Shown here: piece by piece, positions 1 to 64,000 of the stretch
Layout of the letters: each line of letters starts with the position of its first letter
How positions within the stretch are numbered: position 1 is the stretch's first letter
Virus record (IMG/VR): IMGVR_UViG_3300025141_000016
Span: 62,001-126,000 of that record
Reading direction: 5' to 3' (one strand)
Length of the DNA: 64,000 nucleotides
Notes under the pieces: generated by a model
Told to the model about the DNA's origin: nothing
The model's database searches: none
Seen by the model: the letters and a program-made list of their open reading frames with translations, nothing else
Translations under genes and position numbers: made by a program

Positions 1-1
1 C

Positions 2-2053
2 ACGGGCTACGTTTACGCCATCCCGATCTGCTTCATCTTCCGACGCAACGACGCGACTACTACCGGTGGCTTTGCGCCGGTAAACAACACCAATGGGGCT
101 CTCGCAGCCACCCATGCGCTCTACACCAACACCAACGGCATCGGGTCCATCCCGGTGGATACGTCCGACCGGCCTGACCGCAACTTCCATGACGCTATCG
201 TCAGGGGGGATCTTCTCGACCTACGGAGGCATGTCTCTCCCGGTGGTGTAGACCTCAAAGCCGAACTGGAATCCCAGATGACGGCGCTGCTTGACGGCAC
301 TACTCGTACCTGGGCCATCGACACCCAAGGGGTCACCGAACTTGGCGGGGGTTCCGGGGATGTGTCCTCGGTTTACCTCGTCTGCAACGAGATCGGAGAC
401 ACAGACACGGTGCGTGGGGAGACGATTGGGACTTGGGACCATATCCGTCGCCGCTTCGGTGACCAGTCAGTCGTGGAACGACGAATCTTCCCGATTATCC
501 CTACCGCTGCCTCTGCTGCCAATCCGGGCCTCTTTATGAACCCCAGTGCAGCGGGGTGGGCACAAGGGTCGGTAATCAACATCGACTTGGACAATCTCGA
601 TGCGACAGGTCTGGGGAACTGGGTTCCTACCGGGGCACCCGATTTCGTGACTAACCTGTGGCCTGTGGGAACCAAGATCACTAACGTCCTGGCGGTCACC
701 CACGATGACGGGAACTATGGGGCTCCCATTTCACAGGACGTAGAGATTGACCTCATTCAAGGGATGGGGACACCCCACATCCAGATCACTTTGGCCGAGA
801 ACATCCTCCAGGCCAACGGTGGGGTCAGTGGGGCAGCCAACTACGACCTATGCCCTCTTGCTGTGGGCACGTCCGCTCGACGCATCTATGTGGAGTTGGA
901 GATCACCTATCCCGTTGGTTCCGGCTCCTCCGCAACCCCCGATGAGGTCATTTCGGCAGACCCGACCGTGACGATCTACCATGGCGCAGGCTTGGAGAAC
1001 GACACTTCCAAGCGACCTACCGATTGGGAAGACCTCATGGACCCGCAGTTCCGTACAGGGAAGCGGGAACTGGGGATGGAGTATGTGGCCAATGATGGGT
1101 TGACTGTTCCAGCTTCGGGGGATCCAATCTCTGACTCGGTGGTGAGCCAGACCGCTCTCCTATTGGAACTCCCTCGACGTTTGAACGGCAACAAGAGTGC
1201 CCTTACGACGGTCACCGAGGTCGGTAATCCTGGCCCTGCCATCAACCATCTGGTGGACGTAACCAGCACTTACTGGGGATCATCTTCCCGGCTCTTGCAA
1301 GTCCAGGCTGGCCTCACGGCAGCCCAGAGCCTCTGCAACATCGAATACTTTGCCCAAGATCCGGTCCCGAACTTCAGTAGCCCTGGCCCGCGCTATCAGG
1401 TCAGTGTTTATTACCGCTCCAATGCCCCCCAGACGGTAGGCGTGCAGGCGGGCGCTCCGGCGAGTATCCCACTTCCTGACCCGCTGACCCTACGTCCCCT
1501 GGTCATGTCTCGTGACCTGTGGACCGATACCGTTTCGGTGGGGTCCGTTGACCTGCCGTACCCCTACAACAACCCGTCCGACCAGATCGCGGTAAACGCA
1601 GACCTGACGACGGGGGGCTCTCCCGCCTTTCCGGGGGAATGGGCCTTGATGAGTCTCGCCAAGATCAGCGTCGGTGACTTCGACGCGGAGACAGGGCTTC
1701 TCAACCTTCACCAGATGGTTCCCGTTGACCCCAACACTGATTTGGCCTTCTCCAACTTGGACTGGGATACGGATTTCCGAGCCCACTACAAGTCTGGGGA
1801 TCCCACCGCTTACCGACCGACTGCTATGGCACAGCCCTTGTCAGGGGTGGCTACCCACAAGGTTTGGTTCCCCTTCCTCGCGCAAGCCACCGTGGACACG
1901 GTGTACTTCCGCAAGGGAGAGGTTCTTCTCGTGGTAGTCAGTCGATACGCCCTATTAGATGGAGACAACGTGGTTCGGTTTACCAGCACCGACAACGAGA
2001 CTTGCGCGGCGGTGTACCGCACTCGTGGTCTTCTCCTGTTGGCCTCGGAGTGA
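2..2053 (+). CDS. Large virion structural protein (5'-truncated), paralog of 10042..15378
   Basis: The frame is open from base 2 (GYVYAIPICFIFRRN...RPDRNFHDAI...DLLDLRR). This matches GYSYAIPVCAIFRRN...RPDGRYADEI...DILDLRR in 10042..15378. T/G/S/D-rich and lies upstream of the tail spike. Confidence 0.7.
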   Translation, partial: TGYVYAIPICFIFRRNDATTTGGFAPVNNTNGALAATHALYTNTNGIGSIPVDTSDRPDRNFHDAIVRGDLLDLRRHVSPGGVDLKAELESQMTALLDGTTRTWAIDTQGVTELGGGSGDVSSVYLVCNEIGDTDTVRGETIGTWDHIRRRFGDQSVVERRIFPIIPTAASAANPGLFMNPSAAGWAQGSVINIDLDNLDATGLGNWVPTGAPDFVTNLWPVGTKITNVLAVTHDDGNYGAPISQDVEIDLIQGMGTPHIQITLAENILQANGGVSGAANYDLCPLAVGTSARRIYVELEITYPVGSGSSATPDEVISADPTVTIYHGAGLENDTSKRPTDWEDLMDPQFRTGKRELGMEYVANDGLTVPASGDPISDSVVSQTALLLELPRRLNGNKSALTTVTEVGNPGPAINHLVDVTSTYWGSSSRLLQVQAGLTAAQSLCNIEYFAQDPVPNFSSPGPRYQVSVYYRSNAPQTVGVQAGAPASIPLPDPLTLRPLVMSRDLWTDTVSVGSVDLPYPYNNPSDQIAVNADLTTGGSPAFPGEWALMSLAKISVGDFDAETGLLNLHQMVPVDPNTDLAFSNLDWDTDFRAHYKSGDPTAYRPTAMAQPLSGVATHKVWFPFLAQATVDTVYFRKGEVLLVVVSRYALLDGDNVVRFTSTDNETCAAVYRTRGLLLLASE

Positions 2054-2056
2054 TCA

Positions 2057-5000
2057 ATGCCTCGTAAAGTAGACCCAGGACAGATTGCCGTTGGAAAGGG
2101 CCTCGCTCCCGAGGGAACCGTCGAGGACAACTCGTTCCGGTATCCCGAGCGAGATGCAGACCCTCTCCGCGTTCATATCCATGACCCCAGCCGCGCCCAC
2201 ATGGCTTCTTCCATTGGGATCGTGGATGAGGCAGATTGCTACATTTCCGATGAGGTCGAAGGCGCACTCCAAGAACTTTGTGGAGGCTACTCCGCAGGAC
2301 GGCTCAACGGACTCATCCGAGGCGGTCTTTTCAATGAGGTCAAGGCTGGGCTTCCCACAGGGGGAACCACACTGACCCTGGAAACCACCACCGAGATTGC
2401 CATCGGGGGACACGTCTTTGACGCGAGTGGGCTGACGATCACGTTGCCTACAGGGGCGAATGACTACTTCGTCTACTGCGACACCTACTCCGGCAGCCCG
2501 GACTATCGCACCCTCCAGTACACCACGGGGGCTCCCCCCCAGGTCGAGAGTGATTCACCCGAGATCGAACATGTGATGCTGGCGAAGATCACTGTCGCAG
2601 GTGGGGTCATTACGGCCTACCAAGACGCTCGTTTCTTCGTGCGGAACCTTGACCGGAAGGTGCTCTACTCCTCTCGTCAAGGCGAGAATGTCGATGCGTG
2701 GTCAGAGGGGTGTTTCGCCACTCTGAACGCGGCGATGTTCTGGATGGAGTTCTATGGGGACACCGGCACCTCCGAGGAGGAGAAAGGAACCATTCTCGTG
2801 CGTGGGCTCCATGAACTGGAAGCTACCTTGGTGGTTCCTTCCGAGCATGTGGAGTTTGTCGGGGATGGTGAAGGAATCATCCGTGCCAAGGCTGGGTTCG
2901 TGGGCTCGCAACTCATCGAGATCCCCAACGCAGTGGATGGTGGGCACGTTTCCTTCCGCAACATCACCTTCCAGACAGATGTGGCTGGTATCCAAGGGAT
3001 CTATGCGGATGGAGTAGGGGATCTGGGGAAGGTCCGTATCGACTCATGCCTTTTCGACATCTACAACGCCAAGACGTTCACGAAGGCTATTGTGCTGCGG
3101 TCTACCGGTCCCCACGGGGTCACGCAGTTCTGGATGAACAACACCATCGTCAACGCCACCATCACTGGGCTGGAGTTGCGCCAACCTCGTCGGGCAGAGG
3201 TGCTTGGGTGTACCTTTGTCGGTCCTGGCTCCGCTGCGGCGGGCATCCAGGGAATCTGGGCCTGGGAGGGCCAGAACCTCGTCATTTCCGGTTGCACGAT
3301 GGAGGATTGGTCCGATGGGATCTTCCTGGCCCAAAGCCTGACGGACGTTCGCATCGAGACAACCCGCATCGAGAAGTGTGCTAACGGCATCAAGTACGAT
3401 GCGGGCGGGATTGGCCAGGACATTCAGATTTCAGATTGCGTCATCGAACTCGATGACAATGACGCGGTAGCGGGCATCTGGATGGATGATGTGAAGCGGG
3501 TTGGGATCTCCAACACTCACATCAGGGCGATCCGAAACAACTGGGGTGGTGGGTTCAACCCCTATGGCATCGTCGTTGGAGCCTTGACTGGAGTCCCTGC
3601 GTCAGCGGCTACCCAACTGGACTTGCAGATCACGGGTTGCTACATCGAGGGGTTCTTGAATGAGGCAGATCCCGATCTCGGGAAGGGAATCTACGTCGCG
3701 GGAACCCCCACTGCTTGGGCGGTGAACACGACCATCACAGGTAACGTGCTGAACGGGAACACCCTGACGGTTTACTATGCGGAGAACACGACCATCACAG
3801 GCAACACCTTTGATGGTCCTTCCGTCGGTCCCAGTGCGGCCCCTCTCATCAATCTGGTGGGAGCATCCCACTCCACCATCACCGGAAACACCGTGCGCGG
3901 AAGGGGAAAATCCACGACCGGTATCTACGTTGGTGAGTTTCTTGCGGACAATACTCCCTCTACGAACGTGACCATTAGCGGGAACACCATCCAGGCCACC
4001 ACCCTTGCAGGTATCGAGTTGGAGAACACGGTCAGCGACTTCACGGTGTCTGACAACACGATTGACCTCTTCCTCGCGGGTGACCCAGCGGCGTATGGGG
4101 GAGCACTTATCGTGCTCTCCAACTCTACTACCGTGAATCCTCCGAGTCGGGGAACGATCACTGGAAACACTGGTTACAGGGCTCAAAACGGAATCCTCGC
4201 CAGAGGAGAGGAGACGAATGAGGGCTCCCACCTGCTGATTGCTCACAACGTCATGGCGAACATCGCCAACGACGCTGCTCTCGTGGCCGATAGCTTTTCT
4301 GGTTCCATTGGCATCGGCATCGAGTGGTACAAGAAGTGTACGATTCAAGGCAACAAGTTGGACGGGATCGGGGCTTCCCCCGGTCTGGCTTTGACGGACG
4401 TACACCCACGTCCCATCCTGGCAGTCGATTGTGAGGTGTTGACCATCGAGTCCAACATGAGCACTGGTTGTATCACGCAAGGAGTTGGGGAAGCCGAGAG
4501 CATCAGCGTCTATACCGTCAACGACACGGTGGGGATCGAGAGATCCAACTTCAACATCGTGGGCAACGTGCTTCAAACGGGGGCGCTTACCGACTCCTTC
4601 GGCATCAACTTCTTGGTGAAGCGCCTCGTTGGGGACAGCCCCATGAGGGTGCGGAATGTCCTGATCGCAGACAATACCATTACGAGAGTGGGGGGGAATC
4701 TCGTAGAGGGCATCCGTGTGGGCCTCTTCAGTTGTGCGGACATGTTTGACCTCACCGTTCGCGACAACATCGTGAACCACTATCTGTTGAGCGGGATTGA
4801 CATTCAGATTATTGCCGATGCCGTAGTAGGTTTTGTGATGCTCGACTCTTTCCGGGTGGTTGGGAACACCCTTCACGGGGCAGACCCCGGAGACAGCTAC
4901 ACACAGCGTTGCCTCTGGGTGAAGGCCGATTCCAGCGCCACGGCGGCGTGCGCTGTTGTGGACGGGAGCGTCAGTTCCAACAAGATCATCGGCGGCTTTG

Positions 5001-7723
5001 ACTTTGGTGTCTACTTGGACTTCAACGGTCTTGGCGGGGTGGGCACCGAACTGGCGGCGGCCAACATCTACGTCAACGACAACGAGATCAGTGAACTGGA
5101 ACTCTCGGTTGGCCAACCCTACACCAATGGGATCTACGTCAGGGGAACGGGAGCCCGAAACGCATGGTGGCCCTCCGGCCTTATCAACTTCCAGATCAGC
5201 CGGAACACCATGAGAAACTGGAATCTGGGCACTCTCTCCCAAGGGATTCGGTGGATCACTGGCGGGATGCCCGTGAACATCCTCAATGTCGATAACAACG
5301 TCATCGTGGGCGAAGGGACGGACTCCTATCCCGCTATCGTGTACTTCTCCGCTGATGCTACATCGGAAGCCTCCGTAGGGGCATGGACGCAAGTCTCGAT
5401 CTCTGGGAACGAGATCATCTCGTCCAAATCGGGGAGTGTGCGGGATGTGGTGGTCATGGACTTCGCTGACTTCCAGTTGGAGAAGTTGAAGGTTGTTTCC
5501 AACACGTTGCAGGCTACCGGGGTCGTGAACCGAGATGGGTACGGCCTTATCGTCAGGTCCGAGTACAAGAACAGCAGCGACAACTCGGTAAGCGACGTTA
5601 TCGTGGACGGGAACGCCATGGTAGGTGGGGTGCTCTTTCACAACTCCGGTGCTTCGCTCTCGGACTGCTCCGTCAGCAACAACCATATCACTTGCGTATC
5701 TGCGGATACGGGCCACAACCCTGTCCGGTTCGACATGGATGGCTTCGGGGTTCAGCCTGTCCTGTTTGGCATCCAAGTCCAGGGGAACACCCTCATCGGG
5801 GGAGCCACTGGTTGCCTGATCAAACCTGTAAGTAGCGTCCAGTATGTGAAGGATGTTGCCATCAAGGACAACATCATTTCCGGGGGCTTCTACTCGGCTT
5901 TCTACCTTGACGCGAGCAACGCCAGCGCCGTGGGTGAGATCCGTAGCTTGTCCGTCTCGGGGAACCAGATTTACACCACTCCGCGTGGGATCATGGCCCA
6001 TGTGTATGAAGCCACCATCGCTGGTTTGACCATCAGGGACAACGAACTCCGCGAAATGGGGGAACAAGGTATCGTCTGCCTCTTGGGTGGCGACAGCGCA
6101 ACTGACTCGGCAGCCAATGTCCTCATCGACGGGAACACCATCTTCAACGTGACGGCAACTTCGGGTGAGCCGGTGATTGAACTTGGGATGCACGTCCCCG
6201 CACCGGGGAACCCTGGTGACGCGAAGAACTTTTCGGTGAGCCGCAACACCATCGCCCAGGTGGGGCCAAGAGACAATGGGCTCACCTACATCTTCGTGGA
6301 CGCGGCTGGCTGGGACAACTCCCACAATGTTCGCATCTGCGACAACAACCTCATGGGCGACCCCAATGAGAAGGACGGGATGAATACGGGCATCTATGTG
6401 GCCGTCGCCCCGGTCAACTTCAATACCCATGTGGATAGGAACCAGATCCAGGCGGCCAGTCGGAAAGGAATCTACATGGCGAGTGGGGGAGACAGCCGCG
6501 TCTGGAGTGTGTCGAACAACAACGTCACGAACATCTCAGATTCCGTGCAGCACGGTGTCCACATCGAGGTTTCGGGCGACCATATTGAGCAGTGGCGCGT
6601 CAACGACAACGTAGTACGCCATGTTCCCGCGTCTGCCGGGTTGTCTTCCACCGAGGGCATCTTCGTGAAGCAGACGGGACAGGCGGGTCAGTGGGTGGAG
6701 GGGTCGATCTCTCGCAACAACATCGACAACTACGGTTACGGTATCCGTGCCGATGCTGACAACCCTACTGCATTTATGAAGCAGATGGCCGTTGACGACA
6801 ACCTCATCGGCGGCCATCGAACGGTGTCTGATCAAAACGTCATCGAAGCCATGATGTATGGCATCCATATCGTCGCCACAGAGTTCCTTTTCCTCATCCC
6901 AACCCTCCCCATCAGTGGCGAGTCCATCTTGGGGTTGAGTGTGTGCCGCAACCAGATCAACTCTCCGGCTATCGGGACAAACAACGACCCTGGTTCGGGG
7001 GTTCTGGTGGTGGGTGGTTTTCTGGCCAACAGTGAAGTCTGTCGGATGGTCAACATTTCTGACAACAAGGTCTACCAGACCGACACCTCGTATGACACGA
7101 AGAGTTCGGGAATCATCACCTATTTCCTGGCAGACAACAATGTTTCCGAAATCTCTGTGGACAGGAACCAGATTCGGAACATCTCCGAGTATGGGGTCTT
7201 CACCATCGGTAGGTGTGCCTGGGATAACGCATCAGCGTGCTCGTTGTGGTCGGTGTCTGGCAACCAAGTTCAGGCGAGTGCTTCCTTTATGACTGACATC
7301 GCGGACAACGATGAGCCTTTCTGCAACATTGGGATTGCTTTCCCTGGAGCGCAAGGCAACGAATCCACGGTGAAGGATGTGCGTGTCGTGGGCAACCAGA
7401 GTGTTGTGTATCTGGCGGGTGAACACTGCAACTACTACTTCGGGCTCGCCAAGGATGATTTACCGGGACCGTCAACAGGTTGGTGGGTTTGCGACAACGA
7501 CGCACGAGGGGGCACACTCACCTATAGCGTCGTGACAGACGGCAAGTGTGGACAGAACGCCGCTTGGCCGTTGGTGAACACTTGGGCGGGCGTAGGTGAG
7601 CCCACTCACAAGACCGTCCATGACAATCGCTGTGAGGACACGGGGAATGACGATAACTGGCTGGCTGGTGTCTCGTGGCAAGGCGCAACCGCCGACAACA
7701 CCCACCATAACAGCAACTACTGA
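2057..7723 (+). CDS. Tail spike/fibre with extensive right-handed parallel beta-helix repeats
   Basis: 1888 aa with dozens of I-x-G/D/N-N-x-I repeats (ITGNT, VSDNTI, ISGNEI). The N-terminal HIHDPSRAHMASSI...VEGALQEL segment is typical of phage fibre attachment regions. Confidence 0.8.
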   Translation: MPRKVDPGQIAVGKGLAPEGTVEDNSFRYPERDADPLRVHIHDPSRAHMASSIGIVDEADCYISDEVEGALQELCGGYSAGRLNGLIRGGLFNEVKAGLPTGGTTLTLETTTEIAIGGHVFDASGLTITLPTGANDYFVYCDTYSGSPDYRTLQYTTGAPPQVESDSPEIEHVMLAKITVAGGVITAYQDARFFVRNLDRKVLYSSRQGENVDAWSEGCFATLNAAMFWMEFYGDTGTSEEEKGTILVRGLHELEATLVVPSEHVEFVGDGEGIIRAKAGFVGSQLIEIPNAVDGGHVSFRNITFQTDVAGIQGIYADGVGDLGKVRIDSCLFDIYNAKTFTKAIVLRSTGPHGVTQFWMNNTIVNATITGLELRQPRRAEVLGCTFVGPGSAAAGIQGIWAWEGQNLVISGCTMEDWSDGIFLAQSLTDVRIETTRIEKCANGIKYDAGGIGQDIQISDCVIELDDNDAVAGIWMDDVKRVGISNTHIRAIRNNWGGGFNPYGIVVGALTGVPASAATQLDLQITGCYIEGFLNEADPDLGKGIYVAGTPTAWAVNTTITGNVLNGNTLTVYYAENTTITGNTFDGPSVGPSAAPLINLVGASHSTITGNTVRGRGKSTTGIYVGEFLADNTPSTNVTISGNTIQATTLAGIELENTVSDFTVSDNTIDLFLAGDPAAYGGALIVLSNSTTVNPPSRGTITGNTGYRAQNGILARGEETNEGSHLLIAHNVMANIANDAALVADSFSGSIGIGIEWYKKCTIQGNKLDGIGASPGLALTDVHPRPILAVDCEVLTIESNMSTGCITQGVGEAESISVYTVNDTVGIERSNFNIVGNVLQTGALTDSFGINFLVKRLVGDSPMRVRNVLIADNTITRVGGNLVEGIRVGLFSCADMFDLTVRDNIVNHYLLSGIDIQIIADAVVGFVMLDSFRVVGNTLHGADPGDSYTQRCLWVKADSSATAACAVVDGSVSSNKIIGGFDFGVYLDFNGLGGVGTELAAANIYVNDNEISELELSVGQPYTNGIYVRGTGARNAWWPSGLINFQISRNTMRNWNLGTLSQGIRWITGGMPVNILNVDNNVIVGEGTDSYPAIVYFSADATSEASVGAWTQVSISGNEIISSKSGSVRDVVVMDFADFQLEKLKVVSNTLQATGVVNRDGYGLIVRSEYKNSSDNSVSDVIVDGNAMVGGVLFHNSGASLSDCSVSNNHITCVSADTGHNPVRFDMDGFGVQPVLFGIQVQGNTLIGGATGCLIKPVSSVQYVKDVAIKDNIISGGFYSAFYLDASNASAVGEIRSLSVSGNQIYTTPRGIMAHVYEATIAGLTIRDNELREMGEQGIVCLLGGDSATDSAANVLIDGNTIFNVTATSGEPVIELGMHVPAPGNPGDAKNFSVSRNTIAQVGPRDNGLTYIFVDAAGWDNSHNVRICDNNLMGDPNEKDGMNTGIYVAVAPVNFNTHVDRNQIQAASRKGIYMASGGDSRVWSVSNNNVTNISDSVQHGVHIEVSGDHIEQWRVNDNVVRHVPASAGLSSTEGIFVKQTGQAGQWVEGSISRNNIDNYGYGIRADADNPTAFMKQMAVDDNLIGGHRTVSDQNVIEAMMYGIHIVATEFLFLIPTLPISGESILGLSVCRNQINSPAIGTNNDPGSGVLVVGGFLANSEVCRMVNISDNKVYQTDTSYDTKSSGIITYFLADNNVSEISVDRNQIRNISEYGVFTIGRCAWDNASACSLWSVSGNQVQASASFMTDIADNDEPFCNIGIAFPGAQGNESTVKDVRVVGNQSVVYLAGEHCNYYFGLAKDDLPGPSTGWWVCDNDARGGTLTYSVVTDGKCGQNAAWPLVNTWAGVGEPTHKTVHDNRCEDTGNDDNWLAGVSWQGATADNTHHNSNY

Positions 7724-7734
7724 TAGGAGGGGAC

Positions 7735-8628
7735 ATGCTGTCGGTCGAAGAAACAGTCCTGAAATACATCGCCATTCAAGACAAACCCTACGCTGCCGGG
7801 GATCCTCGGCTCACAGGTTGGGAAAAGGAATGGGACGAGGCAGAAGTGACCGCCATCTACAACGGGGTCATCTCCCTCATCCCGGCTGGGGTCACCAAGG
7901 TTTTGGAGATCGGTTGTGGCGACGGCGAGTTGGGGCACCTCTTGGCAGCCGCAAAGCCTGGGGTGCAGTACGAAGGGTTGGAACTCTCTCTGGAGTTGGC
8001 CGAACAGGCAGCGGTGACCCAGAACGCCGTCACCCTCTCTATCGAAGCCGCAAACCTCTGGGAGTATCTGACGGAAGTGGCGGGGGACTGGGACTTCATC
8101 GTATCCGTGCGCTGTCTTTTCGATGACACCGCTTACGTTGGTGACCGTGAACTCATCCAACTGATTGACTCCAAGGCCCCCAAGGGTTTCATCATCGTTG
8201 CCCCAAAAACACGACTGGAACACCCAAGTCTCCAGAGTCGCCTTGCGGGCTATGTGACCTCCAACTCCACTGGGGTCACGGGGTCGTACTTCAACGGAAC
8301 GCCCCCCGCAGCTTTGGATTCCTCGGTCCTCAAAACCGACCTCTCCCACATCAGCATCTTTCGCACCTCTACTACCACCACCACGCCAGTCGCGAACCCA
8401 CGGTGGCAGGTGGTCCAGAATGACAAGTTTGAGGCTGCCCGAGCCCGAGGGAAAGTGTCGGTGGAAGCCGAGAAAGGCGTGGCCTCCACCGTGGACTACA
8501 AGGGCATCGCGAAGACGGGGGGGAGGATTACCGGCACCTCGATCAAAGCGATTGGCACGGCTCCGGCCTCGGCCAAGATCGCAGAGCATCAGGCCAAGCG
8601 GAACTTGAAGCACAGCAAGAAGGAATAG
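7735..8628 (+). CDS. Class I SAM-dependent methyltransferase domain protein
   Basis: Motif I VLEIGCGDG, acidic GLELS, WDFIVS; AGGAGG RBS. Confidence 0.75.
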   Translation: MLSVEETVLKYIAIQDKPYAAGDPRLTGWEKEWDEAEVTAIYNGVISLIPAGVTKVLEIGCGDGELGHLLAAAKPGVQYEGLELSLELAEQAAVTQNAVTLSIEAANLWEYLTEVAGDWDFIVSVRCLFDDTAYVGDRELIQLIDSKAPKGFIIVAPKTRLEHPSLQSRLAGYVTSNSTGVTGSYFNGTPPAALDSSVLKTDLSHISIFRTSTTTTTPVANPRWQVVQNDKFEAARARGKVSVEAEKGVASTVDYKGIAKTGGRITGTSIKAIGTAPASAKIAEHQAKRNLKHSKKE

Positions 8629-8631
8629 GAC

Positions 8632-9798
8632 ATGCGGATCTTTACTGACATAGCCAGTCACGACACCACGGCGGTTGATCCCGGTGGCCGGATCGTTCGC
8701 ACTGATTCGACACCAGAGTTCGGTTCGTCTACCACGACGAATGGGCAGTTCATCTTTCAGGTGCCGGAAGGGGCCGCTCTTACCATCGACGCAGACTCTT
8801 TCTACTTCCCGCAAGAGGACATCAACTCCATCTCGTCGCGGACGGGTGCCGAGTTCCTTATCCGCTACCCGATGTATGAGCACATCCTCTACAACTTCTA
8901 CTTGGACAACGAAGACCCCGCGACGTTCTCGTTGACGGTCCCGACTCCGCAGCCAACCACCACCAATACCACCCCCGTCCTTCCTACGAGCCTCATACCG
9001 CTGAACAATGCCGCCCCACGCTGCCAGATGGGCCGTGCTGCTGCCGCACCCGTGGGGATGGTGCCGAACTCGATGGCGATCCTTCCTCGGTCAATGACCC
9101 GTGCCTCCCCTGTCTACGGGTCACTCGTTACCGAGGTGATCGACCTCTGGCCTTACAACCCTTTCTACATCGACGTGACGGCTTCACCACCGGCAGCATC
9201 CACGATCTCGATTGCGGGGTTCCCTCTTGCGGCGGTAGCTGGGGTTCGCACTCCGGGTTCCGATAACTACAACAACGCCGCCCCAACGAGTGCCATCGCG
9301 CTTGACATTGTGGCTGCTATCAATGACGGGGCCAACTCGTTCTCGACCTTCGTGCTGGCTACGATTGACCCCGTGGTCAACACCCGAGTCCAGTTGCGAC
9401 CTATCCCATCCACGTCAACGATAGTGACGTTGGGAGCAGCACCCGCTGGCCTGTCCACGGTCGTCAGCCACCCCGGCACCGATGAAGTGATGATGTGGTG
9501 GAAGGTGGCTCGGATGAACACCTCCGCAGATCAGGTATCCGCCAGCCAAGGGCCGTCAGCGGGTGAGAACACCCCTGCTCTCGTGAGCCTGCAAGAAATC
9601 GACCGCGAAGATGCCTCGTTGCTGGTCTACGCGAGCGTAGACGACGGGGTGTCTTGGTATCGCATCCCATATTTGGAGCCCATCGACCTCATCAATGCGG
9701 GGACTGAACTCCGTATTGCTTTTCTCAACACCGGGGAGGACAAGATTTACGTTTTGGGCTTCTGTGTCCTCTTCCCCGACCTCTTGGCCCCCCTCTAA
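8632..9798 (+). CDS. Putative virion structural protein
   Basis: 388 aa, T/P/A/S-rich. ALDIVAAIND resembles ATNIAAALND/AQSITDAIND in 59797..61896. Lies in the structural operon. Confidence 0.55.
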   Translation: MRIFTDIASHDTTAVDPGGRIVRTDSTPEFGSSTTTNGQFIFQVPEGAALTIDADSFYFPQEDINSISSRTGAEFLIRYPMYEHILYNFYLDNEDPATFSLTVPTPQPTTTNTTPVLPTSLIPLNNAAPRCQMGRAAAAPVGMVPNSMAILPRSMTRASPVYGSLVTEVIDLWPYNPFYIDVTASPPAASTISIAGFPLAAVAGVRTPGSDNYNNAAPTSAIALDIVAAINDGANSFSTFVLATIDPVVNTRVQLRPIPSTSTIVTLGAAPAGLSTVVSHPGTDEVMMWWKVARMNTSADQVSASQGPSAGENTPALVSLQEIDREDASLLVYASVDDGVSWYRIPYLEPIDLINAGTELRIAFLNTGEDKIYVLGFCVLFPDLLAPL

Positions 9799-9801
9799 CC
9801 C

Positions 9802-9969
9802 ATGCGCCACCTCTCTATCCATGACCTCCAAGGGGATACACACCGTCGTTGGGCAGATGCCCGCAAGGGGATGTATCGCCAGATTCTACGGGATCCGTCC
9901 GTTTCGGACCATCAGAAAGAAACGGCACGACGCAAGCTGGCAGAGATTGATGCACCCCGTCGCCGGTAG
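9802..9969 (+). CDS. Small hypothetical protein (55 aa, MRHLSIHDLQGD...)
   Basis: Translated by eye (below the ORF-track cutoff). Fills the gap just after the 9798 stop. Confidence 0.45.
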   Translation: MRHLSIHDLQGDTHRRWADARKGMYRQILRDPSVSDHQKETARRKLAEIDAPRRR

Positions 9970-9978
9970 TCCGGCTAT
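9964..9978 (+). promoter_or_regulatory. Class L (putative late) motif CGGTAG-N5-CTAT
   Basis: CGGTAGtccggCTAT upstream of 10042; the motif recurs about 12 times. Confidence 0.6.
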
Positions 9979-10041
9979 GAGCCCTCCGGGGGTAAGGGTG
10001 AGGCACGCCTCGGCTCGGCATCATCTTCGGAGATAAAGATC

Positions 10042-13000
10042 ATGGCACAGGATTTCGGAAGCGGCGTTAGCCGAACCTTGTCGGCACTGGAACGGCAGTT
10101 CCAGACTGTCGTATGGCAAGCATCGAAGCCGCCGCTTGATTCCGAACTCAACCTGATGGCACAGGTTGATTGGGAGCGGGCGGCGAACATCGTGCGCTCC
10201 CAGATGCACTCGGGGTTCCTACTGGACCCCATGGGTGCAGACATGGACTTCGTGACATCCACCGGTTGGTCAAACTGGTTCAAGATGGGACGTACCACCG
10301 CGACAGATGACCACCCGATTATGTGGGCCAATGTGAATGGCTGGGTTCTGCCCATCACAGGGTCGGGAGTCTCGGACGGCGACGAGTCCAACCGTATCAA
10401 TCTCTGGCCACCCCCCTCGACTGATGCCCGCATCGACTTCGTGTTCCTTGAAGTTTGGATGGCGCAGATCGCCCCGAACCCCAGCACCAGCAATAAGCCC
10501 TCTGCGAGTACCATCTACCGCTTCGGAAACACCGAGTATGGTGGGTCCAACGTCACGGATGAGATGGAAGACCCGGCTATCGGGTTTGAGACGACCGAGC
10601 GGTGCCAGTTGCAATACCGTCTCCGTGTCGTCGGAAGCGGCACAGGTCTGGGGGACTCGGTTGACCTCGCCCAATACCCGGATGGTTTGGATGACCCCAA
10701 TGTCGTCGCCCAGGGAGCCATGACGGAAGCCGTTACGGGCTATGCGTGGACGAACATGGGGGATACTTTGAGTGACAAGGGGCTCTGGCGTTCCGGCAAC
10801 GGAGACTCCACGAGCCGCACGGATCTGGGAACGGTGGATGGCTACTCCTATGCCATCCCTGTGTGTGCCATCTTCCGGCGCAACACCAACCCTTTCGTGG
10901 CCGTGACCTCTTCGGGAAATGCCAACCAGAATGGGAGCCTCAACCGCAACCCCACCTCTGCTTCGATTACCACTCCCGTAGAAGCCACGCGCAGCTTCAA
11001 GCCTGTCACCCTCACGGCTGATCTTGCTGCTGACGGTGTGGGCAACATCGCGGTGACCGGACTTTCGGATTCAGGACTCGACAACACGAACATTGATTGG
11101 ACTTCCATGGCCCTCATGCTGGATGACGAGATCATCGTCATCGAAAGCGTGGACGTGTCTGGTGGGACCATCCAGATCGCTGACCCCACAGGGGCCTCGG
11201 CTATCCATGGCCGGGGGCGATTCGGAACCATGGCGGTTCCTCATGTCGCAGGCACCTCGATCCAGTTCTTCAACTTCCGACCTGATGGGCGGTATGCGGA
11301 TGAGATCGCCTCCGAGGACATTCTCGACCTGCGTCGGGGCGTCACCGCAGGGGAATGGTCTTACGAGGATGTGCTGAAGCACAACCTTGGACGGTTGCTT
11401 ACGGGCAACCTACGGACCTCTTACAAGCAAGGGAATGGCACCGACACGCAGGGGCTCCAGATCCTTGAAGTGGACACCTATCTCGGTAAGGGCACGGGAA
11501 CTCTCCCGAACCAGACCGAGCAGTTGGATGGCTTTGACGGCATCCGTACTGTCTTCACGGATGCGGCCACGGTTCAGAATGACGTGTCCCTCCTCTTGTC
11601 TCCGACATCTGGTGGTGGTGGTAGTCCTACTTCCGTGAGTGACTACACCTCGTCTAACGACTGGGAAGCGGCGGCAGGATTCCTCCCCGCTGGGTTCCAA
11701 CCCGACGACCGGGGATGGACAAACGGCACAACCGTTGAACTCTACCTGGGAGGGGCAGCCGGAACCGATGGGGCTCGCGCCACGTCTTCTACAGGCGACA
11801 TGTTCATGCGTTTCGTGTCGCCCCAGGAATACTGGCTGACCCGTGATAGTTGGCCCGGTTTTGCCGGGGGCACGGGACCGTTGCACGGCAACCAGAGCCC
11901 GTTTCTGCTCCGGTTCATTTCCGAGGCTTGGAGCAATCCGGCAGGGCGGGGGGAAAACCCGACCGACCACCCTGGTCCTATGTACCCCCTTCCCGAAACC
12001 AACTTTGAGCGTCCGTTCATCGTTCTCGGTGGCCTCGCCAACACGAACATGAGGGACACTTCCGGTACTACTGTGGTGACCGGGCCGCTGAATGAAATCC
12101 GCTTCCAGAGCGTGGGCTTGGACTTTGACACTGGGGGCCAATGGTGGGATGGCATCGAGATCGAGACCCTATCGTTGACCGGCATCACCAACACCCTCCT
12201 GCACGGGAAACGGAACCTGTACGACTTGCTGACCGCAGGGGGCATTGATCATACCGGCGCATCCTCCGAGTTGTATGTGGTCCTCTCGGGCGATACGACC
12301 AATGGAGGCAACACTGGGTGTTTCCGAGTTGTAGGGGCCGGGGCAACAGCCACGTACACCTCGCGCAACGCATCCACCTCGGATGCCCTCCTCATTGAGC
12401 GGGTGGGCGAAACGGCGGGGGCCTTTGTTACTGGTCGAACCGTCACTGTTGAAGCCCGTACCCAATACATGAACACCGGGGACAGCCCAGGGTCGGCAAC
12501 GGCTTCGGCAGTCATCGTCATTACCGACATTGAGGGTGTTGGGGGTGGGGTCGCGAACCCCTGGCACGGGGATGTGACTACCTTTAGCGCCAGTGATCTC
12601 GTCATCGACACCAGCATCCTCTATGGACCCTCGCGTGGTGCGATGGCCCGAGTGGGCGATGCCTTGTCCCGCTATACGGTTGAGAACCCGGCTGGGGAGA
12701 TCATGCTTCGGGAGGCTCCCGAGGACGTTGATCCTGACTCCACGGCGTTCCGGTCGCGTACCGGAGTCCCCGAGAACGAATACTATTACCCACCCCAGCC
12801 CATCCAGGCATGGAACAGGCTCCCCAGCCTGGGGATGCACTCGCCCGACGCACCTGCTTACGGGAGTGGGCGATACAACTTTGAGACACTTCGGGAATCC
12901 GAGTTGTTCGCGGATGAAGGGTCCAAGACCGTTGTGTTCCGACCCTTCCAGCAAGTGAACATGAGCCTGCCGTTGCGGCTTGCCACAAGCGCCCAGATCG

Positions 13001-15378
13001 GCACCTACACCGCTGGGGGCAACATTGATGGGGGCAATCTCTTTGGGGGGGCCTCCACGCTCAATGTGCTTGCAGTCCCTCCCGAGTACATGCCTCGGTT
13101 TGGTCGGCAGGACATTCCGATTCGCGCAACGGCTGGGACCAGTGGTCCGTATATTGGGCTCAACCATCTCTTTGGGGATTCCGCGACAAGCACCGATAAC
13201 GTCTTCGACATTATCGGCGGCCCCACCACCACTACGACCCTCGGTCTGGTGACCGGGGCAACTTCGGGATTCACCTACGGTGACTACGGCGCAATCACTG
13301 GCACTCTGAACGGGTATCAGGGGCGGCTTTACGAAGACGTGAACGCACGGTCAGCAGACTTGAATAAGCCTCTCCGGGCTATCCAGTTGCCCCCCAACCT
13401 CGGCATCGTCCGGGTTTACGGGGTCTACGACTACCGGGACTATGTGACCGGTGCGAATGGGTCAGCTTGGACCGACAACGGGTTCACGCCGGACACGGGT
13501 GCGGCAGCAGGAACAAACCTCCTTCGCACGGATGCCTCCAAGCAAACCATGTTCATCCTCAAAGGTGGTGCGGAGGATGTGACCGGCAACGCCGGGGACC
13601 ACACCTACATGATCCCAGAGGAGGCCATCGACATTTCGCTGTCGCCTGACTACACCGCAGGGGACACGTTCAACTCGATGGAGTTCGTGGTTGAGATGAC
13701 CGTCTTCGGCTTTGCCCGTGGGTTCATCGACAGCAACAACTACGTCATGCTTCGGGCAGATTCTACCGCCACAGTCCCGTCAGTAGTGTCCACCGTTCGG
13801 ATGATTCTGCCGATGGCGGCTCCGGCTGCTGTTCGTGGCTATTCGGTGTACCTCCGTACCGTCTATCAGGGTGATCCCTACATGACGCGGGATGGGGCGA
13901 CCATTCAGGTTGCGGATTACGAGCATCGGTATGGGCAGGTCGCTGTGGACGATGGCTTCGCGGTCAATGCCCCCCTCCAGCAATACACGACGGATAACCA
14001 GCAGATCCCCGAGATCCCCAATGCTCGGTCTTTGGAGATCCTGGCGAGTGTTGACTTCTGGACCACCCTCGGGACTGGCAAGATGGGCGGCCCCGTCAAT
14101 GCAGGAACCATGACCGATCCCGGCTTCCTGGGAAGTGTGGGGTCACGTCTTCCGGCGACTGCTACGGACAACCCCTACCAGCCCGAAGTGCGTGCTTTCA
14201 CGGCTCCCCAAACGGAATCGGCTCCAGCCGCGCAGATGATTATCCACATCTCGGATAACAGTCTCTTGACGACGGAACTGGTACGGATTGAACGAGCCGT
14301 TGGGCCGACTACCGCTACCGCGATCTTCGCGGGAATAACGTGGGTGGGGGCCAACGCAACCACTTCAGCCGCGAACCTCGCGGGAATGATCAACGCCTCT
14401 GACGTGGCCGGGAGAGTGATTGGAGTAGGGGCTGTGGCGGTTGCCAACGAAGTCCATCTTTTCAGCCTTGTGCCGGGACATACGGGCAACAGTACAATCG
14501 TACTGATCGATCCGGCTACGGGGAATCCGGCCCCCCTTGGGATTTTCCTGCGTCCTCCTGCTCCGATGGGGAAGAAGACGTTTGGTATGCCGATCTTCCG
14601 ATCCCACTTGGTCGGGGGAGAGAATCTTCCCATGAACGCGAATCTCGACTGGAACGCGACCACGCCCGTCAACTTGACGGGCATGACTGACCGACTCCCG
14701 CTGGGCATCTTGGTGAACGACTCTGACTTCATCGGGGAAGACCCCATGCTGGGAGGGAAAGCCTACAACGTGAGTTCAGGTGGGGGCACACAGTCCACTA
14801 CAGAGGTGATTCCGTTTGCCCCCGATGGCGAGGAATATGCTCGCCTCAACGGCAACGCAGGCACCATGGGGATGGCTGATGGGGCGATCCTTGAATACAC
14901 CGCGTACAACGCCGCCAGCGCACACGACGGGACCAAGCAGTTCCGTCTGTACCGGGGCGGTGGTTCGGCCTATGTGTTGGACTCTGTTGCTGGAGGTCCA
15001 GTGGACTTCTCTGTTGGCGGGTTCCCAGAGAACATCGACCCTGTGGTCAAGGGAGCCGTCCTGACGGGACGCGCCTACCTCGTCCGCAACCAAGCTGAAA
15101 CAGCGTTCGCCGGAAATGTGACTCGCTCCTACGGGGACGAGGTGCAGATGGTGGTCGTCACCAGTGCGGTCTACGGAAAGGGTGCTCTCTGTGGAGAGGG
15201 GTACTCCCTCGACGGGATCATCAGCCCGACCGACTACGGCAAGGGGTACTCCGCGTCTGACCGTTACCGGCTGGAAGGGAAACCGCTCGTCAAGGGACGT
15301 GCTGCACTCCCCGACCCGGACATTGAACTCGCTCCGTACCCACCCGAGGATCCGGCAGACGACGATCCTTGCCCGTGA
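10042..15378 (+). CDS. Giant virion structural protein (tail/baseplate-associated)
   Basis: 1778 aa; N-terminal VVWQASKPPLDSELNL and RIDFVFLEVW blocks; paralogous to 2..2053; T/G/S-rich. Confidence 0.7.
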   Translation: MAQDFGSGVSRTLSALERQFQTVVWQASKPPLDSELNLMAQVDWERAANIVRSQMHSGFLLDPMGADMDFVTSTGWSNWFKMGRTTATDDHPIMWANVNGWVLPITGSGVSDGDESNRINLWPPPSTDARIDFVFLEVWMAQIAPNPSTSNKPSASTIYRFGNTEYGGSNVTDEMEDPAIGFETTERCQLQYRLRVVGSGTGLGDSVDLAQYPDGLDDPNVVAQGAMTEAVTGYAWTNMGDTLSDKGLWRSGNGDSTSRTDLGTVDGYSYAIPVCAIFRRNTNPFVAVTSSGNANQNGSLNRNPTSASITTPVEATRSFKPVTLTADLAADGVGNIAVTGLSDSGLDNTNIDWTSMALMLDDEIIVIESVDVSGGTIQIADPTGASAIHGRGRFGTMAVPHVAGTSIQFFNFRPDGRYADEIASEDILDLRRGVTAGEWSYEDVLKHNLGRLLTGNLRTSYKQGNGTDTQGLQILEVDTYLGKGTGTLPNQTEQLDGFDGIRTVFTDAATVQNDVSLLLSPTSGGGGSPTSVSDYTSSNDWEAAAGFLPAGFQPDDRGWTNGTTVELYLGGAAGTDGARATSSTGDMFMRFVSPQEYWLTRDSWPGFAGGTGPLHGNQSPFLLRFISEAWSNPAGRGENPTDHPGPMYPLPETNFERPFIVLGGLANTNMRDTSGTTVVTGPLNEIRFQSVGLDFDTGGQWWDGIEIETLSLTGITNTLLHGKRNLYDLLTAGGIDHTGASSELYVVLSGDTTNGGNTGCFRVVGAGATATYTSRNASTSDALLIERVGETAGAFVTGRTVTVEARTQYMNTGDSPGSATASAVIVITDIEGVGGGVANPWHGDVTTFSASDLVIDTSILYGPSRGAMARVGDALSRYTVENPAGEIMLREAPEDVDPDSTAFRSRTGVPENEYYYPPQPIQAWNRLPSLGMHSPDAPAYGSGRYNFETLRESELFADEGSKTVVFRPFQQVNMSLPLRLATSAQIGTYTAGGNIDGGNLFGGASTLNVLAVPPEYMPRFGRQDIPIRATAGTSGPYIGLNHLFGDSATSTDNVFDIIGGPTTTTTLGLVTGATSGFTYGDYGAITGTLNGYQGRLYEDVNARSADLNKPLRAIQLPPNLGIVRVYGVYDYRDYVTGANGSAWTDNGFTPDTGAAAGTNLLRTDASKQTMFILKGGAEDVTGNAGDHTYMIPEEAIDISLSPDYTAGDTFNSMEFVVEMTVFGFARGFIDSNNYVMLRADSTATVPSVVSTVRMILPMAAPAAVRGYSVYLRTVYQGDPYMTRDGATIQVADYEHRYGQVAVDDGFAVNAPLQQYTTDNQQIPEIPNARSLEILASVDFWTTLGTGKMGGPVNAGTMTDPGFLGSVGSRLPATATDNPYQPEVRAFTAPQTESAPAAQMIIHISDNSLLTTELVRIERAVGPTTATAIFAGITWVGANATTSAANLAGMINASDVAGRVIGVGAVAVANEVHLFSLVPGHTGNSTIVLIDPATGNPAPLGIFLRPPAPMGKKTFGMPIFRSHLVGGENLPMNANLDWNATTPVNLTGMTDRLPLGILVNDSDFIGEDPMLGGKAYNVSSGGGTQSTTEVIPFAPDGEEYARLNGNAGTMGMADGAILEYTAYNAASAHDGTKQFRLYRGGGSAYVLDSVAGGPVDFSVGGFPENIDPVVKGAVLTGRAYLVRNQAETAFAGNVTRSYGDEVQMVVVTSAVYGKGALCGEGYSLDGIISPTDYGKGYSASDRYRLEGKPLVKGRAALPDPDIELAPYPPEDPADDDPCP

Positions 15379-15386
15379 GGTAGCTG

Positions 15387-15863
15387 ATGGGTAAGCCATC
15401 TCCCAAGCGGGTGGCCTCGGCCTCTGGGTTCTTGTCAGCGTACAAGAAGTGGACTCTCCCACACCTGATGGGGGATTCCCGCTACCGCTCATGGTGGGTG
15501 GACCGTAAGGGCAACCTCATTGAGATGAAAAATGACCCCTCCGGGTTGACCGAGGACACCCTGTTCGCGGCCAACACCGTTCTCTGGAAAGGGGATGCAG
15601 ATGACGGTCAGGGGGACATTCACTTTGAGTACCTGACGGTGAACCGAGATTTGCGAGGTCATGGCGTGGGGTCAGCGGTGTTGAAGGAGATTATCAAGCT
15701 GGCCGACAAGGCGGGTGCGTCCCTCTCACTGGAACCCGATGAGCGCGGTGGCCTCCTCTCTACCTCCCAACTTTTCGCGTGGTATCGAAGACACAACTTT
15801 GAAACGGTCATCCACCCAGAGTGGGGTGAGATTGAGGAGATGCTTATTCGCCAGCCCAGGTAG
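15387..15863 (+). CDS. GNAT-family acetyltransferase with N-terminal PSPKRVAS tag
   Basis: Acetyl-CoA motif A LTVNRDLRGHGVGSAVL; WYRRHNF (motif B-like). Confidence 0.75.
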   Translation: MGKPSPKRVASASGFLSAYKKWTLPHLMGDSRYRSWWVDRKGNLIEMKNDPSGLTEDTLFAANTVLWKGDADDGQGDIHFEYLTVNRDLRGHGVGSAVLKEIIKLADKAGASLSLEPDERGGLLSTSQLFAWYRRHNFETVIHPEWGEIEEMLIRQPR

Positions 15864-15900
15864 GCTGCGCGGTAAGGTAGGACGCACCGGAGAGACTCTG

Positions 15901-16683
15901 ATGAACTTGATCGCCTACCGCTCGTCTGTCGTGACCCAAGACACTTACGAAGCCATGCGCCGTCTGGAGATTGCGGCGAAGGATGAGGGGTCTTCTGTCA
16001 TCCAGTACGAGGGGGTCCATCGGAGCAGTTGCTCCTGGCGCGGAGTCGAGGATGAGCCGGGGCCAACCGAACTGCCCCCTCCGTTCTCGATGCGACCAGC
16101 CGGGAGAGAGGTTTATCTCCGTGTCGAAGTGGATGACCCCCTCCGGGGTCTTGCGCTTCTGTGGTCTTTGGCTGTCCCGTTGGGGTTCATGCCCTGGGAC
16201 CGCTATCCGCTCCCCTCTCCTACTTCCCATGTGTTCCACTACCCCGGCCCCTGGTCCTCTGTGGGAGATTTCCTGCACGGGGAAGGGCGTGGACACCTTT
16301 CCTGGCCTTCGATGTGTGTGGCAGCCCAATGCGAGGCTGGAACATGGGAAGGAGATCGCCTCTCCGAGAGGTCGGTCCAAACCCACCTTCACCGGCTCGG
16401 CATCCATTGTGGGCCTGTAGACGGACAGATCGGCACCCTCACCCTCTCCTCATTGAAGGCGTTGGGGCTCGGGGGGATGGGGCTGGAGGAGGCTTTGGAA
16501 GCCTTGACGCGCATGAAAGTCCCGAAGCCCCCAGCCATGGATCGGCAGCGAGGGCATGTCGTGTTGAATGATGTGTCTATGGAAGCCTTTTCATCAGGAG
16601 GCGTTCACACTGTGCGAACGCGCAACGGCTACTCCCTCACAGTGGATGGCCCCGGACGCTTGGTTTTGATGGTAGGTGATTGA
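15901..16683 (+). CDS. Protein with peptidoglycan-binding (PG_binding_1-like) domain
   Basis: VQTHLHRLGIHCGPVDGQIGTLTLSSL. Start moved to ATG 15901, which follows a GGAGA RBS. Confidence 0.55.
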   Translation: MNLIAYRSSVVTQDTYEAMRRLEIAAKDEGSSVIQYEGVHRSSCSWRGVEDEPGPTELPPPFSMRPAGREVYLRVEVDDPLRGLALLWSLAVPLGFMPWDRYPLPSPTSHVFHYPGPWSSVGDFLHGEGRGHLSWPSMCVAAQCEAGTWEGDRLSERSVQTHLHRLGIHCGPVDGQIGTLTLSSLKALGLGGMGLEEALEALTRMKVPKPPAMDRQRGHVVLNDVSMEAFSSGGVHTVRTRNGYSLTVDGPGRLVLMVGD

Positions 16684-17321
16684 TGGCAAGCCCAACGCTC
16701 TATTTCCCTGAAGGTGTCCCAGCCCACATTCGGCGTATCGTGGACCCAGACCAGATCCACAAGCACGTCCAAGAGGGTCTAAAGGGGCTGGAGAGAGACT
16801 GGAAGTCCTTGGTTGATGAGGCTGCGGAGATCGTCAATGGGGACCGACCTTGGTGGTTGCGGGTTTTCGGGGGCAAGACCGAGGTCAGTCCTGAATGGCT
16901 TGCGGAACGTCTCTACCAGCGTCCCCGCACATGGCCCACAGGCTTGTCGGCAGAGGATAAGGACATGCTTCGCCTCTTGCGGGCAACCCGTGATCTGGGG
17001 TCGCCCTTATCTTTGAAGGCCCCCAACCGCGAGATGCCTCCTCCCGAGGAGGACATGACAAAGGCGTTCAAGATGATGGCGAAGGACACGCGCCTATTCA
17101 TCTCATTCGGCCTGATGAAAGCCTATGAGGCGATGCTCAAAAATGTTGGGAAGGAGATTGAGGGTCTGTGCGAGGGGTTGCTTGGAGAGTCGTGTGAAGA
17201 CGATGCCGTCGATGTGGTCCATGCGGATGTGGATGCGGCCATCAAGACCAACCAGATCCAAGGCATGTCGCGAGACGGCGCACGTCTCCTCCAAGAGTTC
17301 TATCGCCTCGTCTACGTCTAA
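16683..17321 (+). CDS. Hypothetical protein
   Basis: About 212-aa ORF coupled to the upstream stop. Confidence 0.6.
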   Translation: MASPTLYFPEGVPAHIRRIVDPDQIHKHVQEGLKGLERDWKSLVDEAAEIVNGDRPWWLRVFGGKTEVSPEWLAERLYQRPRTWPTGLSAEDKDMLRLLRATRDLGSPLSLKAPNREMPPPEEDMTKAFKMMAKDTRLFISFGLMKAYEAMLKNVGKEIEGLCEGLLGESCEDDAVDVVHADVDAAIKTNQIQGMSRDGARLLQEFYRLVYV

Positions 17322-17375
17322 TGGGGGGTGGTAGGCACTCTGCGTCGGGTATTCGACGGGGAAGAGGAGTGCCCA

Positions 17376-18959
17376 ATGAACTTGACCGTCCACGAGAAGC
17401 TGAAACGTGTCCGTGAAAAGCCGGACCTCACCCTCCCTCGCCCTCCCTGTCTACGGGAGCACTTGACCCGTCGTGATGGGAGCAAGGTTCCTCTCGTCCT
17501 TCGCCCTTACCAACAGCAAATGGTCCTTCATCTCATGGCGATGATGCGCTTCATCGTTGGGGACGACACGGGACTCGGAAAGACAGTCGAGACGATTGCG
17601 GCTCTCTGCCAGTTGTGGGCACGAGATCCCGACACCAAGGCAGTCGTCCTCACCAAGAAGTCGAGCGTCCCACAGTGGGAGTCCGAGTTTGAGCGTTTCG
17701 CAGAGGGGGTCACGGTCATCATGGCTGTGGGAACGCCCCAGAAGCGTCAGAGAGCCCACGAAGCGTGGGAGAACGCTTCCGGCCCCGCCGTGTTGATCCA
17801 AGGCTACTCCTCGGCTTGCAACGACTTTGGGAGGCTCCAGCACTGGGAGGGGTACATCCTTATCTGTGACGAGGCCACCGTGTTCAAAACCCCCTCAACA
17901 CGGGTCCATAAGGTCTGTCGTCACCTTTCCTCCCAAGCGGCAAGGTGTTGGGGACTGACAGCCACCCTCATCAAGAACAACCTGATGGAAGGGTTTGGGG
18001 TCTACAAGGTGGTTGTCCCAGACCTGTTCGGTATGAGTAAGAACGGCTTTATGAACCACTACTGCATCACGCGGATGCAGCGGGTCGCCAATGGGCGACA
18101 GGTGCCCGTCATTGTGGGCTACCGCCAATCGGACATTGAGAAGTTCCGAGACGTGATTGACCCTTACTACTTGGGGAGGCCCAAGCACGCGGTAGCACAG
18201 GAACTCCCCGTACTGACGACCAAGAACGTGCGCCTGGGGCTCACGAAGTTCCAGTCCGAGAAGTACCAAGAAGCCCTCGGGGGCCTGTTGGAGATGGGGG
18301 ACGGCGATGAGCGCGAGACGACCCCCCTCACGGCTCTGATCTACTGCCAGGAGATCGTGAACCACCCGGCCCTGATCGAGTACCCTGACTACAAGAGCGA
18401 GAAACTTGACGCTCTCCTCGACATGGTGACGGAGGGTGGTGACTTCCATGACGAGAAAGTCATTGTCTTTAGCCGCTTCAAGACCATGGTTGACACCGCT
18501 ATCCCCCACTTGGAAAAGGCTGGGGTCAAGTGCGTTCGGGTCACGGGTGATGAAGACTCGGCCCAGCGCAAGGCTGCGATGGAGGCGTTTCAGAACCCAG
18601 ACGACCCCACCCGAGTCATCTGGATCACGATGGCTGGTGGGGACGCGATCAATCTCCAGGCAGCGAAGGCGCTCATCTTCTATGACACCCCCTGGAGTGC
18701 AGGAGATTACCTCCAGATTCTCGGGCGCATGATCCGCATTGGGTCAGACCATGACTCCGTGTACGCTGTCCACCTCGTCTGTCGAGACACCATTGACGAG
18801 CGGGTCCAAGAGGTCAGGCGCAAGAAGATGAGATTGATTGAGCAGGTCTTGGGTGAGCGGGTGCGGGGACACAAGGGAGAGGACGTGGTGTTCAATGCTG
18901 GCTCCGAGATCCGTGACGTTTTCGATGCGATGGTACAGGACGCTCGCCGCAGGGTTTGA
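17376..18959 (+). CDS. SNF2-family helicase/ATPase
   Basis: LRPYQ, GDDTGLGKT, CDEA, LTAT, KVIVFSRF, INLQAA, QILGRMIRIG. Confidence 0.92.
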   Translation: MNLTVHEKLKRVREKPDLTLPRPPCLREHLTRRDGSKVPLVLRPYQQQMVLHLMAMMRFIVGDDTGLGKTVETIAALCQLWARDPDTKAVVLTKKSSVPQWESEFERFAEGVTVIMAVGTPQKRQRAHEAWENASGPAVLIQGYSSACNDFGRLQHWEGYILICDEATVFKTPSTRVHKVCRHLSSQAARCWGLTATLIKNNLMEGFGVYKVVVPDLFGMSKNGFMNHYCITRMQRVANGRQVPVIVGYRQSDIEKFRDVIDPYYLGRPKHAVAQELPVLTTKNVRLGLTKFQSEKYQEALGGLLEMGDGDERETTPLTALIYCQEIVNHPALIEYPDYKSEKLDALLDMVTEGGDFHDEKVIVFSRFKTMVDTAIPHLEKAGVKCVRVTGDEDSAQRKAAMEAFQNPDDPTRVIWITMAGGDAINLQAAKALIFYDTPWSAGDYLQILGRMIRIGSDHDSVYAVHLVCRDTIDERVQEVRRKKMRLIEQVLGERVRGHKGEDVVFNAGSEIRDVFDAMVQDARRRV

Positions 18960-18963
18960 AGGA

Positions 18964-18993
18964 GGGGGGTTCAACTCCCCCTCTGTTCCAGTA
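18964..18993 (+). promoter_or_regulatory. Class E promoter-like motif, variant TTCAAC-N14-AGTA
   Basis: GGGGGGTTCAACTCCCCCTCTGTTCCAGTA upstream of 19026. Confidence 0.5.
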
Positions 18994-19025
18994 GAGGGGG
19001 GGAACCCCAAAGGAAGGAGCCTGAC

Positions 19026-19622
19026 ATGGGACAGCGAGGAAGGAAGCGTATCGAGGACAAGCACCCGGAACTGCTGGAGATGTTGGGCGTTCAGTCTGAC
19101 AAGGAACTCGCGGAGCAGTTCGGTTGCACGCCGGTCACCATCGGGAACGCCCGCCGTCGAGCAGGGCTCCCGTACCACCGAAGTCCGAGGACTCGGAGCA
19201 TCATCCATGGGATGAAGGAGGCCGAGAAGGATCTCCATATGGTCGTCGTTCCCCACCGCCTTACGGTTCGGGAGAGCGGCGAGGAACGTGTGGATGTGCT
19301 TCACGGCCATGACGGCGTTCGCGTCTACCATAAGGATGCGGTGGACTACCGGATCACGATGGGGATGACCGAAGACCTCCCTCACTTCCATTCGTGGGAT
19401 GAGTGCAAGAAATACCTGACCGAAGAACCGGGAGCCTTCCGCCCCTGTCTTCTCGACCTCTACATCGCTCGTCAGGTTTTCTCTTCGTCCTTTTCGGAGC
19501 CGTACTCTATTGCCCCGGACCCCACCGAGACGAAGGCCCTGGACAAGATTCGGGCAGCGGCAAAGGCAAACAAGCCGGTTCGATTGAGTGCCTCCGAGGT
19601 GCAGGCGCTCGTGAGGGTGTGA
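19026..19622 (+). CDS. Helix-turn-helix domain protein
   Basis: SDKELAEQFGCTPVTIGNARRRAGL. Confidence 0.65.
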   Translation: MGQRGRKRIEDKHPELLEMLGVQSDKELAEQFGCTPVTIGNARRRAGLPYHRSPRTRSIIHGMKEAEKDLHMVVVPHRLTVRESGEERVDVLHGHDGVRVYHKDAVDYRITMGMTEDLPHFHSWDECKKYLTEEPGAFRPCLLDLYIARQVFSSSFSEPYSIAPDPTETKALDKIRAAAKANKPVRLSASEVQALVRV

Positions 19623-19966
19623 TGTTTGAGCAGGATGCTGCCCGTCTCATTCGTGAGGCGGGCTGGAAGATTGTCCTCGGCCCCTTCTACAACACCAACC
19701 TCAGTCCGAAGGGTGTCCATGTCTGGTCCATCAAGTCGGTCCTCTCCAAGCAAGACCTCACAGCCCGAGGGATCAAGGCGACCAAGGCTTCCCCTCCGGG
19801 CTCCCAGAGGACCGTTCGGTTCCGAGGGGTGGTGGAAGATGGGGTACTGGTGTCTGTGGAGCATCTGACGAGTAGCGGGCGCAAGAAGCTGTCCCGTGGG
19901 GGTCCACGTCGGAAACGGCGCAGGACCAAGCCAAAGGGGGGTACTTCATTGGTGGAAGTCGGGTAA
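19622..19966 (+). CDS. Hypothetical basic protein
   Basis: ATG overlaps the upstream stop (TGATG); MFEQDAARLIREAGW... Confidence 0.55.
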   Translation: MFEQDAARLIREAGWKIVLGPFYNTNLSPKGVHVWSIKSVLSKQDLTARGIKATKASPPGSQRTVRFRGVVEDGVLVSVEHLTSSGRKKLSRGGPRRKRRRTKPKGGTSLVEVG

Positions 19967-20016
19967 CGAGAGGTGAGAGGAAACATGCGACCACCATCCG
20001 ACAAGCGAGGGGAACG

Positions 20017-20781
20017 ATGAGCACGCCTGACCCCGAGTGTTCCGAGTGCCATGGCACGGGACTCGTAGAACGGGATCCCACGCCCCCGCATCCTCCCTCT
20101 TTCTCACGGTGTGAGTGTGTCCTTCGCCAAGACATTCTGGCCAACGTCGAGCGTGGGATGACGGGTCTCTCCAGAGCCCCCGTCATTTCGGGGTCCGCGT
20201 TGGTGGGGCAGCACACCAACAACCTCTGGGTCACGGCTGACGATGATTTCTTGTCCCATCTCCGTCATGTGGCGGTGAGGCGACCAGCAACATGGTTGTT
20301 TCGCGTGGTGTCAGATGCGGAACTTGTGACTGCATGGCTCGCATCCATAGCCCTCAAAGGCGGCGAGATCATCGACCCCGATGCGTATATGGTGTCCACC
20401 AAGTACCTCACGGTCCCCGACCTTGTGGAGCCACCCGACCTCGTGGTTATCCGTATGGGGATCAAGGTGGCACGCAACGCGGCTGCATCCGAAGTGCTGG
20501 CCGAAGCATTGAACACGCGGCTCCATGCAGGTAAGCCGACGTGGTTGTGGGATGGCCCGATGCAGCCCCTTACGGTGGGGCACCTGTTCCACTCCCCCGA
20601 GGTTGAACGAGCACTGAATGGTTGGACGCGCCTGCGATCCCTTGCCCCCTCTACTTCGTCGGAAGGTGGGGGAGGGGAGGAGTCTGGGGGCACCCCGGAA
20701 CCCGGTGAGTTGGCCCCCCAACGGGAAACCACCAAGCCAGGATGGATGACCAACAAGACATTCCGAGGAAGTGACTCGTGA
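20017..20781 (+). CDS. Zn-finger protein, probable degenerate DnaC/IstB-like helicase loader
   Basis: CSECHGTG...CEC at the N-terminus; PDLVVI...EALNTRLHAGKPTWL resembles DnaC-like blocks; no Walker A; directly before DnaB. Confidence 0.5.
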   Translation: MSTPDPECSECHGTGLVERDPTPPHPPSFSRCECVLRQDILANVERGMTGLSRAPVISGSALVGQHTNNLWVTADDDFLSHLRHVAVRRPATWLFRVVSDAELVTAWLASIALKGGEIIDPDAYMVSTKYLTVPDLVEPPDLVVIRMGIKVARNAAASEVLAEALNTRLHAGKPTWLWDGPMQPLTVGHLFHSPEVERALNGWTRLRSLAPSTSSEGGGGEESGGTPEPGELAPQRETTKPGWMTNKTFRGSDS

Positions 20782-22256
20782 AGGTCTTGCTCCGCTCTAC
20801 ATTTCTGGACGGTCCTTCCGACGATGGTGACCTCTTTCTTCGGAACGCCCAGGCGCTTCGGGACAGCGGGCTGGGCTTTGAACTGGAAGAGGATGGGGTC
20901 ATCTGGTCCTACATCCAAGACTTCATCGCGCAGCACCACCACGTTCCTGCATCCTCCACTCTCCGGGGGCACTTTGAGCGGGTGAACCAAATACCGGTCA
21001 CTGACCGGCTCGACACCCTCTGCATAGAGCGACCTCGCACCCAAGGCGATTACCGTCAACTTCTCGACTCACGGGTGGAGGATCGCCGGATTCGGATTGT
21101 GGGGGAGGTGCTGCGGGAAGCCGCACGGATCGTGGACACTGGGGTCACCATCAAGGAAGGGCGCGAGGAGCGTATTCTCCGAGGCCCTGCTCATGCTGTG
21201 CGGTATGTCCTCGACAGGAGCCATGAGGTCATCACGCCTGTCACGGGAGTGCGGCTCTCTGGGGACGTGACCTCCGACGGGGACTCCTTTGTGAAGGAGT
21301 ATGAGCGTGTTGAGGCCGATCCCCTGGCGGGGATCGGGCAGTTCACGGGCATCCGGCAGATGGACGAAACGCTCAAAGGCGCGAAGCGGGGAGAACTGTG
21401 GACTCACGCTGCCTTCACAGGGGGCATGAAGTCCACGTTGGCGATGAACTGGCATTACAACCAAGCTGTCTACTACCGCCACTCCTCGGTCCTCTATTCA
21501 TTGGAGATGCCCTACCAGCAGGTACGCCGCATCTTGTACGCCATGCACTCCGGGCACGAGAAGTTCGCAGAGGTGCGGAAGACCCTCGGCATAGGGAGGA
21601 GTCTCGACTACGCCAAGATCCGCGACGGGGAGTTGAGCGAGGCAGGGAAGACCTTTTTGGTGAAGCATGTGGTCCCTGACTTCAATGACCCTGCCAACAC
21701 CTATGGGCACATCCACATCGAGGTGGCTGACCCCGACAAGTCCGACTTCACGATCAATGACCTACGGACTCGCAGCGAACTCCTCTACACCAAAGACCCA
21801 GCGATTCAGATGCTCACCATCGACCATGCGGGGCTCATGCAGTCGAGGGGGAAGTACCGCTCGACAACGGAACGACTGAATGAGGTGCTGCGTGACCTCA
21901 AACGCCTCTCCATGTCCTTCAACCGGGGCATGGGGATCGCTGTCGTTGCGTTGTTCCAGATCAGCCGAGAGGGATACAAGTCTGCTGTGAAGTCAGGTGG
22001 GCGGTACAACTTGACTCACCTCTCCTACGCCAACGAGGCGGAACGGTCGTCGGACGTGGTGACCGCAGCCTGGGTGGACACGGAACTCATGGAGTCAAAC
22101 CTCGTGAAGTTCCAGTGCTTGAAGTCACGGGACAACGCTCCTTTTGAGGACTTCTACTCGGGTGTCTTATGGCCATCCCGACGTATCTTCACCACGACGG
22201 ACGTGACCCCACAGCAAGCCCAACGGGTCGGCGCTGAAATCGACTTGGACATTTGA
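20778..22256 (+). CDS. dnaB: Replicative DnaB-like helicase
   Basis: TGIRQMD, Walker A-like AAFTGGMKS, YSLEM, IDHAGL, LFQISR, ERSSDVV, KSRD. Confidence 0.85.
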   Translation: MKVLLRSTFLDGPSDDGDLFLRNAQALRDSGLGFELEEDGVIWSYIQDFIAQHHHVPASSTLRGHFERVNQIPVTDRLDTLCIERPRTQGDYRQLLDSRVEDRRIRIVGEVLREAARIVDTGVTIKEGREERILRGPAHAVRYVLDRSHEVITPVTGVRLSGDVTSDGDSFVKEYERVEADPLAGIGQFTGIRQMDETLKGAKRGELWTHAAFTGGMKSTLAMNWHYNQAVYYRHSSVLYSLEMPYQQVRRILYAMHSGHEKFAEVRKTLGIGRSLDYAKIRDGELSEAGKTFLVKHVVPDFNDPANTYGHIHIEVADPDKSDFTINDLRTRSELLYTKDPAIQMLTIDHAGLMQSRGKYRSTTERLNEVLRDLKRLSMSFNRGMGIAVVALFQISREGYKSAVKSGGRYNLTHLSYANEAERSSDVVTAAWVDTELMESNLVKFQCLKSRDNAPFEDFYSGVLWPSRRIFTTTDVTPQQAQRVGAEIDLDI

Positions 22257-22257
22257 G

Positions 22258-22860
22258 GTGGGCAGGGCGAAGCAAGCAGCCGACCGTATCCGAGAGGAAA
22301 TCCCCATCGTTCAGGTGTTGGTGGACTATGGGTACATGGTTCATCCTGATGGCGGGGACAGAGAGCAACAGTTCTCGTGTGACCTCCATGGCGACGGGAT
22401 GGACACCAAACCATCGGCGCGGGTGTACCCGGACTCGGCCTCCTTCCACTGTTTCGCCTGTGGTCGAAGTCGTGATGCCATTACCTTGGTGCGGGAAAAG
22501 GAAGGGATTGACTTCTGGCCTGCCGTGAAGGCGTTGGAGGGGCGCTATGGGCTCCCCTCCCTTCCCTGGACTGCTTCCCTGGAGGAACCCAAGGACAAGA
22601 CGTTACGCAAGGTGAGTGAGGCTTTGGCAGGCACCCAACAGACCGCCGAAGAAGTCCTCCGACGGGTGGAGCGGCTGGTCGATTCTTTGTGCCGGGAGAG
22701 AGCCTGTACTCCCGACCAGTGTGCGGCTCTGTGGGAGGCCCATGATCGGGTGTCTCTCCTATTGGAGAAAGAGGCTGCCCCCGAGAAGACGGCCAAGGAG
22801 GCCGCCCTCCGTGTATTGGCCCATGTGCGGATGGTCATGGGGGTAGGAGAAACCCGGTAA
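22258..22860 (+). CDS. CHC2 zinc-finger (primase Zn-binding domain) protein lacking TOPRIM
   Basis: CDLH...DTKPSA...FHCFACG...DAITLV; only 200 aa. Confidence 0.75.
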   Translation: MGRAKQAADRIREEIPIVQVLVDYGYMVHPDGGDREQQFSCDLHGDGMDTKPSARVYPDSASFHCFACGRSRDAITLVREKEGIDFWPAVKALEGRYGLPSLPWTASLEEPKDKTLRKVSEALAGTQQTAEEVLRRVERLVDSLCRERACTPDQCAALWEAHDRVSLLLEKEAAPEKTAKEAALRVLAHVRMVMGVGETR

Positions 22861-22890
22861 ACGGGTACACGTCCCAAAGGAGATTGCCTC

Positions 22891-25671
22891 ATGGACATTC
22901 TGGAACAGTTCCGTGACCTCAACCGTCCCCCTGTCGGGCAGAAGCCATGGATGAAGGGTGTGGACCTGCGGTTGGCTACCCGTGAGGATCTTGACACTAT
23001 CGCCCAGGAGTGCATCGAAGCAGGGATCTTTGGCCTGGACTTGGAGACTACCGGGTTGGACCAGAGGTCTTTCCCTTCCCAATCGGGACGCAGAGAGACG
23101 GTGGACAAGATCGTGGGCTACTGCATCGCCCCTTCCACGGAAAAGGGGTGGTACATCCCTGTCCGGCATCGGGATGAGGGCTCCCACGCGAACGTGCCCC
23201 CACGGCTCCTCGCAGAGTTGATCAGCAAGATTCAGGCGGGGGGCGCGGTCGCCGTCTTCCACAATGCCAAGTTCGACGTGAAGTTCCTTCAACATGAACC
23301 CGCTGGAAGGGCTGGAGAGTGGGATGACTACTCGCTCTGGGAGGACACCCAGATCCTCGCTTATGTCCGCAACACGCGGGAGCGAAGGAAGAGTTTGAAG
23401 GTGCTGTCCAAGAGGGAACTGGACCGGGAGATGATTGAGTTGGAGGAGTTGTTTCCCTCCGAGATGGTCAAGGCCAAGAAGCTGGATTTCTCGACGCTTG
23501 ACCCCACCTGGGAGCCCGTCGTCTGGTATGCCGCCGCTGATGCGGTGAACACCCTGGCCCTCTACCAGATCCTCCACCCGGAGGTGGTTGAAAAGGATGA
23601 ATACGGCCTCCAACAGAAGAACATCTACCGGTTGGAGAAAGCCTGCTTGGTGGCAACCATCTGGATGGAAGATTGCCGCATCCACATCGACCGGGATCGC
23701 CTCTCCGACCTCATTCGTCTGGGACAACAGGAGTGGTGGAACTGTCTTACCGAGGTCTACGCCGAAGCCTCGGATCTGTTGGAGAGGGACGTGCGACCCT
23801 CGTGGTTCAAAACCATGGGGGATTCGTTTGATCCCACGGTGATGGAGCCCCATTACATGGCAGTCCGTGAGGAAGCCATGGTAGGCACCACCGACAAATC
23901 TCTCCCCACAACGGAACGGTCAGTCCCCAGGTTGGATGACCCCAAGCGCCAGGAGTCCGTCGAGTTCCCCGCCGCCTACGACGTGACCATCCCAGCCAGC
24001 CTGGGTCTGATGCTTCGGGAAATAGGGGTCCGGGGACTCACCACCACCGAGAAGTCGGGTCAGATCAAGACAGCGAAGGATGAGTTGGAGAGGGTCATTG
24101 ATGAAGCGGGGGCACAGTTCCCCTTCATGGCCAAGATCAAGAGGTTTCGGCAGGTTGCCAAGGCCCTCGGCACCAATCTGTTCCCGATCTACTGGGACAC
24201 CACTCCCGAACGCTCCCCCGATGGCTGTGTCTGGGCCAACTTCAACGGGCAGAAAGTGGATACGGGGCGCTTTTCCACCCCCACCCCACGGGAGAAACGC
24301 AAAGAGTTCTTTCACGGGCAGGTGCGGTGGAATGTCCACAGCACGACCGCCACCTATGACAAGTCGATGCCCGAGTGTGCGCGGAGGCAACGAGAGTGCA
24401 TTACAGCGCGGCCAGGACATATCCTCTTTGCCATCGACTACTCTGGGGTCGAGTTACGGATCGTCACCTGCTTGTCCGGGGAACCAAAGTGGCTCACCGA
24501 GTTCTTCCGCTGTTCTGGGTGTGAGCACACCTTTGAGCGTGGGACGTTACCTCCCCCTTTCTGCCCGGAGTGTGGGTCCGACAAGATCGGTGATCTCCAC
24601 TCTCTGACTGCCCTTGGGGTCTTCGGGGAGGGCATCCGTGGCACCCCCGAGTTCAAGCAGCGTCGGCAGGAAGCGAAGGCTCTGAACTTTGCCATGTGCT
24701 ATGGCGGGGGTGGCTTGGCAGCCCAACGGGCTGTCGGTGTGAGTAAGGATGAGGGCTGGCGTATCAAGAACCAGTTTGATGCGACGTACCGTTCCCTACA
24801 GCGGTGGTGGAGGAGCCAGGAAGCCCTGGTCAAGAAGCGGAAGTACGTCGTTACCGCCTACGGGCGGAAGTACCCGTTGCCTGACATAGCCCATGAGTTG
24901 GGGGGCTTCCGTGCCAAGGCCAAACGCAACGCCGTGAACGGCCCCGTGCAGGGAACCAGTGCCGACATAATGAAGCTGGCGATGGCGAAACTCCACAAAG
25001 AGTTCAAGGAGCGGGGGTGGCTACGGCGCGTGATGATGGTCATTACCATCCATGATGAACTCGTGTTTGAGATTGAGGAGGGGCTGGGAGGGGAGGCCGT
25101 TGAGGTCATTGAAAGGATCATGGTCCATGAAGCAACAGCGGCATTGAAGTGGCCTGTCCCCCTCAAAGTTGATGTGGAGTTCGGAGAGGACTGGACTGTC
25201 CCCTTCAACCTCACCGAGATGATGTGGAACAAGGGAGGGGGAGCATGGGATGAACGGTGGGTCAAGGCGTTCCCTGTCCAATACCAGCACTACCTCTCTT
25301 GTGGTGGGGCTCCTGTTGACGGCGCTTCCGTAGCCGTTGCTGCTCCCACCGTCCCTACCGTCCCTACCGTTACCGTCCCTACCGTCCCTACCGAACTGGT
25401 GGTGGAGGATGCCAACATCGACTTGGATATGACGGAGGACATTCCCACCCGCCCCGTGGAAATGAACGGGGACTCTTACGTCTTCCGGGTGAGCAACGCA
25501 TTGATGACCCCGGATAATGCGGAACGGTTGGCACGGGTTGTCGTCCGCTGTATCGGTAAAGGGGTAGACACCCTCCAGATCAAGGATGAAAGGGACAACG
25601 ATCTCCTCGGAGGCCCCATCCGGGTAGCCTACGAGGAGTTCAGGGTGATCGCTGACTACGAGGGGCTATGA
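22891..25671 (+). CDS. polA: Family A DNA polymerase with 3'-5' exonuclease
   Basis: Exonuclease motifs DLETTG, HNAKFD, YAAAD; TGRFS; motif A DYSGVELR; motif B RQEAKALNFAMCYG; NGPVQGTSAD; motif C IHDEL. Confidence 0.95.
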   Translation: MDILEQFRDLNRPPVGQKPWMKGVDLRLATREDLDTIAQECIEAGIFGLDLETTGLDQRSFPSQSGRRETVDKIVGYCIAPSTEKGWYIPVRHRDEGSHANVPPRLLAELISKIQAGGAVAVFHNAKFDVKFLQHEPAGRAGEWDDYSLWEDTQILAYVRNTRERRKSLKVLSKRELDREMIELEELFPSEMVKAKKLDFSTLDPTWEPVVWYAAADAVNTLALYQILHPEVVEKDEYGLQQKNIYRLEKACLVATIWMEDCRIHIDRDRLSDLIRLGQQEWWNCLTEVYAEASDLLERDVRPSWFKTMGDSFDPTVMEPHYMAVREEAMVGTTDKSLPTTERSVPRLDDPKRQESVEFPAAYDVTIPASLGLMLREIGVRGLTTTEKSGQIKTAKDELERVIDEAGAQFPFMAKIKRFRQVAKALGTNLFPIYWDTTPERSPDGCVWANFNGQKVDTGRFSTPTPREKRKEFFHGQVRWNVHSTTATYDKSMPECARRQRECITARPGHILFAIDYSGVELRIVTCLSGEPKWLTEFFRCSGCEHTFERGTLPPPFCPECGSDKIGDLHSLTALGVFGEGIRGTPEFKQRRQEAKALNFAMCYGGGGLAAQRAVGVSKDEGWRIKNQFDATYRSLQRWWRSQEALVKKRKYVVTAYGRKYPLPDIAHELGGFRAKAKRNAVNGPVQGTSADIMKLAMAKLHKEFKERGWLRRVMMVITIHDELVFEIEEGLGGEAVEVIERIMVHEATAALKWPVPLKVDVEFGEDWTVPFNLTEMMWNKGGGAWDERWVKAFPVQYQHYLSCGGAPVDGASVAVAAPTVPTVPTVTVPTVPTELVVEDANIDLDMTEDIPTRPVEMNGDSYVFRVSNALMTPDNAERLARVVVRCIGKGVDTLQIKDERDNDLLGGPIRVAYEEFRVIADYEGL
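25348..25393 (+). repeat. 9-bp tandem repeat ACCGTCCCT (PTV linker) in polA
   Basis: Four full copies plus partial copies, encoding PTVPTVPTVTVPTVPT. Confidence 0.85.
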
Positions 25672-25982
25672 TGGACACCGAAGGAAGCACGGACGATCAG
25701 ATCCTCCAGCGGCTTACTTCTTTGACCGAGGCCGTAGGAGAGATTCTTCTGTGGGCGCGGGAGGTCGAGAAAGCTGGAGCAGTCCCGAAAGGAACACTCC
25801 ACCGAGCCCGCATCGCCCTCCAACGAGAGCAGGTCCAAGAACGTCTCGCATCCTGTCGGGAGGTGTTGGAGGCGTTGGAGGGGCACGATGTTCCGGCTAT
25901 CCGCCGCAGGTTGGTGAGTACCATTATGACATTGGAGGCCAGGGCCGAGGTTTTGGCGCAGGAGGTACAGACCAATGGGTAA
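25668..25982 (+). CDS. Hypothetical helical protein
   Basis: Overlaps the polA stop; 104 aa. Confidence 0.6.
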   Translation: MMDTEGSTDDQILQRLTSLTEAVGEILLWAREVEKAGAVPKGTLHRARIALQREQVQERLASCREVLEALEGHDVPAIRRRLVSTIMTLEARAEVLAQEVQTNG

Positions 25983-26283
25983 GAGAAGCATGTGTCCACT
26001 TGAAGTGGATGGGAAGGAATACCGGTGTGCTAACGAGGCGATCTGGCCGCCGATTGAGATTGAGGTCTATGGCCCCACCGCCGAGCACGTCCGCTACATC
26101 GTGTCGGATGTGAAATACCAACGGATCAAGACGTGGGAAAAGCTGTGCGGGCTCCGGCAAATGGAGGCAACCAAGTGCTTGAAGTGTCCCTTGGTTACCC
26201 ATGAGGGGGAGCCTCTGGCCAAGCGTTCGGCTGGATACCCTGTCTACGCTGTCTCCCTTTCCAAGAACCCCCAGAACCGTTGA
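25975..26283 (+). CDS. Hypothetical Cys-containing protein
   Basis: AGGAGG RBS; CLKC motif. Confidence 0.6.
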   Translation: MGKRSMCPLEVDGKEYRCANEAIWPPIEIEVYGPTAEHVRYIVSDVKYQRIKTWEKLCGLRQMEATKCLKCPLVTHEGEPLAKRSAGYPVYAVSLSKNPQNR

Positions 26284-26352
26284 AGGGGGTCGCGGAGGTA
26301 GCAAACTTGGGTAGGTTGCCCATATCCACTCCCTATAAGAGAGGGGAAACCC

Positions 26353-26895
26353 ATGAGTAACATCTTCATCACCGACCAAGACCCCCGTGAGTGTGCTGAC
26401 ATTCTTTCGGACCAGCACATCCGTTCCCAACTGGGCACGACCGCCCGAACCCTGGTCGCGGCTCTGCGGGAGCGTGGAATCACAGGACCAATGCTTCCCC
26501 CCACCAAGATGGAGTCTCCTTTCAGCCAGTGGGCGGCAAAGGGCTGGGACAACTTTATGTGGCTTTCCTTCCACGGGATCGCTTTGACCGAGGAGTACCA
26601 TCGTCGCTTTGATGCCATCCCCCCAACGAGCGCCCCCGTCTTGGTGGCAGGGCAGATAGGGCATCTCATGTCGGGTGGGGTCTTCGACTTTCCAATGAAC
26701 TGGCCGTGGTCTGACGCGGCCAAGAGGCACGCCAAGTCGGGGAGTGTGTTCTCGGCCTACCAAAATGCGCTGCGGGACAAGTACGAGACATGGTGTGAGG
26801 AGGGAGAGATGCCCACTTGGACCAATGCCTACCCCCCTTCCTGGCTGGCGGATACCGGTGAAGTCTTGCTCTGGACAGACGACCTTTCTTCATAG
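26353..26895 (+). CDS. Pyrimidine-dimer DNA glycosylase-like protein (possibly degenerate)
   Basis: MSNIFITDQDPRECADILSDQHI..., WL...GIALTEEYHRRF, and a W...PPSW ending, all typical of the family. Confidence 0.65.
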   Translation: MSNIFITDQDPRECADILSDQHIRSQLGTTARTLVAALRERGITGPMLPPTKMESPFSQWAAKGWDNFMWLSFHGIALTEEYHRRFDAIPPTSAPVLVAGQIGHLMSGGVFDFPMNWPWSDAAKRHAKSGSVFSAYQNALRDKYETWCEEGEMPTWTNAYPPSWLADTGEVLLWTDDLSS

Positions 26896-26896
26896 G

Positions 26897-26911
26897 CGGT
26901 AGGGCGGCTAT
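26897..26911 (+). promoter_or_regulatory. Class L motif CGGTAG-N5-CTAT
   Basis: CGGTAGggcggCTAT upstream of 26940/27263. Confidence 0.6.
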
Positions 26912-26939
26912 ACAACCGGTAGGGCGACGGAGGTTTGCC

Positions 26940-27266
26940 TTGCGGGCTTACACCAAGACTGTTCCTGTTCGGGTTGAGGTGGACGTTTCCCACGTTCGCC
27001 CCCAGAACCCAGTAGTAGAGGATTCTCCTCTGGTGTCTCTGCGTGCGCGGATTTCTCTGTCGGTGGACGTTGCGGGTTTCCGGCAACCGCTTTGGGTGAA
27101 TGCGGAGATCCAACTCTCCCCCAACCAACCACCCAAACTCGTGTGGATGGACCCCATCTATGGGAACATCACGGGCTTCCAGAGCAAACAAGCCCTGGTC
27201 CCCTTCAGGGATGCCCTGATGATGGCTGTCAACGGCACCCGGTTGAAGATCCTGGGTGTGGAATGA
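26940..27266 (+). CDS. Hypothetical protein
   Basis: GGAGG RBS, TTG start, coupled to the next gene. Confidence 0.55.
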   Translation: MRAYTKTVPVRVEVDVSHVRPQNPVVEDSPLVSLRARISLSVDVAGFRQPLWVNAEIQLSPNQPPKLVWMDPIYGNITGFQSKQALVPFRDALMMAVNGTRLKILGVE

Positions 27267-29305
27267 ATCTGCCGTGCCCCCATCGGGTCATGCTCCGCTT
27301 CGCTTCTCTCACTGTCGAGGAGTTTGAGGGGAGGGTCGGGAGAAAAGACCACCTCACCAGATGGGAGGAAGGAACGATCCCTACCTCTGAAGCCCTGAAA
27401 ATCGAACCCCCACGCCGATACCATGGACGTAGGGAGTGGAATGAGCGAGGGGGGGAGCGGTACTTCGGCAACTACCCGGAGGCCAAATGGAACGAGTTTC
27501 TGGAGGACATACGCAAGAACGGGATCAAGACCCCCCTCTGGATCTTGGTAGACCCCGGCAAGGAGCCGTTGCTCATGGAAGGTAACCATCGGGTGCAGGC
27601 AGCGGCACAGTTGGGGTTGCGCGAGGTGCCGGTCACCATCAAGTATTACGGCTTGGCTGAAGAAGATGGGTTGGCTGCGCCTTCGGTCAGGAGAACCATC
27701 AAGCACCAAGACCCCGAGCGAGTCCGGGCGGCTAACCAGTGTTCTCCCCATCGGGTTGCACTCCGATATGCGGGGCTCTTTGAGCCTCCCCCCATGGTGT
27801 TGAAGGCGGTGACGGACTGGGCACAGTCTATGTGGGCTGGGCACGCACTGGCTCTGATGGACAAGACCCTTGATGGCCCCAAAGACGACAGTGGGGCGCG
27901 GATACGCAAGATGGAAGCCCTGTCTGACCGGAGGGCACTGAAAGATGCGTTGGAGAAAGCGTGGGACAAGCAGCGGATGATCCGCATCCCGGTGAACCCC
28001 CGGTACGACGTGGCGGTCAAAGCCCCCTCCGATGAAGACGATTTCGGCTACGCCCGAGCCTTTTACGAACTTGTCAGGAAGAAACAACGGGTGCAGTTCC
28101 CACGGATGCCTGGGGAGTACGCCCGCGACTCCGAGTGGGATGATTGGTACGGGGATCGCTACCCCCTGGACCACATAGCAGGCATCATCTCGACAGAGAT
28201 CGCTGAAGGACTACAGGAGTACGCCAAGCGGCAGGAATCCTCCAGTGAGGTGCGACGGCGGCATCTCAAGCCCGAGCACCTTGTGGAACTCTCACTCGTC
28301 CGACGGGAAGCCCGGAAGCACACCTCTCGGGCCAAGTCGTACAAGACCAAGGCTGCGACGGTGATCCCAGTTGATCTCACAGGCTGGAAGTACCTCAATG
28401 AAGTTCCCGCCAGCGAGGGTGACCTCAACGTCGCTGATTGGCAGGCATTGATGAAAACACGCCTGGAAGCTGCGAACTTCACTTCCTTCAAGTGCATCTT
28501 GTGGTTCAAGGCCCATAAGCGTCGAGGGGGTCAATGGTCCCCAGGCAGGATGAAGATGGAGTTGGATCTCTGGTCCACCAGCGTCTACGACCTGAAGTCG
28601 TTTCGGAGGGGGATGCAGCGTATTGCATCCATCGCCAAGCACGAGTGCATCCATCTGGGGCAAGATGCCCTGCGAATCGCCAAGGGGTTGAATGAGGATG
28701 CGGGGCTTCCTTCGCGTGACCTCCGCGAGCCTGGGGTGAACCCGAGCGGGACGCGCATAGACTCATGGTCAAGCAAGCGCATCCCCCACCCCAAGCGAGA
28801 TGTGGAGTTCTACACACGGCTGTCGGATGAGGTGTTGCGATTCAAGGAGGAAGTGCGGTCAGTGGCGAAGCCCCTACGCCGTAAGTTCTTCAAGGACTGG
28901 CTGGACCGCCGTCAGTTCTTCACGGCGAACAAGCGGAACCAGGGCAAGTGGCAGAAACTCGTTGGAGAGTTCTGGGCGGCCTTGGGGCGCGAGGGGATTG
29001 AGATCCCGAAAGCCCCACGCGCCAAGACCAAGCAAGAGGAAGGGACTGTGGTGTGGGTTGAGCCCGTGGGAAACAGCAACCTCTATGAGCCCCAATGGGC
29101 CATCATCCTTGAATACCTGGGCAAAAGCAGTTGGACGGAGACTGATCCCCTGACTGGTGAAGAACGAAGCCCACATCGGTACTCCCTGCAAGGGTTGAAA
29201 AAGTACATCGGGGATTGGAACGACACCGAGTTGAACCTCGACCGCACCCCACCACCACGGGTAGTGCAGCAACTTCAACGTGCCCTGCGCGGGAGTGTGG
29301 ACTGA
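27263..29305 (+). CDS. Multidomain protein: ParB/Srx-like domain plus zincin-like HExxH domain, with two RVxxRY/F tags
   Basis: DIRKNGIKTPL...LMEGNHRVQAAAQLGLREVPV (ParB-N); AKHECIHLGQ; PCPHRVMLRFA at the N-terminus and CSPHRVALRYA internally. Confidence 0.7.
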   Translation: MNLPCPHRVMLRFASLTVEEFEGRVGRKDHLTRWEEGTIPTSEALKIEPPRRYHGRREWNERGGERYFGNYPEAKWNEFLEDIRKNGIKTPLWILVDPGKEPLLMEGNHRVQAAAQLGLREVPVTIKYYGLAEEDGLAAPSVRRTIKHQDPERVRAANQCSPHRVALRYAGLFEPPPMVLKAVTDWAQSMWAGHALALMDKTLDGPKDDSGARIRKMEALSDRRALKDALEKAWDKQRMIRIPVNPRYDVAVKAPSDEDDFGYARAFYELVRKKQRVQFPRMPGEYARDSEWDDWYGDRYPLDHIAGIISTEIAEGLQEYAKRQESSSEVRRRHLKPEHLVELSLVRREARKHTSRAKSYKTKAATVIPVDLTGWKYLNEVPASEGDLNVADWQALMKTRLEAANFTSFKCILWFKAHKRRGGQWSPGRMKMELDLWSTSVYDLKSFRRGMQRIASIAKHECIHLGQDALRIAKGLNEDAGLPSRDLREPGVNPSGTRIDSWSSKRIPHPKRDVEFYTRLSDEVLRFKEEVRSVAKPLRRKFFKDWLDRRQFFTANKRNQGKWQKLVGEFWAALGREGIEIPKAPRAKTKQEEGTVVWVEPVGNSNLYEPQWAIILEYLGKSSWTETDPLTGEERSPHRYSLQGLKKYIGDWNDTELNLDRTPPPRVVQQLQRALRGSVD

Positions 29306-30399
29306 TGGGAAGAAAACGCATGACATGGAAGCAAGGGGCCTCCCTATCTATCGGGGACCGCACGATGCCCCTGGAAGCTGACCAGACAGCAGATGTGTCC
29401 TACGACCATCCCTTGATCGGGAGCACCATCGAGGTGTCGTGCATCGCTGGGGGCACCCTCAAAGACCTCCGAGGAAAGAAAGCCCAGGTGCTTGGGGTCA
29501 TCGCCCGGTTTGGGCAGGATGTGGGATACAAGGTGGATGTTGACGGGGTTACCCGGCACGGATCTACCAAAGACTTCTTTCTCGACCGTTGCGTGGTCGA
29601 GGACGCGCAGCCCCCAACCGCTACTTCGGCGGCTCTCCGCGAAGGGCTCTCCCATTGGGGTCAACAACGGGACTACTGGCACACTGACACCAGCGGTCTT
29701 GAAGCCCTCTGCTTTGATCTGGCCTCGGTGACCCCACGCGCTGCCGTCGAGGCTCATGGGTGGGGGTGGCAGTTCTCTGTCCCAGCCCCGATGCCAGGAG
29801 AGTTCGGGGTGGTTGTCTGTCCCGCCGCTCTCCATGAGAACTTTTGGACCACGACCGCCATGGTCTACCCCTACCGCGCCATCGTTGAAGAGGAACGGCT
29901 CCCCAATGAGGGCGCTGTCCTCTCCATGCCCTTCATTGATGATCACTGGGCACGAGTGTTCTCGTGGACGTATGCGGTTGCGACAAAGATGGCAGCCGAG
30001 GGGTTCCCGTGGGAACAGGCTGCTCGTGGAATCAAAGCCCGAGCGACAGCAACGGCCCAGGTTCTTGTCCCCCTGGTCAGCCGCACCCTTCAACGCGCCC
30101 TGGATGTTCGCTATGAGGTCACGGGGGAGCGGCCTTACGTTTCCGCCGTGTCAGCGGGGTTTTCAGTGGTGCGGCTCAAAGCAGGGACGGTTGGGCTGAC
30201 AGAGCCCCCCACTGACCGGCGACCATACACCGTCATGTCAATCTCGCCCTCGGTCGCCAAAGATCCCGAGTATCTGGAACAGTGTGTCATCCATGAGTGT
30301 GTCCACATCGCTGTGGCCTCGGAGGGGGGCGACCCCCACGGTCCCCTATTCATCGAGGTTTCCGAGAAGATGGGGTTGAAACCTGAACATAGGGATTGA
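29305..30399 (+). CDS. SprT-like zinc metalloprotease domain protein
   Basis: C-terminal VIHECVHIAV...PHGPLF. Start uncertain (29305 or later). Confidence 0.65.
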   Translation: MGRKRMTWKQGASLSIGDRTMPLEADQTADVSYDHPLIGSTIEVSCIAGGTLKDLRGKKAQVLGVIARFGQDVGYKVDVDGVTRHGSTKDFFLDRCVVEDAQPPTATSAALREGLSHWGQQRDYWHTDTSGLEALCFDLASVTPRAAVEAHGWGWQFSVPAPMPGEFGVVVCPAALHENFWTTTAMVYPYRAIVEEERLPNEGAVLSMPFIDDHWARVFSWTYAVATKMAAEGFPWEQAARGIKARATATAQVLVPLVSRTLQRALDVRYEVTGERPYVSAVSAGFSVVRLKAGTVGLTEPPTDRRPYTVMSISPSVAKDPEYLEQCVIHECVHIAVASEGGDPHGPLFIEVSEKMGLKPEHRD

Positions 30400-30457
30400 G
30401 GGGGGTGGGGGGTTGCCCCCATCTCCGTAAGAGGGTCCAGACGAAAGGACGGACCCC

Positions 30458-31822
30458 ATGAAGATCGCCATCGTTTCGGCCCGGAAGCATTGTAAGAGCC
30501 ACATCACTGCTCTACGCAGGGATGGCTATGATGTTCGCTGCTTGGGGGCCTCCCCAACCAAGATCCCCCCGTCCTACGAGGTGGTGGTCATGCGAACGTC
30601 CTCTTGTTCCCATGGGGGATCCGCTACGGTTCTCTCGTGGTCACGGGAGACAGGTCGTCCTCTCATCGTCCACGATGGGTTATCCAGCATCCGGCGTGAC
30701 CTAAAGGCCCTGAACGGCCAAAACGGGGCTCCGATCCCCTCCCCCCGGATACCTCGCTCCCCGGCAAAGGTGCGTAAGGATCTGATGGAGTGGACTGCCA
30801 CCCTTCGACTAACGCACCCTGATTGGTCCCGCTGGAAAGCGGAAGCGACCCTTCAAGAGACGTTACGAGCGCAGATACCCGATGTAGGCTCCGAGTGTTT
30901 GGGAATGATTCCGCAAGTGCTGGATGAGTTCTTTGAGTGCTTGGAGCCTATTCCCCCCACCCCCCCAACACCCACGTCAAAGGAACAAGCACCAATGCTG
31001 ACTCCACCGACCCCACGCGGTCCTTTCCCCCACGAAGCCAAATGGGCAACCCTCTACACGGCCCCCAAGTTGGAGGGGGCGTTCCATGAGGCATCCCACA
31101 TCATTGAAGGGCTGACGGACAACAAGAAGAAGAAGTTTGCTCGCCTCTACTTGGCGTGTGAGTCGCCGGGAGTGCGGGAGGGCGACTACACCGCATTGGC
31201 GAAGGTTTCCCCCACACCGTCCAGAAAGTCGATCTTCGCCGGGAAGCCCCTCACCTACACGGCGTTCGTCTATCTCCTGTACCCCAAAAACCACGCAGCG
31301 AAAAAGCGTACTTTCTTCCTCACCTACCGGCACCTGACCGGCAAGGGAATGGATACCCGCATCCCTGATGCGGTGTCGTGGTTCCTGGGTCACCCCGAGC
31401 CCGTCAAGGCTGTGGCTGCTGTCAAGGGCGAGGCTACCAAGGCCCGGACGGTATCAGCAGAGACGCGGCGTGCCGAGCGGGACACTGTTCGCAGCGTCGG
31501 CCCCCAGGATCTCGGGGCCTCCCGTTCCTTGCGGGTCCAGGGGACCGAAGACGTGCCCAGGCCCCCCTCGGATACTCTCGCTGCCGAGGTCAAAGAACAC
31601 GCTGACTTCATCCTCTCGATGGTGGAGGAGATCGACACCTTGAAGGGTGCGGTGGCTGGGTTGCAGCAGGAGTTGACGGAGGGTCTGGTGGACCTTGGCA
31701 AGACGCTCCGCGAGGGATCCGTGGCTCCCCCCCAGACCGACCCGTTCGCCAGCCTGGAGAGCCTGAAAGAACGTCTCCGTGACTTCGGCTTCCGGGGCAC
31801 CCTGACCCTCACCATTGAGTGA
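30458..31822 (+). CDS. Protein with N-terminal DUF2325-like alpha/beta domain
   Basis: VVVMRTSSCSH...GRPLIVHDGLSSIRRDL; C-terminal coiled coil. Confidence 0.5.
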   Translation: MKIAIVSARKHCKSHITALRRDGYDVRCLGASPTKIPPSYEVVVMRTSSCSHGGSATVLSWSRETGRPLIVHDGLSSIRRDLKALNGQNGAPIPSPRIPRSPAKVRKDLMEWTATLRLTHPDWSRWKAEATLQETLRAQIPDVGSECLGMIPQVLDEFFECLEPIPPTPPTPTSKEQAPMLTPPTPRGPFPHEAKWATLYTAPKLEGAFHEASHIIEGLTDNKKKKFARLYLACESPGVREGDYTALAKVSPTPSRKSIFAGKPLTYTAFVYLLYPKNHAAKKRTFFLTYRHLTGKGMDTRIPDAVSWFLGHPEPVKAVAAVKGEATKARTVSAETRRAERDTVRSVGPQDLGASRSLRVQGTEDVPRPPSDTLAAEVKEHADFILSMVEEIDTLKGAVAGLQQELTEGLVDLGKTLREGSVAPPQTDPFASLESLKERLRDFGFRGTLTLTIE

Positions 31823-31902
31823 CCGTCCCGCTTCTCGACAAGGAGAAAGATGGAGGCGGCGGGTAGGGTGCCTTGGAAGCCCCCAACGGGAGGAGAACCC
31901 TA

Positions 31903-32307
31903 ATGCCCAGAGGCAAGATCAAACGAATCGCCAATACCGAGCAGAAGTTCGGTGCCAATGCCGAATACTTGTTCCTCAAAGTCCAAGCGGATTGGGACGC
32001 GGACGCGGAGGAGTACCTGCTCCTCACCGACCATGAGTATGACGAGGCCCTGGAGCGTTCGGGCAAGAACCCCGAAGACCTCCCCAGACTTTCACGCGGG
32101 GAGTTCACTCGGGTAGACAACACCCAGCGCAAGTTCGGTGCCGACTCCTACTACGTCGCCATCCGGGTGAAGCCCGAGGGAGGCGGCAAGTGGGCCACTC
32201 TCCTGTTCACCGAGGAAGGGCTCGACCGCATCCGCGAGCGCGTCCAGAAGAACGCCGAAGACATTGAGGCAAACAGGGAAAGCTGGTTGGCCGACCTGTT
32301 CGATTGA
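31903..32307 (+). CDS. Hypothetical protein made of two tandem ~60-aa repeats
   Basis: RGxxxRxxNTxxKFGAxxxY...LLxT...ERxxKNxED occurs twice. Confidence 0.75.
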   Translation: MPRGKIKRIANTEQKFGANAEYLFLKVQADWDADAEEYLLLTDHEYDEALERSGKNPEDLPRLSRGEFTRVDNTQRKFGADSYYVAIRVKPEGGGKWATLLFTEEGLDRIRERVQKNAEDIEANRESWLADLFD

Positions 32308-32330
32308 GTCAGACTCCCCCCGAGGATAAG

Positions 32331-32367
32331 AGAAAAGCCCCGACCGGACTCCGGTCGGGGCTTTTCT
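32331..32367. terminator. Bidirectional intrinsic terminator
   Basis: Perfect inverted repeat AGAAAAGCCCCGACCGGA-C-TCCGGTCGGGGCTTTTCT. Confidence 0.8.
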
Positions 32368-32421
32368 AATGGGGGGTGGGGTAGACAGATCAACGGGTAC
32401 ATCAAATACGGAGAGGTGGAA

Positions 32422-32730
32422 ATGAGCCAGAAGTCGAAGTGGGTGGAAACCTCTTATTTGGTAGGGGGTGAAGAGATCGTCCTCCCCCTCCGATGCTGCA
32501 TCGAGGCCCGGAAGAACCGTATCCGCACCATCCTTCAACAGTACAACGAGGCTCGGGACGAGTGGGGAAAGGTGTTCCAGAGCCAGTGGGTAGCTTCCCC
32601 CAACGCACACCGAGTCCGTGGGAGCCAACTGGATGAAGCGGCCTTCGTGATCGCGGATACGATTGAGGACGTGGTGGGAGAAGAGGTGCTACAGAACCTT
32701 GGTCGCGGACACAAGATCAGCGCCGGGTAG
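32422..32730 (+). CDS. Hypothetical protein
   Basis: GAGG RBS; about 102 aa. Confidence 0.55.
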   Translation: MSQKSKWVETSYLVGGEEIVLPLRCCIEARKNRIRTILQQYNEARDEWGKVFQSQWVASPNAHRVRGSQLDEAAFVIADTIEDVVGEEVLQNLGRGHKISAG

Positions 32731-32926
32731 CAGCCAGCAACTCCACACAAACCTTGTACCCTTCCTTTGTGGAGTCACCGCTCTCGGCCATGCAGTCCAT
32801 GACCGCGTAGCGGAACTCGTCCTGGGGACGTACATACAGGCAGTACCACACCACCATCGCTACGAGGACAAGGATGAAGGGCACCACCGTATCCTTCATG
32901 TTTTCCATCAAGTCAGTCTTTGTCAT
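32717..32926 (-). CDS. Small single-pass membrane protein
   Basis: TM segment VVPFILVLVAMVVWYCLYV; GGAGG RBS; directly behind a class E motif. Confidence 0.7.
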   Translation of the reverse strand: MTKTDLMENMKDTVVPFILVLVAMVVWYCLYVRPQDEFRYAVMDCMAESGDSTKEGYKVCVELLAATRR

Positions 32927-32942
32927 GTCAACACCTCCGACC

Positions 32943-32976
32943 CCTATACGGAGATAGGGGGGCGAGTTGAACCCCC
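32943..32976 (-). promoter_or_regulatory. Class E (putative early) promoter TTCAAC-N15-CGTA
   Basis: The reverse complement reads GGGGGTTCAACTCGCCCCCCTATCTCCGTATAGG, oriented with the minus-strand gene. Confidence 0.8.
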
Positions 32977-33028
32977 GTCGCCCAGGTTTTTTCAGAAAAC
33001 CTCTCGGACGACAGATGGGGCTGACCCC

Positions 33029-33421
33029 TTACTTCAAGGCCCCGCTCACGAGTGCCTTGAAGAAGATGGCCCCAAAGGTGCCCACGAGTTTTCCAGCCTT
33101 GGTGGCAGCCTGTCGAGCCGACTTCCGTTGCTGGCACTCGGCGTTCTGGAGGAGAGCGACGGCATCGCTCGCTGTCCGGGGGTTTGCCCAGTCAATGTCA
33201 GCGGGCTCCCCTCGTAGGAGTTTGTTGACCTCACGCTTGGCGACCTTGACCCCCTCGGGACCGAGTTCTTCCACGGCATCGGCCATGAGCGAGAACACGA
33301 GTTTCTTCGTGGGGTCATCAGCATCGGTGGCGAGATCGGAGAGTTCTTTCTCGGCCTTGGAGACAGCGGCGGCTCCGAGGATGGGGATGAGTGCTTCCAG
33401 GGTGTTGGCTATGTCGGACAT
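33029..33421 (-). CDS. Hypothetical protein with C-terminal hydrophobic segment
   Basis: 130 aa, follows the lipoprotein gene. Confidence 0.65.
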   Translation of the reverse strand: MSDIANTLEALIPILGAAAVSKAEKELSDLATDADDPTKKLVFSLMADAVEELGPEGVKVAKREVNKLLRGEPADIDWANPRTASDAVALLQNAECQQRKSARQAATKAGKLVGTFGAIFFKALVSGALK

Positions 33422-33424
33422 GGG

Positions 33425-33823
33425 CTAATCCTCCTCGGTGGCGGAATCAATGTCAGATTCGGTGGGCGCTGCGGGCAGCGGGCACATGGGGGAGGGAATG
33501 GCGGGGGGTAGCCCAGCGGGCTCCACTTCAACGAGCCCACCATTGTAGAGGCTCATCTGCTTGTGCCACTCATGGCGGTACTCGACCGTCAGCACATAGT
33601 CGGCGGCTTCTTCGCACTTCACTTCGTTGAACTGCGGTCCCTCTGCATCGGATTCGCAAGTACAGTGTTCCTCGATGAAGCCGCGTAGGTACTTCGCTTG
33701 CTGGACGGCCCAGTTGTCGTACTGGTTGATTTCGGCCTGATAGGTGTTGGCATCACGCAGTACATAGCGGTGACCACAACCTCCCAGGAGAGTGAAAAGG
33801 AGGAGGATGGTGAGGTTTTTCAT
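33425..33823 (-). CDS. Lipoprotein
   Basis: Signal peptide II MKNLTILLLFTLLGG|C; AGGAG RBS. Confidence 0.75.
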   Translation of the reverse strand: MKNLTILLLFTLLGGCGHRYVLRDANTYQAEINQYDNWAVQQAKYLRGFIEEHCTCESDAEGPQFNEVKCEEAADYVLTVEYRHEWHKQMSLYNGGLVEVEPAGLPPAIPSPMCPLPAAPTESDIDSATEED

Positions 33824-33962
33824 GTGGGATCTCCTGTAGTTGCATCGAGGGGGACTATACCGGGCAACGAGAGTTTTGCGGCGAAGAAAGGCGGAACGGG
33901 GGTGTGGTATCCCACCACCCCGCTGATCCCGCTGGTCCTAAATGTGACTTTTTTCGTTTGGG

Positions 33963-33997
33963 GGGGGGTTCAACTCGCCCCCCTATCTCCGTATGGG
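33963..33997 (+). promoter_or_regulatory. Class E promoter
   Basis: GGGGGGTTCAACTCGCCCCCCTATCTCCGTATGG. Confidence 0.8.
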
Positions 33998-34041
33998 GGT
34001 GAACCGCGTGACCCATGCCCCGTAGGGGGCCAGGAGCATCT

Positions 34042-34500
34042 GTGATTATCTCCCCCGATTCCTACCTTTTCACCGAGGACGGCACTTATCTTTGGTCGGT
34101 GCCTCGCGTCAAGGCGGCGTGGAACTCTGCCCGTACAGAGTTCCAGCGCGTCCTTTCGTGGCCGGTCAAGCCCTCCAAGGTCGTGCTCCTCATGGGGATG
34201 CCTGCCAGTGGTAAGTCCACTTGGCTCGCAGAGCACGAGGATGAGACGGTCCTCTACTTCGATGCTTGCCTTGACCTTCCGTGGAAGCGGGAGCCGTTCA
34301 TCAAGCAGGCTCGCGCTATGGGCATCTCTGTCGAGGTCGTGTGGTTCTGCACCCCTTTGGAGGTGTGCATCGAGCGCAACGCGGCACGGTCCCCAGACCG
34401 CCAAGTACCGGCAGACGTAATCCGAGCGATGGCTCGGAAGATCGCTTCCTCCCCTCCCACGGAAGGCGAAGGATTCGCCCTTATCCGCTGGGAGGGCTGA
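34042..34500 (+). CDS. P-loop polynucleotide-kinase-like (AAA_33) protein
   Basis: LLMGMPASGKSTW, FDA, PLEVCIERNAAR...VPADVI. GTG 34042 follows an AGGAG RBS (alternative ATG 34015). Confidence 0.8.
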   Translation: MIISPDSYLFTEDGTYLWSVPRVKAAWNSARTEFQRVLSWPVKPSKVVLLMGMPASGKSTWLAEHEDETVLYFDACLDLPWKREPFIKQARAMGISVEVVWFCTPLEVCIERNAARSPDRQVPADVIRAMARKIASSPPTEGEGFALIRWEG

Positions 34501-34513
34501 CTTTCTTTCCCCA

Positions 34514-34548
34514 GGGGGGTTCAACTACCCCTGGTATCTCCGTATAGG
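34514..34548 (+). promoter_or_regulatory. Class E promoter
   Basis: GGGGGGTTCAACTACCCCTGGTATCTCCGTATAGG. Confidence 0.8.
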
Positions 34549-34616
34549 AGTGAGGCCCAAGCCTCCCTTCCCTTTTCCCACGAGCCCGACTGACGGGCCA
34601 ATGGAGACAAGACATT

Positions 34617-35747
34617 ATGGCTATCACCTACCGTAACCCCACCAACTACGACGGCACCCCCAAGCCCACCTACGAGGGGTGCGTCCTGTCCACTCACGTT
34701 GAGCGGGACCGGCGCATCATGTCCGACGTATGGGCAGATTGCTTCTATGCCGAAGTCTGGACCGGGACCGAGGTCATCGAAGTGAGTTTGGGCGCGAACC
34801 ATGTCTCTAATGGTGTGGACAACGCGGACACAGATGCGACCGATGAGGTCAAGGTGCTGGTCGCTGCGTGGCGCGAGGCCAAGGCCGAAGCGGCTCGATT
34901 GGAATGGGAAGCCAAGGCTCCCGAGCGTGAGGCGGCTCGCATCAAGGCCGAAGCAGCGGCAACGAAGAAGGCCGTCCGCGAAGCCAAGGCATACCTCAAT
35001 GACCCCACCAAAGGCGACCGGGTAGTGGTTGCACGTCGGCGTGGACGCAACGCCCCTCCCAAGGGAACCGAGGGCGAGGTCTTCTGGACTGGCACCAGTG
35101 GTGATTTCGGAACCCCCCGCGTTGGCTTCAAGGATGATGCAGGTGAAACCCACTGGACCACCGCAGGCAACTGCGATGTAGTCCTGCCGGGTCTTGCCGC
35201 TGGCGAAACCCCTTCCGAGGGATGGGTGGCCTACGCTGACCGCATTCGCGGAGAGCGCAAGGTTGCGGGTGACAAGATCACCGCTGATAGGAAGACCAAG
35301 GCCGAGGCTGACCTCGCCACCCTCCCAGCGATAGGCACCTGGGTCTGCTTGAAGGACGATCAAGCTGTCATCGGCAAGGTGTTCTGGCGGGGCATCACCA
35401 AGAAGGGCCAAGGTCAGGCTCGCATCGGATTCAAAATCCGCAAAAAGGACCGGGATGCTTCCTGGGCTGGGATCGGTGAGTTCGTTGTTCTGACCGGCGA
35501 CCCTCGCAAGAGGGGTGTGCCTGTGGCGGCGTTGGATGCGGTCAAGCCGGACCCCACCAACACCTACGCGGACCCCGCTCCTGTGGTCGAGGCCCCCCTT
35601 CCTCTCGCTCACCTTCCTGCTCCTTTCAACAAGATTGTGGGCGTGGACGGTGAGGGGACCGCCTATGGCGAGCATGGCGAAGTCATCGTCACGCTGACCC
35701 CCGACGCTGCATCCCAGATTGCGGCACTGTTGAGAGGTGTCGCATGA
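34617..35747 (+). CDS. Hypothetical protein with two SH3/KOW-like beta domains and shared C-terminal LPxPF domain
   Basis: Repeated GxVFWxG...RVGFK / GKVFWRG...RIGFK; C-terminus LPAPFNKIVGVDGEGTAYGEHGEVIVTL. Confidence 0.7.
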   Translation: MAITYRNPTNYDGTPKPTYEGCVLSTHVERDRRIMSDVWADCFYAEVWTGTEVIEVSLGANHVSNGVDNADTDATDEVKVLVAAWREAKAEAARLEWEAKAPEREAARIKAEAAATKKAVREAKAYLNDPTKGDRVVVARRRGRNAPPKGTEGEVFWTGTSGDFGTPRVGFKDDAGETHWTTAGNCDVVLPGLAAGETPSEGWVAYADRIRGERKVAGDKITADRKTKAEADLATLPAIGTWVCLKDDQAVIGKVFWRGITKKGQGQARIGFKIRKKDRDASWAGIGEFVVLTGDPRKRGVPVAALDAVKPDPTNTYADPAPVVEAPLPLAHLPAPFNKIVGVDGEGTAYGEHGEVIVTLTPDAASQIAALLRGVA

Positions 35748-35932
35748 TCCTCCGACACTTGGCGGCGTTCCTTCACCGTGCTCGATGTGACCGACAGGTG
35801 CTTATCCCCATGCTCGACAAGTTGTCAGAGCAGGAGCAACAAGCCCTGTGGCGACTTCTCCAGAATGTCGAGGCCGATGCGAAACAGGCGGGTGCCCGTG
35901 AGGGTGCCCGCCAACCGTGGAGGCACATGTGA
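35744..35932 (+). CDS. Small hypothetical protein
   Basis: ATGA coupling; GAGG RBS. Confidence 0.55.
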   Translation: MILRHLAAFLHRARCDRQVLIPMLDKLSEQEQQALWRLLQNVEADAKQAGAREGARQPWRHM

Positions 35933-35934
35933 GT

Positions 35935-36231
35935 ATGATTATCACTGTGAAAACCCAGGCTGCTGGAGCCCTCCCTCGGACGTGTTCGGGAGAAATGCTC
36001 GGTGTCAGACGGGGGATGGGGAGGCTTTTCCTCCTGACAAACCCGTATGGACACTGCCATCGCGAGGGCAAGCCCCCCATGCGGCTTGCCTTGGTGGACG
36101 ACCACAATCAGACCATCTACATCTGGTACTGCGACAAGGCCCCGCGTTGGGCACAGAAGATGCTGGACTCCTACAACACCCGCACGGGGCGGGCCTCCGA
36201 GGCCCCACCCATCGGAGAGCACCATGAGTAA
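35935..36231 (+). CDS. Hypothetical protein
   Basis: Fills the gap in the operon. Confidence 0.45.
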   Translation: MIITVKTQAAGALPRTCSGEMLGVRRGMGRLFLLTNPYGHCHREGKPPMRLALVDDHNQTIYIWYCDKAPRWAQKMLDSYNTRTGRASEAPPIGEHHE

Positions 36232-37096
36232 GATTGACGATCTCATCGAAGGTTGGGCCAAGGGCATGAAGTCCTCGGTTCGTGAAGACCCAGACAAGCC
36301 CCTGGAAGGCTTTGAGGAGTGGACCCTGGACGGGAGCAAGCCCAAGATGGCTTTTGTGCCCGCAGAGTGCCTTGACCCTGCCGACATGTGCGCGAAGGAC
36401 ACGCTGGATGGCCAGCACTGGACTCTCCAGGGACAACCCTTGGAAGCTGCTCATGCCGTTCGTGAGGCTGTCCTCGCCAAGACGGGTCGGCGCTTGAAGG
36501 TGGACTCATGGAAGCCTGTTGCAGCAAAGGTGTTGGGGGTCTCCCGGCTGTTCGCAAAGCGGTGGAAGGGAGTCCTCGATGCTGGCATCGAAGCGGGCTT
36601 GTTTCGTATTGACGACGAGACTCTTTCCTTCCCCATCCTCGTGGCCTTGGACCCCGAGCCTGACATGACCGAGGAAGAGGTCGAGGAGATCGCCACTGGC
36701 ATGTTCGGGTGTCCCCCGAAACCAGAGGTCGAGGATGCCTACATCTACACCCCTCCCGAGAACTGGAACCCCCCTCACACCCTACCGGAGTGTGGGCACA
36801 TGTCCTTTGGGACCAAAGAGGAGCACGAAGCCGCCCACGCCGAGGGGAAGTGCTGCGCCAACTGGAAGCAGGGAACCGTCAACTGGCAGGTGAAGGGGTT
36901 GCACACCCCGGTTCCCCTGAACCGAAGGCGAACGGTCGAAAAGGACGAAGGCTCTGGCTGGCCTGGGCTGTGCTGTGACTCCGAAACGGGGCTCTACATC
37001 GGGGGCCTCGGTAACAACTGCCGCCATTACCACGAAGGACCGGAACGGTGCGTGGTCCATGGGCGGAAGAAAGGGGCCAAGCGCAAGAAGAAATAG
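36224..37096 (+). CDS. Hypothetical protein with Cys/His-rich C-terminal region
   Basis: ATG 36224 after GGAGAG; CGH, CC, CC, CxH, CVVH. Confidence 0.65.
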   Translation: MSKIDDLIEGWAKGMKSSVREDPDKPLEGFEEWTLDGSKPKMAFVPAECLDPADMCAKDTLDGQHWTLQGQPLEAAHAVREAVLAKTGRRLKVDSWKPVAAKVLGVSRLFAKRWKGVLDAGIEAGLFRIDDETLSFPILVALDPEPDMTEEEVEEIATGMFGCPPKPEVEDAYIYTPPENWNPPHTLPECGHMSFGTKEEHEAAHAEGKCCANWKQGTVNWQVKGLHTPVPLNRRRTVEKDEGSGWPGLCCDSETGLYIGGLGNNCRHYHEGPERCVVHGRKKGAKRKKK

Positions 37097-37121
37097 GTGC
37101 GGTAGCACCACCATCATGGAG

Positions 37122-37176
37122 AGGGCCGATAGGCGCTCGCTGCCTTTTGTGGCGGTAGAGCGGCTATCGGCCCTTT
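37122..37176 (+). terminator. Long hairpin (probable terminator) overlapping a class L motif
   Basis: Outer stem AGGGCCGATAG/CTATCGGCCCT; inner CGCTC/GAGCG and GCTGCC/GGCGGT; followed by TTTCTCT. Confidence 0.55.
37153..37167 (+). promoter_or_regulatory. Class L motif
   Basis: CGGTAGagcggCTAT upstream of the baseplate operon. A CCAT variant lies at 37100-37114. Confidence 0.6.
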
Positions 37177-37198
37177 CTCTGTACGGAGGTCAAGCCCT

Positions 37199-38377
37199 TT
37201 GAGCACCGAAGTCCAAATCGGGTTTCCATGCCCCCACCTCATCGTTGAGGAACCCGTCCCTCTCGGGGAAGATCGTAGGTCGCTGGAGCCCAAGGCCCCT
37301 GTGGCTAACGTGGGAAGTGTTCGCATCCTCATAGACGATGCGCTCTACGTCCCTTCCTCGGGGTTGTATTCCCAAGCACTGCTGCAAGCTGCGCCTGGGC
37401 CTTACCGGATTGAGCGGTGTGTTGGGGTCAAAGGCCCCAACGCTAACGTGCTTACGGTGACGGCATCGGGAGGGACTGTGGAGGTTGCCCTGCCCGTGGG
37501 GAACCGCATCAAGGTGGCCTCCCTGGTGAAGACCTTGAAGCTGGGCGCTCTCAATGATCTTGTCACCATCACTTCCCGCAACGGAGCCATCGCTTTCGGG
37601 GACAGCCAGACCACCGGGGCCAAGTCCTTCATCCGAGTCGAGGGGAAAGGGACAGAGGCTCTGGGCTTCTCCCAACTCGGGGCTCGTGGAGTAGAACTCT
37701 ACCCTGCCTGGGAACTGGTCGCTCGCGAGGGCGTGTACCCAAGCGCCACACCACGCGGTTTGCTTCCCGTCCCTGTTCGATACCCCAGGTTCCGTAAGGC
37801 TGTCCGAGGCAACCCAGACATAAAGGTGACCTACAGCGCGATGCCAGAACGGTGCCCACGGTGTCAGGCTACTTACGTCGAGAATGATTACCGGTTCGAT
37901 CTGGAGGGGGCGGTTATCACCGTCCAGAACGAAGACCTCCTGTACCAAATGTGCCTAAAAGCACTCTTGACCCTCCGAGGGTCCAACCCCTATCACCCGG
38001 CCTATGGCTCACGGATCATGTCGCGGGTGGGCAGGAAACGGATGGCGGCTTCGGCGGCTCTGATCCAAGAGGACGTAATGAGTTGCTTGTCTCGTGTTCA
38101 AAGCGTCCAGAAGCAGCAAAGCCAGTACCAGCAGGTCAAGGACCGGGAACGGCTCTACAAGGTCAGCGGGGTTTCCTTGCGGCCAGCCGTGAGTGACCCC
38201 ACGGTGATTCTCCTCGACGTGGCCGTCACCAACGGGACCAACACCCCTGTCACCCTCAACATCGTTTACTCGGCTCCGGGGGCTATTGCTCTGGCAGGGT
38301 CTAACGGACAGTCCCTTGGGCTGGAAACGTCAGGTATGTCGCGGTCGCAATCTCAACGCTTCTTGCTGGACGGGTAG
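37199..38377 (+). CDS. Baseplate wedge protein with gp25/GPW-like C-terminal domain
   Basis: LYQMCLKALLTLRGSNPYHPAYGSRI, a typical gp25-like motif; CPRC; precedes baseplate J. Confidence 0.75.
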   Translation: MSTEVQIGFPCPHLIVEEPVPLGEDRRSLEPKAPVANVGSVRILIDDALYVPSSGLYSQALLQAAPGPYRIERCVGVKGPNANVLTVTASGGTVEVALPVGNRIKVASLVKTLKLGALNDLVTITSRNGAIAFGDSQTTGAKSFIRVEGKGTEALGFSQLGARGVELYPAWELVAREGVYPSATPRGLLPVPVRYPRFRKAVRGNPDIKVTYSAMPERCPRCQATYVENDYRFDLEGAVITVQNEDLLYQMCLKALLTLRGSNPYHPAYGSRIMSRVGRKRMAASAALIQEDVMSCLSRVQSVQKQQSQYQQVKDRERLYKVSGVSLRPAVSDPTVILLDVAVTNGTNTPVTLNIVYSAPGAIALAGSNGQSLGLETSGMSRSQSQRFLLDG

Positions 38378-38386
38378 AGGTAGTAC

Positions 38387-41300
38387 ATGTCCGACACTCC
38401 ACAAGTCTATGGTCCAGACGGCACCCTCCGCGAGACGGTCGTGTTCAGCACCACTGTCCTCACTCGGTTCTTTACGGGTGTGGTCCCCCCCAGTGCTGTC
38501 GAGGTGCAGGTATCTATCAATGGGAGCGGCTTCTCCTCGGACGAAACCCTCGCTCAATGGGGGGACGGTTCATGGGTGGTGCCCAACCCTTCCTATGAGC
38601 CCGATGGGCTGATTCTTTTGGAGGGTGAGAACACCGTTGAAGTGAGAGCCATCCTCCCCAGCGGGACGACCACAGGATCGGCAACTATGACGGTGAGGCT
38701 CGTCACCTCTGCGGACCTTGGAGTGGTAGTAGCTGCTCCCACCAACATCTCGGTGGTCCAACTAAACAATGCGGTTGTGGTCCAGGCCGAGGCCCCCGAG
38801 GACGATAACTTCACGGGGATGAACTACTACGCCTCGATTTACGCAGGGGGTGGGATCACAGGGTACACCCGGATCAATGTCGAGCGTATCGCAGAGGGCG
38901 CTATCACCCAGGAAACCTCCGAGTTTGCTTCGGAGACTGCCGAGTTTGCGGTCAGGGTTGATGCCAACAACGAGCCTGTTGCCGACCCGCTCTACTTCCG
39001 GCTGATGGCTCTCCAAGAAGACGAGGACGAAGCTGTCCTCCAGAGTGACCTTGATGAGCGGTATGAAGTTCCCGAAGAAGCCAGGACCATCCGACTGAAG
39101 TCCACCATGTCGCAGGTTCGGGAAGTGACGGCATACCAGTTCACCCATAACAGGCGGTCGGATCCGACTTCCACACCGGCCACAGTACGGGTCAGTTCTT
39201 TCTCCAACATGGACTCGGGCGACCCCCTTTACTATGTGGTGACTGCCGTTTTCTACGACACCGCCCAGGCCCTTGAATACGAGTCTGCTTTCTCTCCCGA
39301 GGTGGTGGGGAGCCCTGAACTGGTCACTACGGCTCTGGGAGCGATCCCCGCAGTCAATCGCCAGAGCATCGTCCGAGAGTTCATCACGGCCATCTTTAGG
39401 TCCAACCCCCAGATCAAGGTCGAGGTGGGGAGTGTCCTGCGAGACACGGTGATTGACCCGTTCTCATCAGAGAGCGAGAGGGTTCGGTTCCTCCTCGACT
39501 TCTATCACCGAGCACGGACTCCAACCCTCCTCCTCCAGATCGATGACCCCAGCGGATCTGGTACAAGCGTGGCGGTAGCTGACAGCGCCTACAAGCTGGG
39601 CCTCAAATCGGCGCTCTACATTGACTCGTCCCAGCAAGTCCAAGACTTGATCGACTCGGCTTTTGGGGCCTACGCGAGCAACCTCGGGATCCGTCGCCGG
39701 ACAGGAGCCGCTTCCCAAGGGGAAGTGCTGTTCTACACGTCCAAGAAGCCTTCCTCTTCCCTGGTGATCCCGTTGGGGACAACAGTGAGTGGAGGGGGAG
39801 TCTCCTTCATAACGACGCGGGAAGCCACCATCGCCTCTGCCACCATCGCCAGCTACTACAACCCTGTCACCGGGAACTACCAGATTTCGGTGCCCGTCAA
39901 CGCAGGAACCACGGGGTCTTCCACCAACGTCGGGATTGGGCAGATCAAGCAGATCGCCTCATCCGTGACTGGTTCTTTCAGCGTGACCAACTTGGCCGCG
40001 ATGGTGGGGGGACAGGATGCAGAATCCAACCTCGCGCTAACAGCCCGTATCCAGAATCGCCTTGCATCTGTCGATTCGGGGACGGCCCGAGGGTATCTCC
40101 AAACGGCTGCTGATGTACCCGGTGTGGTCAAGGCTAATGTCGTTGCTTCCGGGGATCTCCTCATGCAGCGGGACATAAACGACTCGGGGGTCCACAAGGG
40201 CGGCAAGGTAGATGTGTGGATTCAGGGCAGCAACGAGGTGACCATCACGGACACCTTTGCCTTCACCTTTGAGATAGCCCAGGACATTCAGTTTGAGGTT
40301 GTGGGGGCAGTCACCGACTACACTTTCCGTGCGCTGGACTCGACGTTGAGTGACAGTGACCCCATCGTGGAGATGCTGGACGATGCTGCTGTCGGCTACG
40401 AGTTCCGAAACGCCTCCACAGGGGAGGTCTTTGACCTTACTGGGGTCACCATCACCGCCTACAACACCATCCAGTTGGACACGGATCTTGCCCAACCAGC
40501 CGTAGACTTGACCGACGTGCTGTTGGGGTCGTACCGCCGACGGGTCGGAAGTGAGTTCATTCTCCCACGCCAACCTGTCAGTTCGATCACCGCCGTCGTT
40601 GGGACTGTGGCGGGAACTCTCCCCGAAACCGCTTACCTCTTGGTGCATCCTGATGCGCCCCTCGACATTGGGCGCTCCTCTCTTGCCACCGATTACCTCC
40701 AGATCATTGGGTACACCGATGATGATGGCGAGACTGTTCCCAGTGGGGACACCATCACTATCACCGACGAGGAACACGTCCTTATCGGTCAGTACCCCGA
40801 ATATGTGGACAACCTGGGGGCCAACTACTTGACCATCGTGGTCATGTCCTCGGATGGGCTCACTACCTACGCTGGACCAAACGACCCCGGTGGCAACCCC
40901 GACTACACCATCTCACTGGGAACACAGACCACAGCGGTATCCCTCACGCGAACGGAAGCCAGCACCATCCCGAATGGGGCGACTGTACTGGTGTCTTACT
41001 CGCATGATGAGAACTTCACGGCTACCTACACCACCAACCTGATCGTTGCCCTTACCCAGAACGCGGTGGATGAGGACAAGCACGTCACCGCTGATGTGGT
41101 CGTCAAGGAAGCAATCGAGGTTCCTCTGGACCTCGATTCCACCATCATCTTGATTCGGGGCAGGGACCAAGCAACGGTAGACACAAGCCTCCGCACCAAC
41201 CTCGCCAACTTCTTTGCCAATCTCCGTCTCGGAGATCCGGTACGTCAGTCAGACATTATCGACGTGATAGAGCAGACAGACGGGGTGTCCTATGTAGTCG

Positions 41301-41851
41301 TGCCTCTGACCAAGATGGTTCGGCAAGAGGGATCTACCGTCGTGCGGGAGGTCATCTCCACCGACACTGTGACCGAGAGCACCCTGGTCACGAGCCTGAC
41401 AACCAATACGGCGGTGGTGTTCCTCCTCAAAGAAGAACTGTCGGCAGCTACCACGGATGGGGGAGGCCCGGAAGGATCCTTCAAGTCCGTCTTCCAAGAC
41501 GACGTTGCGCTGACCCTACTGGATGAAGGGTCCACCTTGGCTTCGTTGGGGTCAGCCGTAGGGTATGTCTATATCCTCGGGTCCGAGGGGCGTTCCATCG
41601 AGGGTATCTCGGACGATGCGACACTTTACGCGGAAGGCTTCGTCACGCCAACAGCCGCCGAAGCCCGTCGGGTGGAACTCACGGCCAACCGTGTTCTCGT
41701 CTCCGTCGAGGCAGGAGATTCCCCCGTGGAGCACACCTACGCGGTGACCTATGTCGTAGGGGAAGACACCGGAGCCAAGAACATTGACCCGGATGAGGCC
41801 GAGTATTGCTCGGAGGGCACCTTTGTCCTCACCTATGACGAGGACCAGTAG
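38387..41851 (+). CDS. Baseplate J-like (gp6-like) protein
   Basis: GSVLRDTVIDP, GIRRRTGAASQGEVLF, GGQDAESNLAL..RI, GTARGY...VPGVVKANVV, GGKVDVWI. Confidence 0.85.
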   Translation: MSDTPQVYGPDGTLRETVVFSTTVLTRFFTGVVPPSAVEVQVSINGSGFSSDETLAQWGDGSWVVPNPSYEPDGLILLEGENTVEVRAILPSGTTTGSATMTVRLVTSADLGVVVAAPTNISVVQLNNAVVVQAEAPEDDNFTGMNYYASIYAGGGITGYTRINVERIAEGAITQETSEFASETAEFAVRVDANNEPVADPLYFRLMALQEDEDEAVLQSDLDERYEVPEEARTIRLKSTMSQVREVTAYQFTHNRRSDPTSTPATVRVSSFSNMDSGDPLYYVVTAVFYDTAQALEYESAFSPEVVGSPELVTTALGAIPAVNRQSIVREFITAIFRSNPQIKVEVGSVLRDTVIDPFSSESERVRFLLDFYHRARTPTLLLQIDDPSGSGTSVAVADSAYKLGLKSALYIDSSQQVQDLIDSAFGAYASNLGIRRRTGAASQGEVLFYTSKKPSSSLVIPLGTTVSGGGVSFITTREATIASATIASYYNPVTGNYQISVPVNAGTTGSSTNVGIGQIKQIASSVTGSFSVTNLAAMVGGQDAESNLALTARIQNRLASVDSGTARGYLQTAADVPGVVKANVVASGDLLMQRDINDSGVHKGGKVDVWIQGSNEVTITDTFAFTFEIAQDIQFEVVGAVTDYTFRALDSTLSDSDPIVEMLDDAAVGYEFRNASTGEVFDLTGVTITAYNTIQLDTDLAQPAVDLTDVLLGSYRRRVGSEFILPRQPVSSITAVVGTVAGTLPETAYLLVHPDAPLDIGRSSLATDYLQIIGYTDDDGETVPSGDTITITDEEHVLIGQYPEYVDNLGANYLTIVVMSSDGLTTYAGPNDPGGNPDYTISLGTQTTAVSLTRTEASTIPNGATVLVSYSHDENFTATYTTNLIVALTQNAVDEDKHVTADVVVKEAIEVPLDLDSTIILIRGRDQATVDTSLRTNLANFFANLRLGDPVRQSDIIDVIEQTDGVSYVVVPLTKMVRQEGSTVVREVISTDTVTESTLVTSLTTNTAVVFLLKEELSAATTDGGGPEGSFKSVFQDDVALTLLDEGSTLASLGSAVGYVYILGSEGRSIEGISDDATLYAEGFVTPTAAEARRVELTANRVLVSVEAGDSPVEHTYAVTYVVGEDTGAKNIDPDEAEYCSEGTFVLTYDEDQ

Positions 41852-41853
41852 AG

Positions 41854-42156
41854 GTGGAGAAATCACCCTTACAATCCAAGAAGTTCCTCGCCTTCCTGCT
41901 CTCCGAGGTGACGTGGAAGATCATCATCATCGTCTGCGTGGTGAAACTCATTGATGACGCGGAAGGGGGACCACTCCTCCTCCACTGGGTCATGCTCACC
42001 GCAGTTCTCATCGCAGGGTTCATCGAGGCAGGATTCATTGGAGGACAAGCGTGGCTCGACAAGTACGTCCGTCTCGCCAAGATCACCACGGAGGCGGCAA
42101 CAGGAGCACCATCCCCCGACCCAGACCCAGAGGGTGCTGGCTCCAGTGATCGGTAG
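41854..42156 (+). CDS. Putative holin
   Basis: SKKFLAFLL N-terminus, two or more TM segments, directly before the endolysin. Confidence 0.6.
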   Translation: MEKSPLQSKKFLAFLLSEVTWKIIIIVCVVKLIDDAEGGPLLLHWVMLTAVLIAGFIEAGFIGGQAWLDKYVRLAKITTEAATGAPSPDPDPEGAGSSDR

Positions 42157-42179
42157 GTTCAACTATAGGAAGGTGAGTA

Positions 42180-42854
42180 GTGGCGAAGGCACTGTTGAAG
42201 GTTGGGTCGCAAGGCCCCAGCGTGAAGGAAGCCCAAAAACTGTTGGGTGTGGGAGCCGACGGCATCTTCGGCCCGAAGACCGAGGCTGCCACTAAAGCCT
42301 TCCAGAAGAAGCACGGGCTCACCGAGGATGGGATCATCGGACCCGCGACGTGGAAGGCCCTTGACCCCACCCCTGCCGTTGCGCCGCCGGACCCTCTCCT
42401 CTCGGGACCAGCCCTGGTGCTCCCGATCTCTCCGAGTCGGAAGCCGTACCTGACTGTGGGGTCACCGTATGGGCCTCGGACCTCTCCCATCACTGGGAAG
42501 GAGTCGTTTCACAGCGGGATCGACATCGGTGCCGCACAGGGAACACCCCTCATCGCTATCGGGTCGGGCCTCGTCGGCAAGGTCCAAGAACTCCATGCGG
42601 TCAACGGGAACGCAGTCTTCCTCGATGTGGACGGTTACCGAGTCTGCTACCTCCATCTCTACGAGATTCATGTGTCCGAGGGTGAGGCAGTCGTTGTCGG
42701 TCAGACCATCGGTTTGGTAGGCACCACCGGGCAAAGCACTGGACCCCACCTCCACCTGACCATCTATGACCCCAGCGGAAACCGTATCGATCCGGCCACG
42801 CTGTACCCAGCCGAATGGCTCCGCAACCGTCAGGGCGAACCTCTCTTGGGATAA
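42180..42854 (+). CDS. Endolysin: PG-binding domain plus M23 peptidase
   Basis: ADGIFGPKTEAATKAFQKKHGLTEDGIIGPATW; HSGID, YLHL, STGPHLH. Confidence 0.92.
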   Translation: MAKALLKVGSQGPSVKEAQKLLGVGADGIFGPKTEAATKAFQKKHGLTEDGIIGPATWKALDPTPAVAPPDPLLSGPALVLPISPSRKPYLTVGSPYGPRTSPITGKESFHSGIDIGAAQGTPLIAIGSGLVGKVQELHAVNGNAVFLDVDGYRVCYLHLYEIHVSEGEAVVVGQTIGLVGTTGQSTGPHLHLTIYDPSGNRIDPATLYPAEWLRNRQGEPLLG

Positions 42855-42862
42855 GGGCGGTG

Positions 42863-42877
42863 CAGTACCTACCCTAT
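42863..42877 (+). promoter_or_regulatory. Class L motif
   Basis: CAGTACctaccCTAT upstream of 42906. Confidence 0.5.
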
Positions 42878-42905
42878 TGATCCCCGAGGACAGGAGAGAT
42901 CGAAG

Positions 42906-43835
42906 ATGCCCACAAAGAAAGAGATTGAGATGGTCCATCTCGTTCAGAGCATCATCGAGAAGCCCGAAATGAGGAGATACCTAAAGAAGCACTACCAAAA
43001 GTCCATCGGGGAGGGGGCACACCCACACACGGGTTTTTGCAGCATGGCTTCGGATGCGCTGCGCCGTATTCTTGGGGGCCAAGTCCGGGGATTCTCGGGC
43101 TACAAACTGTGCCGCGTGGTGCATGAAGGTGAGCCCCACTATTACCTCACCACCCCTTCGGGAGAGGTGCTTGACCCCACGAGTTCCCAGTTCAAGAAAC
43201 GACCTCCTTATGATCGAGGGCGGGGAGTAGGGTTGCCCACCCCCAGTCGCATCCCTGGAACTGATGTTCAATCTCCTACACAGGGGGCGCGGGCAATCAT
43301 GGAGCACCGACGCAGATCCTCATCCTCTGGCCGGTATCCACCCTATCGAGGTCAGGGGGGTAGGAGAAGTATTATGAACCCTGACCGCTCGGCTCTCATC
43401 CGATTGGCCTCGGCGTTACCTGTCGGGAACGCAGACAGGAAGACCATCCTTACGGGGTTGACCTCCAGCCCATTGAGGACACGCCAAGCAGGGCGGGTTC
43501 CTTCCAACGCCCCAAAGCAAGTGAAGCAAGTGGCGAAGGCTTGGGTCCAGAGTGCCATCAAGGCAGGTGAGGAAGTGATCGCAGAGGAAGGGGAAACCGG
43601 GGCCGAGGCCAAGGGCACCCGTGGGTTCTGGAAGGACCGCCTCTATGTGTATGTTGAGGACTCCGACAAGGGTCCGCGCTGGGTCGTGGGGGACAACTAC
43701 GACCGAGCCACGAACATGATCTACTACCCCGATTCTGATGAGTGGTACTCGATGCCCAGCTATGGGTCAGAAAGGCTCATGCGCGGGGGTTTCCAAAACG
43801 CCTTGGGCAGCGCCGAGATCATCTGGACGGGCTGA
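42906..43835 (+). CDS. Papain/transglutaminase-like (Cys-His-Asp) domain joined in frame to a DRSALIRLAS-leader protein
   Basis: GFCSMASDAL...PHYYL...VLDPTSSQF. Internal AGGAG RBS and ATG at 43374 (MNPDRSALIRLAS). Confidence 0.6.
   Translation: MPTKKEIEMVHLVQSIIEKPEMRRYLKKHYQKSIGEGAHPHTGFCSMASDALRRILGGQVRGFSGYKLCRVVHEGEPHYYLTTPSGEVLDPTSSQFKKRPPYDRGRGVGLPTPSRIPGTDVQSPTQGARAIMEHRRRSSSSGRYPPYRGQGGRRSIMNPDRSALIRLASALPVGNADRKTILTGLTSSPLRTRQAGRVPSNAPKQVKQVAKAWVQSAIKAGEEVIAEEGETGAEAKGTRGFWKDRLYVYVEDSDKGPRWVVGDNYDRATNMIYYPDSDEWYSMPSYGSERLMRGGFQNALGSAEIIWTG
43332..43346 (+). promoter_or_regulatory. Class L motif internal to ORF 42906
   Basis: CGGTATccaccCTAT, then AGGAG and ATG 43374. Confidence 0.55.
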
Positions 43836-44166
43836 CCCTCGGGTCATCCGGTCCCAGGCCACGGCACCACTTGGAGTCGGATTGCGCCCACTTGGTCCTG
43901 GCCGTACCTCGCTTACCTTTCTTCAACGCTCGCTCTGCCTTCATCGCGTCGGAGCGTCCCTCATAGGGTCCGTACACGGCACGGATCACCCACGGTCGGT
44001 GCTTGCTGGTGTACTTCCCCCCACCCACGATCTCTCCGTTGTGTTGGCGAAGCCGACGAGCCACGTCGGTCGTACAGCCGACGTAGTGGAACCCAGGCAG
44101 CGGGTGACCCCGTTTGCCGACCCTGCGTTCAAGGGACTGAATGACGTAGACCCAGTATTCGGCCAT
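43819..44166 (-). CDS. GIY-YIG nuclease, SLX1-like
   Basis: WVYVIQS...YVGCTTDVARRLRQHNGEIVGGGKYTSKHRPW...AMKAE; GGAGG RBS. Confidence 0.88.
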   Translation of the reverse strand: MAEYWVYVIQSLERRVGKRGHPLPGFHYVGCTTDVARRLRQHNGEIVGGGKYTSKHRPWVIRAVYGPYEGRSDAMKAERALKKGKRGTARTKWAQSDSKWCRGLGPDDPRVSPSR

Positions 44167-44175
44167 CACTACCTC

Positions 44176-44190
44176 CGGTCGGGAGTCTAT
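44176..44190 (+). promoter_or_regulatory. Class L motif
   Basis: CGGTCGggagtCTAT upstream of 44220. Confidence 0.5.
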
Positions 44191-44219
44191 ACCCCTCCTC
44201 CCCACAGAGGACCGTACCC

Positions 44220-45092
44220 GTGAACCACCCATCCCCCAGCCGTGTGGCCTCCCGCTGGATCAAAGCAGCCCCCGCCGTGGATCTTGATCCACGGAAGGTC
44301 TACTACCACGGGACACCCTCGGAGAAGGCGGGGAAGTCCATCCTCCGCTCTGGCATCGAACCGCCTGACCTTTCGACCCGCAAGGGTCCGCTTCGCCCTG
44401 TGGGCGGCAAGGTGTACCTGACTGACAAACTCTCCTATGGGGTCATCTACGCTCTCGGGGGGGCCGTGGCAGGACACGAGTATCCTGAGCGGCATTGGCA
44501 GGGCAGCGAGTGGGGATACCTGTTCGTGGTGCCGGGGAAGGCTCTCAAAGAAGTCCAGCCCGATGAAGATTCCGTGGGAGAGATGATCTCAAACTCGACT
44601 GGTCCCGGCTGGCTTGATGACTTGGCCGAAGAAATCCTTACGAAGAAACACCCAGCAGAACCCGAGCCTATCGCATTGTCCTATTCGTTCGACTTCGACA
44701 GCGACTTGAATGACAAGGCCAAAGAGCAGTTCTTTTCAGACACGGGGATTGACCCCAGTACGTTCGACTACCACGACGACCGAATCACCCTTGAAGGTTG
44801 GTTTTGGGACGAGGGTTCTTCCTACAACGAGGACTGGTTTTGGGAATATGAGCAAGGGAACCTGTACGACCTCGTGATGGACGGTGACTATGCCGCCTGG
44901 GCTGAAGCCGGAAAGATCCTACTTGGTGAGATGGACTCCGAACAGGAGTTGGAGTTGATCTCATTGGGGGCACACATCGCCCATGAAGGGAAGATCACCC
45001 CGACCGAGTGCTGGAAGATCCACAAGAGCAAGGCACCCCTGTTGAAGAAGAACGGGTCCAACTTCTTTCAGGTTGCGGAGCGGTGCCGATGA
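44220..45092 (+). CDS. ADP-ribosyltransferase-fold protein with N-terminal PSPSRVASRW tag
   Basis: YYHGT...ILRSGI...VYLT...Y.VIYA pattern of H-Y-type ART domains. Confidence 0.6.
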   Translation: MNHPSPSRVASRWIKAAPAVDLDPRKVYYHGTPSEKAGKSILRSGIEPPDLSTRKGPLRPVGGKVYLTDKLSYGVIYALGGAVAGHEYPERHWQGSEWGYLFVVPGKALKEVQPDEDSVGEMISNSTGPGWLDDLAEEILTKKHPAEPEPIALSYSFDFDSDLNDKAKEQFFSDTGIDPSTFDYHDDRITLEGWFWDEGSSYNEDWFWEYEQGNLYDLVMDGDYAAWAEAGKILLGEMDSEQELELISLGAHIAHEGKITPTECWKIHKSKAPLLKKNGSNFFQVAERCR

Positions 45093-45574
45093 CCAAGCCT
45101 TCCCCCAGCCGTGTAGCCTCCCGTTACCGAGAGGCCGCGATCACCTTTCGGGATGAGAGTTCGCCCCGTGTGCAGTACGCCCGACGGTTCTCACTGTGTG
45201 ACTCGGAAGCAGACCCACCCCGCAAGCGTGAGTACCTGTTCACGGATGAGTACCGAACCCACAACCGCAAGACATACAAGCGGTTGAAGAAGCCGGTGCT
45301 GGAGAGCCGTGGGGTCACCGACCCTTGCGACGTTGCCTACATCGACTACGGCGGGGGCGGGAAAGACCTGTATCTTCATCTGGTGATCACGCGAGAAGAC
45401 CACCGAGGGAAAGGGCTCGCCACAAGGCTACTCAAAGAGTTCTACTCCAAGAAGGTGCCCAAGGGAGCGGTTGTGCGCTGGGGTCGCATTATGAACCCAA
45501 CCAGCATGGCTCTGTTTGAGAAGATGAAGAAAGCACGCCCCGATGTGGTTCACATGGGCGGCAAGTTCTACTGA
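45089..45574 (+). CDS. GNAT-family acetyltransferase with N-terminal PSPSRVASRY tag
   Basis: LYLHLVITREDHRGKGLATRLL; NPTSMALFEK. Confidence 0.75.
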   Translation: MTKPSPSRVASRYREAAITFRDESSPRVQYARRFSLCDSEADPPRKREYLFTDEYRTHNRKTYKRLKKPVLESRGVTDPCDVAYIDYGGGGKDLYLHLVITREDHRGKGLATRLLKEFYSKKVPKGAVVRWGRIMNPTSMALFEKMKKARPDVVHMGGKFY

Positions 45575-46488
45575 CTTGCTCGTAGTCGCCATTCCCCTGC
45601 TACCTCGCGGATGAGGCGCAGCATCCTGGCGATGAGGTTGGGGTTGGACTTGGTGAGTCGCGCAATCTCGGACTTCCGGTAGCCCTGGACCATCAGGCCA
45701 ACGCACTCATGGGAGAGGGTGGCGCACATCCCTCGTTCGGTGGCCCGACTCCCGACCATGGTCATCAGCCCATCCGTGAGGGTTTGGAGGTCTGTCTCGT
45801 CTTCCTGGGAGGGGCCGACTATGGCTATGTCTGCACCCGCAACGTCCTCTATTACATCATCGAGCCCTGGGACTCCGAAGACCTCGTTGCGCTCCAGGCG
45901 AGAGTACCGACGACGGTAGTTGGATACGATGCACCCACACACCATGTGGACATAGTGCCCGAAGGAACTCTTGCGGGGGTCAAAAGGGCACTTCCCACCA
46001 TTCCGCACAAGTAGGCCCTTGTAAATCTCTTGCAGCACATCGTCCGGGTCGTAGCCGTACTTGATGACGCGCCGACCGTATCCCGCATAGAACAGTTTTC
46101 GGACCTCGTGTCCCCGCTTCTCCAAGTCAATCCCCAAGGGGGCAACGGGAGCCTCAATGGAGAGGACACGGCTGGTGCGGATCATCGCCTTGGGTTTGAC
46201 AACCGTGAGGTCAGGACGATTCTTGAAAAGCCGGAGGGTGTCAATCGCAGGCTCGGGGGGCCGATAGGTTCCCTGGCGGAAGTAGCGATCAAAAGTGACC
46301 TTGGGATCACGGTGATGAGATCGAGGCTTGGGGTCTTGGTTGACCAACGCCATGATGGTCTGTCGAGCGGAGGGGTATCTCACCGATCCGTTGGGCCACG
46401 AGACGAGAAAACCATTGGTATCGGCCAACACGCGATGACCCCCATGTTCTGTGCGTGCGTAAAAGGTTCCCTCTGTCCTCATCAACAT
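45568..46488 (-). CDS. Phage-encoded sigma-70 ECF-like RNA polymerase sigma factor with N-terminal extension
   Basis: Region 2: DPDDVLQEIYKGLL...FDPRKSSFGHYVHMVCGCIVSNYRRR. Region 4 HTH: GYRKSEIARLTKSNPNLIARMLRLIR. Confidence 0.75.
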   Translation of the reverse strand: MLMRTEGTFYARTEHGGHRVLADTNGFLVSWPNGSVRYPSARQTIMALVNQDPKPRSHHRDPKVTFDRYFRQGTYRPPEPAIDTLRLFKNRPDLTVVKPKAMIRTSRVLSIEAPVAPLGIDLEKRGHEVRKLFYAGYGRRVIKYGYDPDDVLQEIYKGLLVRNGGKCPFDPRKSSFGHYVHMVCGCIVSNYRRRYSRLERNEVFGVPGLDDVIEDVAGADIAIVGPSQEDETDLQTLTDGLMTMVGSRATERGMCATLSHECVGLMVQGYRKSEIARLTKSNPNLIARMLRLIREVAGEWRLRASQ

Positions 46489-46585
46489 ACGATCTTCCTC
46501 CTCATCAGCGTAGATAGTGGTATCACAGTACCGACTTCCAGGGAAACCTTACCCCCTCATACAAGCCCTCAAAGGGGCGATGTGT

Positions 46586-46600
46586 CGATAGTGGTCTTAT
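46586..46600 (+). promoter_or_regulatory. Class L motif
   Basis: CGATAGtggtcTTAT upstream of 46676/47482. Confidence 0.55.
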
Positions 46601-46675
46601 ACCCCTCTGCGGGCAGAGAGGTGCGGACCATGTGCGCGAAATGCAGTAACGTACTGATCGGTTCCTGGCTTCCTG

Positions 46676-47479
46676 TTGGGGTACACCGATATGTATGAGA
46701 AAAACGCCGGAATCAAGGAATGGATGGGGTGGATGGCACAGCCTCTTTCCGTCATCCTGAAAGGGCACAAAGACCTCATCTACGGACCCGTGGATGGCCT
46801 GATGGATGAAGTGATCCGTCAGATCGCTCCCCAGATTGTGAAGGCCATTGGAGAACGAGAGATCGATGAGGACGTGGAGGAGTTTCTGGAAGGTGCCCAG
46901 GAAGGCCGTTTCGATGCCCTTTCAGGCTACCTTGCTGACCCTGACCTCACGGCCCCCGACGATGAACAGGCGGGTTACGACTGGGGGTTTTCTCATGCCG
47001 AGGAATGGAAGGGAAAGACTCTCCCCACCGCTGTCGAGCGAAAGGTGGTGCAGGAGCAGATCAAGGAGTTCCGAAGCCGTGTCACAGAAGAAGTGGTCAT
47101 TGACCTCATGGAAAAGACATGGCACGCCCTATCACCCTCCCACACCATCAAGGCCATCATCAGGGCCGTCAAGAAGCATGGTTGGAAACTCGGTATCGGG
47201 TTTGTGCTCTTTGAGATCGTTGAGCACGCCCTCTTGCCAGCCGTGATGATCAAGCTGACGGGCAACCCCCACTGGGCTATTTTGGGCACCCTCCCCATCG
47301 GTGAGATCATCTACGCCATCGCCATGCGTGTGTTGGGCAGGGCAGACAAGAACTTGGACAAGTTGGACGAGGACGGTCACTTGGATTGGTATGAGGCCAA
47401 GTACGGCCCGGTGAGACTGGCCTCCCAACGTCGCCCTTCGTGTGAGCAAGTCGCATACCGCTACTGCACAGGGAGGTAG
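46676..47479 (+). CDS. Hypothetical protein with hydrophobic hairpin and C-terminal PSCEQVAYRY tag
   Basis: Hydrophobic region LGIGFVLFEIVEHALLPAVMI...; start uncertain (ATG 46691). Confidence 0.65.
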   Translation: MGYTDMYEKNAGIKEWMGWMAQPLSVILKGHKDLIYGPVDGLMDEVIRQIAPQIVKAIGEREIDEDVEEFLEGAQEGRFDALSGYLADPDLTAPDDEQAGYDWGFSHAEEWKGKTLPTAVERKVVQEQIKEFRSRVTEEVVIDLMEKTWHALSPSHTIKAIIRAVKKHGWKLGIGFVLFEIVEHALLPAVMIKLTGNPHWAILGTLPIGEIIYAIAMRVLGRADKNLDKLDEDGHLDWYEAKYGPVRLASQRRPSCEQVAYRYCTGR

Positions 47480-47481
47480 CC

Positions 47482-49344
47482 ATGAGCAGTTGCCCCATTC
47501 GGTCACAGGCATACGGCGGCCTCCCTTCCGTCGGGGGCTTCGGATCCATCATGGAGTTCGGAGTCGGGCTTGGGACCATCTTTGAGGCCGCTCATTGTCT
47601 ACTTGGCTCCCTCGGCAAGAATCTGGGGAGAGAGGATGACTGGGTGGCGATGCTCGGTGTCGAGAAAGGCCATCTGAACGAGGAAGCTGGGATCATCAAG
47701 GACGCCCTCCGTGAGTATGCTCGACCTGTCTACCGCGAGCAGATGCTCGACTTCTCCCAGTACAAGCCCGAGTGGCAGGAGAGGATGCGGGAGTCTGCGG
47801 AGAGGCAGGTCGAGGACATTCAACAGGCTGGACCCAAGTTGGCCTCTCTCGCCAAGGGTAGGGCATCGGCTTTTGTGGAAAATCTGGAAACGGAGGATGC
47901 CCCTGTCGAGTGGGTGAACACCGTTGAGGCCACCTACCTCATGGTGATCGCGTTGGCCGAGGCTGCGGTGAAGGCCGTGAATGACTGGCCCGACTCTATG
48001 GGGAACCCCTTTGCGGACCCCAAGGTGACCCGAGCCGCTGGGCTCATGGAAAAGCATCTCGCGGCTCTGTTCCGATGGGGATCCTCCCAGCGGGTTGCGC
48101 GTCGATACGCTTCCCAGAAGTTCCAGTGGACGCGCTCTCCCCTCTCCTACAACGTGAGCGGGACTGCGAAGCGGCTCGGACTCCTCGACTCGGAAGCAGG
48201 TGACCCCGATGAGTGGGAGACTTACTTCGCGGAAACCCAAAAGGAACTCCGCAAGAAGAACCGCCAGCGGTACAAAAAGCCTCGGTACGAAACAATCCCT
48301 GGTGCGGAACCTGGGACGGTTGCCTTCCTCGACTACCACGAGTTCCCAAACTACTACGGGGACGGGAAACTCTACCTTTACCTCGACTATGTATCGACTC
48401 GGCATGACCGGCTCGGTCAGGGGCACGCTCGGAAGCTGTTTGAGGAGATGCTGCGGAAGCACGGCAAGGACTCCCACTACGATTTCGGACGCATCGCGCA
48501 CAAGGCGGTCTACAAGATTTTCCGCGACTGGCAGTCGCGGGGGATCAACGTCCGGGGAAAGAACTGGGGCGGCTACACCGACGAGGAAGTCGGCCTCCGA
48601 AGCGCCTCTGCCGTCCGGGTCGTTGCTCGCTTTGAAAATCTCCGAAAAACAGACCGGCACACCGTCTACCACGGGACAGGCATCGGCCAACTCCCCCAGT
48701 TGATCAATGGGTTTGATGCAACCAAGATGAAAGGCCGAAGCTACAACACGCGCCCCCACAAAGGGATGTTTGTCTCACCCGACCTTGCCACTGCAAAGAA
48801 GTTCGGTCAGGTGATCCTTGAACTGGAAATCCCCGCCCGTTTCCTGCATGGGCGCGATTGGGCCGGAAAACCCTTACACCCCAAACTACAAGAGGAAGCG
48901 GAAGGGATGTTCCCCGAGTCGTTCCGCCCCGACCTCTCTTACATGCTGGAAGCCGGGGAACCACAGGCATTGGTTCTTGGCCTCGTTTCGCCCAGGCAGA
49001 TCCGCCGCGTGCTTTATGACGGGAAATGGTACTCCCGTAAAGACTTCCTCGCCCTCGACTGGGAAGACCTCAAAACCCCTCGCCGTCGCCCTATGCGCGA
49101 TCTCGGAGTGGATGTTTCTGATCCCAGCCTTTCGTGGGAGGACTTCATAGAAGCCAGCGCAACTCTCTTTGAGTCACCCGTCGCCCGCATCCAAAAAGTG
49201 CTTGGTCGTTGGGTGGAGCAAGGGAAGAACGCCCGCTGGGTGGCGAAGCAGCTTGAAGTGGTGTGGGAACCTCTCACCGCTCGTCGCTATGCCGAACGAT
49301 TCTTCGGGACGCAAGACAGGGAGGCACAGAGGGGGATGCCGTGA
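47482..49344 (+). CDS. Multidomain protein: helical domain plus GNAT plus ART-like domain, separated by RVxxRY/F motifs
   Basis: SSQRVARRYA; LYLDYVSTRHDRLGQGHARKLF (GNAT); ASAVRVVARF; VYHGT...GMFVSPDLATAKKFG..ILELEI (ART). Confidence 0.7.
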   Translation: MSSCPIRSQAYGGLPSVGGFGSIMEFGVGLGTIFEAAHCLLGSLGKNLGREDDWVAMLGVEKGHLNEEAGIIKDALREYARPVYREQMLDFSQYKPEWQERMRESAERQVEDIQQAGPKLASLAKGRASAFVENLETEDAPVEWVNTVEATYLMVIALAEAAVKAVNDWPDSMGNPFADPKVTRAAGLMEKHLAALFRWGSSQRVARRYASQKFQWTRSPLSYNVSGTAKRLGLLDSEAGDPDEWETYFAETQKELRKKNRQRYKKPRYETIPGAEPGTVAFLDYHEFPNYYGDGKLYLYLDYVSTRHDRLGQGHARKLFEEMLRKHGKDSHYDFGRIAHKAVYKIFRDWQSRGINVRGKNWGGYTDEEVGLRSASAVRVVARFENLRKTDRHTVYHGTGIGQLPQLINGFDATKMKGRSYNTRPHKGMFVSPDLATAKKFGQVILELEIPARFLHGRDWAGKPLHPKLQEEAEGMFPESFRPDLSYMLEAGEPQALVLGLVSPRQIRRVLYDGKWYSRKDFLALDWEDLKTPRRRPMRDLGVDVSDPSLSWEDFIEASATLFESPVARIQKVLGRWVEQGKNARWVAKQLEVVWEPLTARRYAERFFGTQDREAQRGMP

Positions 49345-49446
49345 ACTGGGTGGCGGCCAACTTCAATCAGTACCGGAAGTTTCTGACCTGCTGACTCACC
49401 GGGCGGAACCTAACCTCCCAATAAAAAGGTAGGTTTTTCTTCTGGA

Positions 49447-49481
49447 GGGGGGTTCAACTCGGGCCGGTATCTCCGTATAGG
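49447..49481 (+). promoter_or_regulatory. Class E promoter
   Basis: GGGGGGTTCAACTCGGGCCGGTATCTCCGTATAGG. Confidence 0.8.
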
Positions 49482-49553
49482 CGTGAACCGTAGGGTGACC
49501 TACGCTCTTTACTCACCCCTTCCATGCTCCATTGAGGAGCCCCGGAGATCGTC

Positions 49554-49766
49554 ATGGGCCGCAAAATCCGCCGTCAACGTGCCAAGGGCAAACGGGCTGA
49601 CCGTATCCACGCCAGCATCAAGGCCCAGCGTGGGCTCGACAGGGCTGAACACTTCGCCAAGGGTGGCGATCTCGTTCAGTATTGGGGTGGACCCAAGACG
49701 GTGACGCGAAACCGCAAGCGGGATGCGTCCCGTAATGCGTGTCGCGTCACCGTGAAGGACTACTAA
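49554..49766 (+). CDS. Small basic hypothetical protein
   Basis: GGAGA RBS; R/K-rich, 70 aa. Confidence 0.65.
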   Translation: MGRKIRRQRAKGKRADRIHASIKAQRGLDRAEHFAKGGDLVQYWGGPKTVTRNRKRDASRNACRVTVKDY

Positions 49767-49780
49767 CCCCGGAGTCTTCT

Positions 49781-50167
49781 ATGTCCCCCACCACCGAAAT
49801 CAGTATCGCCTTCCTTCGCCGCATCTATGCCAAGGGAAGTCTCTCGATAACCGAGGCGGTGACCGCTTTTGATGACCGGTGGGGTGCCCTCCCCGAAGGG
49901 GGTGGCACCCTCAACTACCATCTCCAGTTCTCGCTGGCTCACTACCTGGGGGAACTGCCTTCCTACTCGCACCTGTCCCCCACAGTCCTCGTCGCTGCCC
50001 CCACCACGGACAAGCAACGCGAGGTGTTGAAGGTGTGGGAGGAAGGCACCGATGGCGGCAACCTCCCTGCCGACTTCGATTGGACCACCTACGAGTCTAT
50101 CCCTTACCGCTTCGCTCCAGGCTGGCGGCGACGGTACAAGACGATTGAGCCCTGTCCTTCCTGCTGA
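49781..50167 (+). CDS. Hypothetical protein
   Basis: ATG 49781 after GGAG. Confidence 0.6.
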   Translation: MSPTTEISIAFLRRIYAKGSLSITEAVTAFDDRWGALPEGGGTLNYHLQFSLAHYLGELPSYSHLSPTVLVAAPTTDKQREVLKVWEEGTDGGNLPADFDWTTYESIPYRFAPGWRRRYKTIEPCPSC

Positions 50168-50211
50168 CCTTTTGACCCCCGGACTCGCACCGAGCGAGCA
50201 TGGAGAGTTTC

Positions 50212-50718
50212 GTGGATACCAACGTCCTTCGCGGTGCGAAAATCCTTGCCATTGAGGGCATGGCCCCTTCCTCGGAAACCGTCACCCTTACGACCGACCG
50301 AGGGGTGCTGCGTCTGCACCACCATCAGGATTGCTGTGAATCCGTGGCGGTGGAAGACGTGACCGGTGACCCTGCCGACTTGATCGGTGCGATCATCCGT
50401 GACTTCCGCGAAGACACCAAGGACCACCCTGACACCAGTGAGTCCTGGGTCCAGATGTGGACGTTCTACAACATCGTGACGGACAAGGCTGATGCCCAGA
50501 TCCGTTGGTGCGGGGCCAGCAACGGCTACTACAGCATCTCTGTGAGCATGGAGTGGGAGACTACCCTTCCCCCCATCTCCAAGTGCCTGCCGCCCCCCTT
50601 CGCCGGGATCCGCAGGATTGACGAAGACGGCACCGCCCGGAACTACCAGGGCGACGTGCTCGTCACCCTCCCCCCAGAGTCGGTGAACAACATCCTCTCT
50701 GCCTATGACCTCTCGTGA
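50212..50718 (+). CDS. Conserved-type phage protein (HHQDCCE...SNGYYS) with shared C-terminal LPxPF domain
   Basis: HHQDCCESVAVED, WTFY, RWCGASNGYYS. GTG 50212 follows GGAG (alternative ATG 50200). Confidence 0.7.
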   Translation: MDTNVLRGAKILAIEGMAPSSETVTLTTDRGVLRLHHHQDCCESVAVEDVTGDPADLIGAIIRDFREDTKDHPDTSESWVQMWTFYNIVTDKADAQIRWCGASNGYYSISVSMEWETTLPPISKCLPPPFAGIRRIDEDGTARNYQGDVLVTLPPESVNNILSAYDLS

Positions 50719-50729
50719 TGGAGCCTCCC

Positions 50730-51500
50730 ATGACTGACCCCAAGCCCCGCTTGTCCGTCGCTCCATTGAACGAGGATCGACTCCGGCAGTACGTCCTCGA
50801 CATTCTGTCGGGTCAGGTGCTCACGAGCGACCAAGTTCGTGCTCGGGACATAGGCATGGTCTTCATGCCTCTGATCATGGGAGCCCTGTCTCCCCCGGAC
50901 GAGGTGATCGTCAAACACATGGGGAGTGCGACTCCCCCCGAAACCCTCGACGGGGATCCCCCCAAGCCGGAACATCCTGGCTACCCAGAGGGAGTAGGGG
51001 AACCTCCCACCAAACCTGTCCTGGGCAAGATCAATCCCCAGATCCTCTCTGACCTTGATTGGGGGGAGACTACGGAGATCGAGGTGAATGAAGCCAAGGC
51101 CATCGTGGAGGCCGGAAACTCCCGGCTGGTTCGGGAGTGGGACGCAGCCCTGATGGCGTGGGAACGCGCAATCGAGGCCGAGGGGAAGGTCCGTTGTGAG
51201 ATAGACGCGACCCATGAAGCTGCAATCGAGGCGTGGAAGGCCAAACTGGCCGTCCACACGGATCGCCAAGCCGAACGCCAATCTGCCCACGACGAGTGGG
51301 TGGCCCGTTTCGATGTGGTCTTTGACGAGTGGCGGAACAACATCGCCGTCGTCGCGGGCAACATGAAGGACACCTTTCCCCGGTCGATCAACGGCTACCC
51401 CATGTTCCATGCTATCGCACTCATCGGCCATGACGACTGGAAGCGCATCCGTGCTGCCGTCATCCGTGAACAAGATCGCGCCAAGACCTTGGAGGTCTGA
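50730..51500 (+). CDS. Hypothetical protein (Pro-rich plus coiled coil)
   Basis: Long ORF; PRSINGYPMF block. Confidence 0.65.
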   Translation: MTDPKPRLSVAPLNEDRLRQYVLDILSGQVLTSDQVRARDIGMVFMPLIMGALSPPDEVIVKHMGSATPPETLDGDPPKPEHPGYPEGVGEPPTKPVLGKINPQILSDLDWGETTEIEVNEAKAIVEAGNSRLVREWDAALMAWERAIEAEGKVRCEIDATHEAAIEAWKAKLAVHTDRQAERQSAHDEWVARFDVVFDEWRNNIAVVAGNMKDTFPRSINGYPMFHAIALIGHDDWKRIRAAVIREQDRAKTLEV

Positions 51501-51877
51501 TGTACGTCCGAGAAATCGAGCATGAGGATGGGTCAGTAACGGTCGAGAAATACACCCCTGGGAGCCCCCAGGAAGCCATGGCAGCTTTCAGCGACCTCTG
51601 GGCGATGGAATCCACCCATGGCCCCTACACCATATCAACGGTCTTTCTTGCGCTTGGCCCGTGCCCTTATGAGACGATGGTGTTTGTCGGGGATTCCAAT
51701 GCCGACAGAGAGATGGACCGCTACAGCACCCGAGCAGGAGCGATCAAGGGGCACCACCGGATCTCGTGTAAGTGGCGGGACATTTTCACGGCTAACCTTG
51801 CCCTGTTGGGGGAGGGTTTCTGGCTTCCTGTTGGAGAAGATTCTGCGGAGAAAACACCCACCACCGCTGAACTTTAG
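51500..51877 (+). CDS. Hypothetical phage protein (YETMVF...RYST...GH type)
   Basis: ISTVFL...YETMVF...RYSTRAGAIKGH; TGATG coupling. Confidence 0.65.
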   Translation: MYVREIEHEDGSVTVEKYTPGSPQEAMAAFSDLWAMESTHGPYTISTVFLALGPCPYETMVFVGDSNADREMDRYSTRAGAIKGHHRISCKWRDIFTANLALLGEGFWLPVGEDSAEKTPTTAEL

Positions 51878-51884
51878 TGCCCCA

Positions 51885-51919
51885 GGGGGGTTCAACTCGC
51901 CCCCCTATCTCCGTATAGG
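51885..51919 (+). promoter_or_regulatory. Class E promoter
   Basis: GGGGGGTTCAACTCGCCCCCCTATCTCCGTATAGG. Confidence 0.8.
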
Positions 51920-51977
51920 AGTGAGGCCCCCATCTATACCCTTTTCCAGCCCTGCATCGAGCAGGCAAGGAGCCCCT

Positions 51978-52469
51978 ATGACCTACCGAAATGTCGAGTA
52001 TCCCGAGGCTGTTGCCGCAGCTAATGAGGGACTTCCCTTCACGATTTGCTGGGAGTTCTCTGGTGCCAATGGCAAGAACAAATCCGGCACGTCCGACAAG
52101 TTCTGGCTGATTGAGCGCACCTGCAAAAACGGTGAGGTGTACCGACGGTTCGGCAAGAAAGGAGCCAACGGCCAGCGTCAACTGATTCCGAGTGTCGCGA
52201 GCGGGCTGCTCCAAGGTCGGGGAAAGGAAAAAAAGGGGTACGTCCTCTCCTTCGCTTCCGTTGTCGCTCCCGCTGGGCAGTCCGACCACCCCGACCCGAG
52301 GGTAAGGCCCCTGATCTCCAAGATGCTCCCTGCCCCTTTCTGCCACATCCGCATGGTCCATGAGGCACCGATTGGGACATGGAACGCCTATGACAGCGAA
52401 GGGAACGTCGTGGTCACCCTGGCTGCGGACACGGCAGCAGAAATCATCGCAACCTACACGCTGGCATAG
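51978..52469 (+). CDS. WGR-like domain protein with shared C-terminal LPxPF domain
   Basis: SDKFWLI...VYRRFGKKGANGQ...KEKKGY; AAGGAG RBS. Confidence 0.7.
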   Translation: MTYRNVEYPEAVAAANEGLPFTICWEFSGANGKNKSGTSDKFWLIERTCKNGEVYRRFGKKGANGQRQLIPSVASGLLQGRGKEKKGYVLSFASVVAPAGQSDHPDPRVRPLISKMLPAPFCHIRMVHEAPIGTWNAYDSEGNVVVTLAADTAAEIIATYTLA

Positions 52470-52477
52470 GAGCAAGC

Positions 52478-54526
52478 ATGTCCAAGAATCTCGACACCCT
52501 TGCTCTGGCCCAGCGTCTTCGTGAAGCCTCCGCTGCCTACTACAGCGGGGGCAAGCCCTCTATGTCCGATGCCGAGTTCGATGCACTGGAAGCCGACCTC
52601 CGCAAGCGTGACCCCAAGCATCCTGCGCTCGCAGAGGTGGGTGCGCCTCCGTCCTCCGGCTGGCCCAAGGTCACCCATCCCATCACCATGGGATCGCTGG
52701 CGAAGGTTCAGAACAATGCCGAGTTGGACTCCTGGGTCACCCCTCTTGTCCGCAACAGCAGAATCGGGGGATGGAACTCTAATGGGTCCAAACTCCGCGA
52801 AGGGAACCAGGGCTGGTGCGTCACCGAGAAGATGGACGGGATTTCCGTTCTCCTGACATACACGGACGGTGTTCTTGTCCGAGCCGCCACCCGTGGTGAC
52901 GGAACCACGGGGGAAGACATTACGCGCAACGTGCGAGTAATGAAGGGTGTCCCGGCCACGCTGCCAACGCTCCCTCGTGGGGACGTTCATATCCGTGGCG
53001 AGATCATCTGCAAGAAGTCCGACTTTCTCCGAGAGTTCGCGGCAGATGGGTACAGCAACCCCCGCAACACGGCTTCGGGAACCTCCAAGCGTCATAGCGG
53101 ATGGCAGAAGTGCCGCCACCTGACGGTCTACGCCTACAACCTGTTCGGAGCCGGTGTCCCTGCCGATGCCGACAAGCGCACTTCGGAGATGATTACCCTG
53201 GCGAAATGGGGGTTCAATGTCCCCTGGACCGAGGCGACCGCGTTTGAGGGAGGTGGGGGAACCACCTCGACCGACCGTATCCAGGCTTTCCACGACCTCT
53301 ACACCAGCGGTAAGCGTGAGTCGCGAGACTACGAGATAGACGGTCTGGTGGTGGAGGTGAACGACACGGCTTCCCGCGAATCCCTTGGCACGACCCCAGA
53401 TGGTATGCGTCCGAAAGGCGCAGTGGCGTACAAGTTCCCGCATGAAGCCCAGCAGACCACCCTGCGAAACATTCGTTGGCAGGTCGGCACGACGGGTCGC
53501 GTGACCCCTGTGGCCGAGTTCGATGCTGTGGACCTTGCGGGCGCGTCGGTCAAACAGGCCAGCCTCCACAACCTCGCCAACATCGAGAAGTTGACTAACG
53601 GTGCTGGGTTCATGGAGAACGCCACCATCCTCGTATCTCGGCGCAACGACGTAATCCCTTATGTCGAGGCGTTGCTGTCCCAGCATCCCCAGGAAGATGA
53701 GTTTGAGGCACCCCACGACTGCCCCGAGTGTGGGTTCGACTTGGCGATGGACGGGGAATACCTCGTCTGCGGTAACGGAGGCGACGGCCCAGGTGATCTG
53801 GGGTGCCCCGCACAAATCCTTGGTGGTATCCGACGCTGGATCAAGAAGATCGGTGTGCTCCACTTCGGGGACCGGCTCATTGAAGCGGTTGTCGAGGCAG
53901 GGATGGTCAAGACCATCCCCGACCTTTATCGGCTGGACGAACAAGCGATGGCTGCGCTTTCGCTCAACGGTCGTCGTGTCGGTGGGGCTGCAAAGCGGGC
54001 TCTGGGTTCACTTCATGCTCACAAGACCCTCCCCCTCGATACCTTCGTGGGATCGTTGGGCATCCCGTTGTGTGGTCGCCGCATGGTGGGGATGCTCATG
54101 GATGCTGGTATCTGTGACCTCAACATGCTGTCCGAGGCTACCGAGGCCCAACTGGCTCTCGCCCCTGGATTCGGCGTGGACAAGGCCAGGGCATTCCGGG
54201 TCGGGTTCGATGAGTGCAGGGACACCATCATTGGCCTGTACGCCGTCGGAGTCACCGTGGCTCCCCCCCAGCCCAAGACCGCTACCTCGGGGGTCCTCTC
54301 CGGTGTGTCCGTCTGCATGACAGGCTTCCGTGACAAGTCCATGGAGAACGCCATCAGTGCTGCCGGGGGGACTGTGAAGTCCAGCGTCAGCAAGGCTCTC
54401 GGATTGTTGGTCGCCAAAGACCCCAACAGCACGTCGGGGAAGGCGAAGAAAGCGCGGTCCCACGGCATCGAGGTCATTGACCCAGCCGAGATGTGGACAC
54501 GCCTGGGGGGTCAGGCCCAGCCTTGA
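52478..54526 (+). CDS. ligA: NAD+-dependent DNA ligase
   Basis: AYY...SDAEFD, EKMDG, TRGDGTTGEDIT, RGE, NPRN, DGLVV, AVAYKF, CPEC...C...C Zn finger, HhH, BRCT (VCMTG). Confidence 0.96.
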   Translation: MSKNLDTLALAQRLREASAAYYSGGKPSMSDAEFDALEADLRKRDPKHPALAEVGAPPSSGWPKVTHPITMGSLAKVQNNAELDSWVTPLVRNSRIGGWNSNGSKLREGNQGWCVTEKMDGISVLLTYTDGVLVRAATRGDGTTGEDITRNVRVMKGVPATLPTLPRGDVHIRGEIICKKSDFLREFAADGYSNPRNTASGTSKRHSGWQKCRHLTVYAYNLFGAGVPADADKRTSEMITLAKWGFNVPWTEATAFEGGGGTTSTDRIQAFHDLYTSGKRESRDYEIDGLVVEVNDTASRESLGTTPDGMRPKGAVAYKFPHEAQQTTLRNIRWQVGTTGRVTPVAEFDAVDLAGASVKQASLHNLANIEKLTNGAGFMENATILVSRRNDVIPYVEALLSQHPQEDEFEAPHDCPECGFDLAMDGEYLVCGNGGDGPGDLGCPAQILGGIRRWIKKIGVLHFGDRLIEAVVEAGMVKTIPDLYRLDEQAMAALSLNGRRVGGAAKRALGSLHAHKTLPLDTFVGSLGIPLCGRRMVGMLMDAGICDLNMLSEATEAQLALAPGFGVDKARAFRVGFDECRDTIIGLYAVGVTVAPPQPKTATSGVLSGVSVCMTGFRDKSMENAISAAGGTVKSSVSKALGLLVAKDPNSTSGKAKKARSHGIEVIDPAEMWTRLGGQAQP

Positions 54527-54556
54527 TCTCCGTAACTGCCCACATAGGAGGCAATC

Positions 54557-54847
54557 ATGTTGACATTCGCACGGGGTGACCCGTACACGGTGACGTTAGC
54601 CGTCACGAAATGCGGGATCCGAATGGAGAGCCCCGCCGTCCTACCCGGCGCAAAACTGACAGCCGAGGAAAGGGCCACGTTGCTCGACCATGGCTGGAAG
54701 ATGCACGAGGGGTTGTACTACCACCCCAACGGTGTGCGGAGCGGCTACTTCCACCGGCTGAAAGCACGTTCCAAGGCAGCAGCCAAGGCCCGTGAGGCCG
54801 AGGCCACCGAGGTTGAGGGCACCCCTCCCGAGGAAGATGGGTCATAA
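54557..54847 (+). CDS. Hypothetical protein
   Basis: AGGAGG RBS. Confidence 0.6.
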   Translation: MLTFARGDPYTVTLAVTKCGIRMESPAVLPGAKLTAEERATLLDHGWKMHEGLYYHPNGVRSGYFHRLKARSKAAAKAREAEATEVEGTPPEEDGS

Positions 54848-54857
54848 AAAGGCCCAG

Positions 54858-54891
54858 GGGGGGTTCAACTCCCCCACCTATCTCCGTATAG
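54858..54891 (+). promoter_or_regulatory. Class E promoter
   Basis: GGGGGGTTCAACTCCCCCACCTATCTCCGTATAG. Confidence 0.8.
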
Positions 54892-54940
54892 AACCGCATC
54901 CTTTTCCCTGTGCCCGACTGACGGGCCAACTGGAGAAACC

Positions 54941-55309
54941 ATGACCCGAGAAACCACCATCATCGAGCGCGGGACCGCTGCTCGTCGTCTCGTGGAGTCT
55001 GTCGATGAGCGTCGGCGTGAACGCGCCAACCGCATCGACGTGATCAACGCCACCGAGCGAGGGGACCGCCTCATCGCTACCGTCCGGTCGGAAGACAAGG
55101 CGAAGACCTACAACACCGTGATCTCCCTCGACGTGAGGGGACGGCGAGGTTGGGTGCGCTGTGACTGTGATGACAACCACCGACGGAACTTGCCCTGCAA
55201 GCACTCTGTTGCTGTTGCCAACCGCTACCGCGCTACGAAGCGCGAGGAACTTCTACGGCTCCGGGGGGATGCCGCCACCCAGGACACTCCAACCCCGGAA
55301 AAACCATGA
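54941..55309 (+). CDS. SWIM zinc-finger protein
   Basis: VRSE...YNTVI...CDCDD...PCKHSVAV. Confidence 0.8.
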   Translation: MTRETTIIERGTAARRLVESVDERRRERANRIDVINATERGDRLIATVRSEDKAKTYNTVISLDVRGRRGWVRCDCDDNHRRNLPCKHSVAVANRYRATKREELLRLRGDAATQDTPTPEKP

Positions 55310-55593
55310 TCCTCCAACGAGAATGGCTGTTGGCCCGCTTCGACTTCTACCGTTGCCCCAACAGCGAACGCATCTCGGCCTGTGTCAAAGACAGCACCGA
55401 TGACAAGCTGATGTGTGGCTGTGGGCAAGTCAACCCCATCGTCAAGGAAAGAGGCTACAGCGAGCCAATAACCAGTGGAATAGTCCACCATTGGGTGCGT
55501 GATCTCTCTCCTGCATCCGTAGACGAGTTCATGGTCTGGAGGGAGAAATGGGTCCAACTCATCAAATCCCGCCGTGGTGGGGGTGTGCGATGA
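55306..55593 (+). CDS. Hypothetical Cys-containing protein
   Basis: ATGA coupling; CGCG. Confidence 0.6.
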   Translation: MILQREWLLARFDFYRCPNSERISACVKDSTDDKLMCGCGQVNPIVKERGYSEPITSGIVHHWVRDLSPASVDEFMVWREKWVQLIKSRRGGGVR

Positions 55594-55883
55594 GAATGCT
55601 CCTACAACAAGCCCCTCGGATTCGCCTCGCCATTCTCTGCGAGGTGTGCGGGGAGGATGCTCCCAGCCTGAACGGGCTGGTGGAGGAAGACCAAGACGGC
55701 GCTCTCACGGCGAGGGCTTGGAAAGCCGAGAACGACGCTACCGAGATCGAATACCTCGTCTGGTTGGTCGCCAACGGTCATTGTCCTGCTTGCCACGGCA
55801 AGCGGTGGGGAGGCCAAACCCCCGATGACGTGATCACCAAATGGATGGCCCACTACAAACGGACCCGCACGGAGGGCATCTGA
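55590..55883 (+). CDS. Hypothetical zinc-ribbon protein
   Basis: CEVC...CPAC; ATGA coupling. Confidence 0.6.
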   Translation: MRMLLQQAPRIRLAILCEVCGEDAPSLNGLVEEDQDGALTARAWKAENDATEIEYLVWLVANGHCPACHGKRWGGQTPDDVITKWMAHYKRTRTEGI

Positions 55884-55908
55884 CCTTTTTCACCTCTCCC
55901 GATAAGGG

Positions 55909-55938
55909 AGGGGGGTCAACTCCTGGCTCGGTCGAGTA
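55909..55938 (+). promoter_or_regulatory. Class E variant promoter (GTCAAC-N14-AGTA) upstream of the ncRNA candidate
   Basis: GGGGGGTCAACTCCTGGCTCGGTCGAGTA; same variant geometry as 18964. Confidence 0.55.
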
Positions 55939-55944
55939 AGGGGG

Positions 55945-56695
55945 GCCAAGAGTTCTTTTACATCTCAAACGAATCTCAACACGCCTTTCGGGGCGTGGCA
56001 GAGTGAACCCTTGCTGACGGGTTCCCAAACCGATGTACCCTTGCCGGGTCGTTGGCTCCCTCGGGAGATAGGCAGAACCCCGATTGGGAAGGTGGCCTTC
56101 ACAGGTCATGCCGCCCAATCTGTGAGGGGGGACGAGTTATGCGGTGTGGAAACCGCGAGAACCGTCCAGTGTCCCGGCGCATGAGCCGACGTTCCACCGT
56201 CGGAGTGCTGCAAAGGGAAGTCCCGTACTTGTCGGTTCAACGGGACAACGGTTGCAGGGCACAAACCATGACGAAAGTCTTGGGAAGGGGGTCGTTCCCC
56301 AGAATCGGACTGCTGAATGCAGAAGCCTCTCTGGTCATCGGGGCAACTTGGTGGCCGTCCCGAAAGGGGGCAACTGGCGATCTTCCCAAGGGATCAAAGG
56401 TTGTCGTGTGAAGGGTTGGGGAAGGTACACTCCACAACCCGGAGCGCAGAATGTAGGCAGCAGTATCGCGTGCTGTTCCGTCGTAGGAGACTGCGAAGAA
56501 CAGGGAGGAACGCTGTGAACCGTTTTACTTACGGGTGTTCACACTCCTAACCCGAGAGGGGACAGGCTCAAAAGGCTTGGAGGTCACGGCATGGGAGCAG
56601 GCCGATGTGCTGCTTGTTTGTTCCCTTATGAGGGGGTCATCCGAAAGGGTGGCCCCCTCCCCCTTTCACAGTCGCCCGAGAGGGCGACTTTTTTT
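55945..56695 (+). ncRNA. Large structured non-coding RNA candidate (~750 nt)
   Basis: No credible CDS. More than 15 hairpins, with GAAA/GCAA/GAGA/UUCG tetraloops and many G-U pairs. Bounded by a promoter motif and an intrinsic terminator. Confidence 0.75.
56670..56695 (+). terminator. Intrinsic terminator
   Basis: AGTCGCCC-GAGA-GGGCGACT followed by a T tract. Confidence 0.88.
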
Positions 56696-56702
56696 CGTCC
56701 AG

Positions 56703-56737
56703 GGGGGGTTCAACTCGCCCCGGTATCTCCGTATAAG
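56703..56737 (+). promoter_or_regulatory. Class E promoter
   Basis: GGGGGGTTCAACTCGCCCCGGTATCTCCGTATAAG. Confidence 0.8.
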
Positions 56738-56757
56738 CGCGGAGGCATTGGATACAC

Positions 56758-57528
56758 ATGACCCGAACAATAATCATTGGCGACGTTCACGGAATGTTGC
56801 CCGAACTGGAAAGCCTCTTGGGGCGACTCCAACCTACGACGGACGACGAGGTTGTCTTTGTCGGTGACCTCGTGGACAAAGGCCCCGATAGCGTTGGGGT
56901 GGTCCGGCGAGTGCGCGAACTGGCCGACACGGTGCCTGTGGTGCTCGTAGAGGGCAACCACGAGGACAAGCACCGACGGTTCCGTAAGAACCTGACCGTG
57001 CGGCCCGAAGTGGCTGCGGGTCAAGCCGAGCGGCAACCTGAACTGGCTACCATCACGGAAGGCTTGTCCGAAGAAGACGTGGCTTTCCTCGACGGTGCGG
57101 TCATGTTCCACCGAGTCCCCGACCATGGGGTGCTCGTGGTTCACGGTGGCATCCCTGGCGATATGGTCGAGTTCCCAGCCACCCCCGAGGAAGCCGCTGC
57201 GTTGACAGGCAAGGCCAAGAGAGCACTGTCCAAGACCCTGCGGACACGCTACCTTTCGGGAGAGACTGGCAAGTTTCTCCAGTTGGGCAAAGAGGGACCG
57301 GAAGACCCGTTCTGGGCCGGGGTCTGGGATGGGCGGTTCGGGCACGTTGTCTTCGGGCACGAGCCTTTCCTGGCTGGTCCCGCATTGTTCCCCCACGCTA
57401 CTGGTGTGGATACGGGAGCGGTGTTCGGTGGATCGTTGACGGCCTTGGTCATTGACGATGCGGGTGAGCGGTCCTTCGTGTCCGTCCCCAGCCGTCCAAT
57501 GGCTCCTTTCCGCTTCATGCTGACATAG
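56758..57528 (+). CDS. Calcineurin-like metallophosphoesterase (ApaH/PrpE/Pnkp-phosphatase-like)
   Basis: IGDVHG, VGDLVDKGP, GNHE, VHGG, VFGH, GVDTGAVFGGSLTA. Confidence 0.92.
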   Translation: MTRTIIIGDVHGMLPELESLLGRLQPTTDDEVVFVGDLVDKGPDSVGVVRRVRELADTVPVVLVEGNHEDKHRRFRKNLTVRPEVAAGQAERQPELATITEGLSEEDVAFLDGAVMFHRVPDHGVLVVHGGIPGDMVEFPATPEEAAALTGKAKRALSKTLRTRYLSGETGKFLQLGKEGPEDPFWAGVWDGRFGHVVFGHEPFLAGPALFPHATGVDTGAVFGGSLTALVIDDAGERSFVSVPSRPMAPFRFMLT

Positions 57529-57544
57529 AGGGTCACTGACCCCC

Positions 57545-57572
57545 AGCCCTCCCTCCGGGGAGGGCTTTTGTT
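57545..57572 (+). terminator. Intrinsic terminator
   Basis: AGCCCTCCC-TCCG-GGGAGGGCT then TTTGTT. Confidence 0.7.
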
Positions 57573-57575
57573 GTA

Positions 57576-57971
57576 TCAACCCCAAAAACCCCGCTCCTCC
57601 AGCACATCGAACCAATGCGGTTCGGGCTGGGGGGGCGGGGTTTTTCTCGTTTGGGCTCCCGGTTTCCACCAGTCAGGGTCATCCAAGTTCGTGATGAGGT
57701 CGTAAAGTTCGACCGGGAGTTCCGCCAGGGCTCCTTCCTCAAACCATTCACCATCGTTGCGAGTGCCCCGATGGCGCATGGCACGGTGAATGCCGTGTTC
57801 CCGGTGACCCTGGTCGGGAGCGTGCAGGATCAGACGGAAGCGATGGGGGCACGCGGTCTGTAGTTGCTTCAATCTTCGGTGAACATCCTTTGACCTTCCC
57901 ACCTTCACAGCGCCCGTAGTGTCCATCTGAATGATATAGAGGTCTTGGCCTCGATTTAGGATTTGGGACAC
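57576..57971 (-). CDS. T5orf172/MUG113-type GIY-YIG domain protein
   Basis: LYIIQ...VKVGRSKDVHRRLKQLQTACP...EHGIH...GEWF; GTG start after GAGGA. Confidence 0.82.
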   Translation of the reverse strand: MSQILNRGQDLYIIQMDTTGAVKVGRSKDVHRRLKQLQTACPHRFRLILHAPDQGHREHGIHRAMRHRGTRNDGEWFEEGALAELPVELYDLITNLDDPDWWKPGAQTRKTPPPQPEPHWFDVLEERGFWG

Positions 57972-58006
57972 AGGTTCCTCGATACCGGGGTGGGCGCATC
58001 TGGGGT

Positions 58007-58021
58007 CGGTGGCTTCGCTAT
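58007..58021 (+). promoter_or_regulatory. Class L motif
   Basis: CGGTGGcttcgCTAT upstream of 58054. Confidence 0.5.
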
Positions 58022-58053
58022 ACCCCTTCACCAGTGATTAGGAGATTGTCCCG

Positions 58054-58356
58054 ATGACCGAAAGTAGCCCCGATGGATGGCACAGAGCACTGACCTGGGG
58101 GAAGGACGTTCTTGTTATTCTCGTCTTCCCTGTGCTCATCTGGACCGTCAAGCTGGAGATCGGGAACGCGGAGCGGGACATGCTTATCGCCCAATCGGAT
58201 GCGGAAATCTCACGGTTAGAGGAACGCATAGGCGAGATGAAGGACATTGATGACCGAGTTCAAGAGAACGCCCTCCAGTTAGCCCGCTTGGAAGGCAAGC
58301 TGGACACTGCAAATGGGAGATTGGATGAAATCCGCAACTTGCTTCTCGACAGGTAA
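58054..58356 (+). CDS. Single-pass membrane coiled-coil protein
   Basis: TM segment VLVILVFPVLIW followed by heptad repeats. Confidence 0.7.
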   Translation: MTESSPDGWHRALTWGKDVLVILVFPVLIWTVKLEIGNAERDMLIAQSDAEISRLEERIGEMKDIDDRVQENALQLARLEGKLDTANGRLDEIRNLLLDR

Positions 58357-58609
58357 GGTATGCGCTGCGTGCCTTGTGGTCGTCACCATCCTGACTGCGA
58401 CCAACTTCTACAAGTTGTGGGTGTGCCATGCGCCAGCGGCAGCGAACGCCACCGAGCCTGTGCCTGAACCACCGCAGGAAGTTGACCCCACACAGCAGTT
58501 AGACCGGAAGATGGACCAACAGACTCAACTCCTGTTGGAGATTCATCAAGACATGGATGAGGTCAACTCCAACCTCAACGAGATTCAAGTCATCCTCAAA
58601 GATGAGTGA
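58313..58609 (+). CDS. Single-pass membrane coiled-coil protein
   Basis: Hydrophobic CAACLVVVTILTA, Pro linker, coiled coil; start uncertain. Confidence 0.55.
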   Translation: MGDWMKSATCFSTGKVCAACLVVVTILTATNFYKLWVCHAPAAANATEPVPEPPQEVDPTQQLDRKMDQQTQLLLEIHQDMDEVNSNLNEIQVILKDE

Positions 58610-58639
58610 CCGGGTACGGTGTGACTCGGAGGCATAATC

Positions 58640-58957
58640 ATGCAAACCCCTACGACCGAAGCAACCCCCACGAACCCCACTCCCACCACCGAAAACGGTA
58701 GTGAGAATGGATCTTACGGCGAACTCGCACCAGAAGTGCTCAACGCTGTGACCCAACTCCGTGCCCGTAGCGAGGCCCTTGTGGCCGAGGTCGGTAGGAT
58801 GGAGATCCACAAGGCCGCTCTCACCCGTGAGGCTGTCGAGATCAACCAAAAGGCGCAGAGTCTTCTCCAACAGGAAGCCCAGCGTCTCGGAATCCCCAAC
58901 GGAACCTCGTGGCGGCTCACCCCCGAGGGAACCGCGATGGCTGTCGAGGACCGGTAG
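58640..58957 (+). CDS. Hypothetical coiled-coil protein
   Basis: GGAGG RBS. Confidence 0.65.
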   Translation: MQTPTTEATPTNPTPTTENGSENGSYGELAPEVLNAVTQLRARSEALVAEVGRMEIHKAALTREAVEINQKAQSLLQQEAQRLGIPNGTSWRLTPEGTAMAVEDR

Positions 58958-58966
58958 GCTGACTAT
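58952..58966 (+). promoter_or_regulatory. Class L motif
   Basis: CGGTAGgctgaCTAT upstream of 59011. Confidence 0.6.
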
Positions 58967-59010
58967 CGCTCCACAGGGGTATCAAGACCCTTCGTCGGGG
59001 AGGACCAGCT

Positions 59011-59739
59011 ATGTCCCGCACCTTTACTGCCGCTGACCGTTCTGCTCTCATCCGCCTTGCTTCCACACTCCCCGTGGGAAGCAAGGAACGGAAGGCTATC
59101 CTCCGTGGGTTGGTCAAGGTCGAGGCCAAGACTGCCAAGACCGCCATGGCCTTCAAGCTCCCCCATTTCCCCATCAAGGGAAAGGGGGACAAGGTGGTGG
59201 TGATGAAGCCTTTTGAGGCTGGGACGGAACCCTACGCGGGGGGGATGGTGCAAGGCCGTAAGATCAAAATGCGTCCCGGCAGCGTTCCAAACGGGTTCGT
59301 CATCGACATGATCAAGGGCTACAAGTCGAACCCATCATCTGCCATGATGGACCAACTCGGTCCCGCTGCGTGGCAGAACGATGAGCCTGACCAGTACCTT
59401 ATCAACTTCGGCGGCATGAAGGTTTACGTCACCGAAGATGACTGGAGAGACAAGAAAGTCATGGCTGTGCCGCCTCCGAAGGAATGGAGCACAAGCCTGC
59501 TCAAAGCATCCCAAGATGATCTCATGGAAGTCTTACGGGAGGAGATGGGGGTAGCTAATGACTACTCCTCCCGCACCCTGTGGCTTCACAACCCCAAAGA
59601 GGTCGCGAAAAAGTGGGATGAAGCCCACGGGCGGGGAGCATGGGGCAAGTTGTTGGTGGACAACCTCGTTCGCCAGTTGGGCGGTGAGTTTGAGGCCGAC
59701 GTTATGAAGTTCATTCGGGAAGAAGCCCGGAGCATGTAA
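59011..59739 (+). CDS. Hypothetical protein with DRSALIRLAS leader
   Basis: MSRTFTAADRSALIRLASTLPVGSKERKAILRGL...KTAKTA. Confidence 0.7.
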   Translation: MSRTFTAADRSALIRLASTLPVGSKERKAILRGLVKVEAKTAKTAMAFKLPHFPIKGKGDKVVVMKPFEAGTEPYAGGMVQGRKIKMRPGSVPNGFVIDMIKGYKSNPSSAMMDQLGPAAWQNDEPDQYLINFGGMKVYVTEDDWRDKKVMAVPPPKEWSTSLLKASQDDLMEVLREEMGVANDYSSRTLWLHNPKEVAKKWDEAHGRGAWGKLLVDNLVRQLGGEFEADVMKFIREEARSM

Positions 59740-59747
59740 GGCTGGTC

Positions 59748-59762
59748 CGGTATCTGGCCTAT
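59748..59762 (+). promoter_or_regulatory. Class L motif
   Basis: CGGTATctggcCTAT upstream of 59797. Confidence 0.6.
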
Positions 59763-59796
59763 GGTTCCCGACCAGTATGACTGACGGGAGCCAACC

Positions 59797-61896
59797 ATGA
59801 CGACAGGGTGGGAACCAGTTGACGGCACATTCCCTTGGCCTCCGGCCAACGGTACGGCCATGTCTGCGTTCCACAGTTCGGATACCGACATTCGTTGGGA
59901 CGATCCCTCTACCCTCATCACAGGCCCCACCACTCCCTCTACACGGGCTACGGTGTCGGTCACGGTGGCGGGGATTCCTGACGTACTCACCGCCGCTACA
60001 GCGTCCTTTACAGTGGTCGGGGCTCCCATCACGGCAGGGGACACCATCGAGGTAGGTGGGGTTGTCGTGACTGCCGTTGCCGGTGTGCCTGGGGTGGACG
60101 AGTTCGACGGTTCCTCTGGTGTGGTGGCGACCGTTGCCACCAACATCGCTGCTGCCCTCAACGATGGCAGCGTCGGAGGATGGGGTATCGCCACCGCCGA
60201 GGCTGCACTCGGGGTCATCACCCTTACCGCAGGAACGGCAGGCGAGGCTGCAAACAGCACGACTCTTTCGTCGGACTCGGCTCTCATCACCGCATCTGGG
60301 AGCACGTTCTCTGGTGGTGCTGACCCCGACACCCTTACCATCGGGGGCGAGGTGCTGTCAGCGGTTACCACACGCACAGCGGGGGGCATGGACTTCGCAG
60401 TTGGCCCCTCCAACTTTGACACTGCCCAGAGCATCACCGATGCGATCAACGACTCGGACAACACGTTGGGGTTCATCAGCGCCACCGTATCGGGTGACAT
60501 AGTGCTCATCGCCGCGTTCCTCGACGGGACGATGGGCGATGGGATCATCATCTCGACCACCAATACGACCGCCCTGGTGACCAGTGACTCGCAGACCACC
60601 GGGGGAGAGGGAGTTGCCTGCACTGGGAAGTCCAATACCGTGTGGGAGATCCTTGGGGTCAACGTCTACCGGTCGGACACTGGGGAGCGAGGCCCCTATT
60701 TCCGGGTGAACAGCATCCCTGTGATGACCAACTTCTACCGGGATCGCACCGATGTTGTGGAAGTGACCGGCGAGGGGATCGCTTGGGCTACGGGGTGGGT
60801 CTTCCGAGGGAGTGCGCCGAACCAGCCCAATGTGTGGCGGCTCCGGGTCAAAAACCATGAGATGGTCAAGCGAACCGGGAACGCGGTTGCGGCTGACTCC
60901 TCCTTCGATGTGGAGGTTTACATCGACGGAGCACGGGTGCCGGTTGCCCAGGTATCGGGGTCAGTGGGGGAGATCACTCTCGACACCATGCCTGTTTGGA
61001 ACCAAGGCACGGATTCGTGGGATGAGTTCACGGCCCCCACAGACACCAGTTCGGTGACGGTCAGCTACTTCTGGAAGCGTGGGAACAAGCTGGTCAACAC
61101 CCTCGACAAACGCTCCAAGGTCTTCTATCGACTCACCACCGTTGCCATCGACACGTCGAGCACGACGGGCTTGATCGAGACACCGATGGGGTACTCGGAA
61201 CCCATCTCTCCGATGAACAGCGAGAAGATGGACTACATCTGGCGTGAGGCCATCCGGCGCAACCGCTGGATTCTGGAGCAGGGGGGCGAGAGGGTCAAGT
61301 TGTTCATCCGGCGTATCACTGGGGTCAAGTGCGACTGCATCTGGGATCCCAGGCTGGAGGAATACTCCCAGCAACCCCTGAACTCTTGCGTGAAGTGCTA
61401 TGGCACTGGCTGGCGCGGGGGGTACGAAGGCCCCATCGACATTATCGTCGGACCAGACGACACCGAACGGCGAGTGACGCAGACGGCCAATGGACGGCAG
61501 TTGCAGCATCAGTACGAGGTCTGGATTGGACCGACCCCCACGGTCAGCCAACGGGACTTCATCGTCAAGCAGAACGGCGAACGCTACAGCATTGGGCCTA
61601 CCCGCCGCACCCAGGTCCGTGGGGTCATCCTCCAACAGTCCTTCCAGATCGGCTACCTCGACACCACCGACATTCGGTACAAGGTGCCGATGGGCCAGTT
61701 GGAACGACTGCCTTGGCCCCAGACTCGGTACACTCGACCGGAAGACGCGCCCTGCAAGACCGCTGAACCGTATCCGGTGGGGTACGACTACCAAGCATCC
61801 CCCATGGGGACAGAGGTCAACAAGATCGATGATGCTCGTGAGCAGCGGGGTCGGACTCCCGTGTGGGCCAACATCACTTATGGCGGGGGTGGGTAA
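59797..61896 (+). CDS. Putative virion structural protein (head-tail/neck-like) with C-terminal Zn-finger domain
   Basis: T/G/A-rich duplicated domain (TITV/IGG...F...TAxxIxxAIND); C-terminal CDC...CVKCYGTG, RDFIV. Confidence 0.6.
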   Translation: MTTGWEPVDGTFPWPPANGTAMSAFHSSDTDIRWDDPSTLITGPTTPSTRATVSVTVAGIPDVLTAATASFTVVGAPITAGDTIEVGGVVVTAVAGVPGVDEFDGSSGVVATVATNIAAALNDGSVGGWGIATAEAALGVITLTAGTAGEAANSTTLSSDSALITASGSTFSGGADPDTLTIGGEVLSAVTTRTAGGMDFAVGPSNFDTAQSITDAINDSDNTLGFISATVSGDIVLIAAFLDGTMGDGIIISTTNTTALVTSDSQTTGGEGVACTGKSNTVWEILGVNVYRSDTGERGPYFRVNSIPVMTNFYRDRTDVVEVTGEGIAWATGWVFRGSAPNQPNVWRLRVKNHEMVKRTGNAVAADSSFDVEVYIDGARVPVAQVSGSVGEITLDTMPVWNQGTDSWDEFTAPTDTSSVTVSYFWKRGNKLVNTLDKRSKVFYRLTTVAIDTSSTTGLIETPMGYSEPISPMNSEKMDYIWREAIRRNRWILEQGGERVKLFIRRITGVKCDCIWDPRLEEYSQQPLNSCVKCYGTGWRGGYEGPIDIIVGPDDTERRVTQTANGRQLQHQYEVWIGPTPTVSQRDFIVKQNGERYSIGPTRRTQVRGVILQQSFQIGYLDTTDIRYKVPMGQLERLPWPQTRYTRPEDAPCKTAEPYPVGYDYQASPMGTEVNKIDDAREQRGRTPVWANITYGGGG

Positions 61897-62474
61897 TGCC
61901 AGCGCCAAGGCTGTTCCACACTACATCATGGAGGGAAGCTGAAAAGGCGTTGAAGACAGGCAAGATCACCAGCATCTCTCCCTTCATCTCCTTGTCCGAG
62001 AAGCCCCTGTTCGGGGGAGACATTCGCCACGGCGACGTGGCTCTGGTCCTCGATGCGGGTGGGATCAAAGGTCAACTGGTCAAGGTGGAGTACACCGAGC
62101 GTTGGGCCGAAGCCAACCCCGAGCAGACTTCCTACATCGCAGGCGAGGGGTGGCGAGAGCAGTTCACTTACCCAGAGGACTGCGTTGACGAGGAAGGCTG
62201 GGAAGACGACGAGTGCATGGAACGGGCGTACCACGAGGCCGAGGTTGACTCTTTCCTTTGGAAATCCGACGAAGCTGAATGGCTCACGAAGCGGGAGGGC
62301 GCTCCTCTCTCTGTAGGCGGGGCAATCACGGGGCTTCTCGTCCCCGATGAGCGCAGCAAGGGACACGCGGAATCACTCATGGGGGGTCTTGGGCTGGACT
62401 TGCCGGTATTCATAGGGAGAGGAGCGTCGGCTGTGCGTGTTGCAAAGCGGTTTCTTCTGGGAGATGCCGCATGA
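61896..62474 (+). CDS. ART-fold-like protein with C-terminal ASAVRVAKRF tag
   Basis: LFHTT...ISLSE...VALVLD...DEAEW. Confidence 0.5.
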   Translation: MPAPRLFHTTSWREAEKALKTGKITSISPFISLSEKPLFGGDIRHGDVALVLDAGGIKGQLVKVEYTERWAEANPEQTSYIAGEGWREQFTYPEDCVDEEGWEDDECMERAYHEAEVDSFLWKSDEAEWLTKREGAPLSVGGAITGLLVPDERSKGHAESLMGGLGLDLPVFIGRGASAVRVAKRFLLGDAA

Positions 62475-62767
62475 CTGCTACTGAAATCCTGAACCAACTC
62501 CAGCAACACAACCCCGAGGCGCTGCTCTTGGAGCCCCGCGAGGTCTACGACAAGGCTCTGGTTGGGGTCACGAACACCCCTGACGACCATTGGCCGCGCA
62601 CTAACGGCATCTGGGTAGCGGTGTATGACGAGGAACTGTGCCTGGAAGCCATCATGGAATGGCATGAGTGTGGTTACAGCGATGCCGCTGACTGGTTCGG
62701 CCACAACACTTCCGGGGCATGGGCTGGGGAGGGCACTCCGACGTTCCGCTCACACGGCGAGGAATGA
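62471..62767 (+). CDS. Conserved-type phage hypothetical protein
   Basis: YDKALVGV...AVYD...DAADWFGHNTSGAWAGEGTP. Confidence 0.7.
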   Translation: MTATEILNQLQQHNPEALLLEPREVYDKALVGVTNTPDDHWPRTNGIWVAVYDEELCLEAIMEWHECGYSDAADWFGHNTSGAWAGEGTPTFRSHGEE

Positions 62768-62788
62768 CCCAGAGCGCCCCCCTCGGGG

Positions 62789-62803
62789 CGGTACTTCCTT
62801 TAT
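62789..62803 (+). promoter_or_regulatory. Class L motif
   Basis: CGGTACttcctTTAT upstream of 62830. Confidence 0.55.
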
Positions 62804-62829
62804 GGGAAGGTAGGGTGGCAGGAGTGTGA

Positions 62830-64000
62830 ATGGAATCCCTACCCAAAATGCAGGCCGTTGTAGATCGGCTTCATATAGACGGGGTGTTGTGGCCTCACAT
62901 GGATGTGTATTTCGACTACCAGCGGGTTCCCGCAAAGTTGAAGGATCATGCCGCATGGTGGGTGTATAGAGGCTCGCACAAAGATATGCTGTTCAAGGCT
63001 TGGCGTGCGCTCCCCCCAGAACAGAAGGAAGCCCTCGACATCGCCAACGAAGCCGCCCATCAAGGATCTACGCTGACCCTCTACCGAACCCCCACCGGAA
63101 CAGAGCACACCGATCATGCAGGGGCCTCCTTCACGACGGACAAGAGCTTGTGGGGCGACGAAGGCTACGCGGTGCGTGTGCCCGTGGGTGATGTGTTGAT
63201 CTCCTACAAGACTCCGGGCTTCGAGGACATCTTCAACAACCAACGATACGGGCACGAGAAGGAGGTCATCCTCAAACCGACCGCATCAGCCGCTCGGGTC
63301 GCTTCCCGGTACATTCGGGCAGGTGGGTCGTTTCCTGCTATGCAATCCGCTGTGGACCGGCTCTACAATGAGGGTGTCATCGACTACCCCATCGAGGTCC
63401 GGTACTTCGGCCCCAGTGGTAGTGGGAACGTCGAGATTCAACTCCTCAAAGACGGTCGCCCCGGTGACTACGCTGGTCACTTCTTCACGTCCAAGCACGC
63501 GGATGGGTGGGAATCTCCGAGCACCTTGCGGGGGATCTCCGATCCATGCTTGAAGGCATACCGTAAGGTGCGGCGCAAGAACAAAGGCGCAGGTCTATGG
63601 TCAGTCCAATGGGCTTTCCTGAAGGACAAGGCCCTGTGGGGTCACGGGCTTGGCAAGATGGCCTACGAACAGATCCTCAAAGACGCGGGCAAGTTTGGGG
63701 CTGTCGTGTTCCCTGCATGGTGCGCCACAGGAGGGTCCACTACTCCGATGGCACAGCGAGTGTGGGACTCCGTAGGGAAACGCCATAGCACCGAAGGGGT
63801 GGTTGTCATCCCCAAGAACCTCCGGGTCGCTTCGACGGTAGGCGTTGCGACTCGGTACGCGAACCGCACACTCACCCAACAGACCCAACGGCTGGAGAGT
63901 GCCGTCACAGCCTTCATGGACGCTCTGCGGGAAACGGGGCGAGCCATCGGAGGGTGGAGGCGCAAGCCAATGCCCCCAGGCACCCCGGCTGCTATGCGGG
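62830..64000 (+). CDS. Multidomain protein (3'-truncated): R-S-E ART-like domain plus GNAT-like domain, separated by RVASRY motifs
   Basis: Absent from the ORF track (no stop in the window). Translated by eye: MESLPKMQAVVDRL...LTLYR...ASFTT...HEKEVIL-KPTASAARVASRYIRA...LWGHGLGKMAY...TPMAQRVWDS...RVASTVGVATRYAN. Confidence 0.75.
   Translation, partial: MESLPKMQAVVDRLHIDGVLWPHMDVYFDYQRVPAKLKDHAAWWVYRGSHKDMLFKAWRALPPEQKEALDIANEAAHQGSTLTLYRTPTGTEHTDHAGASFTTDKSLWGDEGYAVRVPVGDVLISYKTPGFEDIFNNQRYGHEKEVILKPTASAARVASRYIRAGGSFPAMQSAVDRLYNEGVIDYPIEVRYFGPSGSGNVEIQLLKDGRPGDYAGHFFTSKHADGWESPSTLRGISDPCLKAYRKVRRKNKGAGLWSVQWAFLKDKALWGHGLGKMAYEQILKDAGKFGAVVFPAWCATGGSTTPMAQRVWDSVGKRHSTEGVVVIPKNLRVASTVGVATRYANRTLTQQTQRLESAVTAFMDALRETGRAIGGWRRKPMPPGTPAAMR

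What the first reader, a model, noticed from the sequence alone, without database searches (positions are those of the whole stretch)
18964..56737. Class E promoter family GGGGG-TTCAAC-N15-CGTA, with ECF-sigma-like architecture
Seen: seven near-identical intergenic copies (32943-32976 on the minus strand, 33963, 34514, 49447, 51885, 54858, 56703) have exact N15 spacing and the consensus GGGGGGTTCAACTc-N7-TATCTCCGTATAg. Two N14-AGTA variants lie at 18964 and 55909. Each points into the downstream gene, including the minus-strand one. Targets are accessory/repair genes and the ncRNA candidate, not structural genes. Established: ECF sigma promoters typically have a -35 ending in AAC and a -10 beginning CGT. 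Inference: an early/middle regulon read by a host ECF sigma or by the phage sigma at 45568-46488. An alternative is a DNA hairpin promoter, since G-run/C-run arms flank TTCAACT in some copies (e.g. CCAGGGG...CCCCTGG at 34511-34534).
Basis: partly seen in the sequence, partly recalled or inferred. Interest (0 to 1): 0.72.

Follow-up and report, generated by a model that had tools for sequence, protein, structure and literature searches.

The report
Huge-phage sigma-factor promoter family
A 34-base sequence that stands 23 times in front of non-structural genes of an uncultured marine huge phage is most likely a set of promoters read by the phage's own sigma factor together with the host's RNA polymerase: a familiar kind of phage gene control, here in a phage group that has not been studied.

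Summary
The window holds seven exact TTCAAC-N15-CGTA copies (0.08 expected), and the 297-kb phage record holds 23 copies. All 23 are intergenic and point at a downstream ORF with a Shine-Dalgarno site.

The element has three parts: an A/T tract, G6-TTCAACTC, and TATCTCCGTATAG after a variable 7-nt gap. Read as hexamers, this is GGTTCA-N17-CGTATA, the normal geometry of a sigma-70-family promoter.

The ORF at 45568-46488(-) is a sigma factor with sigma2 and sigma4 domains. This rests on a profile hit to a solved sigma-H and on structural matches, nearly all to sigma factors. It misses the Pfam and NCBIfam cut-offs and has an extra N-terminal domain. Its family has more than 590 members on huge-phage contigs and is almost absent from cellular genomes.

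At least seven relatives carrying this sigma have their own GGTT-N18/19-CGTA motif in front of genes. The CGTA block and sigma2 are conserved. The -35 block and sigma4 vary.

I conclude that these are promoters for the phage sigma (confidence 0.7). No start site is mapped. A host sigma and a hairpin mechanism are disfavoured but not excluded.

In passing: the variant copy at 55909 precedes a conserved, highly structured RNA of about 0.7 kb that appears in metatranscriptomes.

The parts
32939..32977 (-). Promoter copy upstream of the 69-aa ORF 32717-32926(-)
   Evidence: Exact TTCAAC-N15-CGTA. The ATG lies 20 nt after CGTA and has a GGAGG site.
33963..34001 (+). Promoter copy upstream of the AAA_33 kinase-like gene 34042-34500
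   Evidence: It lies in a divergent intergenic region, so no same-strand gene stands upstream.
34514..34552 (+). Promoter copy upstream of the 376-aa ORF 34617-35747
   Evidence: (63 bits).
49447..49485 (+). Promoter copy upstream of the 70-aa ORF 49554-49766
   Evidence: It lacks the G-run/C-run hairpin (stem of 2 bp).
51885..51923 (+). Promoter copy with the best matrix score, upstream of ORF 51978-52469 and the NAD-dependent DNA ligase 52478-54526
   Evidence: (65.7 bits). In relative L040 the ligase also stands behind that phage's own motif.
54858..54896 (+). Promoter copy upstream of the SWIM-finger ORF 54941-55309
56703..56741 (+). Promoter copy upstream of the metallophosphatase gene 56758-57528
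   Evidence: It directly follows the terminator-like hairpin 56670-56689 and its T7 run.
18964..18998 (+). Variant copy (GGGGGGTTCAAC-N14-AGTA) upstream of the HTH-like ORF 19026-19622
55909..55942 (+). Variant copy (GGGGGGTCAAC-N14-AGTAAGGGG) upstream of the conserved structured RNA
   Evidence: Homologous RNAs in four other phages are each preceded by that phage's own motif version in the same orientation.
30398..30435 (+). Truncated copy: G-run, TTG, C-run, then ATCTCCGTAAGAG, lying 28 nt before ORF 30458-31822
   Evidence: The -35 block is shortened. Function is uncertain.
45568..46488 (-). Candidate cognate sigma factor, 306 aa: N-terminal beta-rich domain 1-75, sigma2 at about 118-200, sigma4 at about 226-306
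   Evidence: The family profile hits PDB 3mzy sigma-H at E 7e-5. AF2 mean pLDDT is 82.6. Foldseek top matches are nearly all sigma factors, and all 50 VIA-align rows are sigma factors. No Class E copy lies upstream of the gene.
55948..56662 (+). Conserved structured RNA of about 0.7 kb, a target of the variant promoter
   Evidence: RNA-library contigs cover 56003-56590 only. It is 82% identical over 709 nt to a phage whose sigma is 50% identical. RNAalifold predicts 218 pairs, 41 of them compensatory. There is no Rfam match.
56670..56696 (+). Terminator-like hairpin plus T7 run between the RNA and the next promoter copy

Best explanation
These are promoters of a phage-specific regulon. The host's core RNA polymerase, carrying the phage-encoded 306-aa sigma factor (45568-46488, minus strand), would bind the element. 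Sigma4 would read the -35 block (G-run plus GGTTCA(AC)). Sigma2 would read the -10 block (CGTATA, within TATCTCCGTATAG) 17 bp downstream. The A/T tract about 20 bp upstream of TTCAAC may act as an UP-like contact for the alpha subunits. Transcription would start within about 10 nt after CGTA.

The sigma gene has no such promoter of its own. The regulon should therefore switch on only after the sigma is made, which would make it delayed-early or middle. It drives nucleic-acid repair and accessory genes and one large non-coding RNA.

Shown: the sequence family, its placement, the sigma fold, and co-occurrence of motif and sigma across phages. Inferred: which sigma reads it, the start site, the timing, and the role of the A/T tract.
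For: (1) There are 23 copies against about 0.3 expected by base composition (my estimate). Matrix scores are bimodal.
(2) All 23 are intergenic and co-oriented. An ORF start with a Shine-Dalgarno site lies 19-109 nt after CGTA in 22 copies. The two shortest leaders leave only about 7 nt between CGTA and the Shine-Dalgarno site.
(3) Six copies are the first element of a divergent intergenic region. In relative L036, back-to-back copies stand 37 bp apart and share one A/T tract. It is therefore a DNA element, not an RNA leader.
(4) A spacing scan shows sharp peaks. GGTT-N19-CGTA occurs 23 times in this genome against 3-12 at other spacings. GGTT-N18-CGTA occurs 33 times in 36 relatives' loci against 6-20 at other spacings. 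A reversed-halves control shows no peak at N18 or N19.
(5) The ORF is a sigma factor. The profile hit to sigma-H 3mzy spans sigma2 to sigma4. VIA-align gives Z 9.4 and 8.4 for sigma4 and 8.3 for sigma2, and all 50 rows shown are sigma factors.
(6) The sigma family has more than 590 members on phage contigs up to 618 kb. Only one hit turned up in 185,579 species genomes.
(7) Relatives with 34-67% identical sigma each have their own two-block motif before genes: G001, L036, L035, L038, L040, L041 and L053.
(8) CGTA and sigma2 are conserved (78% mean identity). The -35 block and sigma4 vary (31%).
(9) No beta or beta-prime homologue of a multisubunit polymerase is in the record, and the controls for that search rang.
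(10) AAC in the -35 block and CGTA in the -10 block are what ECF sigmas such as B. subtilis sigma-W read (PMC5758882).
Against: - No start site has been mapped. No public RNA run covers the target coding genes.
- The sigma misses the Pfam and NCBIfam cut-offs (E about 0.035).
- The link between sigma and motif is correlative only.
- A second sigma-like protein, made of two sigma4-type domains, lies at genome 271749-272357. Host sigmas cannot be excluded either.
- The record is only 67% complete by CheckV, so an unseen polymerase is possible.
- The conserved G-run and the C-rich spacer, which pair in 16 of 22 copies, are not explained by sigma contacts alone.
- The near-identity of 34 bp is higher than most sigma regulons need.
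Confidence: 0.7

Rival explanations
1. The motif is read by a host alternative (ECF-type) sigma factor that the phage exploits, not by the phage sigma.
For: TTCAAC-N15-CGTA matches the ECF pattern of AAC plus CGT, and CGTA is the sigma-W type -10 (PMC5758882). The host is unknown, so its sigmas cannot be checked.
Against: The motif core follows the phage sigma family across phages with 44-65% GC, which probably have different hosts. The -35 block changes from phage to phage along with the phage sigma4. The 20-base composite motif is absent from 185,579 species genomes. ECF regulons are normally stress-gated, which would be a poor basis for an obligatory phage programme (my inference).
Confidence: 0.1
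2. The motif is a promoter for a different phage-encoded enzyme or factor. Candidates are a single-subunit T7- or N4-like polymerase, possibly using the G-run/C-run DNA hairpin, or the two-sigma4-domain protein at genome 271749-272357.
For: CCGTATAGGAG and CCGTATAGAAG resemble the T7 and SP6 promoter cores (from my memory of those sequences). 16 of 22 copies can form a perfect stem of 5 bp or more around TTCAAC. The 34-bp near-identity is typical of phage polymerase promoters. The record is incomplete.
Against: No PF00940 match was found, although the control for that search was silent. The two conserved blocks are separated by a variable 7-nt gap, unlike the contiguous T7-type promoters. Hairpin loops are 6-15 nt, against 3 nt in N4. 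Six copies have 4 bp or fewer, and two otherwise perfect copies have 2 bp. Relatives show no consistent hairpin. The second sigma-like protein has no sigma2 domain.
Confidence: 0.1
3. The host primary sigma reads TTCAAC-N17-TATAGG, helped by a phage activator bound at the G-run/-35 block, as in T4 MotA-type sigma appropriation.
For: The spacing of 17 bp is optimal for sigma-70. An A/T tract lies where an UP element would.
Against: The last position of the would-be -10 hexamer is G or A, not the near-invariant T. A sigma-70 consensus scan finds no site at all in 45000-58000. In relatives the conserved block is CGTA, not TAnnnT.
Confidence: 0.06
4. It is not a promoter. It could be an operator for a repressor, a recombination or homing site, or a repeated mobile sequence.
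For: The conservation is very high, and the hairpin potential is unexplained.
Against: Orientation towards gene starts is strict in 23 of 23 copies. The distance to starts is narrow, the two blocks keep fixed spacing, and the same architecture with different sequence appears in relatives. A distinct palindrome family, GTGAC(A/T)GTCAC, looks far more like operators.
Confidence: 0.04

Closest known systems
ECF (group 4) sigma promoters, e.g. Bacillus subtilis sigma-W (TGAAAC-N16-CGTA)
   Same: The -35 block ends in AAC and the -10 block is CGTA, with spacing inside the 14-17 bp range reported for ECF sigmas (PMC5758882). The candidate sigma has only sigma2 and sigma4 domains.
   Different: The sigma is phage-encoded and has an extra 75-aa N-terminal domain. 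It misses the ECF HMM cut-offs, and its gene has no autoregulatory copy of the motif. AAC is not conserved in relatives, where the shared core is GGTT-N18/19-CGTA. The G6 run and the TATCTC stretch are additional conserved positions.
Phage-encoded sigma factors that redirect host RNA polymerase (SPO1 gp28 and gp33/34, T4 gp55, phiEco32 gp36; 'group 2' jumbo phages that lack their own polymerase but encode sigma factors)
   Same: The logic is the same. The record shows no multisubunit RNA polymerase subunit, and the phage has its own sigma and its own highly conserved promoters for a temporal gene class (PMC7824862 and PMC4331800 for context).
   Different: This sigma family is not matched by the PHROGs or Pfam sigma models. 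The promoter has both -35 and -10 blocks, whereas T4 late and phiEco32 promoters have a -10-like element only (my knowledge).
N4 virion-polymerase hairpin promoters and T7-type single-subunit polymerase promoters
   Same: A long, nearly invariant sequence with hairpin potential around the upstream block in most copies. CGTATAG(G/A)AG resembles the T7 and SP6 initiation region.
   Different: No such polymerase was found. The loops are 6-15 nt rather than 3. The hairpin is missing in some copies and in relatives. The conserved sequence is split by a variable gap.

Membership tests
Bacterial sigma-70-family promoter | Intergenic position, oriented towards a downstream gene | tested here: met
   All 23 copies are intergenic and co-oriented. 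ORF starts lie 19-109 nt after CGTA in 22 copies.
Bacterial sigma-70-family promoter | Two recognition blocks at a fixed spacing of about 16-18 bp between hexamers | tested here: met
   GGTTCA-N17-CGTATA in this genome. The spacing scan peaks only at N19 (own genome) and N18 (relatives) between GGTT and CGTA.
Bacterial sigma-70-family promoter | Transcription start a few nt downstream of the -10 block | not testable with these tools
   No RNA run holds the target coding genes. RNA contigs downstream of the 55909 variant begin at 56003-56004, but contig ends are not start sites.
ECF (group 4) sigma factor (for ORF 45568-46488) | Sigma2 and sigma4 domains only, with no sigma3 or sigma1.1 | tested here: met
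   In the AF2 model, helices 122-199 and 227-304 are joined by a linker of about 25 aa. Domain matches: RpoE sigma2 at Z 8.3, and CnrH, SigR and sigma-H sigma4 at Z 7.8-9.4. An extra N-terminal domain is present.
ECF (group 4) sigma factor (for ORF 45568-46488) | Scores above the family model cut-offs (Pfam Sigma70_r2, Sigma70_r4_2, Sigma70_ECF; TIGR02937) | tested here: not met
   Sigma70_r2 gives E 0.037 and 12.4 bits. Pfam gives nothing. TIGR02937 gives E 0.035 and 13.7 bits against a cut-off of 42.9. Only a profile of the family reaches a solved sigma-H, at E 7e-5.
ECF (group 4) sigma factor (for ORF 45568-46488) | Target promoters with AAC in the -35 block and CGT in the -10 block | tested here: met
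   TTCAAC-N15-CGTA in 21 copies. AAC is not kept in relatives: GTTAAAA, GGTTCC, GGTTGGAGC.
ECF (group 4) sigma factor (for ORF 45568-46488) | Autoregulation and a co-encoded anti-sigma factor | tested here: not met
   No Class E copy lies in the 200 bp upstream of the sigma gene. Neighbouring ORFs have no family match. An anti-sigma factor was not specifically sought.
N4-type hairpin promoter | Conserved DNA hairpin (5-7 bp stem, 3-nt loop) plus a virion polymerase gene | tested here: not met
   Stems are 2-7 bp and loops 6-15 nt. Six of 22 copies have 4 bp or fewer. There is no PF00940 match, but that search had no working control.
Primary sigma-70 promoter | A -10 hexamer TAnnnT with T at the last position | tested here: not met
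   The hexamer after CG is TATAGG, TATAAG, TATGGG or similar. The consensus scan finds 0 sites in 45000-58000.

The most novel reading that the evidence does not exclude
A large clade of uncultured huge phages carries a private sigma/promoter system. It consists of an N-terminally extended, ECF-like sigma family that is almost absent from cells, plus GGTT-N18/19-CGTA promoters. The -35 block and sigma4 have diversified phage by phage, giving a natural set of mutually orthogonal sigma/promoter pairs. In this phage and its nearest relatives the system also drives a previously undescribed, highly structured RNA of about 0.7 kb. In four metatranscriptomes that RNA was the only part of the 5.8-kb stretch examined to be matched.
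Probability: 0.45. Interest if true: 0.65.

Novelty: new member of a known kind. Interest (0 to 1): 0.45.

Why it matters
If correct, the motif marks one temporal class of genes in a 300-550 kb uncultured marine phage. It also gives a rule, GGTT-N18/19-CGTA, for annotating transcription units in a whole clade of huge phages. The function of the more than 590-member protein family was previously named only by a few automatic 'sigma24' labels.

The family could supply compact, orthogonal sigma/promoter pairs for synthetic biology, as cellular ECF sigmas have. The mechanism itself, a phage sigma redirecting host polymerase, is textbook, so the surprise is modest.

The more unusual item is the structured 0.7-kb RNA behind the variant promoter, which deserves its own study.

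Tried and rejected
- Complex prediction with sigma residues 118-306 and 50 bp of promoter DNA was not folded. It gives no evidence either way.
- No similar record exists in the phage collection.
- There are no Rfam families or tRNAs in the window.
- The PF00940 search found nothing, but its control rang nowhere, so it is uninformative.
- RNA runs were found only through a 'related protein' and hold no transcripts of the target coding genes.
- The 552-kb metagenome contig that carries the identical RNA region could not be searched.
- The two-sigma4-domain protein was not found in four relatives. All four are 9-46% complete, so this is uninformative.
- The motif of relative L026 could not be counted in its full 258-kb record, which is not held.
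- I considered that the RNA block TGTTCCGTCGTAGGAG mimics the promoter -10 block, as 6S RNA mimics a promoter. I rejected this because the block is simply one arm and loop of a conserved hairpin.
- I considered that the upstream T-runs are terminator tails. This holds for a few copies (e.g. 56670-56696). However, A-runs and T-runs at the same position without hairpins are more common.
- I considered CTCC-GTATA-GGAG as an RNA hairpin. It is not kept in copies with GAAG, TAAG or GGGG.
- The single motif match in a 37%-GC contig (G002) is probably chance.

Full report
**Observation.** Shuffles give 0.08 expected. The two N14-AGTA variants at 18964 and 55909 and the CCAGGGG/CCCCTGG arms at 34511-34534 are also there.

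The window is bases 62001-126000 of a 297,104-bp IMG/VR virus record with 59.5% GC. CheckV estimates it to be 67% complete. It is a tailed phage, with Baseplate_J, a beta-helix fibre, family A DNA polymerase and NAD-dependent ligase. A second sample holds it at 99.97-100% identity, and it occurs in marine and vent metagenomes.

Genome-wide there are 21 exact copies, one with TTCAAA and one with a 1-nt insertion. A weight matrix separates them cleanly from everything else. The 22 copies score 41-66 bits, the insertion copy scores 22.5, nothing else exceeds 12, and the shuffled maximum is below 0. It is the most repeated element of the intergenic DNA.

**Anatomy.** Aligned, the copies read as follows:
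- an A/T-rich patch,
- about 8 variable nt,
- GGGGGG-TTCAACTC,
- 7 variable, mostly C-rich nt,
- TATCTCCGTATAG,
- and often (G/A)AGTG.

A run of four or more A or T starts 18-22 nt before TTCAAC in 13 of 23 copies. Only a few of these runs are tails of real terminator hairpins, for example 56670-56689 plus T7. Written as hexamers the element is GGTTCA-N17-CGTATA, which is standard sigma-70-family geometry.

**Placement.** All 23 copies lie in the 15.6% of the genome that my rough gene calls leave non-coding, and all point at a co-directional ORF. In 22 copies the start codon has a Shine-Dalgarno site and lies 19-109 nt after CGTA. In the two shortest leaders the Shine-Dalgarno site begins 8-9 nt after CGTA, so any start site must lie within about 7 nt of CGTA there.

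Six copies are the first element of a divergent intergenic region. In relative L036 two copies stand back to back, 37 bp apart, around one shared A/T tract. This excludes an RNA-leader element transcribed from upstream.

The genes behind the copies include an AAA_33 kinase, a metallophosphatase, a SWIM-finger protein, a weak WGR-like ORF followed by the ligase, a MoxR-type AAA+ ATPase, a VWA protein and several DUFs. None is structural.

**Who reads it.** The record has no beta or beta-prime homologue, and the controls for that search rang.

The ORF at 45568-46488(-) gets only weak single-sequence hits to sigma models (E about 0.035). It belongs, however, to a family of more than 590 proteins of about 300 aa found on contigs up to 618 kb. 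A profile of 33 members matches the solved sigma-H of Fusobacterium (3mzy) from region 2 to region 4 at E 7e-5.

The AlphaFold model has mean pLDDT 82.6. It shows a small beta-rich N-terminal domain, a sigma2 helix bundle (about 118-200), a short linker and a four-helix sigma4 (226-306). Foldseek's top matches are nearly all sigma factors, mostly ECF. Domain-wise alignment gives Z 9.4 (3mzy), 8.4 (CnrH, rmsd 1.9 Å) and 7.8 (SigR region 4) for sigma4. It gives Z 8.3 (RpoE) for sigma2. So it is a sigma factor with ECF-like two-domain architecture plus an N-terminal extension.

The family is almost absent from 185,579 species genomes. The single hit is on a 3.4-kb contig binned with an archaeal MAG. 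No Class E copy precedes the sigma gene.

**Comparative test.** Relatives that carry this sigma have their own version of the element in front of genes.

| Relative | Sigma identity | Motif | Copies |
|---|---|---|---|
| G001 | 66% | GTTCAA(C/A)...TTCTCCGTAT | 4 |
| L026/L036 | 67% | A/T tract...CCGTTAAAA-N11-(C)TTCCGTAAGTA | 5, in divergent pairs |
| L035 | 63% | GGTGGTTGGAGC...TCCCGTA | 2-6 (2 exact, up to 6 with the -35 block) |
| L038/G003 | 50% | GGGGGTTCC-N16-CGTA | 8-10 |
| L040 | 50% | GGGTTCCC...GACGTAA | 6 |
| L041 | 47% | GGGTTCT...GGCGTAAC | 4 |
| L053 | 34%, 44% GC | GGTTG-N17-CCGTATA | 4 |

In L040 and L041 the copies lie 19-24 nt before ATGs with Shine-Dalgarno sites, including the ligase.

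An unbiased spacing scan supports this. GGTT-Nx-CGTA peaks only at x=19 in this genome (23 against 3-12). It peaks only at x=18 in 36 non-redundant relatives' loci (33 against 6-20). A control with reversed halves shows no peak at N18 or N19.

Within the sigma family, sigma2 is 78% identical on average to the window's protein and sigma4 only 31%. This parallels the conserved CGTA block and the variable -35 block. It is hard to reconcile with a host sigma, since these phages have 44-65% GC and probably different hosts. The composite motif has no exact match in the species genomes.

**Rivals.**
- *Hairpin promoter.* 16 of 22 copies can pair the G-run with the C-rich spacer (5-7 bp, loops 6-12 nt). 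Six copies have 4 bp or fewer, including two otherwise perfect copies with 2 bp. Relatives show no consistent stem. I cannot explain why the spacer is C-rich.
- *T7-like polymerase.* CGTATAG(G/A)AG recalls the T7 and SP6 cores. However, the conserved sequence is split by a variable gap and no such polymerase was found. That search had no working control, and the genome is incomplete.
- *Primary sigma plus activator.* The would-be -10 hexamer lacks the final T, and a consensus scan finds nothing.
- *Second sigma-like protein.* The protein at genome 271749-272357 has two sigma4-type domains and no sigma2. It remains a possible partner or alternative reader.

**RNA evidence and a by-product.** No RNA run holds the phage's coding genes. 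I laid four marine and vent metatranscriptomes on 51800-57600. They gave contigs only on 56003-56590, several of them identical to the window. This is the gene-less gap between the 55909 variant and the terminator at 56670.

This region (55948-56662) is 82% identical over 709 nt to phage G003, whose sigma is only 50% identical. Further versions lie on metagenome contigs. RNAalifold on five versions predicts 218 pairs, 41 of them with compensatory changes on both sides. It also predicts many G-U pairs, which would be mismatches on the other strand. There is no Rfam match.

Each homologue is preceded by its own phage's motif version in the same orientation:
- G003 and L092: GGGGGGTTCC-N16-CGTAGAGG
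- L090: GGGGGGTTGAAA-N13-GGTAAGGGG
- L085: GGGGGGCAAC-N14-CGGTATTAG

The 55909 variant is therefore a conserved functional position, and the DNA behind it is present in RNA libraries. The contig ends at 56003-56004 coincide with a variable hairpin and should not be read as a start site.

**Comparison and novelty.** The element works like an ECF-type promoter. AAC and CGTA are the sigma-W pattern, and the spacing is within the 14-17 bp reported for ECF sigmas (PMC5758882). The system works like other phage sigma takeovers in jumbo phages that lack their own polymerase (PMC7824862).

As to membership, the sigma meets the ECF architecture and promoter criteria. It fails the sequence cut-offs and the autoregulation criterion, and it has an extra domain. 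I therefore call it ECF-like rather than ECF. It is a new member of a known kind. The clade-wide rule GGTT-N18/19-CGTA and the uncharacterised sigma family are the new parts.

**Limits.** The link between sigma and motif is correlative. Start sites, timing and host are unknown. The gene calls are my own rough ones. The genome is incomplete.

Noticed in passing
window 55948-56662 (+): A conserved, highly structured RNA of about 0.7 kb with no Rfam family. It is the only part of 51800-57600 found in four metatranscriptomes. It is 82% identical to a phage whose sigma protein is only 50% identical. Of 218 predicted pairs, 41 show compensatory changes.
   Followed up: partly
L089 and L087 (metagenome contig Ga0080013_1000001, 552,571 bp): This contig carries a region identical to the window's RNA locus, so it may be the complete genome of this phage. 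A second, partial copy of the RNA's 3' part lies at the end of the 1.5-kb stretch fetched as L087. It could be a terminal repeat, but the stretch's place in the contig is not known.
   Followed up: no
L030:848-3138 and L030:12670 (genome 200848-203138 and 212670, outside the window): Nine sites of the 11-bp palindrome GTGAC(A/T)GTCAC lie in intergenic DNA. Four of them stand in tandem just upstream of a Class E copy. They look like operator sites or iterons.
   Followed up: no
L002:1366-1974 (genome 271749-272357, +): A 202-aa protein with two sigma region-4-type HTH domains and no sigma2 (Sigma70_r4 E 6e-15; TIGR02937 64 bits). It may be a second transcription factor of the phage.
   Followed up: partly
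window 30398-30435 (+): A truncated copy of the element: G-run, TTG, C-run, then ATCTCCGTAAGAG, lying 28 nt before ORF 30458-31822.
   Followed up: no
window 46513 and 46587 (+), upstream of the sigma gene: Two copies of GATAGTGGT lie in the 200-bp divergent region between the sigma gene and ORF 46691-47479. Only four copies exist in the genome. They may be part of the sigma gene's own control region.
   Followed up: no
genome 224540-224660 (outside the window): A tandem 15-nt repeat, CTGCTCCCGAGGAAC, about eight units long. My gene calls leave it out, but it is probably a coding proline/glutamate-rich repeat.
   Followed up: no
L093 (WJJK01000286.1, 3.4-kb contig of a Candidatus Altiarchaeales MAG): This is the only hit of the phage sigma family in 185,579 species genomes. 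It is probably a phage fragment binned with the MAG.
   Followed up: no

What the first reader, a model, noticed from the sequence alone, without database searches (positions are those of the whole stretch)
35590..52469. Unrecognised ~45-aa C-terminal module shared by three unrelated early proteins
Seen: 34617..35747 ends LAHLPAPFNKIVGVDGEGTAYGEHGEVIVTLTPDAASQI. 50212..50718 ends ISKCLPPPFAGIRRIDEDGTARNYQGDVLVTLPPESVNNI. 51978..52469 ends ISKMLPAPFCHIRMVHEAPIGTWNAYDSEGNVVVTLAADTAAEI. The consensus is LPxPFxxIxxh...A...GxVhVTLxxxxxxxI. The N-terminal domains are unrelated (SH3-like, DCCE family, WGR-like). All three genes also carry the AYYGA leader hairpin. Inference: a portable localisation, oligomerisation or docking module that recruits diverse early proteins to one site or partner.
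Basis: partly seen in the sequence, partly recalled or inferred. Interest (0 to 1): 0.68.

Follow-up and report, generated by a model that had tools for sequence, protein, structure and literature searches.

The report
Orphan shuffled C-terminal domain, jumbo phage
Four otherwise unrelated proteins of an uncultured marine jumbo phage end in the same small, compactly folding 50-residue domain that matches no known family; it most likely acts as a tethered protein-docking tag, but no partner has been identified.

Summary
Genes A (34617-35747), B (50212-50718) and C (51978-52469) end in a homologous module of about 50 residues. A fourth copy (D) lies just outside the window.

- **Homology:** profile-profile comparison of the A-type and C-type modules gives E 1.3e-16. 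The N-terminal parts show no similarity to each other.
- **Fold:** AlphaFold2 predicts a compact domain (pLDDT 93.5). It has a proline-rich cap (PL..LPxPF), three beta strands and a terminal helix.
- **No known relatives:** it matches nothing in Pfam, PHROGs, NCBIfam, PDB sequences or PDB/BFVD/ESM-Atlas folds.
- **Rarity:** a profile search of 1.84 billion representatives found about ten true carrier clusters, four of them this phage's own proteins or near-identical ones. The word-index searches raised the total to about 40 proteins, all from relatives of this marine phage.
- **Architecture:** the carriers have at least five N-terminal architectures plus a possible stand-alone form. The module is always at the extreme C-terminus, usually after a proline-rich linker.
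- **Selection:** it is under purifying selection.
- **Composition:** it is mostly acidic and has no conserved polar or metal-binding residues. This argues against an enzyme or a nucleic-acid binder.

A tethered protein-docking role is the best reading, but it is inferred. No partner is known, and a homodimer prediction gave no answer. "Early" expression is not supported by any data. The shared AYYGA-loop leader hairpin is confirmed for A, B and C.

The parts
34617..35747 (+). Gene A (376 aa). Orphan N-terminal domain, charged helical stretch and two repeats of a small G-x-V-F-W...R-[VI]-G-F-K unit, then a Pro-rich linker and the module.
   Evidence: ORF. 26 homologs, most ending in the module. 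No Pfam or PDB family.
35580..35744 (+). Module copy in A (aa 322-376).
   Evidence: HMM E 5.8e-20 in the genome ORF set. Alignments A1 and A5.
50212..50718 (+). Gene B (168 aa from GTG 50212; an in-frame ATG lies at 50200). DUF7448 domain directly followed by the module.
   Evidence: Pfam DUF7448 2e-21. Ortholog P0006 is 168 aa. RBS and hairpin spacing.
50551..50715 (+). Module copy in B.
   Evidence: HMM E 5.9e-17. hhalign against A-type modules E 7.3e-9. dN/dS 0.28 against the L009 ortholog.
51978..52469 (+). Gene C (163 aa). WGR-like domain, short linker, module. Its stop lies 8 nt before the NAD-dependent DNA ligase gene (52478-54526).
   Evidence: AF2 model pLDDT 91.5. WGR-like. Ligase Pfam domains on the L009 ortholog.
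52293..52466 (+). Module copy in C (aa 106-163). Predicted as a short helical turn, three beta strands and a terminal helix.
   Evidence: Module-only AF2 model pLDDT 93.5, pTM 0.73. dN/dS 0.115 against 0.448 for C's N-terminal part.
34584..34598 (+). Leader hairpin of A: 5-bp stem, loop ACTGA, 18 nt before the ATG.
50184..50198 (+). Leader hairpin of B: 5-bp stem, loop ACCGA, 13 nt before GTG 50212.
51951..51965 (+). Leader hairpin of C: 5-bp stem, loop ATCGA, 12 nt before the ATG.
34515..34575 (+). Repeated upstream element (core GGGGGTTCAAC...TATCTCCGTATAGGAGTGAGGCCC) ahead of A. The same element lies ahead of C (core at 51886) and about 750 nt upstream of B (core at 49448).
   Evidence: Alignment. 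23 copies of the core in the genome.

Best explanation
The shared tail is a previously undescribed, autonomously folding domain of about 45-55 residues. It has a conserved proline-rich cap (N-P-L-x-x-L-P-x-P-F), a three-stranded antiparallel sheet and a C-terminal helix. It has been moved between genes within one clade of marine jumbo phages.

It most likely works as a tethered protein-protein docking module. Through a flexible Pro/Ala-rich linker it attaches different effector domains to one common partner or site in the infected cell or on an assembling phage structure. The effector domains include a WGR-like putative nucleic-acid-end binder, DUF7448, and the A-type repeat protein.

Shown: homology, the confidently predicted compact fold (a model, not a measured structure), C-terminal position, linker composition, multiple diverged copies per genome, purifying selection, and absence from known families.

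Inferred: that it binds a protein, and that all copies share the same partner.
For: - **Homology and rarity.** hhalign E 1.3e-16. Exactly four copies in the genome with a clean score gap. Only about 10 true carrier clusters among 1.84e9 representatives.
- **Independent fold.** pLDDT 93.5 when modelled alone, and the same secondary structure inside full-length C.
- **Position.** Always terminal: the median is 2 residues from the stop and the maximum is 19. The preceding 25 residues are 17.8% Pro against 6.6% background.
- **Varied carriers.** A-type, WGR-like, DUF7448, D, P0014-type, and a 71-aa possible stand-alone form.
- **Shuffling.** B's modules group with the C modules of this phage and its closest relatives and share the I-S-K insertion. 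D and the stand-alone form group with the A-type modules. D occupies the locus of A2-type genes in relatives.
- **Old paralogs.** Copies within the genome are only 30-42% identical in protein and about 50-60% in DNA, so they are maintained rather than recently converted.
- **Purifying selection.** dN/dS is 0.115 for the C module and 0.284 for the B module.
- **Residue pattern.** Conserved positions are hydrophobic or Pro/Gly. Net charge is mostly negative. There is no conserved Cys/His cluster or polar catalytic set.
- **Shared regulation and neighbourhood.** A, B and C share the leader hairpin. The A and C genes are adjacent in relatives.
Against: - No partner was identified and there is no experimental data of any kind.
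- The conserved residues look structural, so no binding surface can be named.
- B lacks a clear linker.
- In A-type proteins the module is less conserved than the rest of the protein.
- Distant A-like proteins do without it, so it is dispensable for that scaffold.
- The fold is a very common small arrangement that says nothing about function.
Confidence: 0.45

Rival explanations
1. Self-association domain: the modules bind one another, as homo- or hetero-oligomers. This would assemble the A, B, C and D proteins into one multi-protein complex without a separate hub.
For: - Several diverged copies coexist in each genome, and the carrier genes are clustered and co-regulated.
- A small beta-sheet domain with a free edge strand could pair by strand augmentation. 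This is an inference from the model.
Against: - The module folds confidently as a monomer.
- No computational support was obtained.
- Paralog modules have diverged to 30-42% identity, which is unusual if they must still recognise one another.
Confidence: 0.15
2. Virion- or assembly-targeting tag: the module docks its carriers onto a tail/baseplate or capsid component, either for packaging or as assembly factors.
For: - Gene A keeps its place a few kb upstream of the sheath-initiator-like and Baseplate_J-like genes in four lineages.
- D and the A2-type genes lie between two giant structural-looking proteins of 2013 aa and 1172 aa.
- C-terminal targeting of varied cargo to HK97-fold shells is established for encapsulins (general knowledge).
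Against: - C is coupled to DNA ligase and A sits beside an AAA_33 kinase, which points to nucleic-acid metabolism.
- D and the A2-type genes are on the strand opposite to the structural genes.
- No virion proteome exists.
- Known capsid or encapsulin targeting signals are short peptides, not folded domains.
Confidence: 0.15
3. The module binds a non-protein ligand (nucleic acid or a small molecule), or acts in cis as a regulatory or stabilising cap for the carrier.
For: - The partner domains (WGR-like) suggest nucleic-acid work.
- In C the module is the best conserved part of the protein.
Against: - Net charge is negative in most copies.
- There are no conserved basic, aromatic-surface or metal-binding residues.
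- The long flexible linkers and unrelated N-terminal domains argue against a specific in-cis contact.
Confidence: 0.1
4. Chance or compositional similarity, or non-functional debris of partial gene duplications.
For: The motif is short, and the genome is GC-rich with many Pro/Ala-rich stretches.
Against: - E 1.3e-16 profile-profile.
- 0 of 200 shuffles reach even one regex hit against 4 observed.
- dN/dS is well below 1.
- Conserved across phages whose carriers share only 30-55% identity.
Confidence: 0.01

Closest known systems
Dockerin modules of cellulosomal enzymes (dockerin-cohesin system)
   Same: A small module at the C-terminus of many unrelated proteins, preceded by a Pro/Thr-rich linker and present in several paralogous copies per genome. 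Its role is to dock diverse domains onto one scaffold. This is the architecture that this module resembles.
   Different: There is no sequence or fold relation: no Pfam hit and no duplicated Ca-binding loop-helix repeat. No cohesin-like receptor was identified. The analogy is one of design only.
Encapsulin cargo-loading peptides and phage capsid-targeting sequences
   Same: Terminal address tags that send unrelated cargo proteins to one viral-type shell, often behind flexible linkers.
   Different: Those are short, unstructured peptides. This is a confidently predicted folded domain of about 50 residues. There is no evidence that the carriers are packaged.
WGR domain proteins (PARP1-3; bacterial WGR/MolR-like such as PDB 2ra8)
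   Same: The N-terminal domain of carrier C resembles WGR: Z 6.3, rmsd 2.5 over 65 residues, 29% identity to 2ra8; PARP2/3 WGR also listed.
   Different: This concerns the partner domain, not the module. Known WGR proteins carry other C-terminal parts (catalytic, LRR-like). None of the hits covers residues 106-163.
Chemokine-like / half-PH 'N-loop, three strands, C-terminal helix' arrangement
   Same: Same order of secondary-structure elements. The best structural rows are a PH domain, an archaeal ribosomal protein and several chemokines.
   Different: Z is only 2.5-3.4 with 3-17% identity, in the range of chance arrangements. There are no disulfides. No functional inference is possible.
DUF3659 and other D-x-D-G-N...G-x-I hairpin repeats
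   Same: The beta-hairpin 'D..G.V.V.L' of the module scored weakly against such repeat proteins.
   Different: Only 17-45 of the 54 profile positions match, in multiple stretches of unrelated repeat proteins. The cap and helix are absent. These hits are treated as spurious.

Membership tests
Any curated family for the module (Pfam-A, PHROGs v4, NCBIfam 20) | Significant profile match to residues of the module | tested here: not met
   No hit at E <= 1 (Pfam, PHROGs) or E <= 0.1 (NCBIfam) for the isolated modules or over the module part of the full proteins.
Any solved structure (PDB), by sequence or fold | Sequence E < 1e-3, Foldseek E < 1e-3, or Z >= 6-8 | tested here: not met
   Best PDB sequence hit E 0.65 over 12 residues. 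Foldseek best E 0.29. VIA-align maximum Z 3.4. BFVD best E 0.15. ESM Atlas TM <= 0.60 on short stretches.
DUF7448 (PF24240), N-terminal domain of B | Score above the gathering cut-off of 27 bits | tested here: met
   76.8 bits, E 2e-21, residues 11-116. phrog_2650 E 4.5e-30.
WGR domain (PF05406), N-terminal domain of C | Score above the cut-off of 22 bits; WGR fold | tested here: inconclusive
   18.9 bits, E 0.0016, below the cut-off. Fold: 2ra8 WGR Z 6.3 with 29% identity; PARP3 WGR Z 4.4. Foldseek 2ra8 E 0.017, probability 1.00.
   No Pfam hit in any of 22 A-type members and no PDB sequence hit.
Dockerin (type I/II) | Duplicated calcium-binding loop-helix segment; Pfam Dockerin_1 | tested here: not met
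   No Pfam match. The predicted structure is mainly beta with a single helix.
AbrB/SpoVT/MazE swapped-hairpin domain (considered because of the 'V-D-x-x-G...V-x-L-P' pattern) | Pfam MazE_antitoxin/SpoVT match or swapped-hairpin fold match | tested here: not met
   No Pfam hit. No such chain among the listed Foldseek or VIA rows.
Short terminal targeting peptides (encapsulin CLP, T4 CTS) | Short, disordered peptide; carrier found inside the shell | tested here: not met
   The module is a compact folded domain. Packaging is not testable with these tools.

The most novel reading that the evidence does not exclude
The module is an address tag read by a dedicated phage-encoded receptor, giving a dockerin/cohesin-like or cargo-loading-like system in jumbo phages. 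It would gather a changing set of effector proteins at one site, such as a replication/repair focus or an assembling particle. New cargo would be recruited simply by recombining the 150-nt tag onto a gene.
Probability: 0.25. Interest if true: 0.7.

Novelty: new variant of a known kind. Interest (0 to 1): 0.45.

Why it matters
If the module is a docking tag, it defines a set of proteins that act together in a group of large, uncultured marine phages whose genes are almost all unannotated. It would also mark a hub that organises them. A 50-residue, autonomously folding tag with a defined receptor would be a useful handle for finding that hub by pull-down, and could serve as a portable tag. As it stands, the result adds a clean new domain family with documented domain shuffling. 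It is interesting to phage-protein specialists but not surprising in kind.

Tried and rejected
- **Homodimer prediction.** Two copies of the module with alignment A5: verdict 'no answer', score 0.00. This is no evidence either way.
- **Phage database.** blastn of the region and tblastn of C against 50,697 phage records gave no match.
- **IMG/VR.** Scanning with C alone confirmed no relative.
- **ESM Atlas.** Feature search for the C module and for A gave no usable hit.
- **Multi-stretch hits of the big profile search** (P0008, P0009, P0012, P0015, P0016, P0018). These are repeat proteins (IgGFc-binding/SH3, choline-binding, CHU_C, DUF3659, YDG). They match only the hairpin and were rejected as relatives.
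- **P0051.** Module behind a kinesin-like N-terminus on a 751-bp contig. Treated as a probable chimeric assembly.
- **P0024.** A frameshifted copy of a C ortholog.
- **Nucleus-forming (chimallivirus-like) phage?** No RNA-polymerase beta (PF00562) or tubulin (PF00091) match in the 297-kb record. This is weak negative evidence, because such subunits are very divergent and the record is estimated to be 67% complete. The nuclear-import idea was therefore not pursued.
- **Clamp-binding or SH3-ligand linear motif for LPxPF.** Rejected because the segment is predicted to be part of the fold (pLDDT > 90) and does not fit QL[SD]LF or PxxP.
- **Literature.** Searches for DUF7448, for WGR with jumbo phage, and for docking domains with jumbo phage returned nothing.
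Full report
**Setting.** The window is bases 62001-126000 of a single 297,104-bp virus record. It is linear, and CheckV estimates 67% completeness. G+C is 57-61%. The DNA occurs in several marine metagenomes. The window encodes a DNA polymerase and a helicase. It also encodes a sheath-initiator-like protein and an AAA_33 kinase and a PG-binding/M23 peptidase. The orthologs of two further genes carry a weak Baseplate_J hit and NAD-dependent DNA ligase domains. Many ORFs have no family. No record in the 50,697-genome phage collection resembles it.

**Checking the observation.** The three ORFs exist and end as quoted.
- A profile built from the three tails finds them again, and also finds a fourth gene at E 4e-6 among all 4,277 stop-to-stop ORFs of the genome.
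- With a 35-sequence profile the four copies score E 1e-17 to 1e-20, and nothing else scores below E 1.
- A regular expression for the consensus hits 4 ORFs, against 0 in 200 residue shuffles.
- The fourth gene, D (112 aa), lies on the minus strand at genome 59066-59404, about 2.6 kb before the window.
- BLASTP of the A and C tails gives E 3e-8.
It compared 18 A-type modules with 7 C-type modules.
- The N-terminal parts share nothing.
- B is DUF7448.
- C is WGR-like. It falls below the Pfam cut-off, but has a Z 6.3, 29%-identity structural match to the WGR domain of 2ra8, and also matches PARP WGR domains.
- A has no recognisable family, so the 'SH3-like' label is unconfirmed.
A GGAGAG site lies 4 nt upstream, and the ortholog is 168 aa.

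**Anatomy of the module.** The alignment of 35 copies has these invariant or near-invariant positions: P and L of an N-P-L segment, L-P-x-P-[FYW], an Ile three residues later, an Ala, a Gly, a Leu, and an Ala in the final helix.
- AlphaFold2 predicts a compact domain both alone (pLDDT 93.5, pTM 0.73) and inside full-length C (pLDDT 91.5).
- In the full-length model a dip to pLDDT 59 in the linker separates the module from the WGR-like domain.
- The predicted elements are a short turn of helix in the Pro-rich cap, three beta strands and a ten-residue C-terminal helix.
- The module ends a median of 2 residues (maximum 19) before the stop codon.
- The 25 residues in front of it are 17.8% proline against 6.6% background. 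B is the exception, because its DUF7448 domain abuts the module directly.
- Net charge is negative in 30 of the 35 aligned copies.
- No conserved polar, basic or metal-binding set exists.

**Is it known?** No.
- It has no match in Pfam, PHROGs or NCBIfam.
- PDB sequences give nothing.
- Foldseek against PDB (best E 0.29) and BFVD (best E 0.15) gives nothing significant.
- An exhaustive structural alignment to 48,161 PDB representatives has a maximum Z of 3.4. The top rows are a PH domain, an archaeal ribosomal protein and several chemokines, which reflects only the common loop / three strands / helix order.
- The ESM Atlas also gives nothing.

**Distribution.** An HMMER search of 1.84 billion cluster representatives with the four-copy profile returned 16 hits at E <= 1e-3.
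- Six of the 16 are unrelated repeat proteins that match only the hairpin.
- The true hits are the phage's own four proteins or close relatives, three further WGR-like carriers, an A2-type protein, a 206-aa protein with another N-terminus, and a 71-aa possible stand-alone form.
- Word-index searches added three more C orthologs beyond P0004 and a frameshifted copy, and 25 homologs of A besides A itself. Most of those with a complete C-terminus end in the module. P0049 (221 aa) does not, and P0044 also gave no module hit.
- Distant A-like proteins in IMG/VR contigs lack the module or carry a degenerate one. The module is therefore an accessory of that scaffold.

**Evolution.**
- In more distant relatives (L005, L013-L015) the A and C genes are adjacent. 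They sit in the order 261-aa gene, 125-aa gene homolog, A, C, and a few kb later the baseplate genes.
- In this genome and its 286-kb relative, C sits with B next to the ligase gene. In this genome A has stayed by the kinase and baseplate genes.
- B-type carriers were seen only in this phage and its closest relatives.
- B's modules group with the C modules of this phage and its closest relatives and share the I-S-K insertion. D and the stand-alone form group with A-type modules. The tree is weakly resolved.
- D occupies the position and orientation of A2-type genes in relatives. This lies between a 2013-aa and a 1172-aa structural-looking gene.
- Copies within the genome are 30-42% identical in protein and poorly conserved in DNA. 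They are old paralogs, not recent conversions.
- Against the 286-kb relative, dN/dS is 0.115 for the C module and 0.448 for C's WGR-like part. It is 0.284 for the B module and 0.108 for B's DUF7448 part. Each value rests on one pairwise comparison.

**Regulation.**
- A 5-bp-stem hairpin with an A-Y-Y-G-A loop lies 12-18 nt before the starts of A, B and C, and of about ten other genes.
- Most of these hairpins follow a roughly 60-nt repeated element whose core, GGGGGTTCAAC, occurs 23 times in the genome.
- D has no hairpin of its own, but it lies in a unit headed by that element.
- This supports co-regulation. Nothing here shows that the class is early.

**How it most likely works.** Several features fit a tethered protein-protein docking module, and fit poorly with an enzyme or a nucleic-acid binder:
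- a small stable domain, always terminal, on a flexible leash;
- fusion to unrelated domains;
- maintenance in several diverged copies under purifying selection;
- an acidic surface charge;
- conservation confined to core-type residues.

Whether the copies bind one common partner, bind each other, or bind a virion component cannot be decided.
- The one complex prediction allowed (homodimer) returned 'no answer' and counts neither way.
- Two context clues point to nucleic-acid end metabolism. C is coupled to DNA ligase in three lineages (own, L009, L012), and A sits beside an AAA_33 kinase in three (own, L005, L016).
- The neighbourhood of A and of D/A2 points instead to tail genes.
- I therefore give 0.45 to docking on a shared partner, 0.15 to self-association, 0.15 to virion or assembly targeting, and 0.1 to a ligand-binding or in-cis role.

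**Verdict.** The module is a new orphan domain family. Its portability is shown, and its function is inferred. Interest is moderate. New phage domains are common, but a clean, shuffled, multi-copy tag with a testable hub hypothesis is a good experimental lead.

Noticed in passing
Genome-wide; in the window at 44220 (N-terminus of a 290-aa ORF), 45008 region (188-aa GNAT-like ORF), twice inside 47482-49344, and at the end of 46676-47479: A peptide motif [S/A/P]-x-[S/A]-[R/Q]-V-A-[S/A/R]-R-[Y/W/F] ('SRVASRY') occurs 21 times in the genome's ORFs. It sits at N-termini and at internal domain boundaries, including 4 times in a 1519-aa ORF at genome 190585-195141. It looks like a linker, cleavage or targeting tag. 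None of the module carriers has it.
   Followed up: partly
Window 33964, 34515, 49448, 51886, 54859, 56704 (cores); 23 sites genome-wide: A repeated upstream element of about 60 nt, with core GGGGGTTCAAC and a CTCC-GTATA-GGAG palindrome. It is usually followed by a GC-rich 5-bp hairpin with an AYYGA loop and then the ribosome-binding site. It is probably a promoter/leader class for a phage-specific transcription or translation control.
   Followed up: partly
Window 47482-49344 (620 aa), 44220-45092 (290 aa), 45008-45574 (188 aa): The 620-aa ORF appears to be a fusion. Its middle part resembles the 188-aa GNAT-like ORF and its last part resembles the 290-aa ORF, each preceded by the SRVASRY-type motif. 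This similarity was read by eye from the translations and was not tested. The ortholog in the 286-kb relative is 796 aa and carries an extra PAP2 domain.
   Followed up: no
Window 52469/52478 and 34500/34617: Gene C ends 8 nt before the NAD-dependent DNA ligase gene. This adjacency recurs in L009 and L012. Gene A follows an AAA_33 kinase gene here, and the two genes are neighbours also in L005 and L016. Together with the WGR-like domain, this hints at a nick or end repair theme.
   Followed up: partly
L001:7066-8203 (genome 59066-60203, minus strand): D lies downstream of a DUF7694 gene, between a 2013-aa and a 1172-aa structural-looking gene. In relatives (L004, L022) an A2-type carrier sits at this locus in the same orientation. 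D may be what is left of such a gene.
   Followed up: partly
Window 43819-44232 (minus strand): A GIY-YIG/T5orf172-type homing-endonuclease-like gene lies on the opposite strand, wedged between two plus-strand genes and overlapping both ends. It is conserved in the 286-kb relative.
   Followed up: no
L020:2974-3927; L023, L025, L026 around 3000-3630: Distant A-like proteins in other large IMG/VR phage contigs (up to 461 kb) keep the N-terminal 'R-[IV]-M-S-D-V-W' domain and the G-x-V-F-W repeat but lack the module. One has a CxxC...CxxC zinc ribbon between the repeats.
   Followed up: no
P0051 (107 aa, 751-bp ENA contig): A module copy sits behind a kinesin-motor-like N-terminal peptide. This is probably a chimeric assembly rather than a real architecture.
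   Followed up: no

Follow-up and report, generated by a model that had tools for sequence, protein, structure and literature searches.

The window analysed here, a 64,000-nt stretch of a 297-kb contig of an uncultivated huge phage, harbors two genes whose products share a peptide module labelled the LIRLA tag in this report (positions preceded by g are those of the contig, all others those of the window). As read from the sequence, the peptide MNPDRSALIRLASALPVGNADRKTILTGL starts at 43374 and the peptide MSRTFTAADRSALIRLASTLPVGSKERKAILRGL at 59011. Tagged gene A (43374..43835, + strand) encodes a protein of 153 aa made up of the LIRLA tag, a linker and a body of unknown function, its tag domain (43371..43466, +) matching a profile built from the contig's own copies with an E value of 4.3e-17. 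Tagged gene B (59011..59739, +) encodes the 242-aa protein P0002, whose tag domain (59023..59121, +; E 3.4e-19 against the same profile) comprises helices at residues 7-19 and 25-46 and is followed by a disordered linker (46-52) and a beta-rich plus helical body. With such E values, chance resemblance of the two tags is ruled out by far. The original prediction for this DNA had claimed the same peptide at both positions on two otherwise unrelated proteins; both peptides are present as written, and BLASTP of the remainders finds no relation, so that the proteins are not full-length homologs.

The ATG at 43374 sits within a longer open frame (42906-43835, 309 aa), whose upstream part (42906..43373, +) runs stop-free through a class L element into tagged gene A. 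This upstream frame has matches in both Pfam and PHROGs, namely to YunG (E 0.0033, which falls under the curated cut-off) and to phrog_12251 (E 4e-6, residues 25-112). Judged from these matches, the N-terminal part of the 309-aa frame is a separate YunG/phrog_12251-like domain. Regarding relatives of the tagged genes, the orthologues of gene A are 63-87% identical and include P0165, which has the tag, and P0164, whose body is 87% identical and which is devoid of a LIRLA tag. Gene B has three orthologues (58-59% identical), all of which are tagged and two of which continue into a second tag.

As had been predicted, each peptide lies behind a class L motif (consensus cGGTAG-N6-CTATc). The element GGTATCCACCCTATC (43333..43347, +) is found 27 nt upstream of the gene A start codon, and the element GGTAGGCTGACTATC (58953..58967, +) 44 nt upstream of ATG 59011. 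Shine-Dalgarno-like sequences can also be read upstream of the two starts, AGGAG (43362..43366, +) 7 nt before ATG 43374 and GGGGAGG (58997..59003, +) upstream of ATG 59011. Genome-wide, class L has 46 matches vs. 9-24 in shuffled sequences. LIRLA-tagged genes are associated with this upstream element, which precedes 9 of 18 LIRLA gene starts vs. 20 of 268 other starts (Fisher p 8.5e-6); class L or a close variant is also found upstream of baseplate-region genes and of the operon holding the capsid protein gene.

Spread, sequence and predicted fold of the LIRLA tag

An HMM search of the proteome, the check that had been named for the original prediction, retrieves 24 LIRLA copies on 19 carrier ORFs of the 297-kb contig, and the bodies of these carriers are mutually unrelated in an all-against-all BLASTP. 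Among 1.84 billion metagenome representatives, the profile finds 1,745 protein clusters at E<=1e-3, of which 659 still pass E<=1e-10. Every carrier examined is a "hypothetical" protein from a metagenome, and the contigs that were inspected are of large size and phage-like character. The tag was found neither in cultured phages (50,697 GenBank records) nor in Tunturi_5 or phage G. Searches of Pfam, PHROGs and PDB sequences give no match for the tag itself, and Pfam holds no family for P0002 even at E<=1. When the two window proteins and 10 other carriers were compared with Pfam and PHROGs, only YunG-like (in the upstream ORF) and L5 gp82-like domains were retrieved. The Atlas neighbours of the tag are unnamed clusters of 37-39 aa, and full-text literature searches for the motif string or for shared N-terminal motifs of huge phages returned nothing relevant.

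The tag is modular with respect to both position and copy number. In the best 150 of the carriers, which hold 241 copies, 128 copies are N-terminal, 80 internal and 33 C-terminal, and 69 of the 113 internal or C-terminal copies have no Met in the 12 residues upstream. Within the contig, internal copies are found at g249840, g286880 and g222290 and a C-terminal copy at g172949. Single-copy carriers mostly display the tag 3-6 residues behind the start Met. Multi-copy carriers have 2-3 tags per protein, some of them with Lys/Glu-rich linkers (e.g., P0003), and P0031 consists of little beyond two tags. The cargo is mostly made up of ORFans, and most carrier bodies are not conserved in G001, the nearest large relative.

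The consensus of the tag is (K/R)-T-L-T-A-S-D-R-x-A-L-I-R-L-A-S-x-L-P-x-G-S-x-E-R-K-A-I-L-A-G-L-x-K-x-A, with conserved basic residues (R6, R11, R23, and K/R24), an invariant Gly-Ser loop and a small hydrophobic face. Among copies, mean amino-acid identity is 54% and third-position identity 35%, and 62% of identical residues are encoded by different codons. Since third codon positions are free while residues are conserved, selection acts on the peptide and not on the DNA.

According to AlphaFold2, the tag alone forms two helices (7-18 and 25-45, pLDDT 85), and the same hairpin is predicted in full-length P0002 (pLDDT 96-97), where the linker to the body falls below pLDDT 50; the helical hairpin of the original prediction is thereby borne out at pLDDT 85-97. 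As modelled, the LIRLA tag is a self-contained helix-loop-helix module of about 30-35 residues. Foldseek finds nothing significant for the tag model against PDB and BFVD (best E-value 1.7), nor for full-length P0002 against PDB, where the body gives weak SH3/Tudor-like rows. In an exhaustive structure search and a second look, the top match is 9b40, the capsid-bound helix-turn-helix of the putative scaffolding protein gp24 of Pa193 (Z 6.3 and 6.0, rmsd 1.8-2.2, 41/41 residues, 20% identity). Other hairpins reach Z 5.0-5.6, fusions with the phi29 scaffold gp7 being also among the matches (Z 5.5 and 5.0), and the modelled resemblance to gp24 lies within the noise for alpha-hairpins. The Pa193 hairpin is bound to the capsid interior and resembles the coat-binding domain of P22 gp8 (PMC11456595).

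Related phages and the RIARLE tag

Bacillus phage G is a relative of the carrier lineage, whose huge phages are uncultivated. Four relatives (G001, G006, G007, and G008), with major capsid proteins (MCPs) 88-94% identical, have 6-11 LIRLA copies each, and three sister genomes (G003, G004, and G005) have none, their capsid protein being 88-89% identical. Based on these counts, the expansion of LIRLA is lineage-specific, and among the genomes examined only the closest relatives carry the tag. On 24, 31, and 12 proteins of G003, G004, and G005, respectively, a different helix is found instead, MRRSASEIIRNLEMRIARLERQA, designated the RIARLE tag, and the two tags are mutually exclusive among the genomes examined. 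Like LIRLA, RIARLE belongs to the same clade and is borne by 12-31 unrelated small proteins per genome; unlike LIRLA, a hairpin found at any position, it consists of one amphipathic helix, ~22 residues long and almost always N-terminal (53/55), whose heptad pattern is of the kind seen in short coiled coils.

Pentapeptide-repeat proteins occur under both tags, one ADP-ribosyltransferase-like protein is found among the cargo of the two, and a homologous cargo domain is LIRLA-tagged in the contig and RIARLE-tagged in G003 (E 1e-18). Together with the untagged orthologue whose body is 87% identical to that of gene A, this tag replacement shows, at the level of sequence comparison, that LIRLA behaves as a swappable tag. 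Homology of the two tags, prompted by their common start M-x-R-x-L/S-T/A-A-S-D/E, was considered and rejected (hhalign probability 0.3%), and they are therefore taken as analogous only. The parallel originally drawn to an RVAxRY tag is only loosely supported, the profile-profile comparison of LIRLA and RIARLE giving no indication of common descent. A search of the contig with the RIARLE profile gives no significant match. The highest-scoring sub-threshold match lies in the scaffold-like protein g21055-22431 (rank 1 of 282, 10.2 bits), which is a post hoc and non-significant observation.

Possible destinations of the tagged proteins

The reading that we favor, tentatively and without giving it the better half of the probability, is that LIRLA is a modular docking tag taking unrelated accessory proteins to one phage-encoded partner, most likely in the procapsid interior. 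The packaging signal of the original prediction survives in the sense that packaging or docking is the best reading. A flexible linker would join the tag to many unrelated and fast-evolving accessory proteins, while the basic face (R6, R11, R23, and K/R24) and the small hydrophobic face would bind one common phage-encoded partner. Whether a carrier bears the tag N-terminally, C-terminally or more than once, it would then be taken to the same place, most likely the interior of the assembling procapsid, with the scaffold core or the capsid shell as docking site; both the binding of a partner and its location in the procapsid are what we infer. The cargo might be packaged and later delivered with the DNA, as with the T4 capsid-targeting sequence (CTS). 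The address-tag reading is supported by the diversity of the cargo, which recalls the T4 internal proteins, a highly diverse set with the targeting sequence as sole common element (PMC3012670).

Regarding the partner, the capsid shell is unlikely to provide specificity because the MCP is 88-89% identical in genomes with a different tag or none. No LIRLA domain is found by profile search in the scaffold-like protein with acidic repeats (g21055-22431), encoded between the protease and MCP genes. Complex prediction for the MCP and the tag returned "no answer" (score 0.00), which speaks neither for nor against binding. A tagged gene adjacent to the portal gene was discarded as a sign of a role in the head, because G001 lacks this gene, which is an insertion. 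Tandem copies and copies at internal or C-terminal positions suit a general binding module as well as a capsid signal, and 24-31 tagged proteins per genome are many for packaged cargo.

An N-terminal propeptide removed during maturation after a K/R-x-A site, as originally proposed, is improbable. In its favor, the start Met is 3-6 residues away from the tag in most single-copy carriers, a weak GL-x-K-x-A pattern trails the tag (K 53-55%, A 31-39%), the contig encodes a head-maturation protease (g19549-21045, phrog_18299), and a precedent exists in T4, whose prohead protease cleaves off the targeting sequence. However, the copies of the best 150 carriers that are internal or C-terminal (113/241, 69 of these 113 without a nearby Met) do not fit, and no C-terminal copy can be a leader. 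The K-x-A pattern is as common behind internal as behind N-terminal copies, and AlphaFold places it inside helix 2. The basic-x-A stretch is a weak family feature that, in the model, would close helix 2 and is at most a putative cleavage site; removal behind K/R-x-A finds no support in the sequences. Even less credit, next to none, can be given to a DNA-level cassette of promoter, RBS and 5' end spread by recombination with a functionless peptide, although the neighbouring paralogues g196643, g197240, and g197831 share nearly identical upstream DNA (CCCTATCGGACCCGTAGGGTCAGGAG) and the tag is associated with class L. It is contradicted by the codon analysis, third positions being near random while residues are conserved, by the persistence of the peptide across 1,745 clusters and across genomes, and by internal and C-terminal copies devoid of promoter context.

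It is somewhat less improbable, if still doubtful, that the tag binds nucleic acid as a small helix-extended-loop-helix motif (SAP/HeH/Rho-N-like), tethering proteins to phage or host DNA. Its length and helix-loop-helix layout fit such a motif, as do the invariance of the Gly-Ser loop, the conservation of four basic residues and the Lys/Glu-rich linkers of some multi-copy carriers such as P0003, and four carriers match the Fusellovirus VP2 family, VP2 being a DNA-binding virion protein. Yet these VP2 matches may stem from low-complexity Lys-rich linkers, the tag has no Pfam match at E<=1 and no PDB sequence relative, the Rho_N and HeH profiles (PF07498 and PF12949) match nothing in the contig, and HeH/SAP domains are absent from the structural matches. 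Deserving more weight, while still rather unlikely, is docking of the tag to a non-capsid hub, or its self-association, which would gather the carriers in a complex, a condensate or a replication/takeover factory. Such a role would suit a module that is free in its position and may be repeated 2-3 times in one protein, with P0031 hardly more than two tags, and two-helix hairpins on their own usually require a partner that covers their hydrophobic face; the tag differs between lineages with near-identical capsid protein, and the heptad pattern of RIARLE points in the same direction. Against this, no observation assigns the tagged proteins to the cell instead of the head, and no hub or other receptor was nominated by the phyletic search, because the 49 genes common to the contig and the tag-bearing G001 only are too many to choose from.

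Extending the docking reading to the clade, it is conceivable, if on the unlikely side, that phage-G-like phages run an addressing system with lineage-specific interchangeable tags, in which a co-evolving receptor loads effectors into the capsid. Up to about 10% of the genes would encode unrelated small tagged proteins, with LIRLA in one branch and RIARLE in others. The fast-evolving acidic scaffold core would be a candidate receptor reading the tag, and a large, rapidly changing effector arsenal might be loaded into the giant capsid for co-injection.

Huge phages encode hundreds of genes of unknown function, and the sorting of their products is little understood. A portable tag on 20-30 unrelated proteins per genome, present in more than 1,700 metagenome clusters, defines a functional class among these unknowns, whose members may share a destination or a binding target. 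Should the capsid be the destination, the effectors injected by an abundant and globally distributed uncultivated clade could be recognized from sequence alone, two tags on the same cargo would be a natural case of address-tag turnover, and the tag would be a ready-made handle for loading foreign proteins into huge-phage heads. If it lies elsewhere, the tag would still mark an undescribed hub in huge-phage infection.

Comparison with known systems

The addressing system, if it holds true, would generalise and diversify the principle of the T4 CTS, a short conserved N-terminal peptide found on diverse, fast-evolving and largely anti-host proteins (IPI-III and Alt) (PMC3012670). As with the CTS, LIRLA is all that is conserved between carriers of one phage whose sequences are unrelated elsewhere (BLASTP); both tags are transferable between cargos, and the genes concerned lie in variable genome regions. 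While the CTS is about 10 residues long, strictly N-terminal and cleaved off, LIRLA is a predicted folded hairpin of ~35 residues that is also found internally, C-terminally and in tandem; the two have no sequence similarity, and capsid targeting by LIRLA is only proposed.

The coat-binding helix-turn-helix domains of scaffolding proteins (P22 gp8 C-terminus, Pa193 gp24 286-326, and phi29 gp7) resemble LIRLA in their length of ~40 residues and their charged contacts. Unlike these, LIRLA is carried by roughly 20 non-scaffold proteins and is absent from the phage's acidic scaffold-like protein, and the turn of Pa193 is acidic whereas LIRLA is basic. Encapsulin cargo-loading peptides, which are short and terminal, also bring enzymes that are unrelated to each other into an HK97-fold shell as cargo. 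However, they span about 10 residues, adopt an extended form and are usually found at the C-terminus, while LIRLA is a helical hairpin and the shell here is a phage capsid.

Two tagged genes and the element ahead of them

Two copies of a shared helix-loop-helix peptide of about 35 residues (DRSALIRLASxLP, hereafter the LIRLA tag) are found in the window, with the positions and sequences originally predicted. They head a 153-residue protein (43374..43835) and the 242-residue protein P0002 (59011..59739), whose remainders are without relation to each other. Each is preceded by a class L element (cGGTAG-N6-CTATc; 43333-43347 and 58953-58967), itself followed by a ribosome-binding site. A point missed by the original prediction is that the ATG at 43374 sits within a longer open frame starting at 42906, the upstream part of which is a separate YunG/phrog_12251-like domain with no stop codon before the tagged gene. 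The YunG-like frame (42906-43835) runs through the class L element and the ribosome-binding site into the tagged gene. Stop-less joining of tandem genes can also be found at g197240-198244 and g266923-268161 (g, coordinates of the whole contig) and in the orthologues P0162 and P0163, and such genes may yield a fused product as well as a short one.

The class L element occurs 46 times in the genome, compared with 9-24 times in shuffles, and lies ahead of 9 of the 18 N-terminally tagged genes as against 20 of 268 other gene starts (Fisher p 8.5e-6). Besides the two sites named, it can be found in the window at 9965, 26898, 37154, 42152, and 59749, with about 40 others in the genome, and its distance to the start codon is about 25-60 nt. 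Since its halves are nearly complementary (GGTAG and CTATC, with one G-U), it could act as an RNA hairpin or be bound by a dimer, instead of being a simple promoter.

A portable hairpin conserved at the protein level

The peptide had been described as a leader, which holds for part of its copies only. The best 150 of 1,745 carrier clusters, a top-scoring selection that favors multi-copy proteins, contain 241 copies: 128 start within the first 15 residues, but 80 are internal and 33 end 10 residues or fewer from the C-terminus, as expected of a module rather than strictly of a leader. In these best 150 carriers, a methionine is missing from the 12 residues ahead of 69 of the 113 non-N-terminal copies, and 78 carriers harbor two or three copies, while almost all single-copy carriers further down the profile list have the tag at the N-terminus. 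Two tags are present in the carrier P0031. Non-N-terminal copies in G000, the contig that includes the window, are internal at g249840, g286880, and g222290 and C-terminal at g172949. Orthologues of P0002 read on, with no intervening stop, into another tag and another body, and an orthologue of the 43374 protein, 87% identical, lacks the tag. The motif as first delineated is real, albeit slightly short: the conserved unit extends from (K/R)-T-L-T-A-S-D-R to G-L-x-K-x-A, flanks which are also conserved around internal copies.

Selection acts on the LIRLA peptide. In 210 pairs of copies from G000, amino-acid identity averages 54%; at the nucleotide level it is 64% for codon positions 1 and 2 but only 35% for position 3, and different codons are used for 62% of the identical residues. 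A recently spread DNA cassette is ruled out by these figures.

With a profile made from the genome's own copies, 24 copies are found in G000, 22 strong and two decayed. In the latter (g190463 and g221997), the motif is lost after 17 residues in one and a stop follows after 18 in the other, which suggests that tagged genes are still being gained and lost. Among 1.84 billion representative proteins, 1,745 clusters match the profile at E<=1e-3, of which 659 also do so at E<=1e-10; all carriers examined are unnamed metagenomic proteins, and the inspected contigs are large and phage-like. No match to the tag was found in Pfam, PHROGs, PDB sequences, the named ESM Atlas clusters, or 50,697 GenBank phage records, and nothing in the searchable literature. 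In a subfamily of long carriers, including P0007 (g266923-268161), P0006, P0009, P0011, P0034, P0039, and others, the tag runs directly into a cysteine motif (G-C-E-K-L-P-x-G-P-M-R-D-N-C-E-K-K), and a C-terminal LIRLA copy is also present. Another tagged gene (g4734-5834, locus L001) lies directly after the portal gene, with a GGTCGA repeat ahead of it that codes in frame for a (Ser-Arg)n run, and is absent from the equivalent position in the related genome G001.

Regarding structure, an AlphaFold2 model of the tag (149-sequence alignment, mean pLDDT 85) has a helix at 7-18, a loop at 19-24 (T-L-P-x-G-S), and a second helix at 25-45. In the full-length model of P0002, the hairpin reaches a pLDDT of 96-97 and is followed by residues 46-52 at below 50 and then by a beta-rich and helical body, so that the tag is predicted to be an independent unit on a flexible tether. 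In an exhaustive comparison with 48,161 PDB representatives, the top match is the helix-turn-helix of Pa193 gp24 (9b40; Z 6.3, rmsd 1.8 Å, 41/41 residues, 20% identity), which reappears in a second structural comparison (Z 6.0). This hairpin is bound to the capsid interior at the five-fold vertices and has been likened to the coat-binding domain of P22 gp8 (PMC11456595). Two fusions with the phi29 scaffolding protein gp7 are also among the matches (Z 5.5 and 5.0). However, unrelated hairpins in the same lists reach Z 5.0-5.6 and nothing significant is found by Foldseek, so that the modeled resemblance to the Pa193 scaffold is a lead, not proof.

Tag distribution among related huge phages

G000 is a single viral contig of 297,104 bp with 59.5% G+C, classed as linear in IMG/VR and estimated to be 67% complete (CheckV). 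The window, its bases 62,001-126,000, encodes a family A DNA polymerase, a NAD-dependent ligase, a baseplate J-like protein, and a beta-helix protein. The head module lies outside the window, with the large terminase (g122-2047), the portal (g2986-4704), the head-maturation protease (g19549-21045), a very acidic repeat protein in the usual scaffold position (g21055-22431; L002:3055-4431), and P0169, an HK97-family major capsid protein (MCP) of 290 residues (g23354-24226). The MCP is 84% identical to that of the 485-kb uncultured phage LR745208.1, 50% to that of Tunturiibacter phage Tunturi_5, 41% to gp27 of Bacillus phage G, and about 30% to those of cluster C mycobacteriophages. As its relatives are also encoded on at least 587 IMG/VR contigs (the best 80 being 86-94% identical), G000 is placed by MCP sequence in a large and uncultivated clade of phage-G-related huge phages. 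Conservation of the shell is unusually strong: across genomes of 38%, 45%, and 60% G+C, the MCP is 88-89% identical, whereas identity reaches only 39-76% for the portal, the terminase, the protease, and the scaffold-like protein. In the scaffold-like protein of G000, Asp and Glu make up 29% of the residues and KGKKARALRAKALRMLRLADEEEASDEE is present as a threefold repeat; the last 45 residues are kept in G003 and G004, while the middle is not conserved. A segment of about 55 residues with an A-I-N-D-x-A-N-x-F end recurs in five large proteins that are probably structural (window 1-2053 and 8632-9798; g6097, g41689, and g52779).

Within this clade, G001 (MCP identity 88%) has 11 LIRLA copies, and the fragments G006, G007, and G008 (92-94%; 15-46% complete) have 6, 9, and 7. 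No copy is found in the 45-kb fragment G009 (93%), in G002, G003, G004, and G005 (88-89%), or in LR745208.1, Tunturi_5, and phage G; the completeness of G003 and G004 is rated 100%. Gene models of the relatives are simple longest-ORF calls. To see if genomes without LIRLA possess a common peptide of their own, genomes were compared with themselves for short segments common to otherwise unrelated proteins, with recovery of LIRLA in G000 and G001 as positive control. A different starting helix was found on 30 proteins in G004 and on 11 plus 5 in G003. The profile of this helix (RIARLE, consensus MRRSASEIIRNLEMRIARLERQA) matches 31, 24, and 12 otherwise unrelated small proteins in G004, G003, and G005, and none in G000, G001, G002, LR745208.1, Tunturi_5, or phage G. 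In G003 and G004, 53 of 55 copies adjoin the start methionine. No homology between the two tags is detectable (hhalign probability 0.3%).

RIARLE proteins (G003, L116-L131, with two subtypes; G004, L132-L150; and G005) are preceded by DNA whose translation is also conserved just upstream of the start (e.g., LTLNGE, PNGE), which suggests that these genes too have a shared upstream element. The best, non-significant, RIARLE-like helix of G000 is in its scaffold-like protein (MLEQRVARMERI, 10.2 bits, rank 1 of 282). The RVAxRY motif, mostly [S/A]-[A/S]-R-V-A-x-R-Y-A, is usually located inside large ORFs and not at N-termini, with 15 sites in the genome (window 27752, 45110, 48091, and 63295; three in the 1519-residue ORF g190585-195144). 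The RVAR at its core is similar to R-[VI]-A-R-L-E, the core of the tag in the sister lineages, but its sites are not picked up by the RIARLE profile.

Homologous cargo can be found under either tag. A RIARLE protein of G003 (L131:11226-11978, 251 residues) matches P0007 from after its second LIRLA copy right to the C-terminus (E 1e-18), and three shorter matches connect other LIRLA/RIARLE pairs. The cargo of both tags is mostly without family assignment; pentapeptide-repeat proteins are present in both sets, an ADP-ribosyltransferase-like protein in the LIRLA set, and a JmjC/cupin protein and a WGR protein in the RIARLE set. Most bodies of the tagged proteins of G000 lack conservation even in G001, the match there being confined to the tag; 49 genes of G000 have counterparts in G001 only. 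LIRLA is a portable hairpin, conserved at the protein level and flexibly linked to many unrelated, rapidly turning-over proteins; it has expanded in one lineage, and sister lineages bear another tag on the same kind of cargo.

Possible destinations of the tagged proteins

Considering its modularity, its lineage-specific expansion, and its replacement by another tag, LIRLA is best read as an address or docking tag that would be recognized by a shared partner. Tagged proteins might be directed to the procapsid, a destination proposed tentatively, at somewhat below even probability. It would fit the Pa193 scaffold match of the hairpin, the basic face of the tag opposite an extremely acidic scaffold-like protein, and the occurrence of the class L element, or a close variant, ahead of structural genes and of the operon with the capsid gene. 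What speaks against this destination is that lineages with different tags have almost the same capsid protein, and that the tag works wherever it is placed in a protein and also in tandem. Should the capsid be the target, the tag would more likely be read by the fast-evolving scaffold than by the shell, given this near identity and the 39-55% identity, over parts only, of the scaffold-like protein between lineages.

Docking to a hub outside the capsid, or self-association of the tag, is a rival reading that is judged unlikely; that the basic hairpin binds nucleic acid is more doubtful still. A cleaved propeptide, in the strict sense originally proposed, would suit the N-terminal copies but not the internal and C-terminal ones, and is very improbable. 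A DNA cassette without peptide function is essentially excluded, the codon statistics pointing to selection on the peptide. For the preferred reading, in which LIRLA is an address or docking tag, the nearest functional parallel is the capsid-targeting sequence of T4, whose internal proteins are described as highly diverse defense proteins having in common this sequence alone, which brings them into the scaffolding core (PMC3012670).
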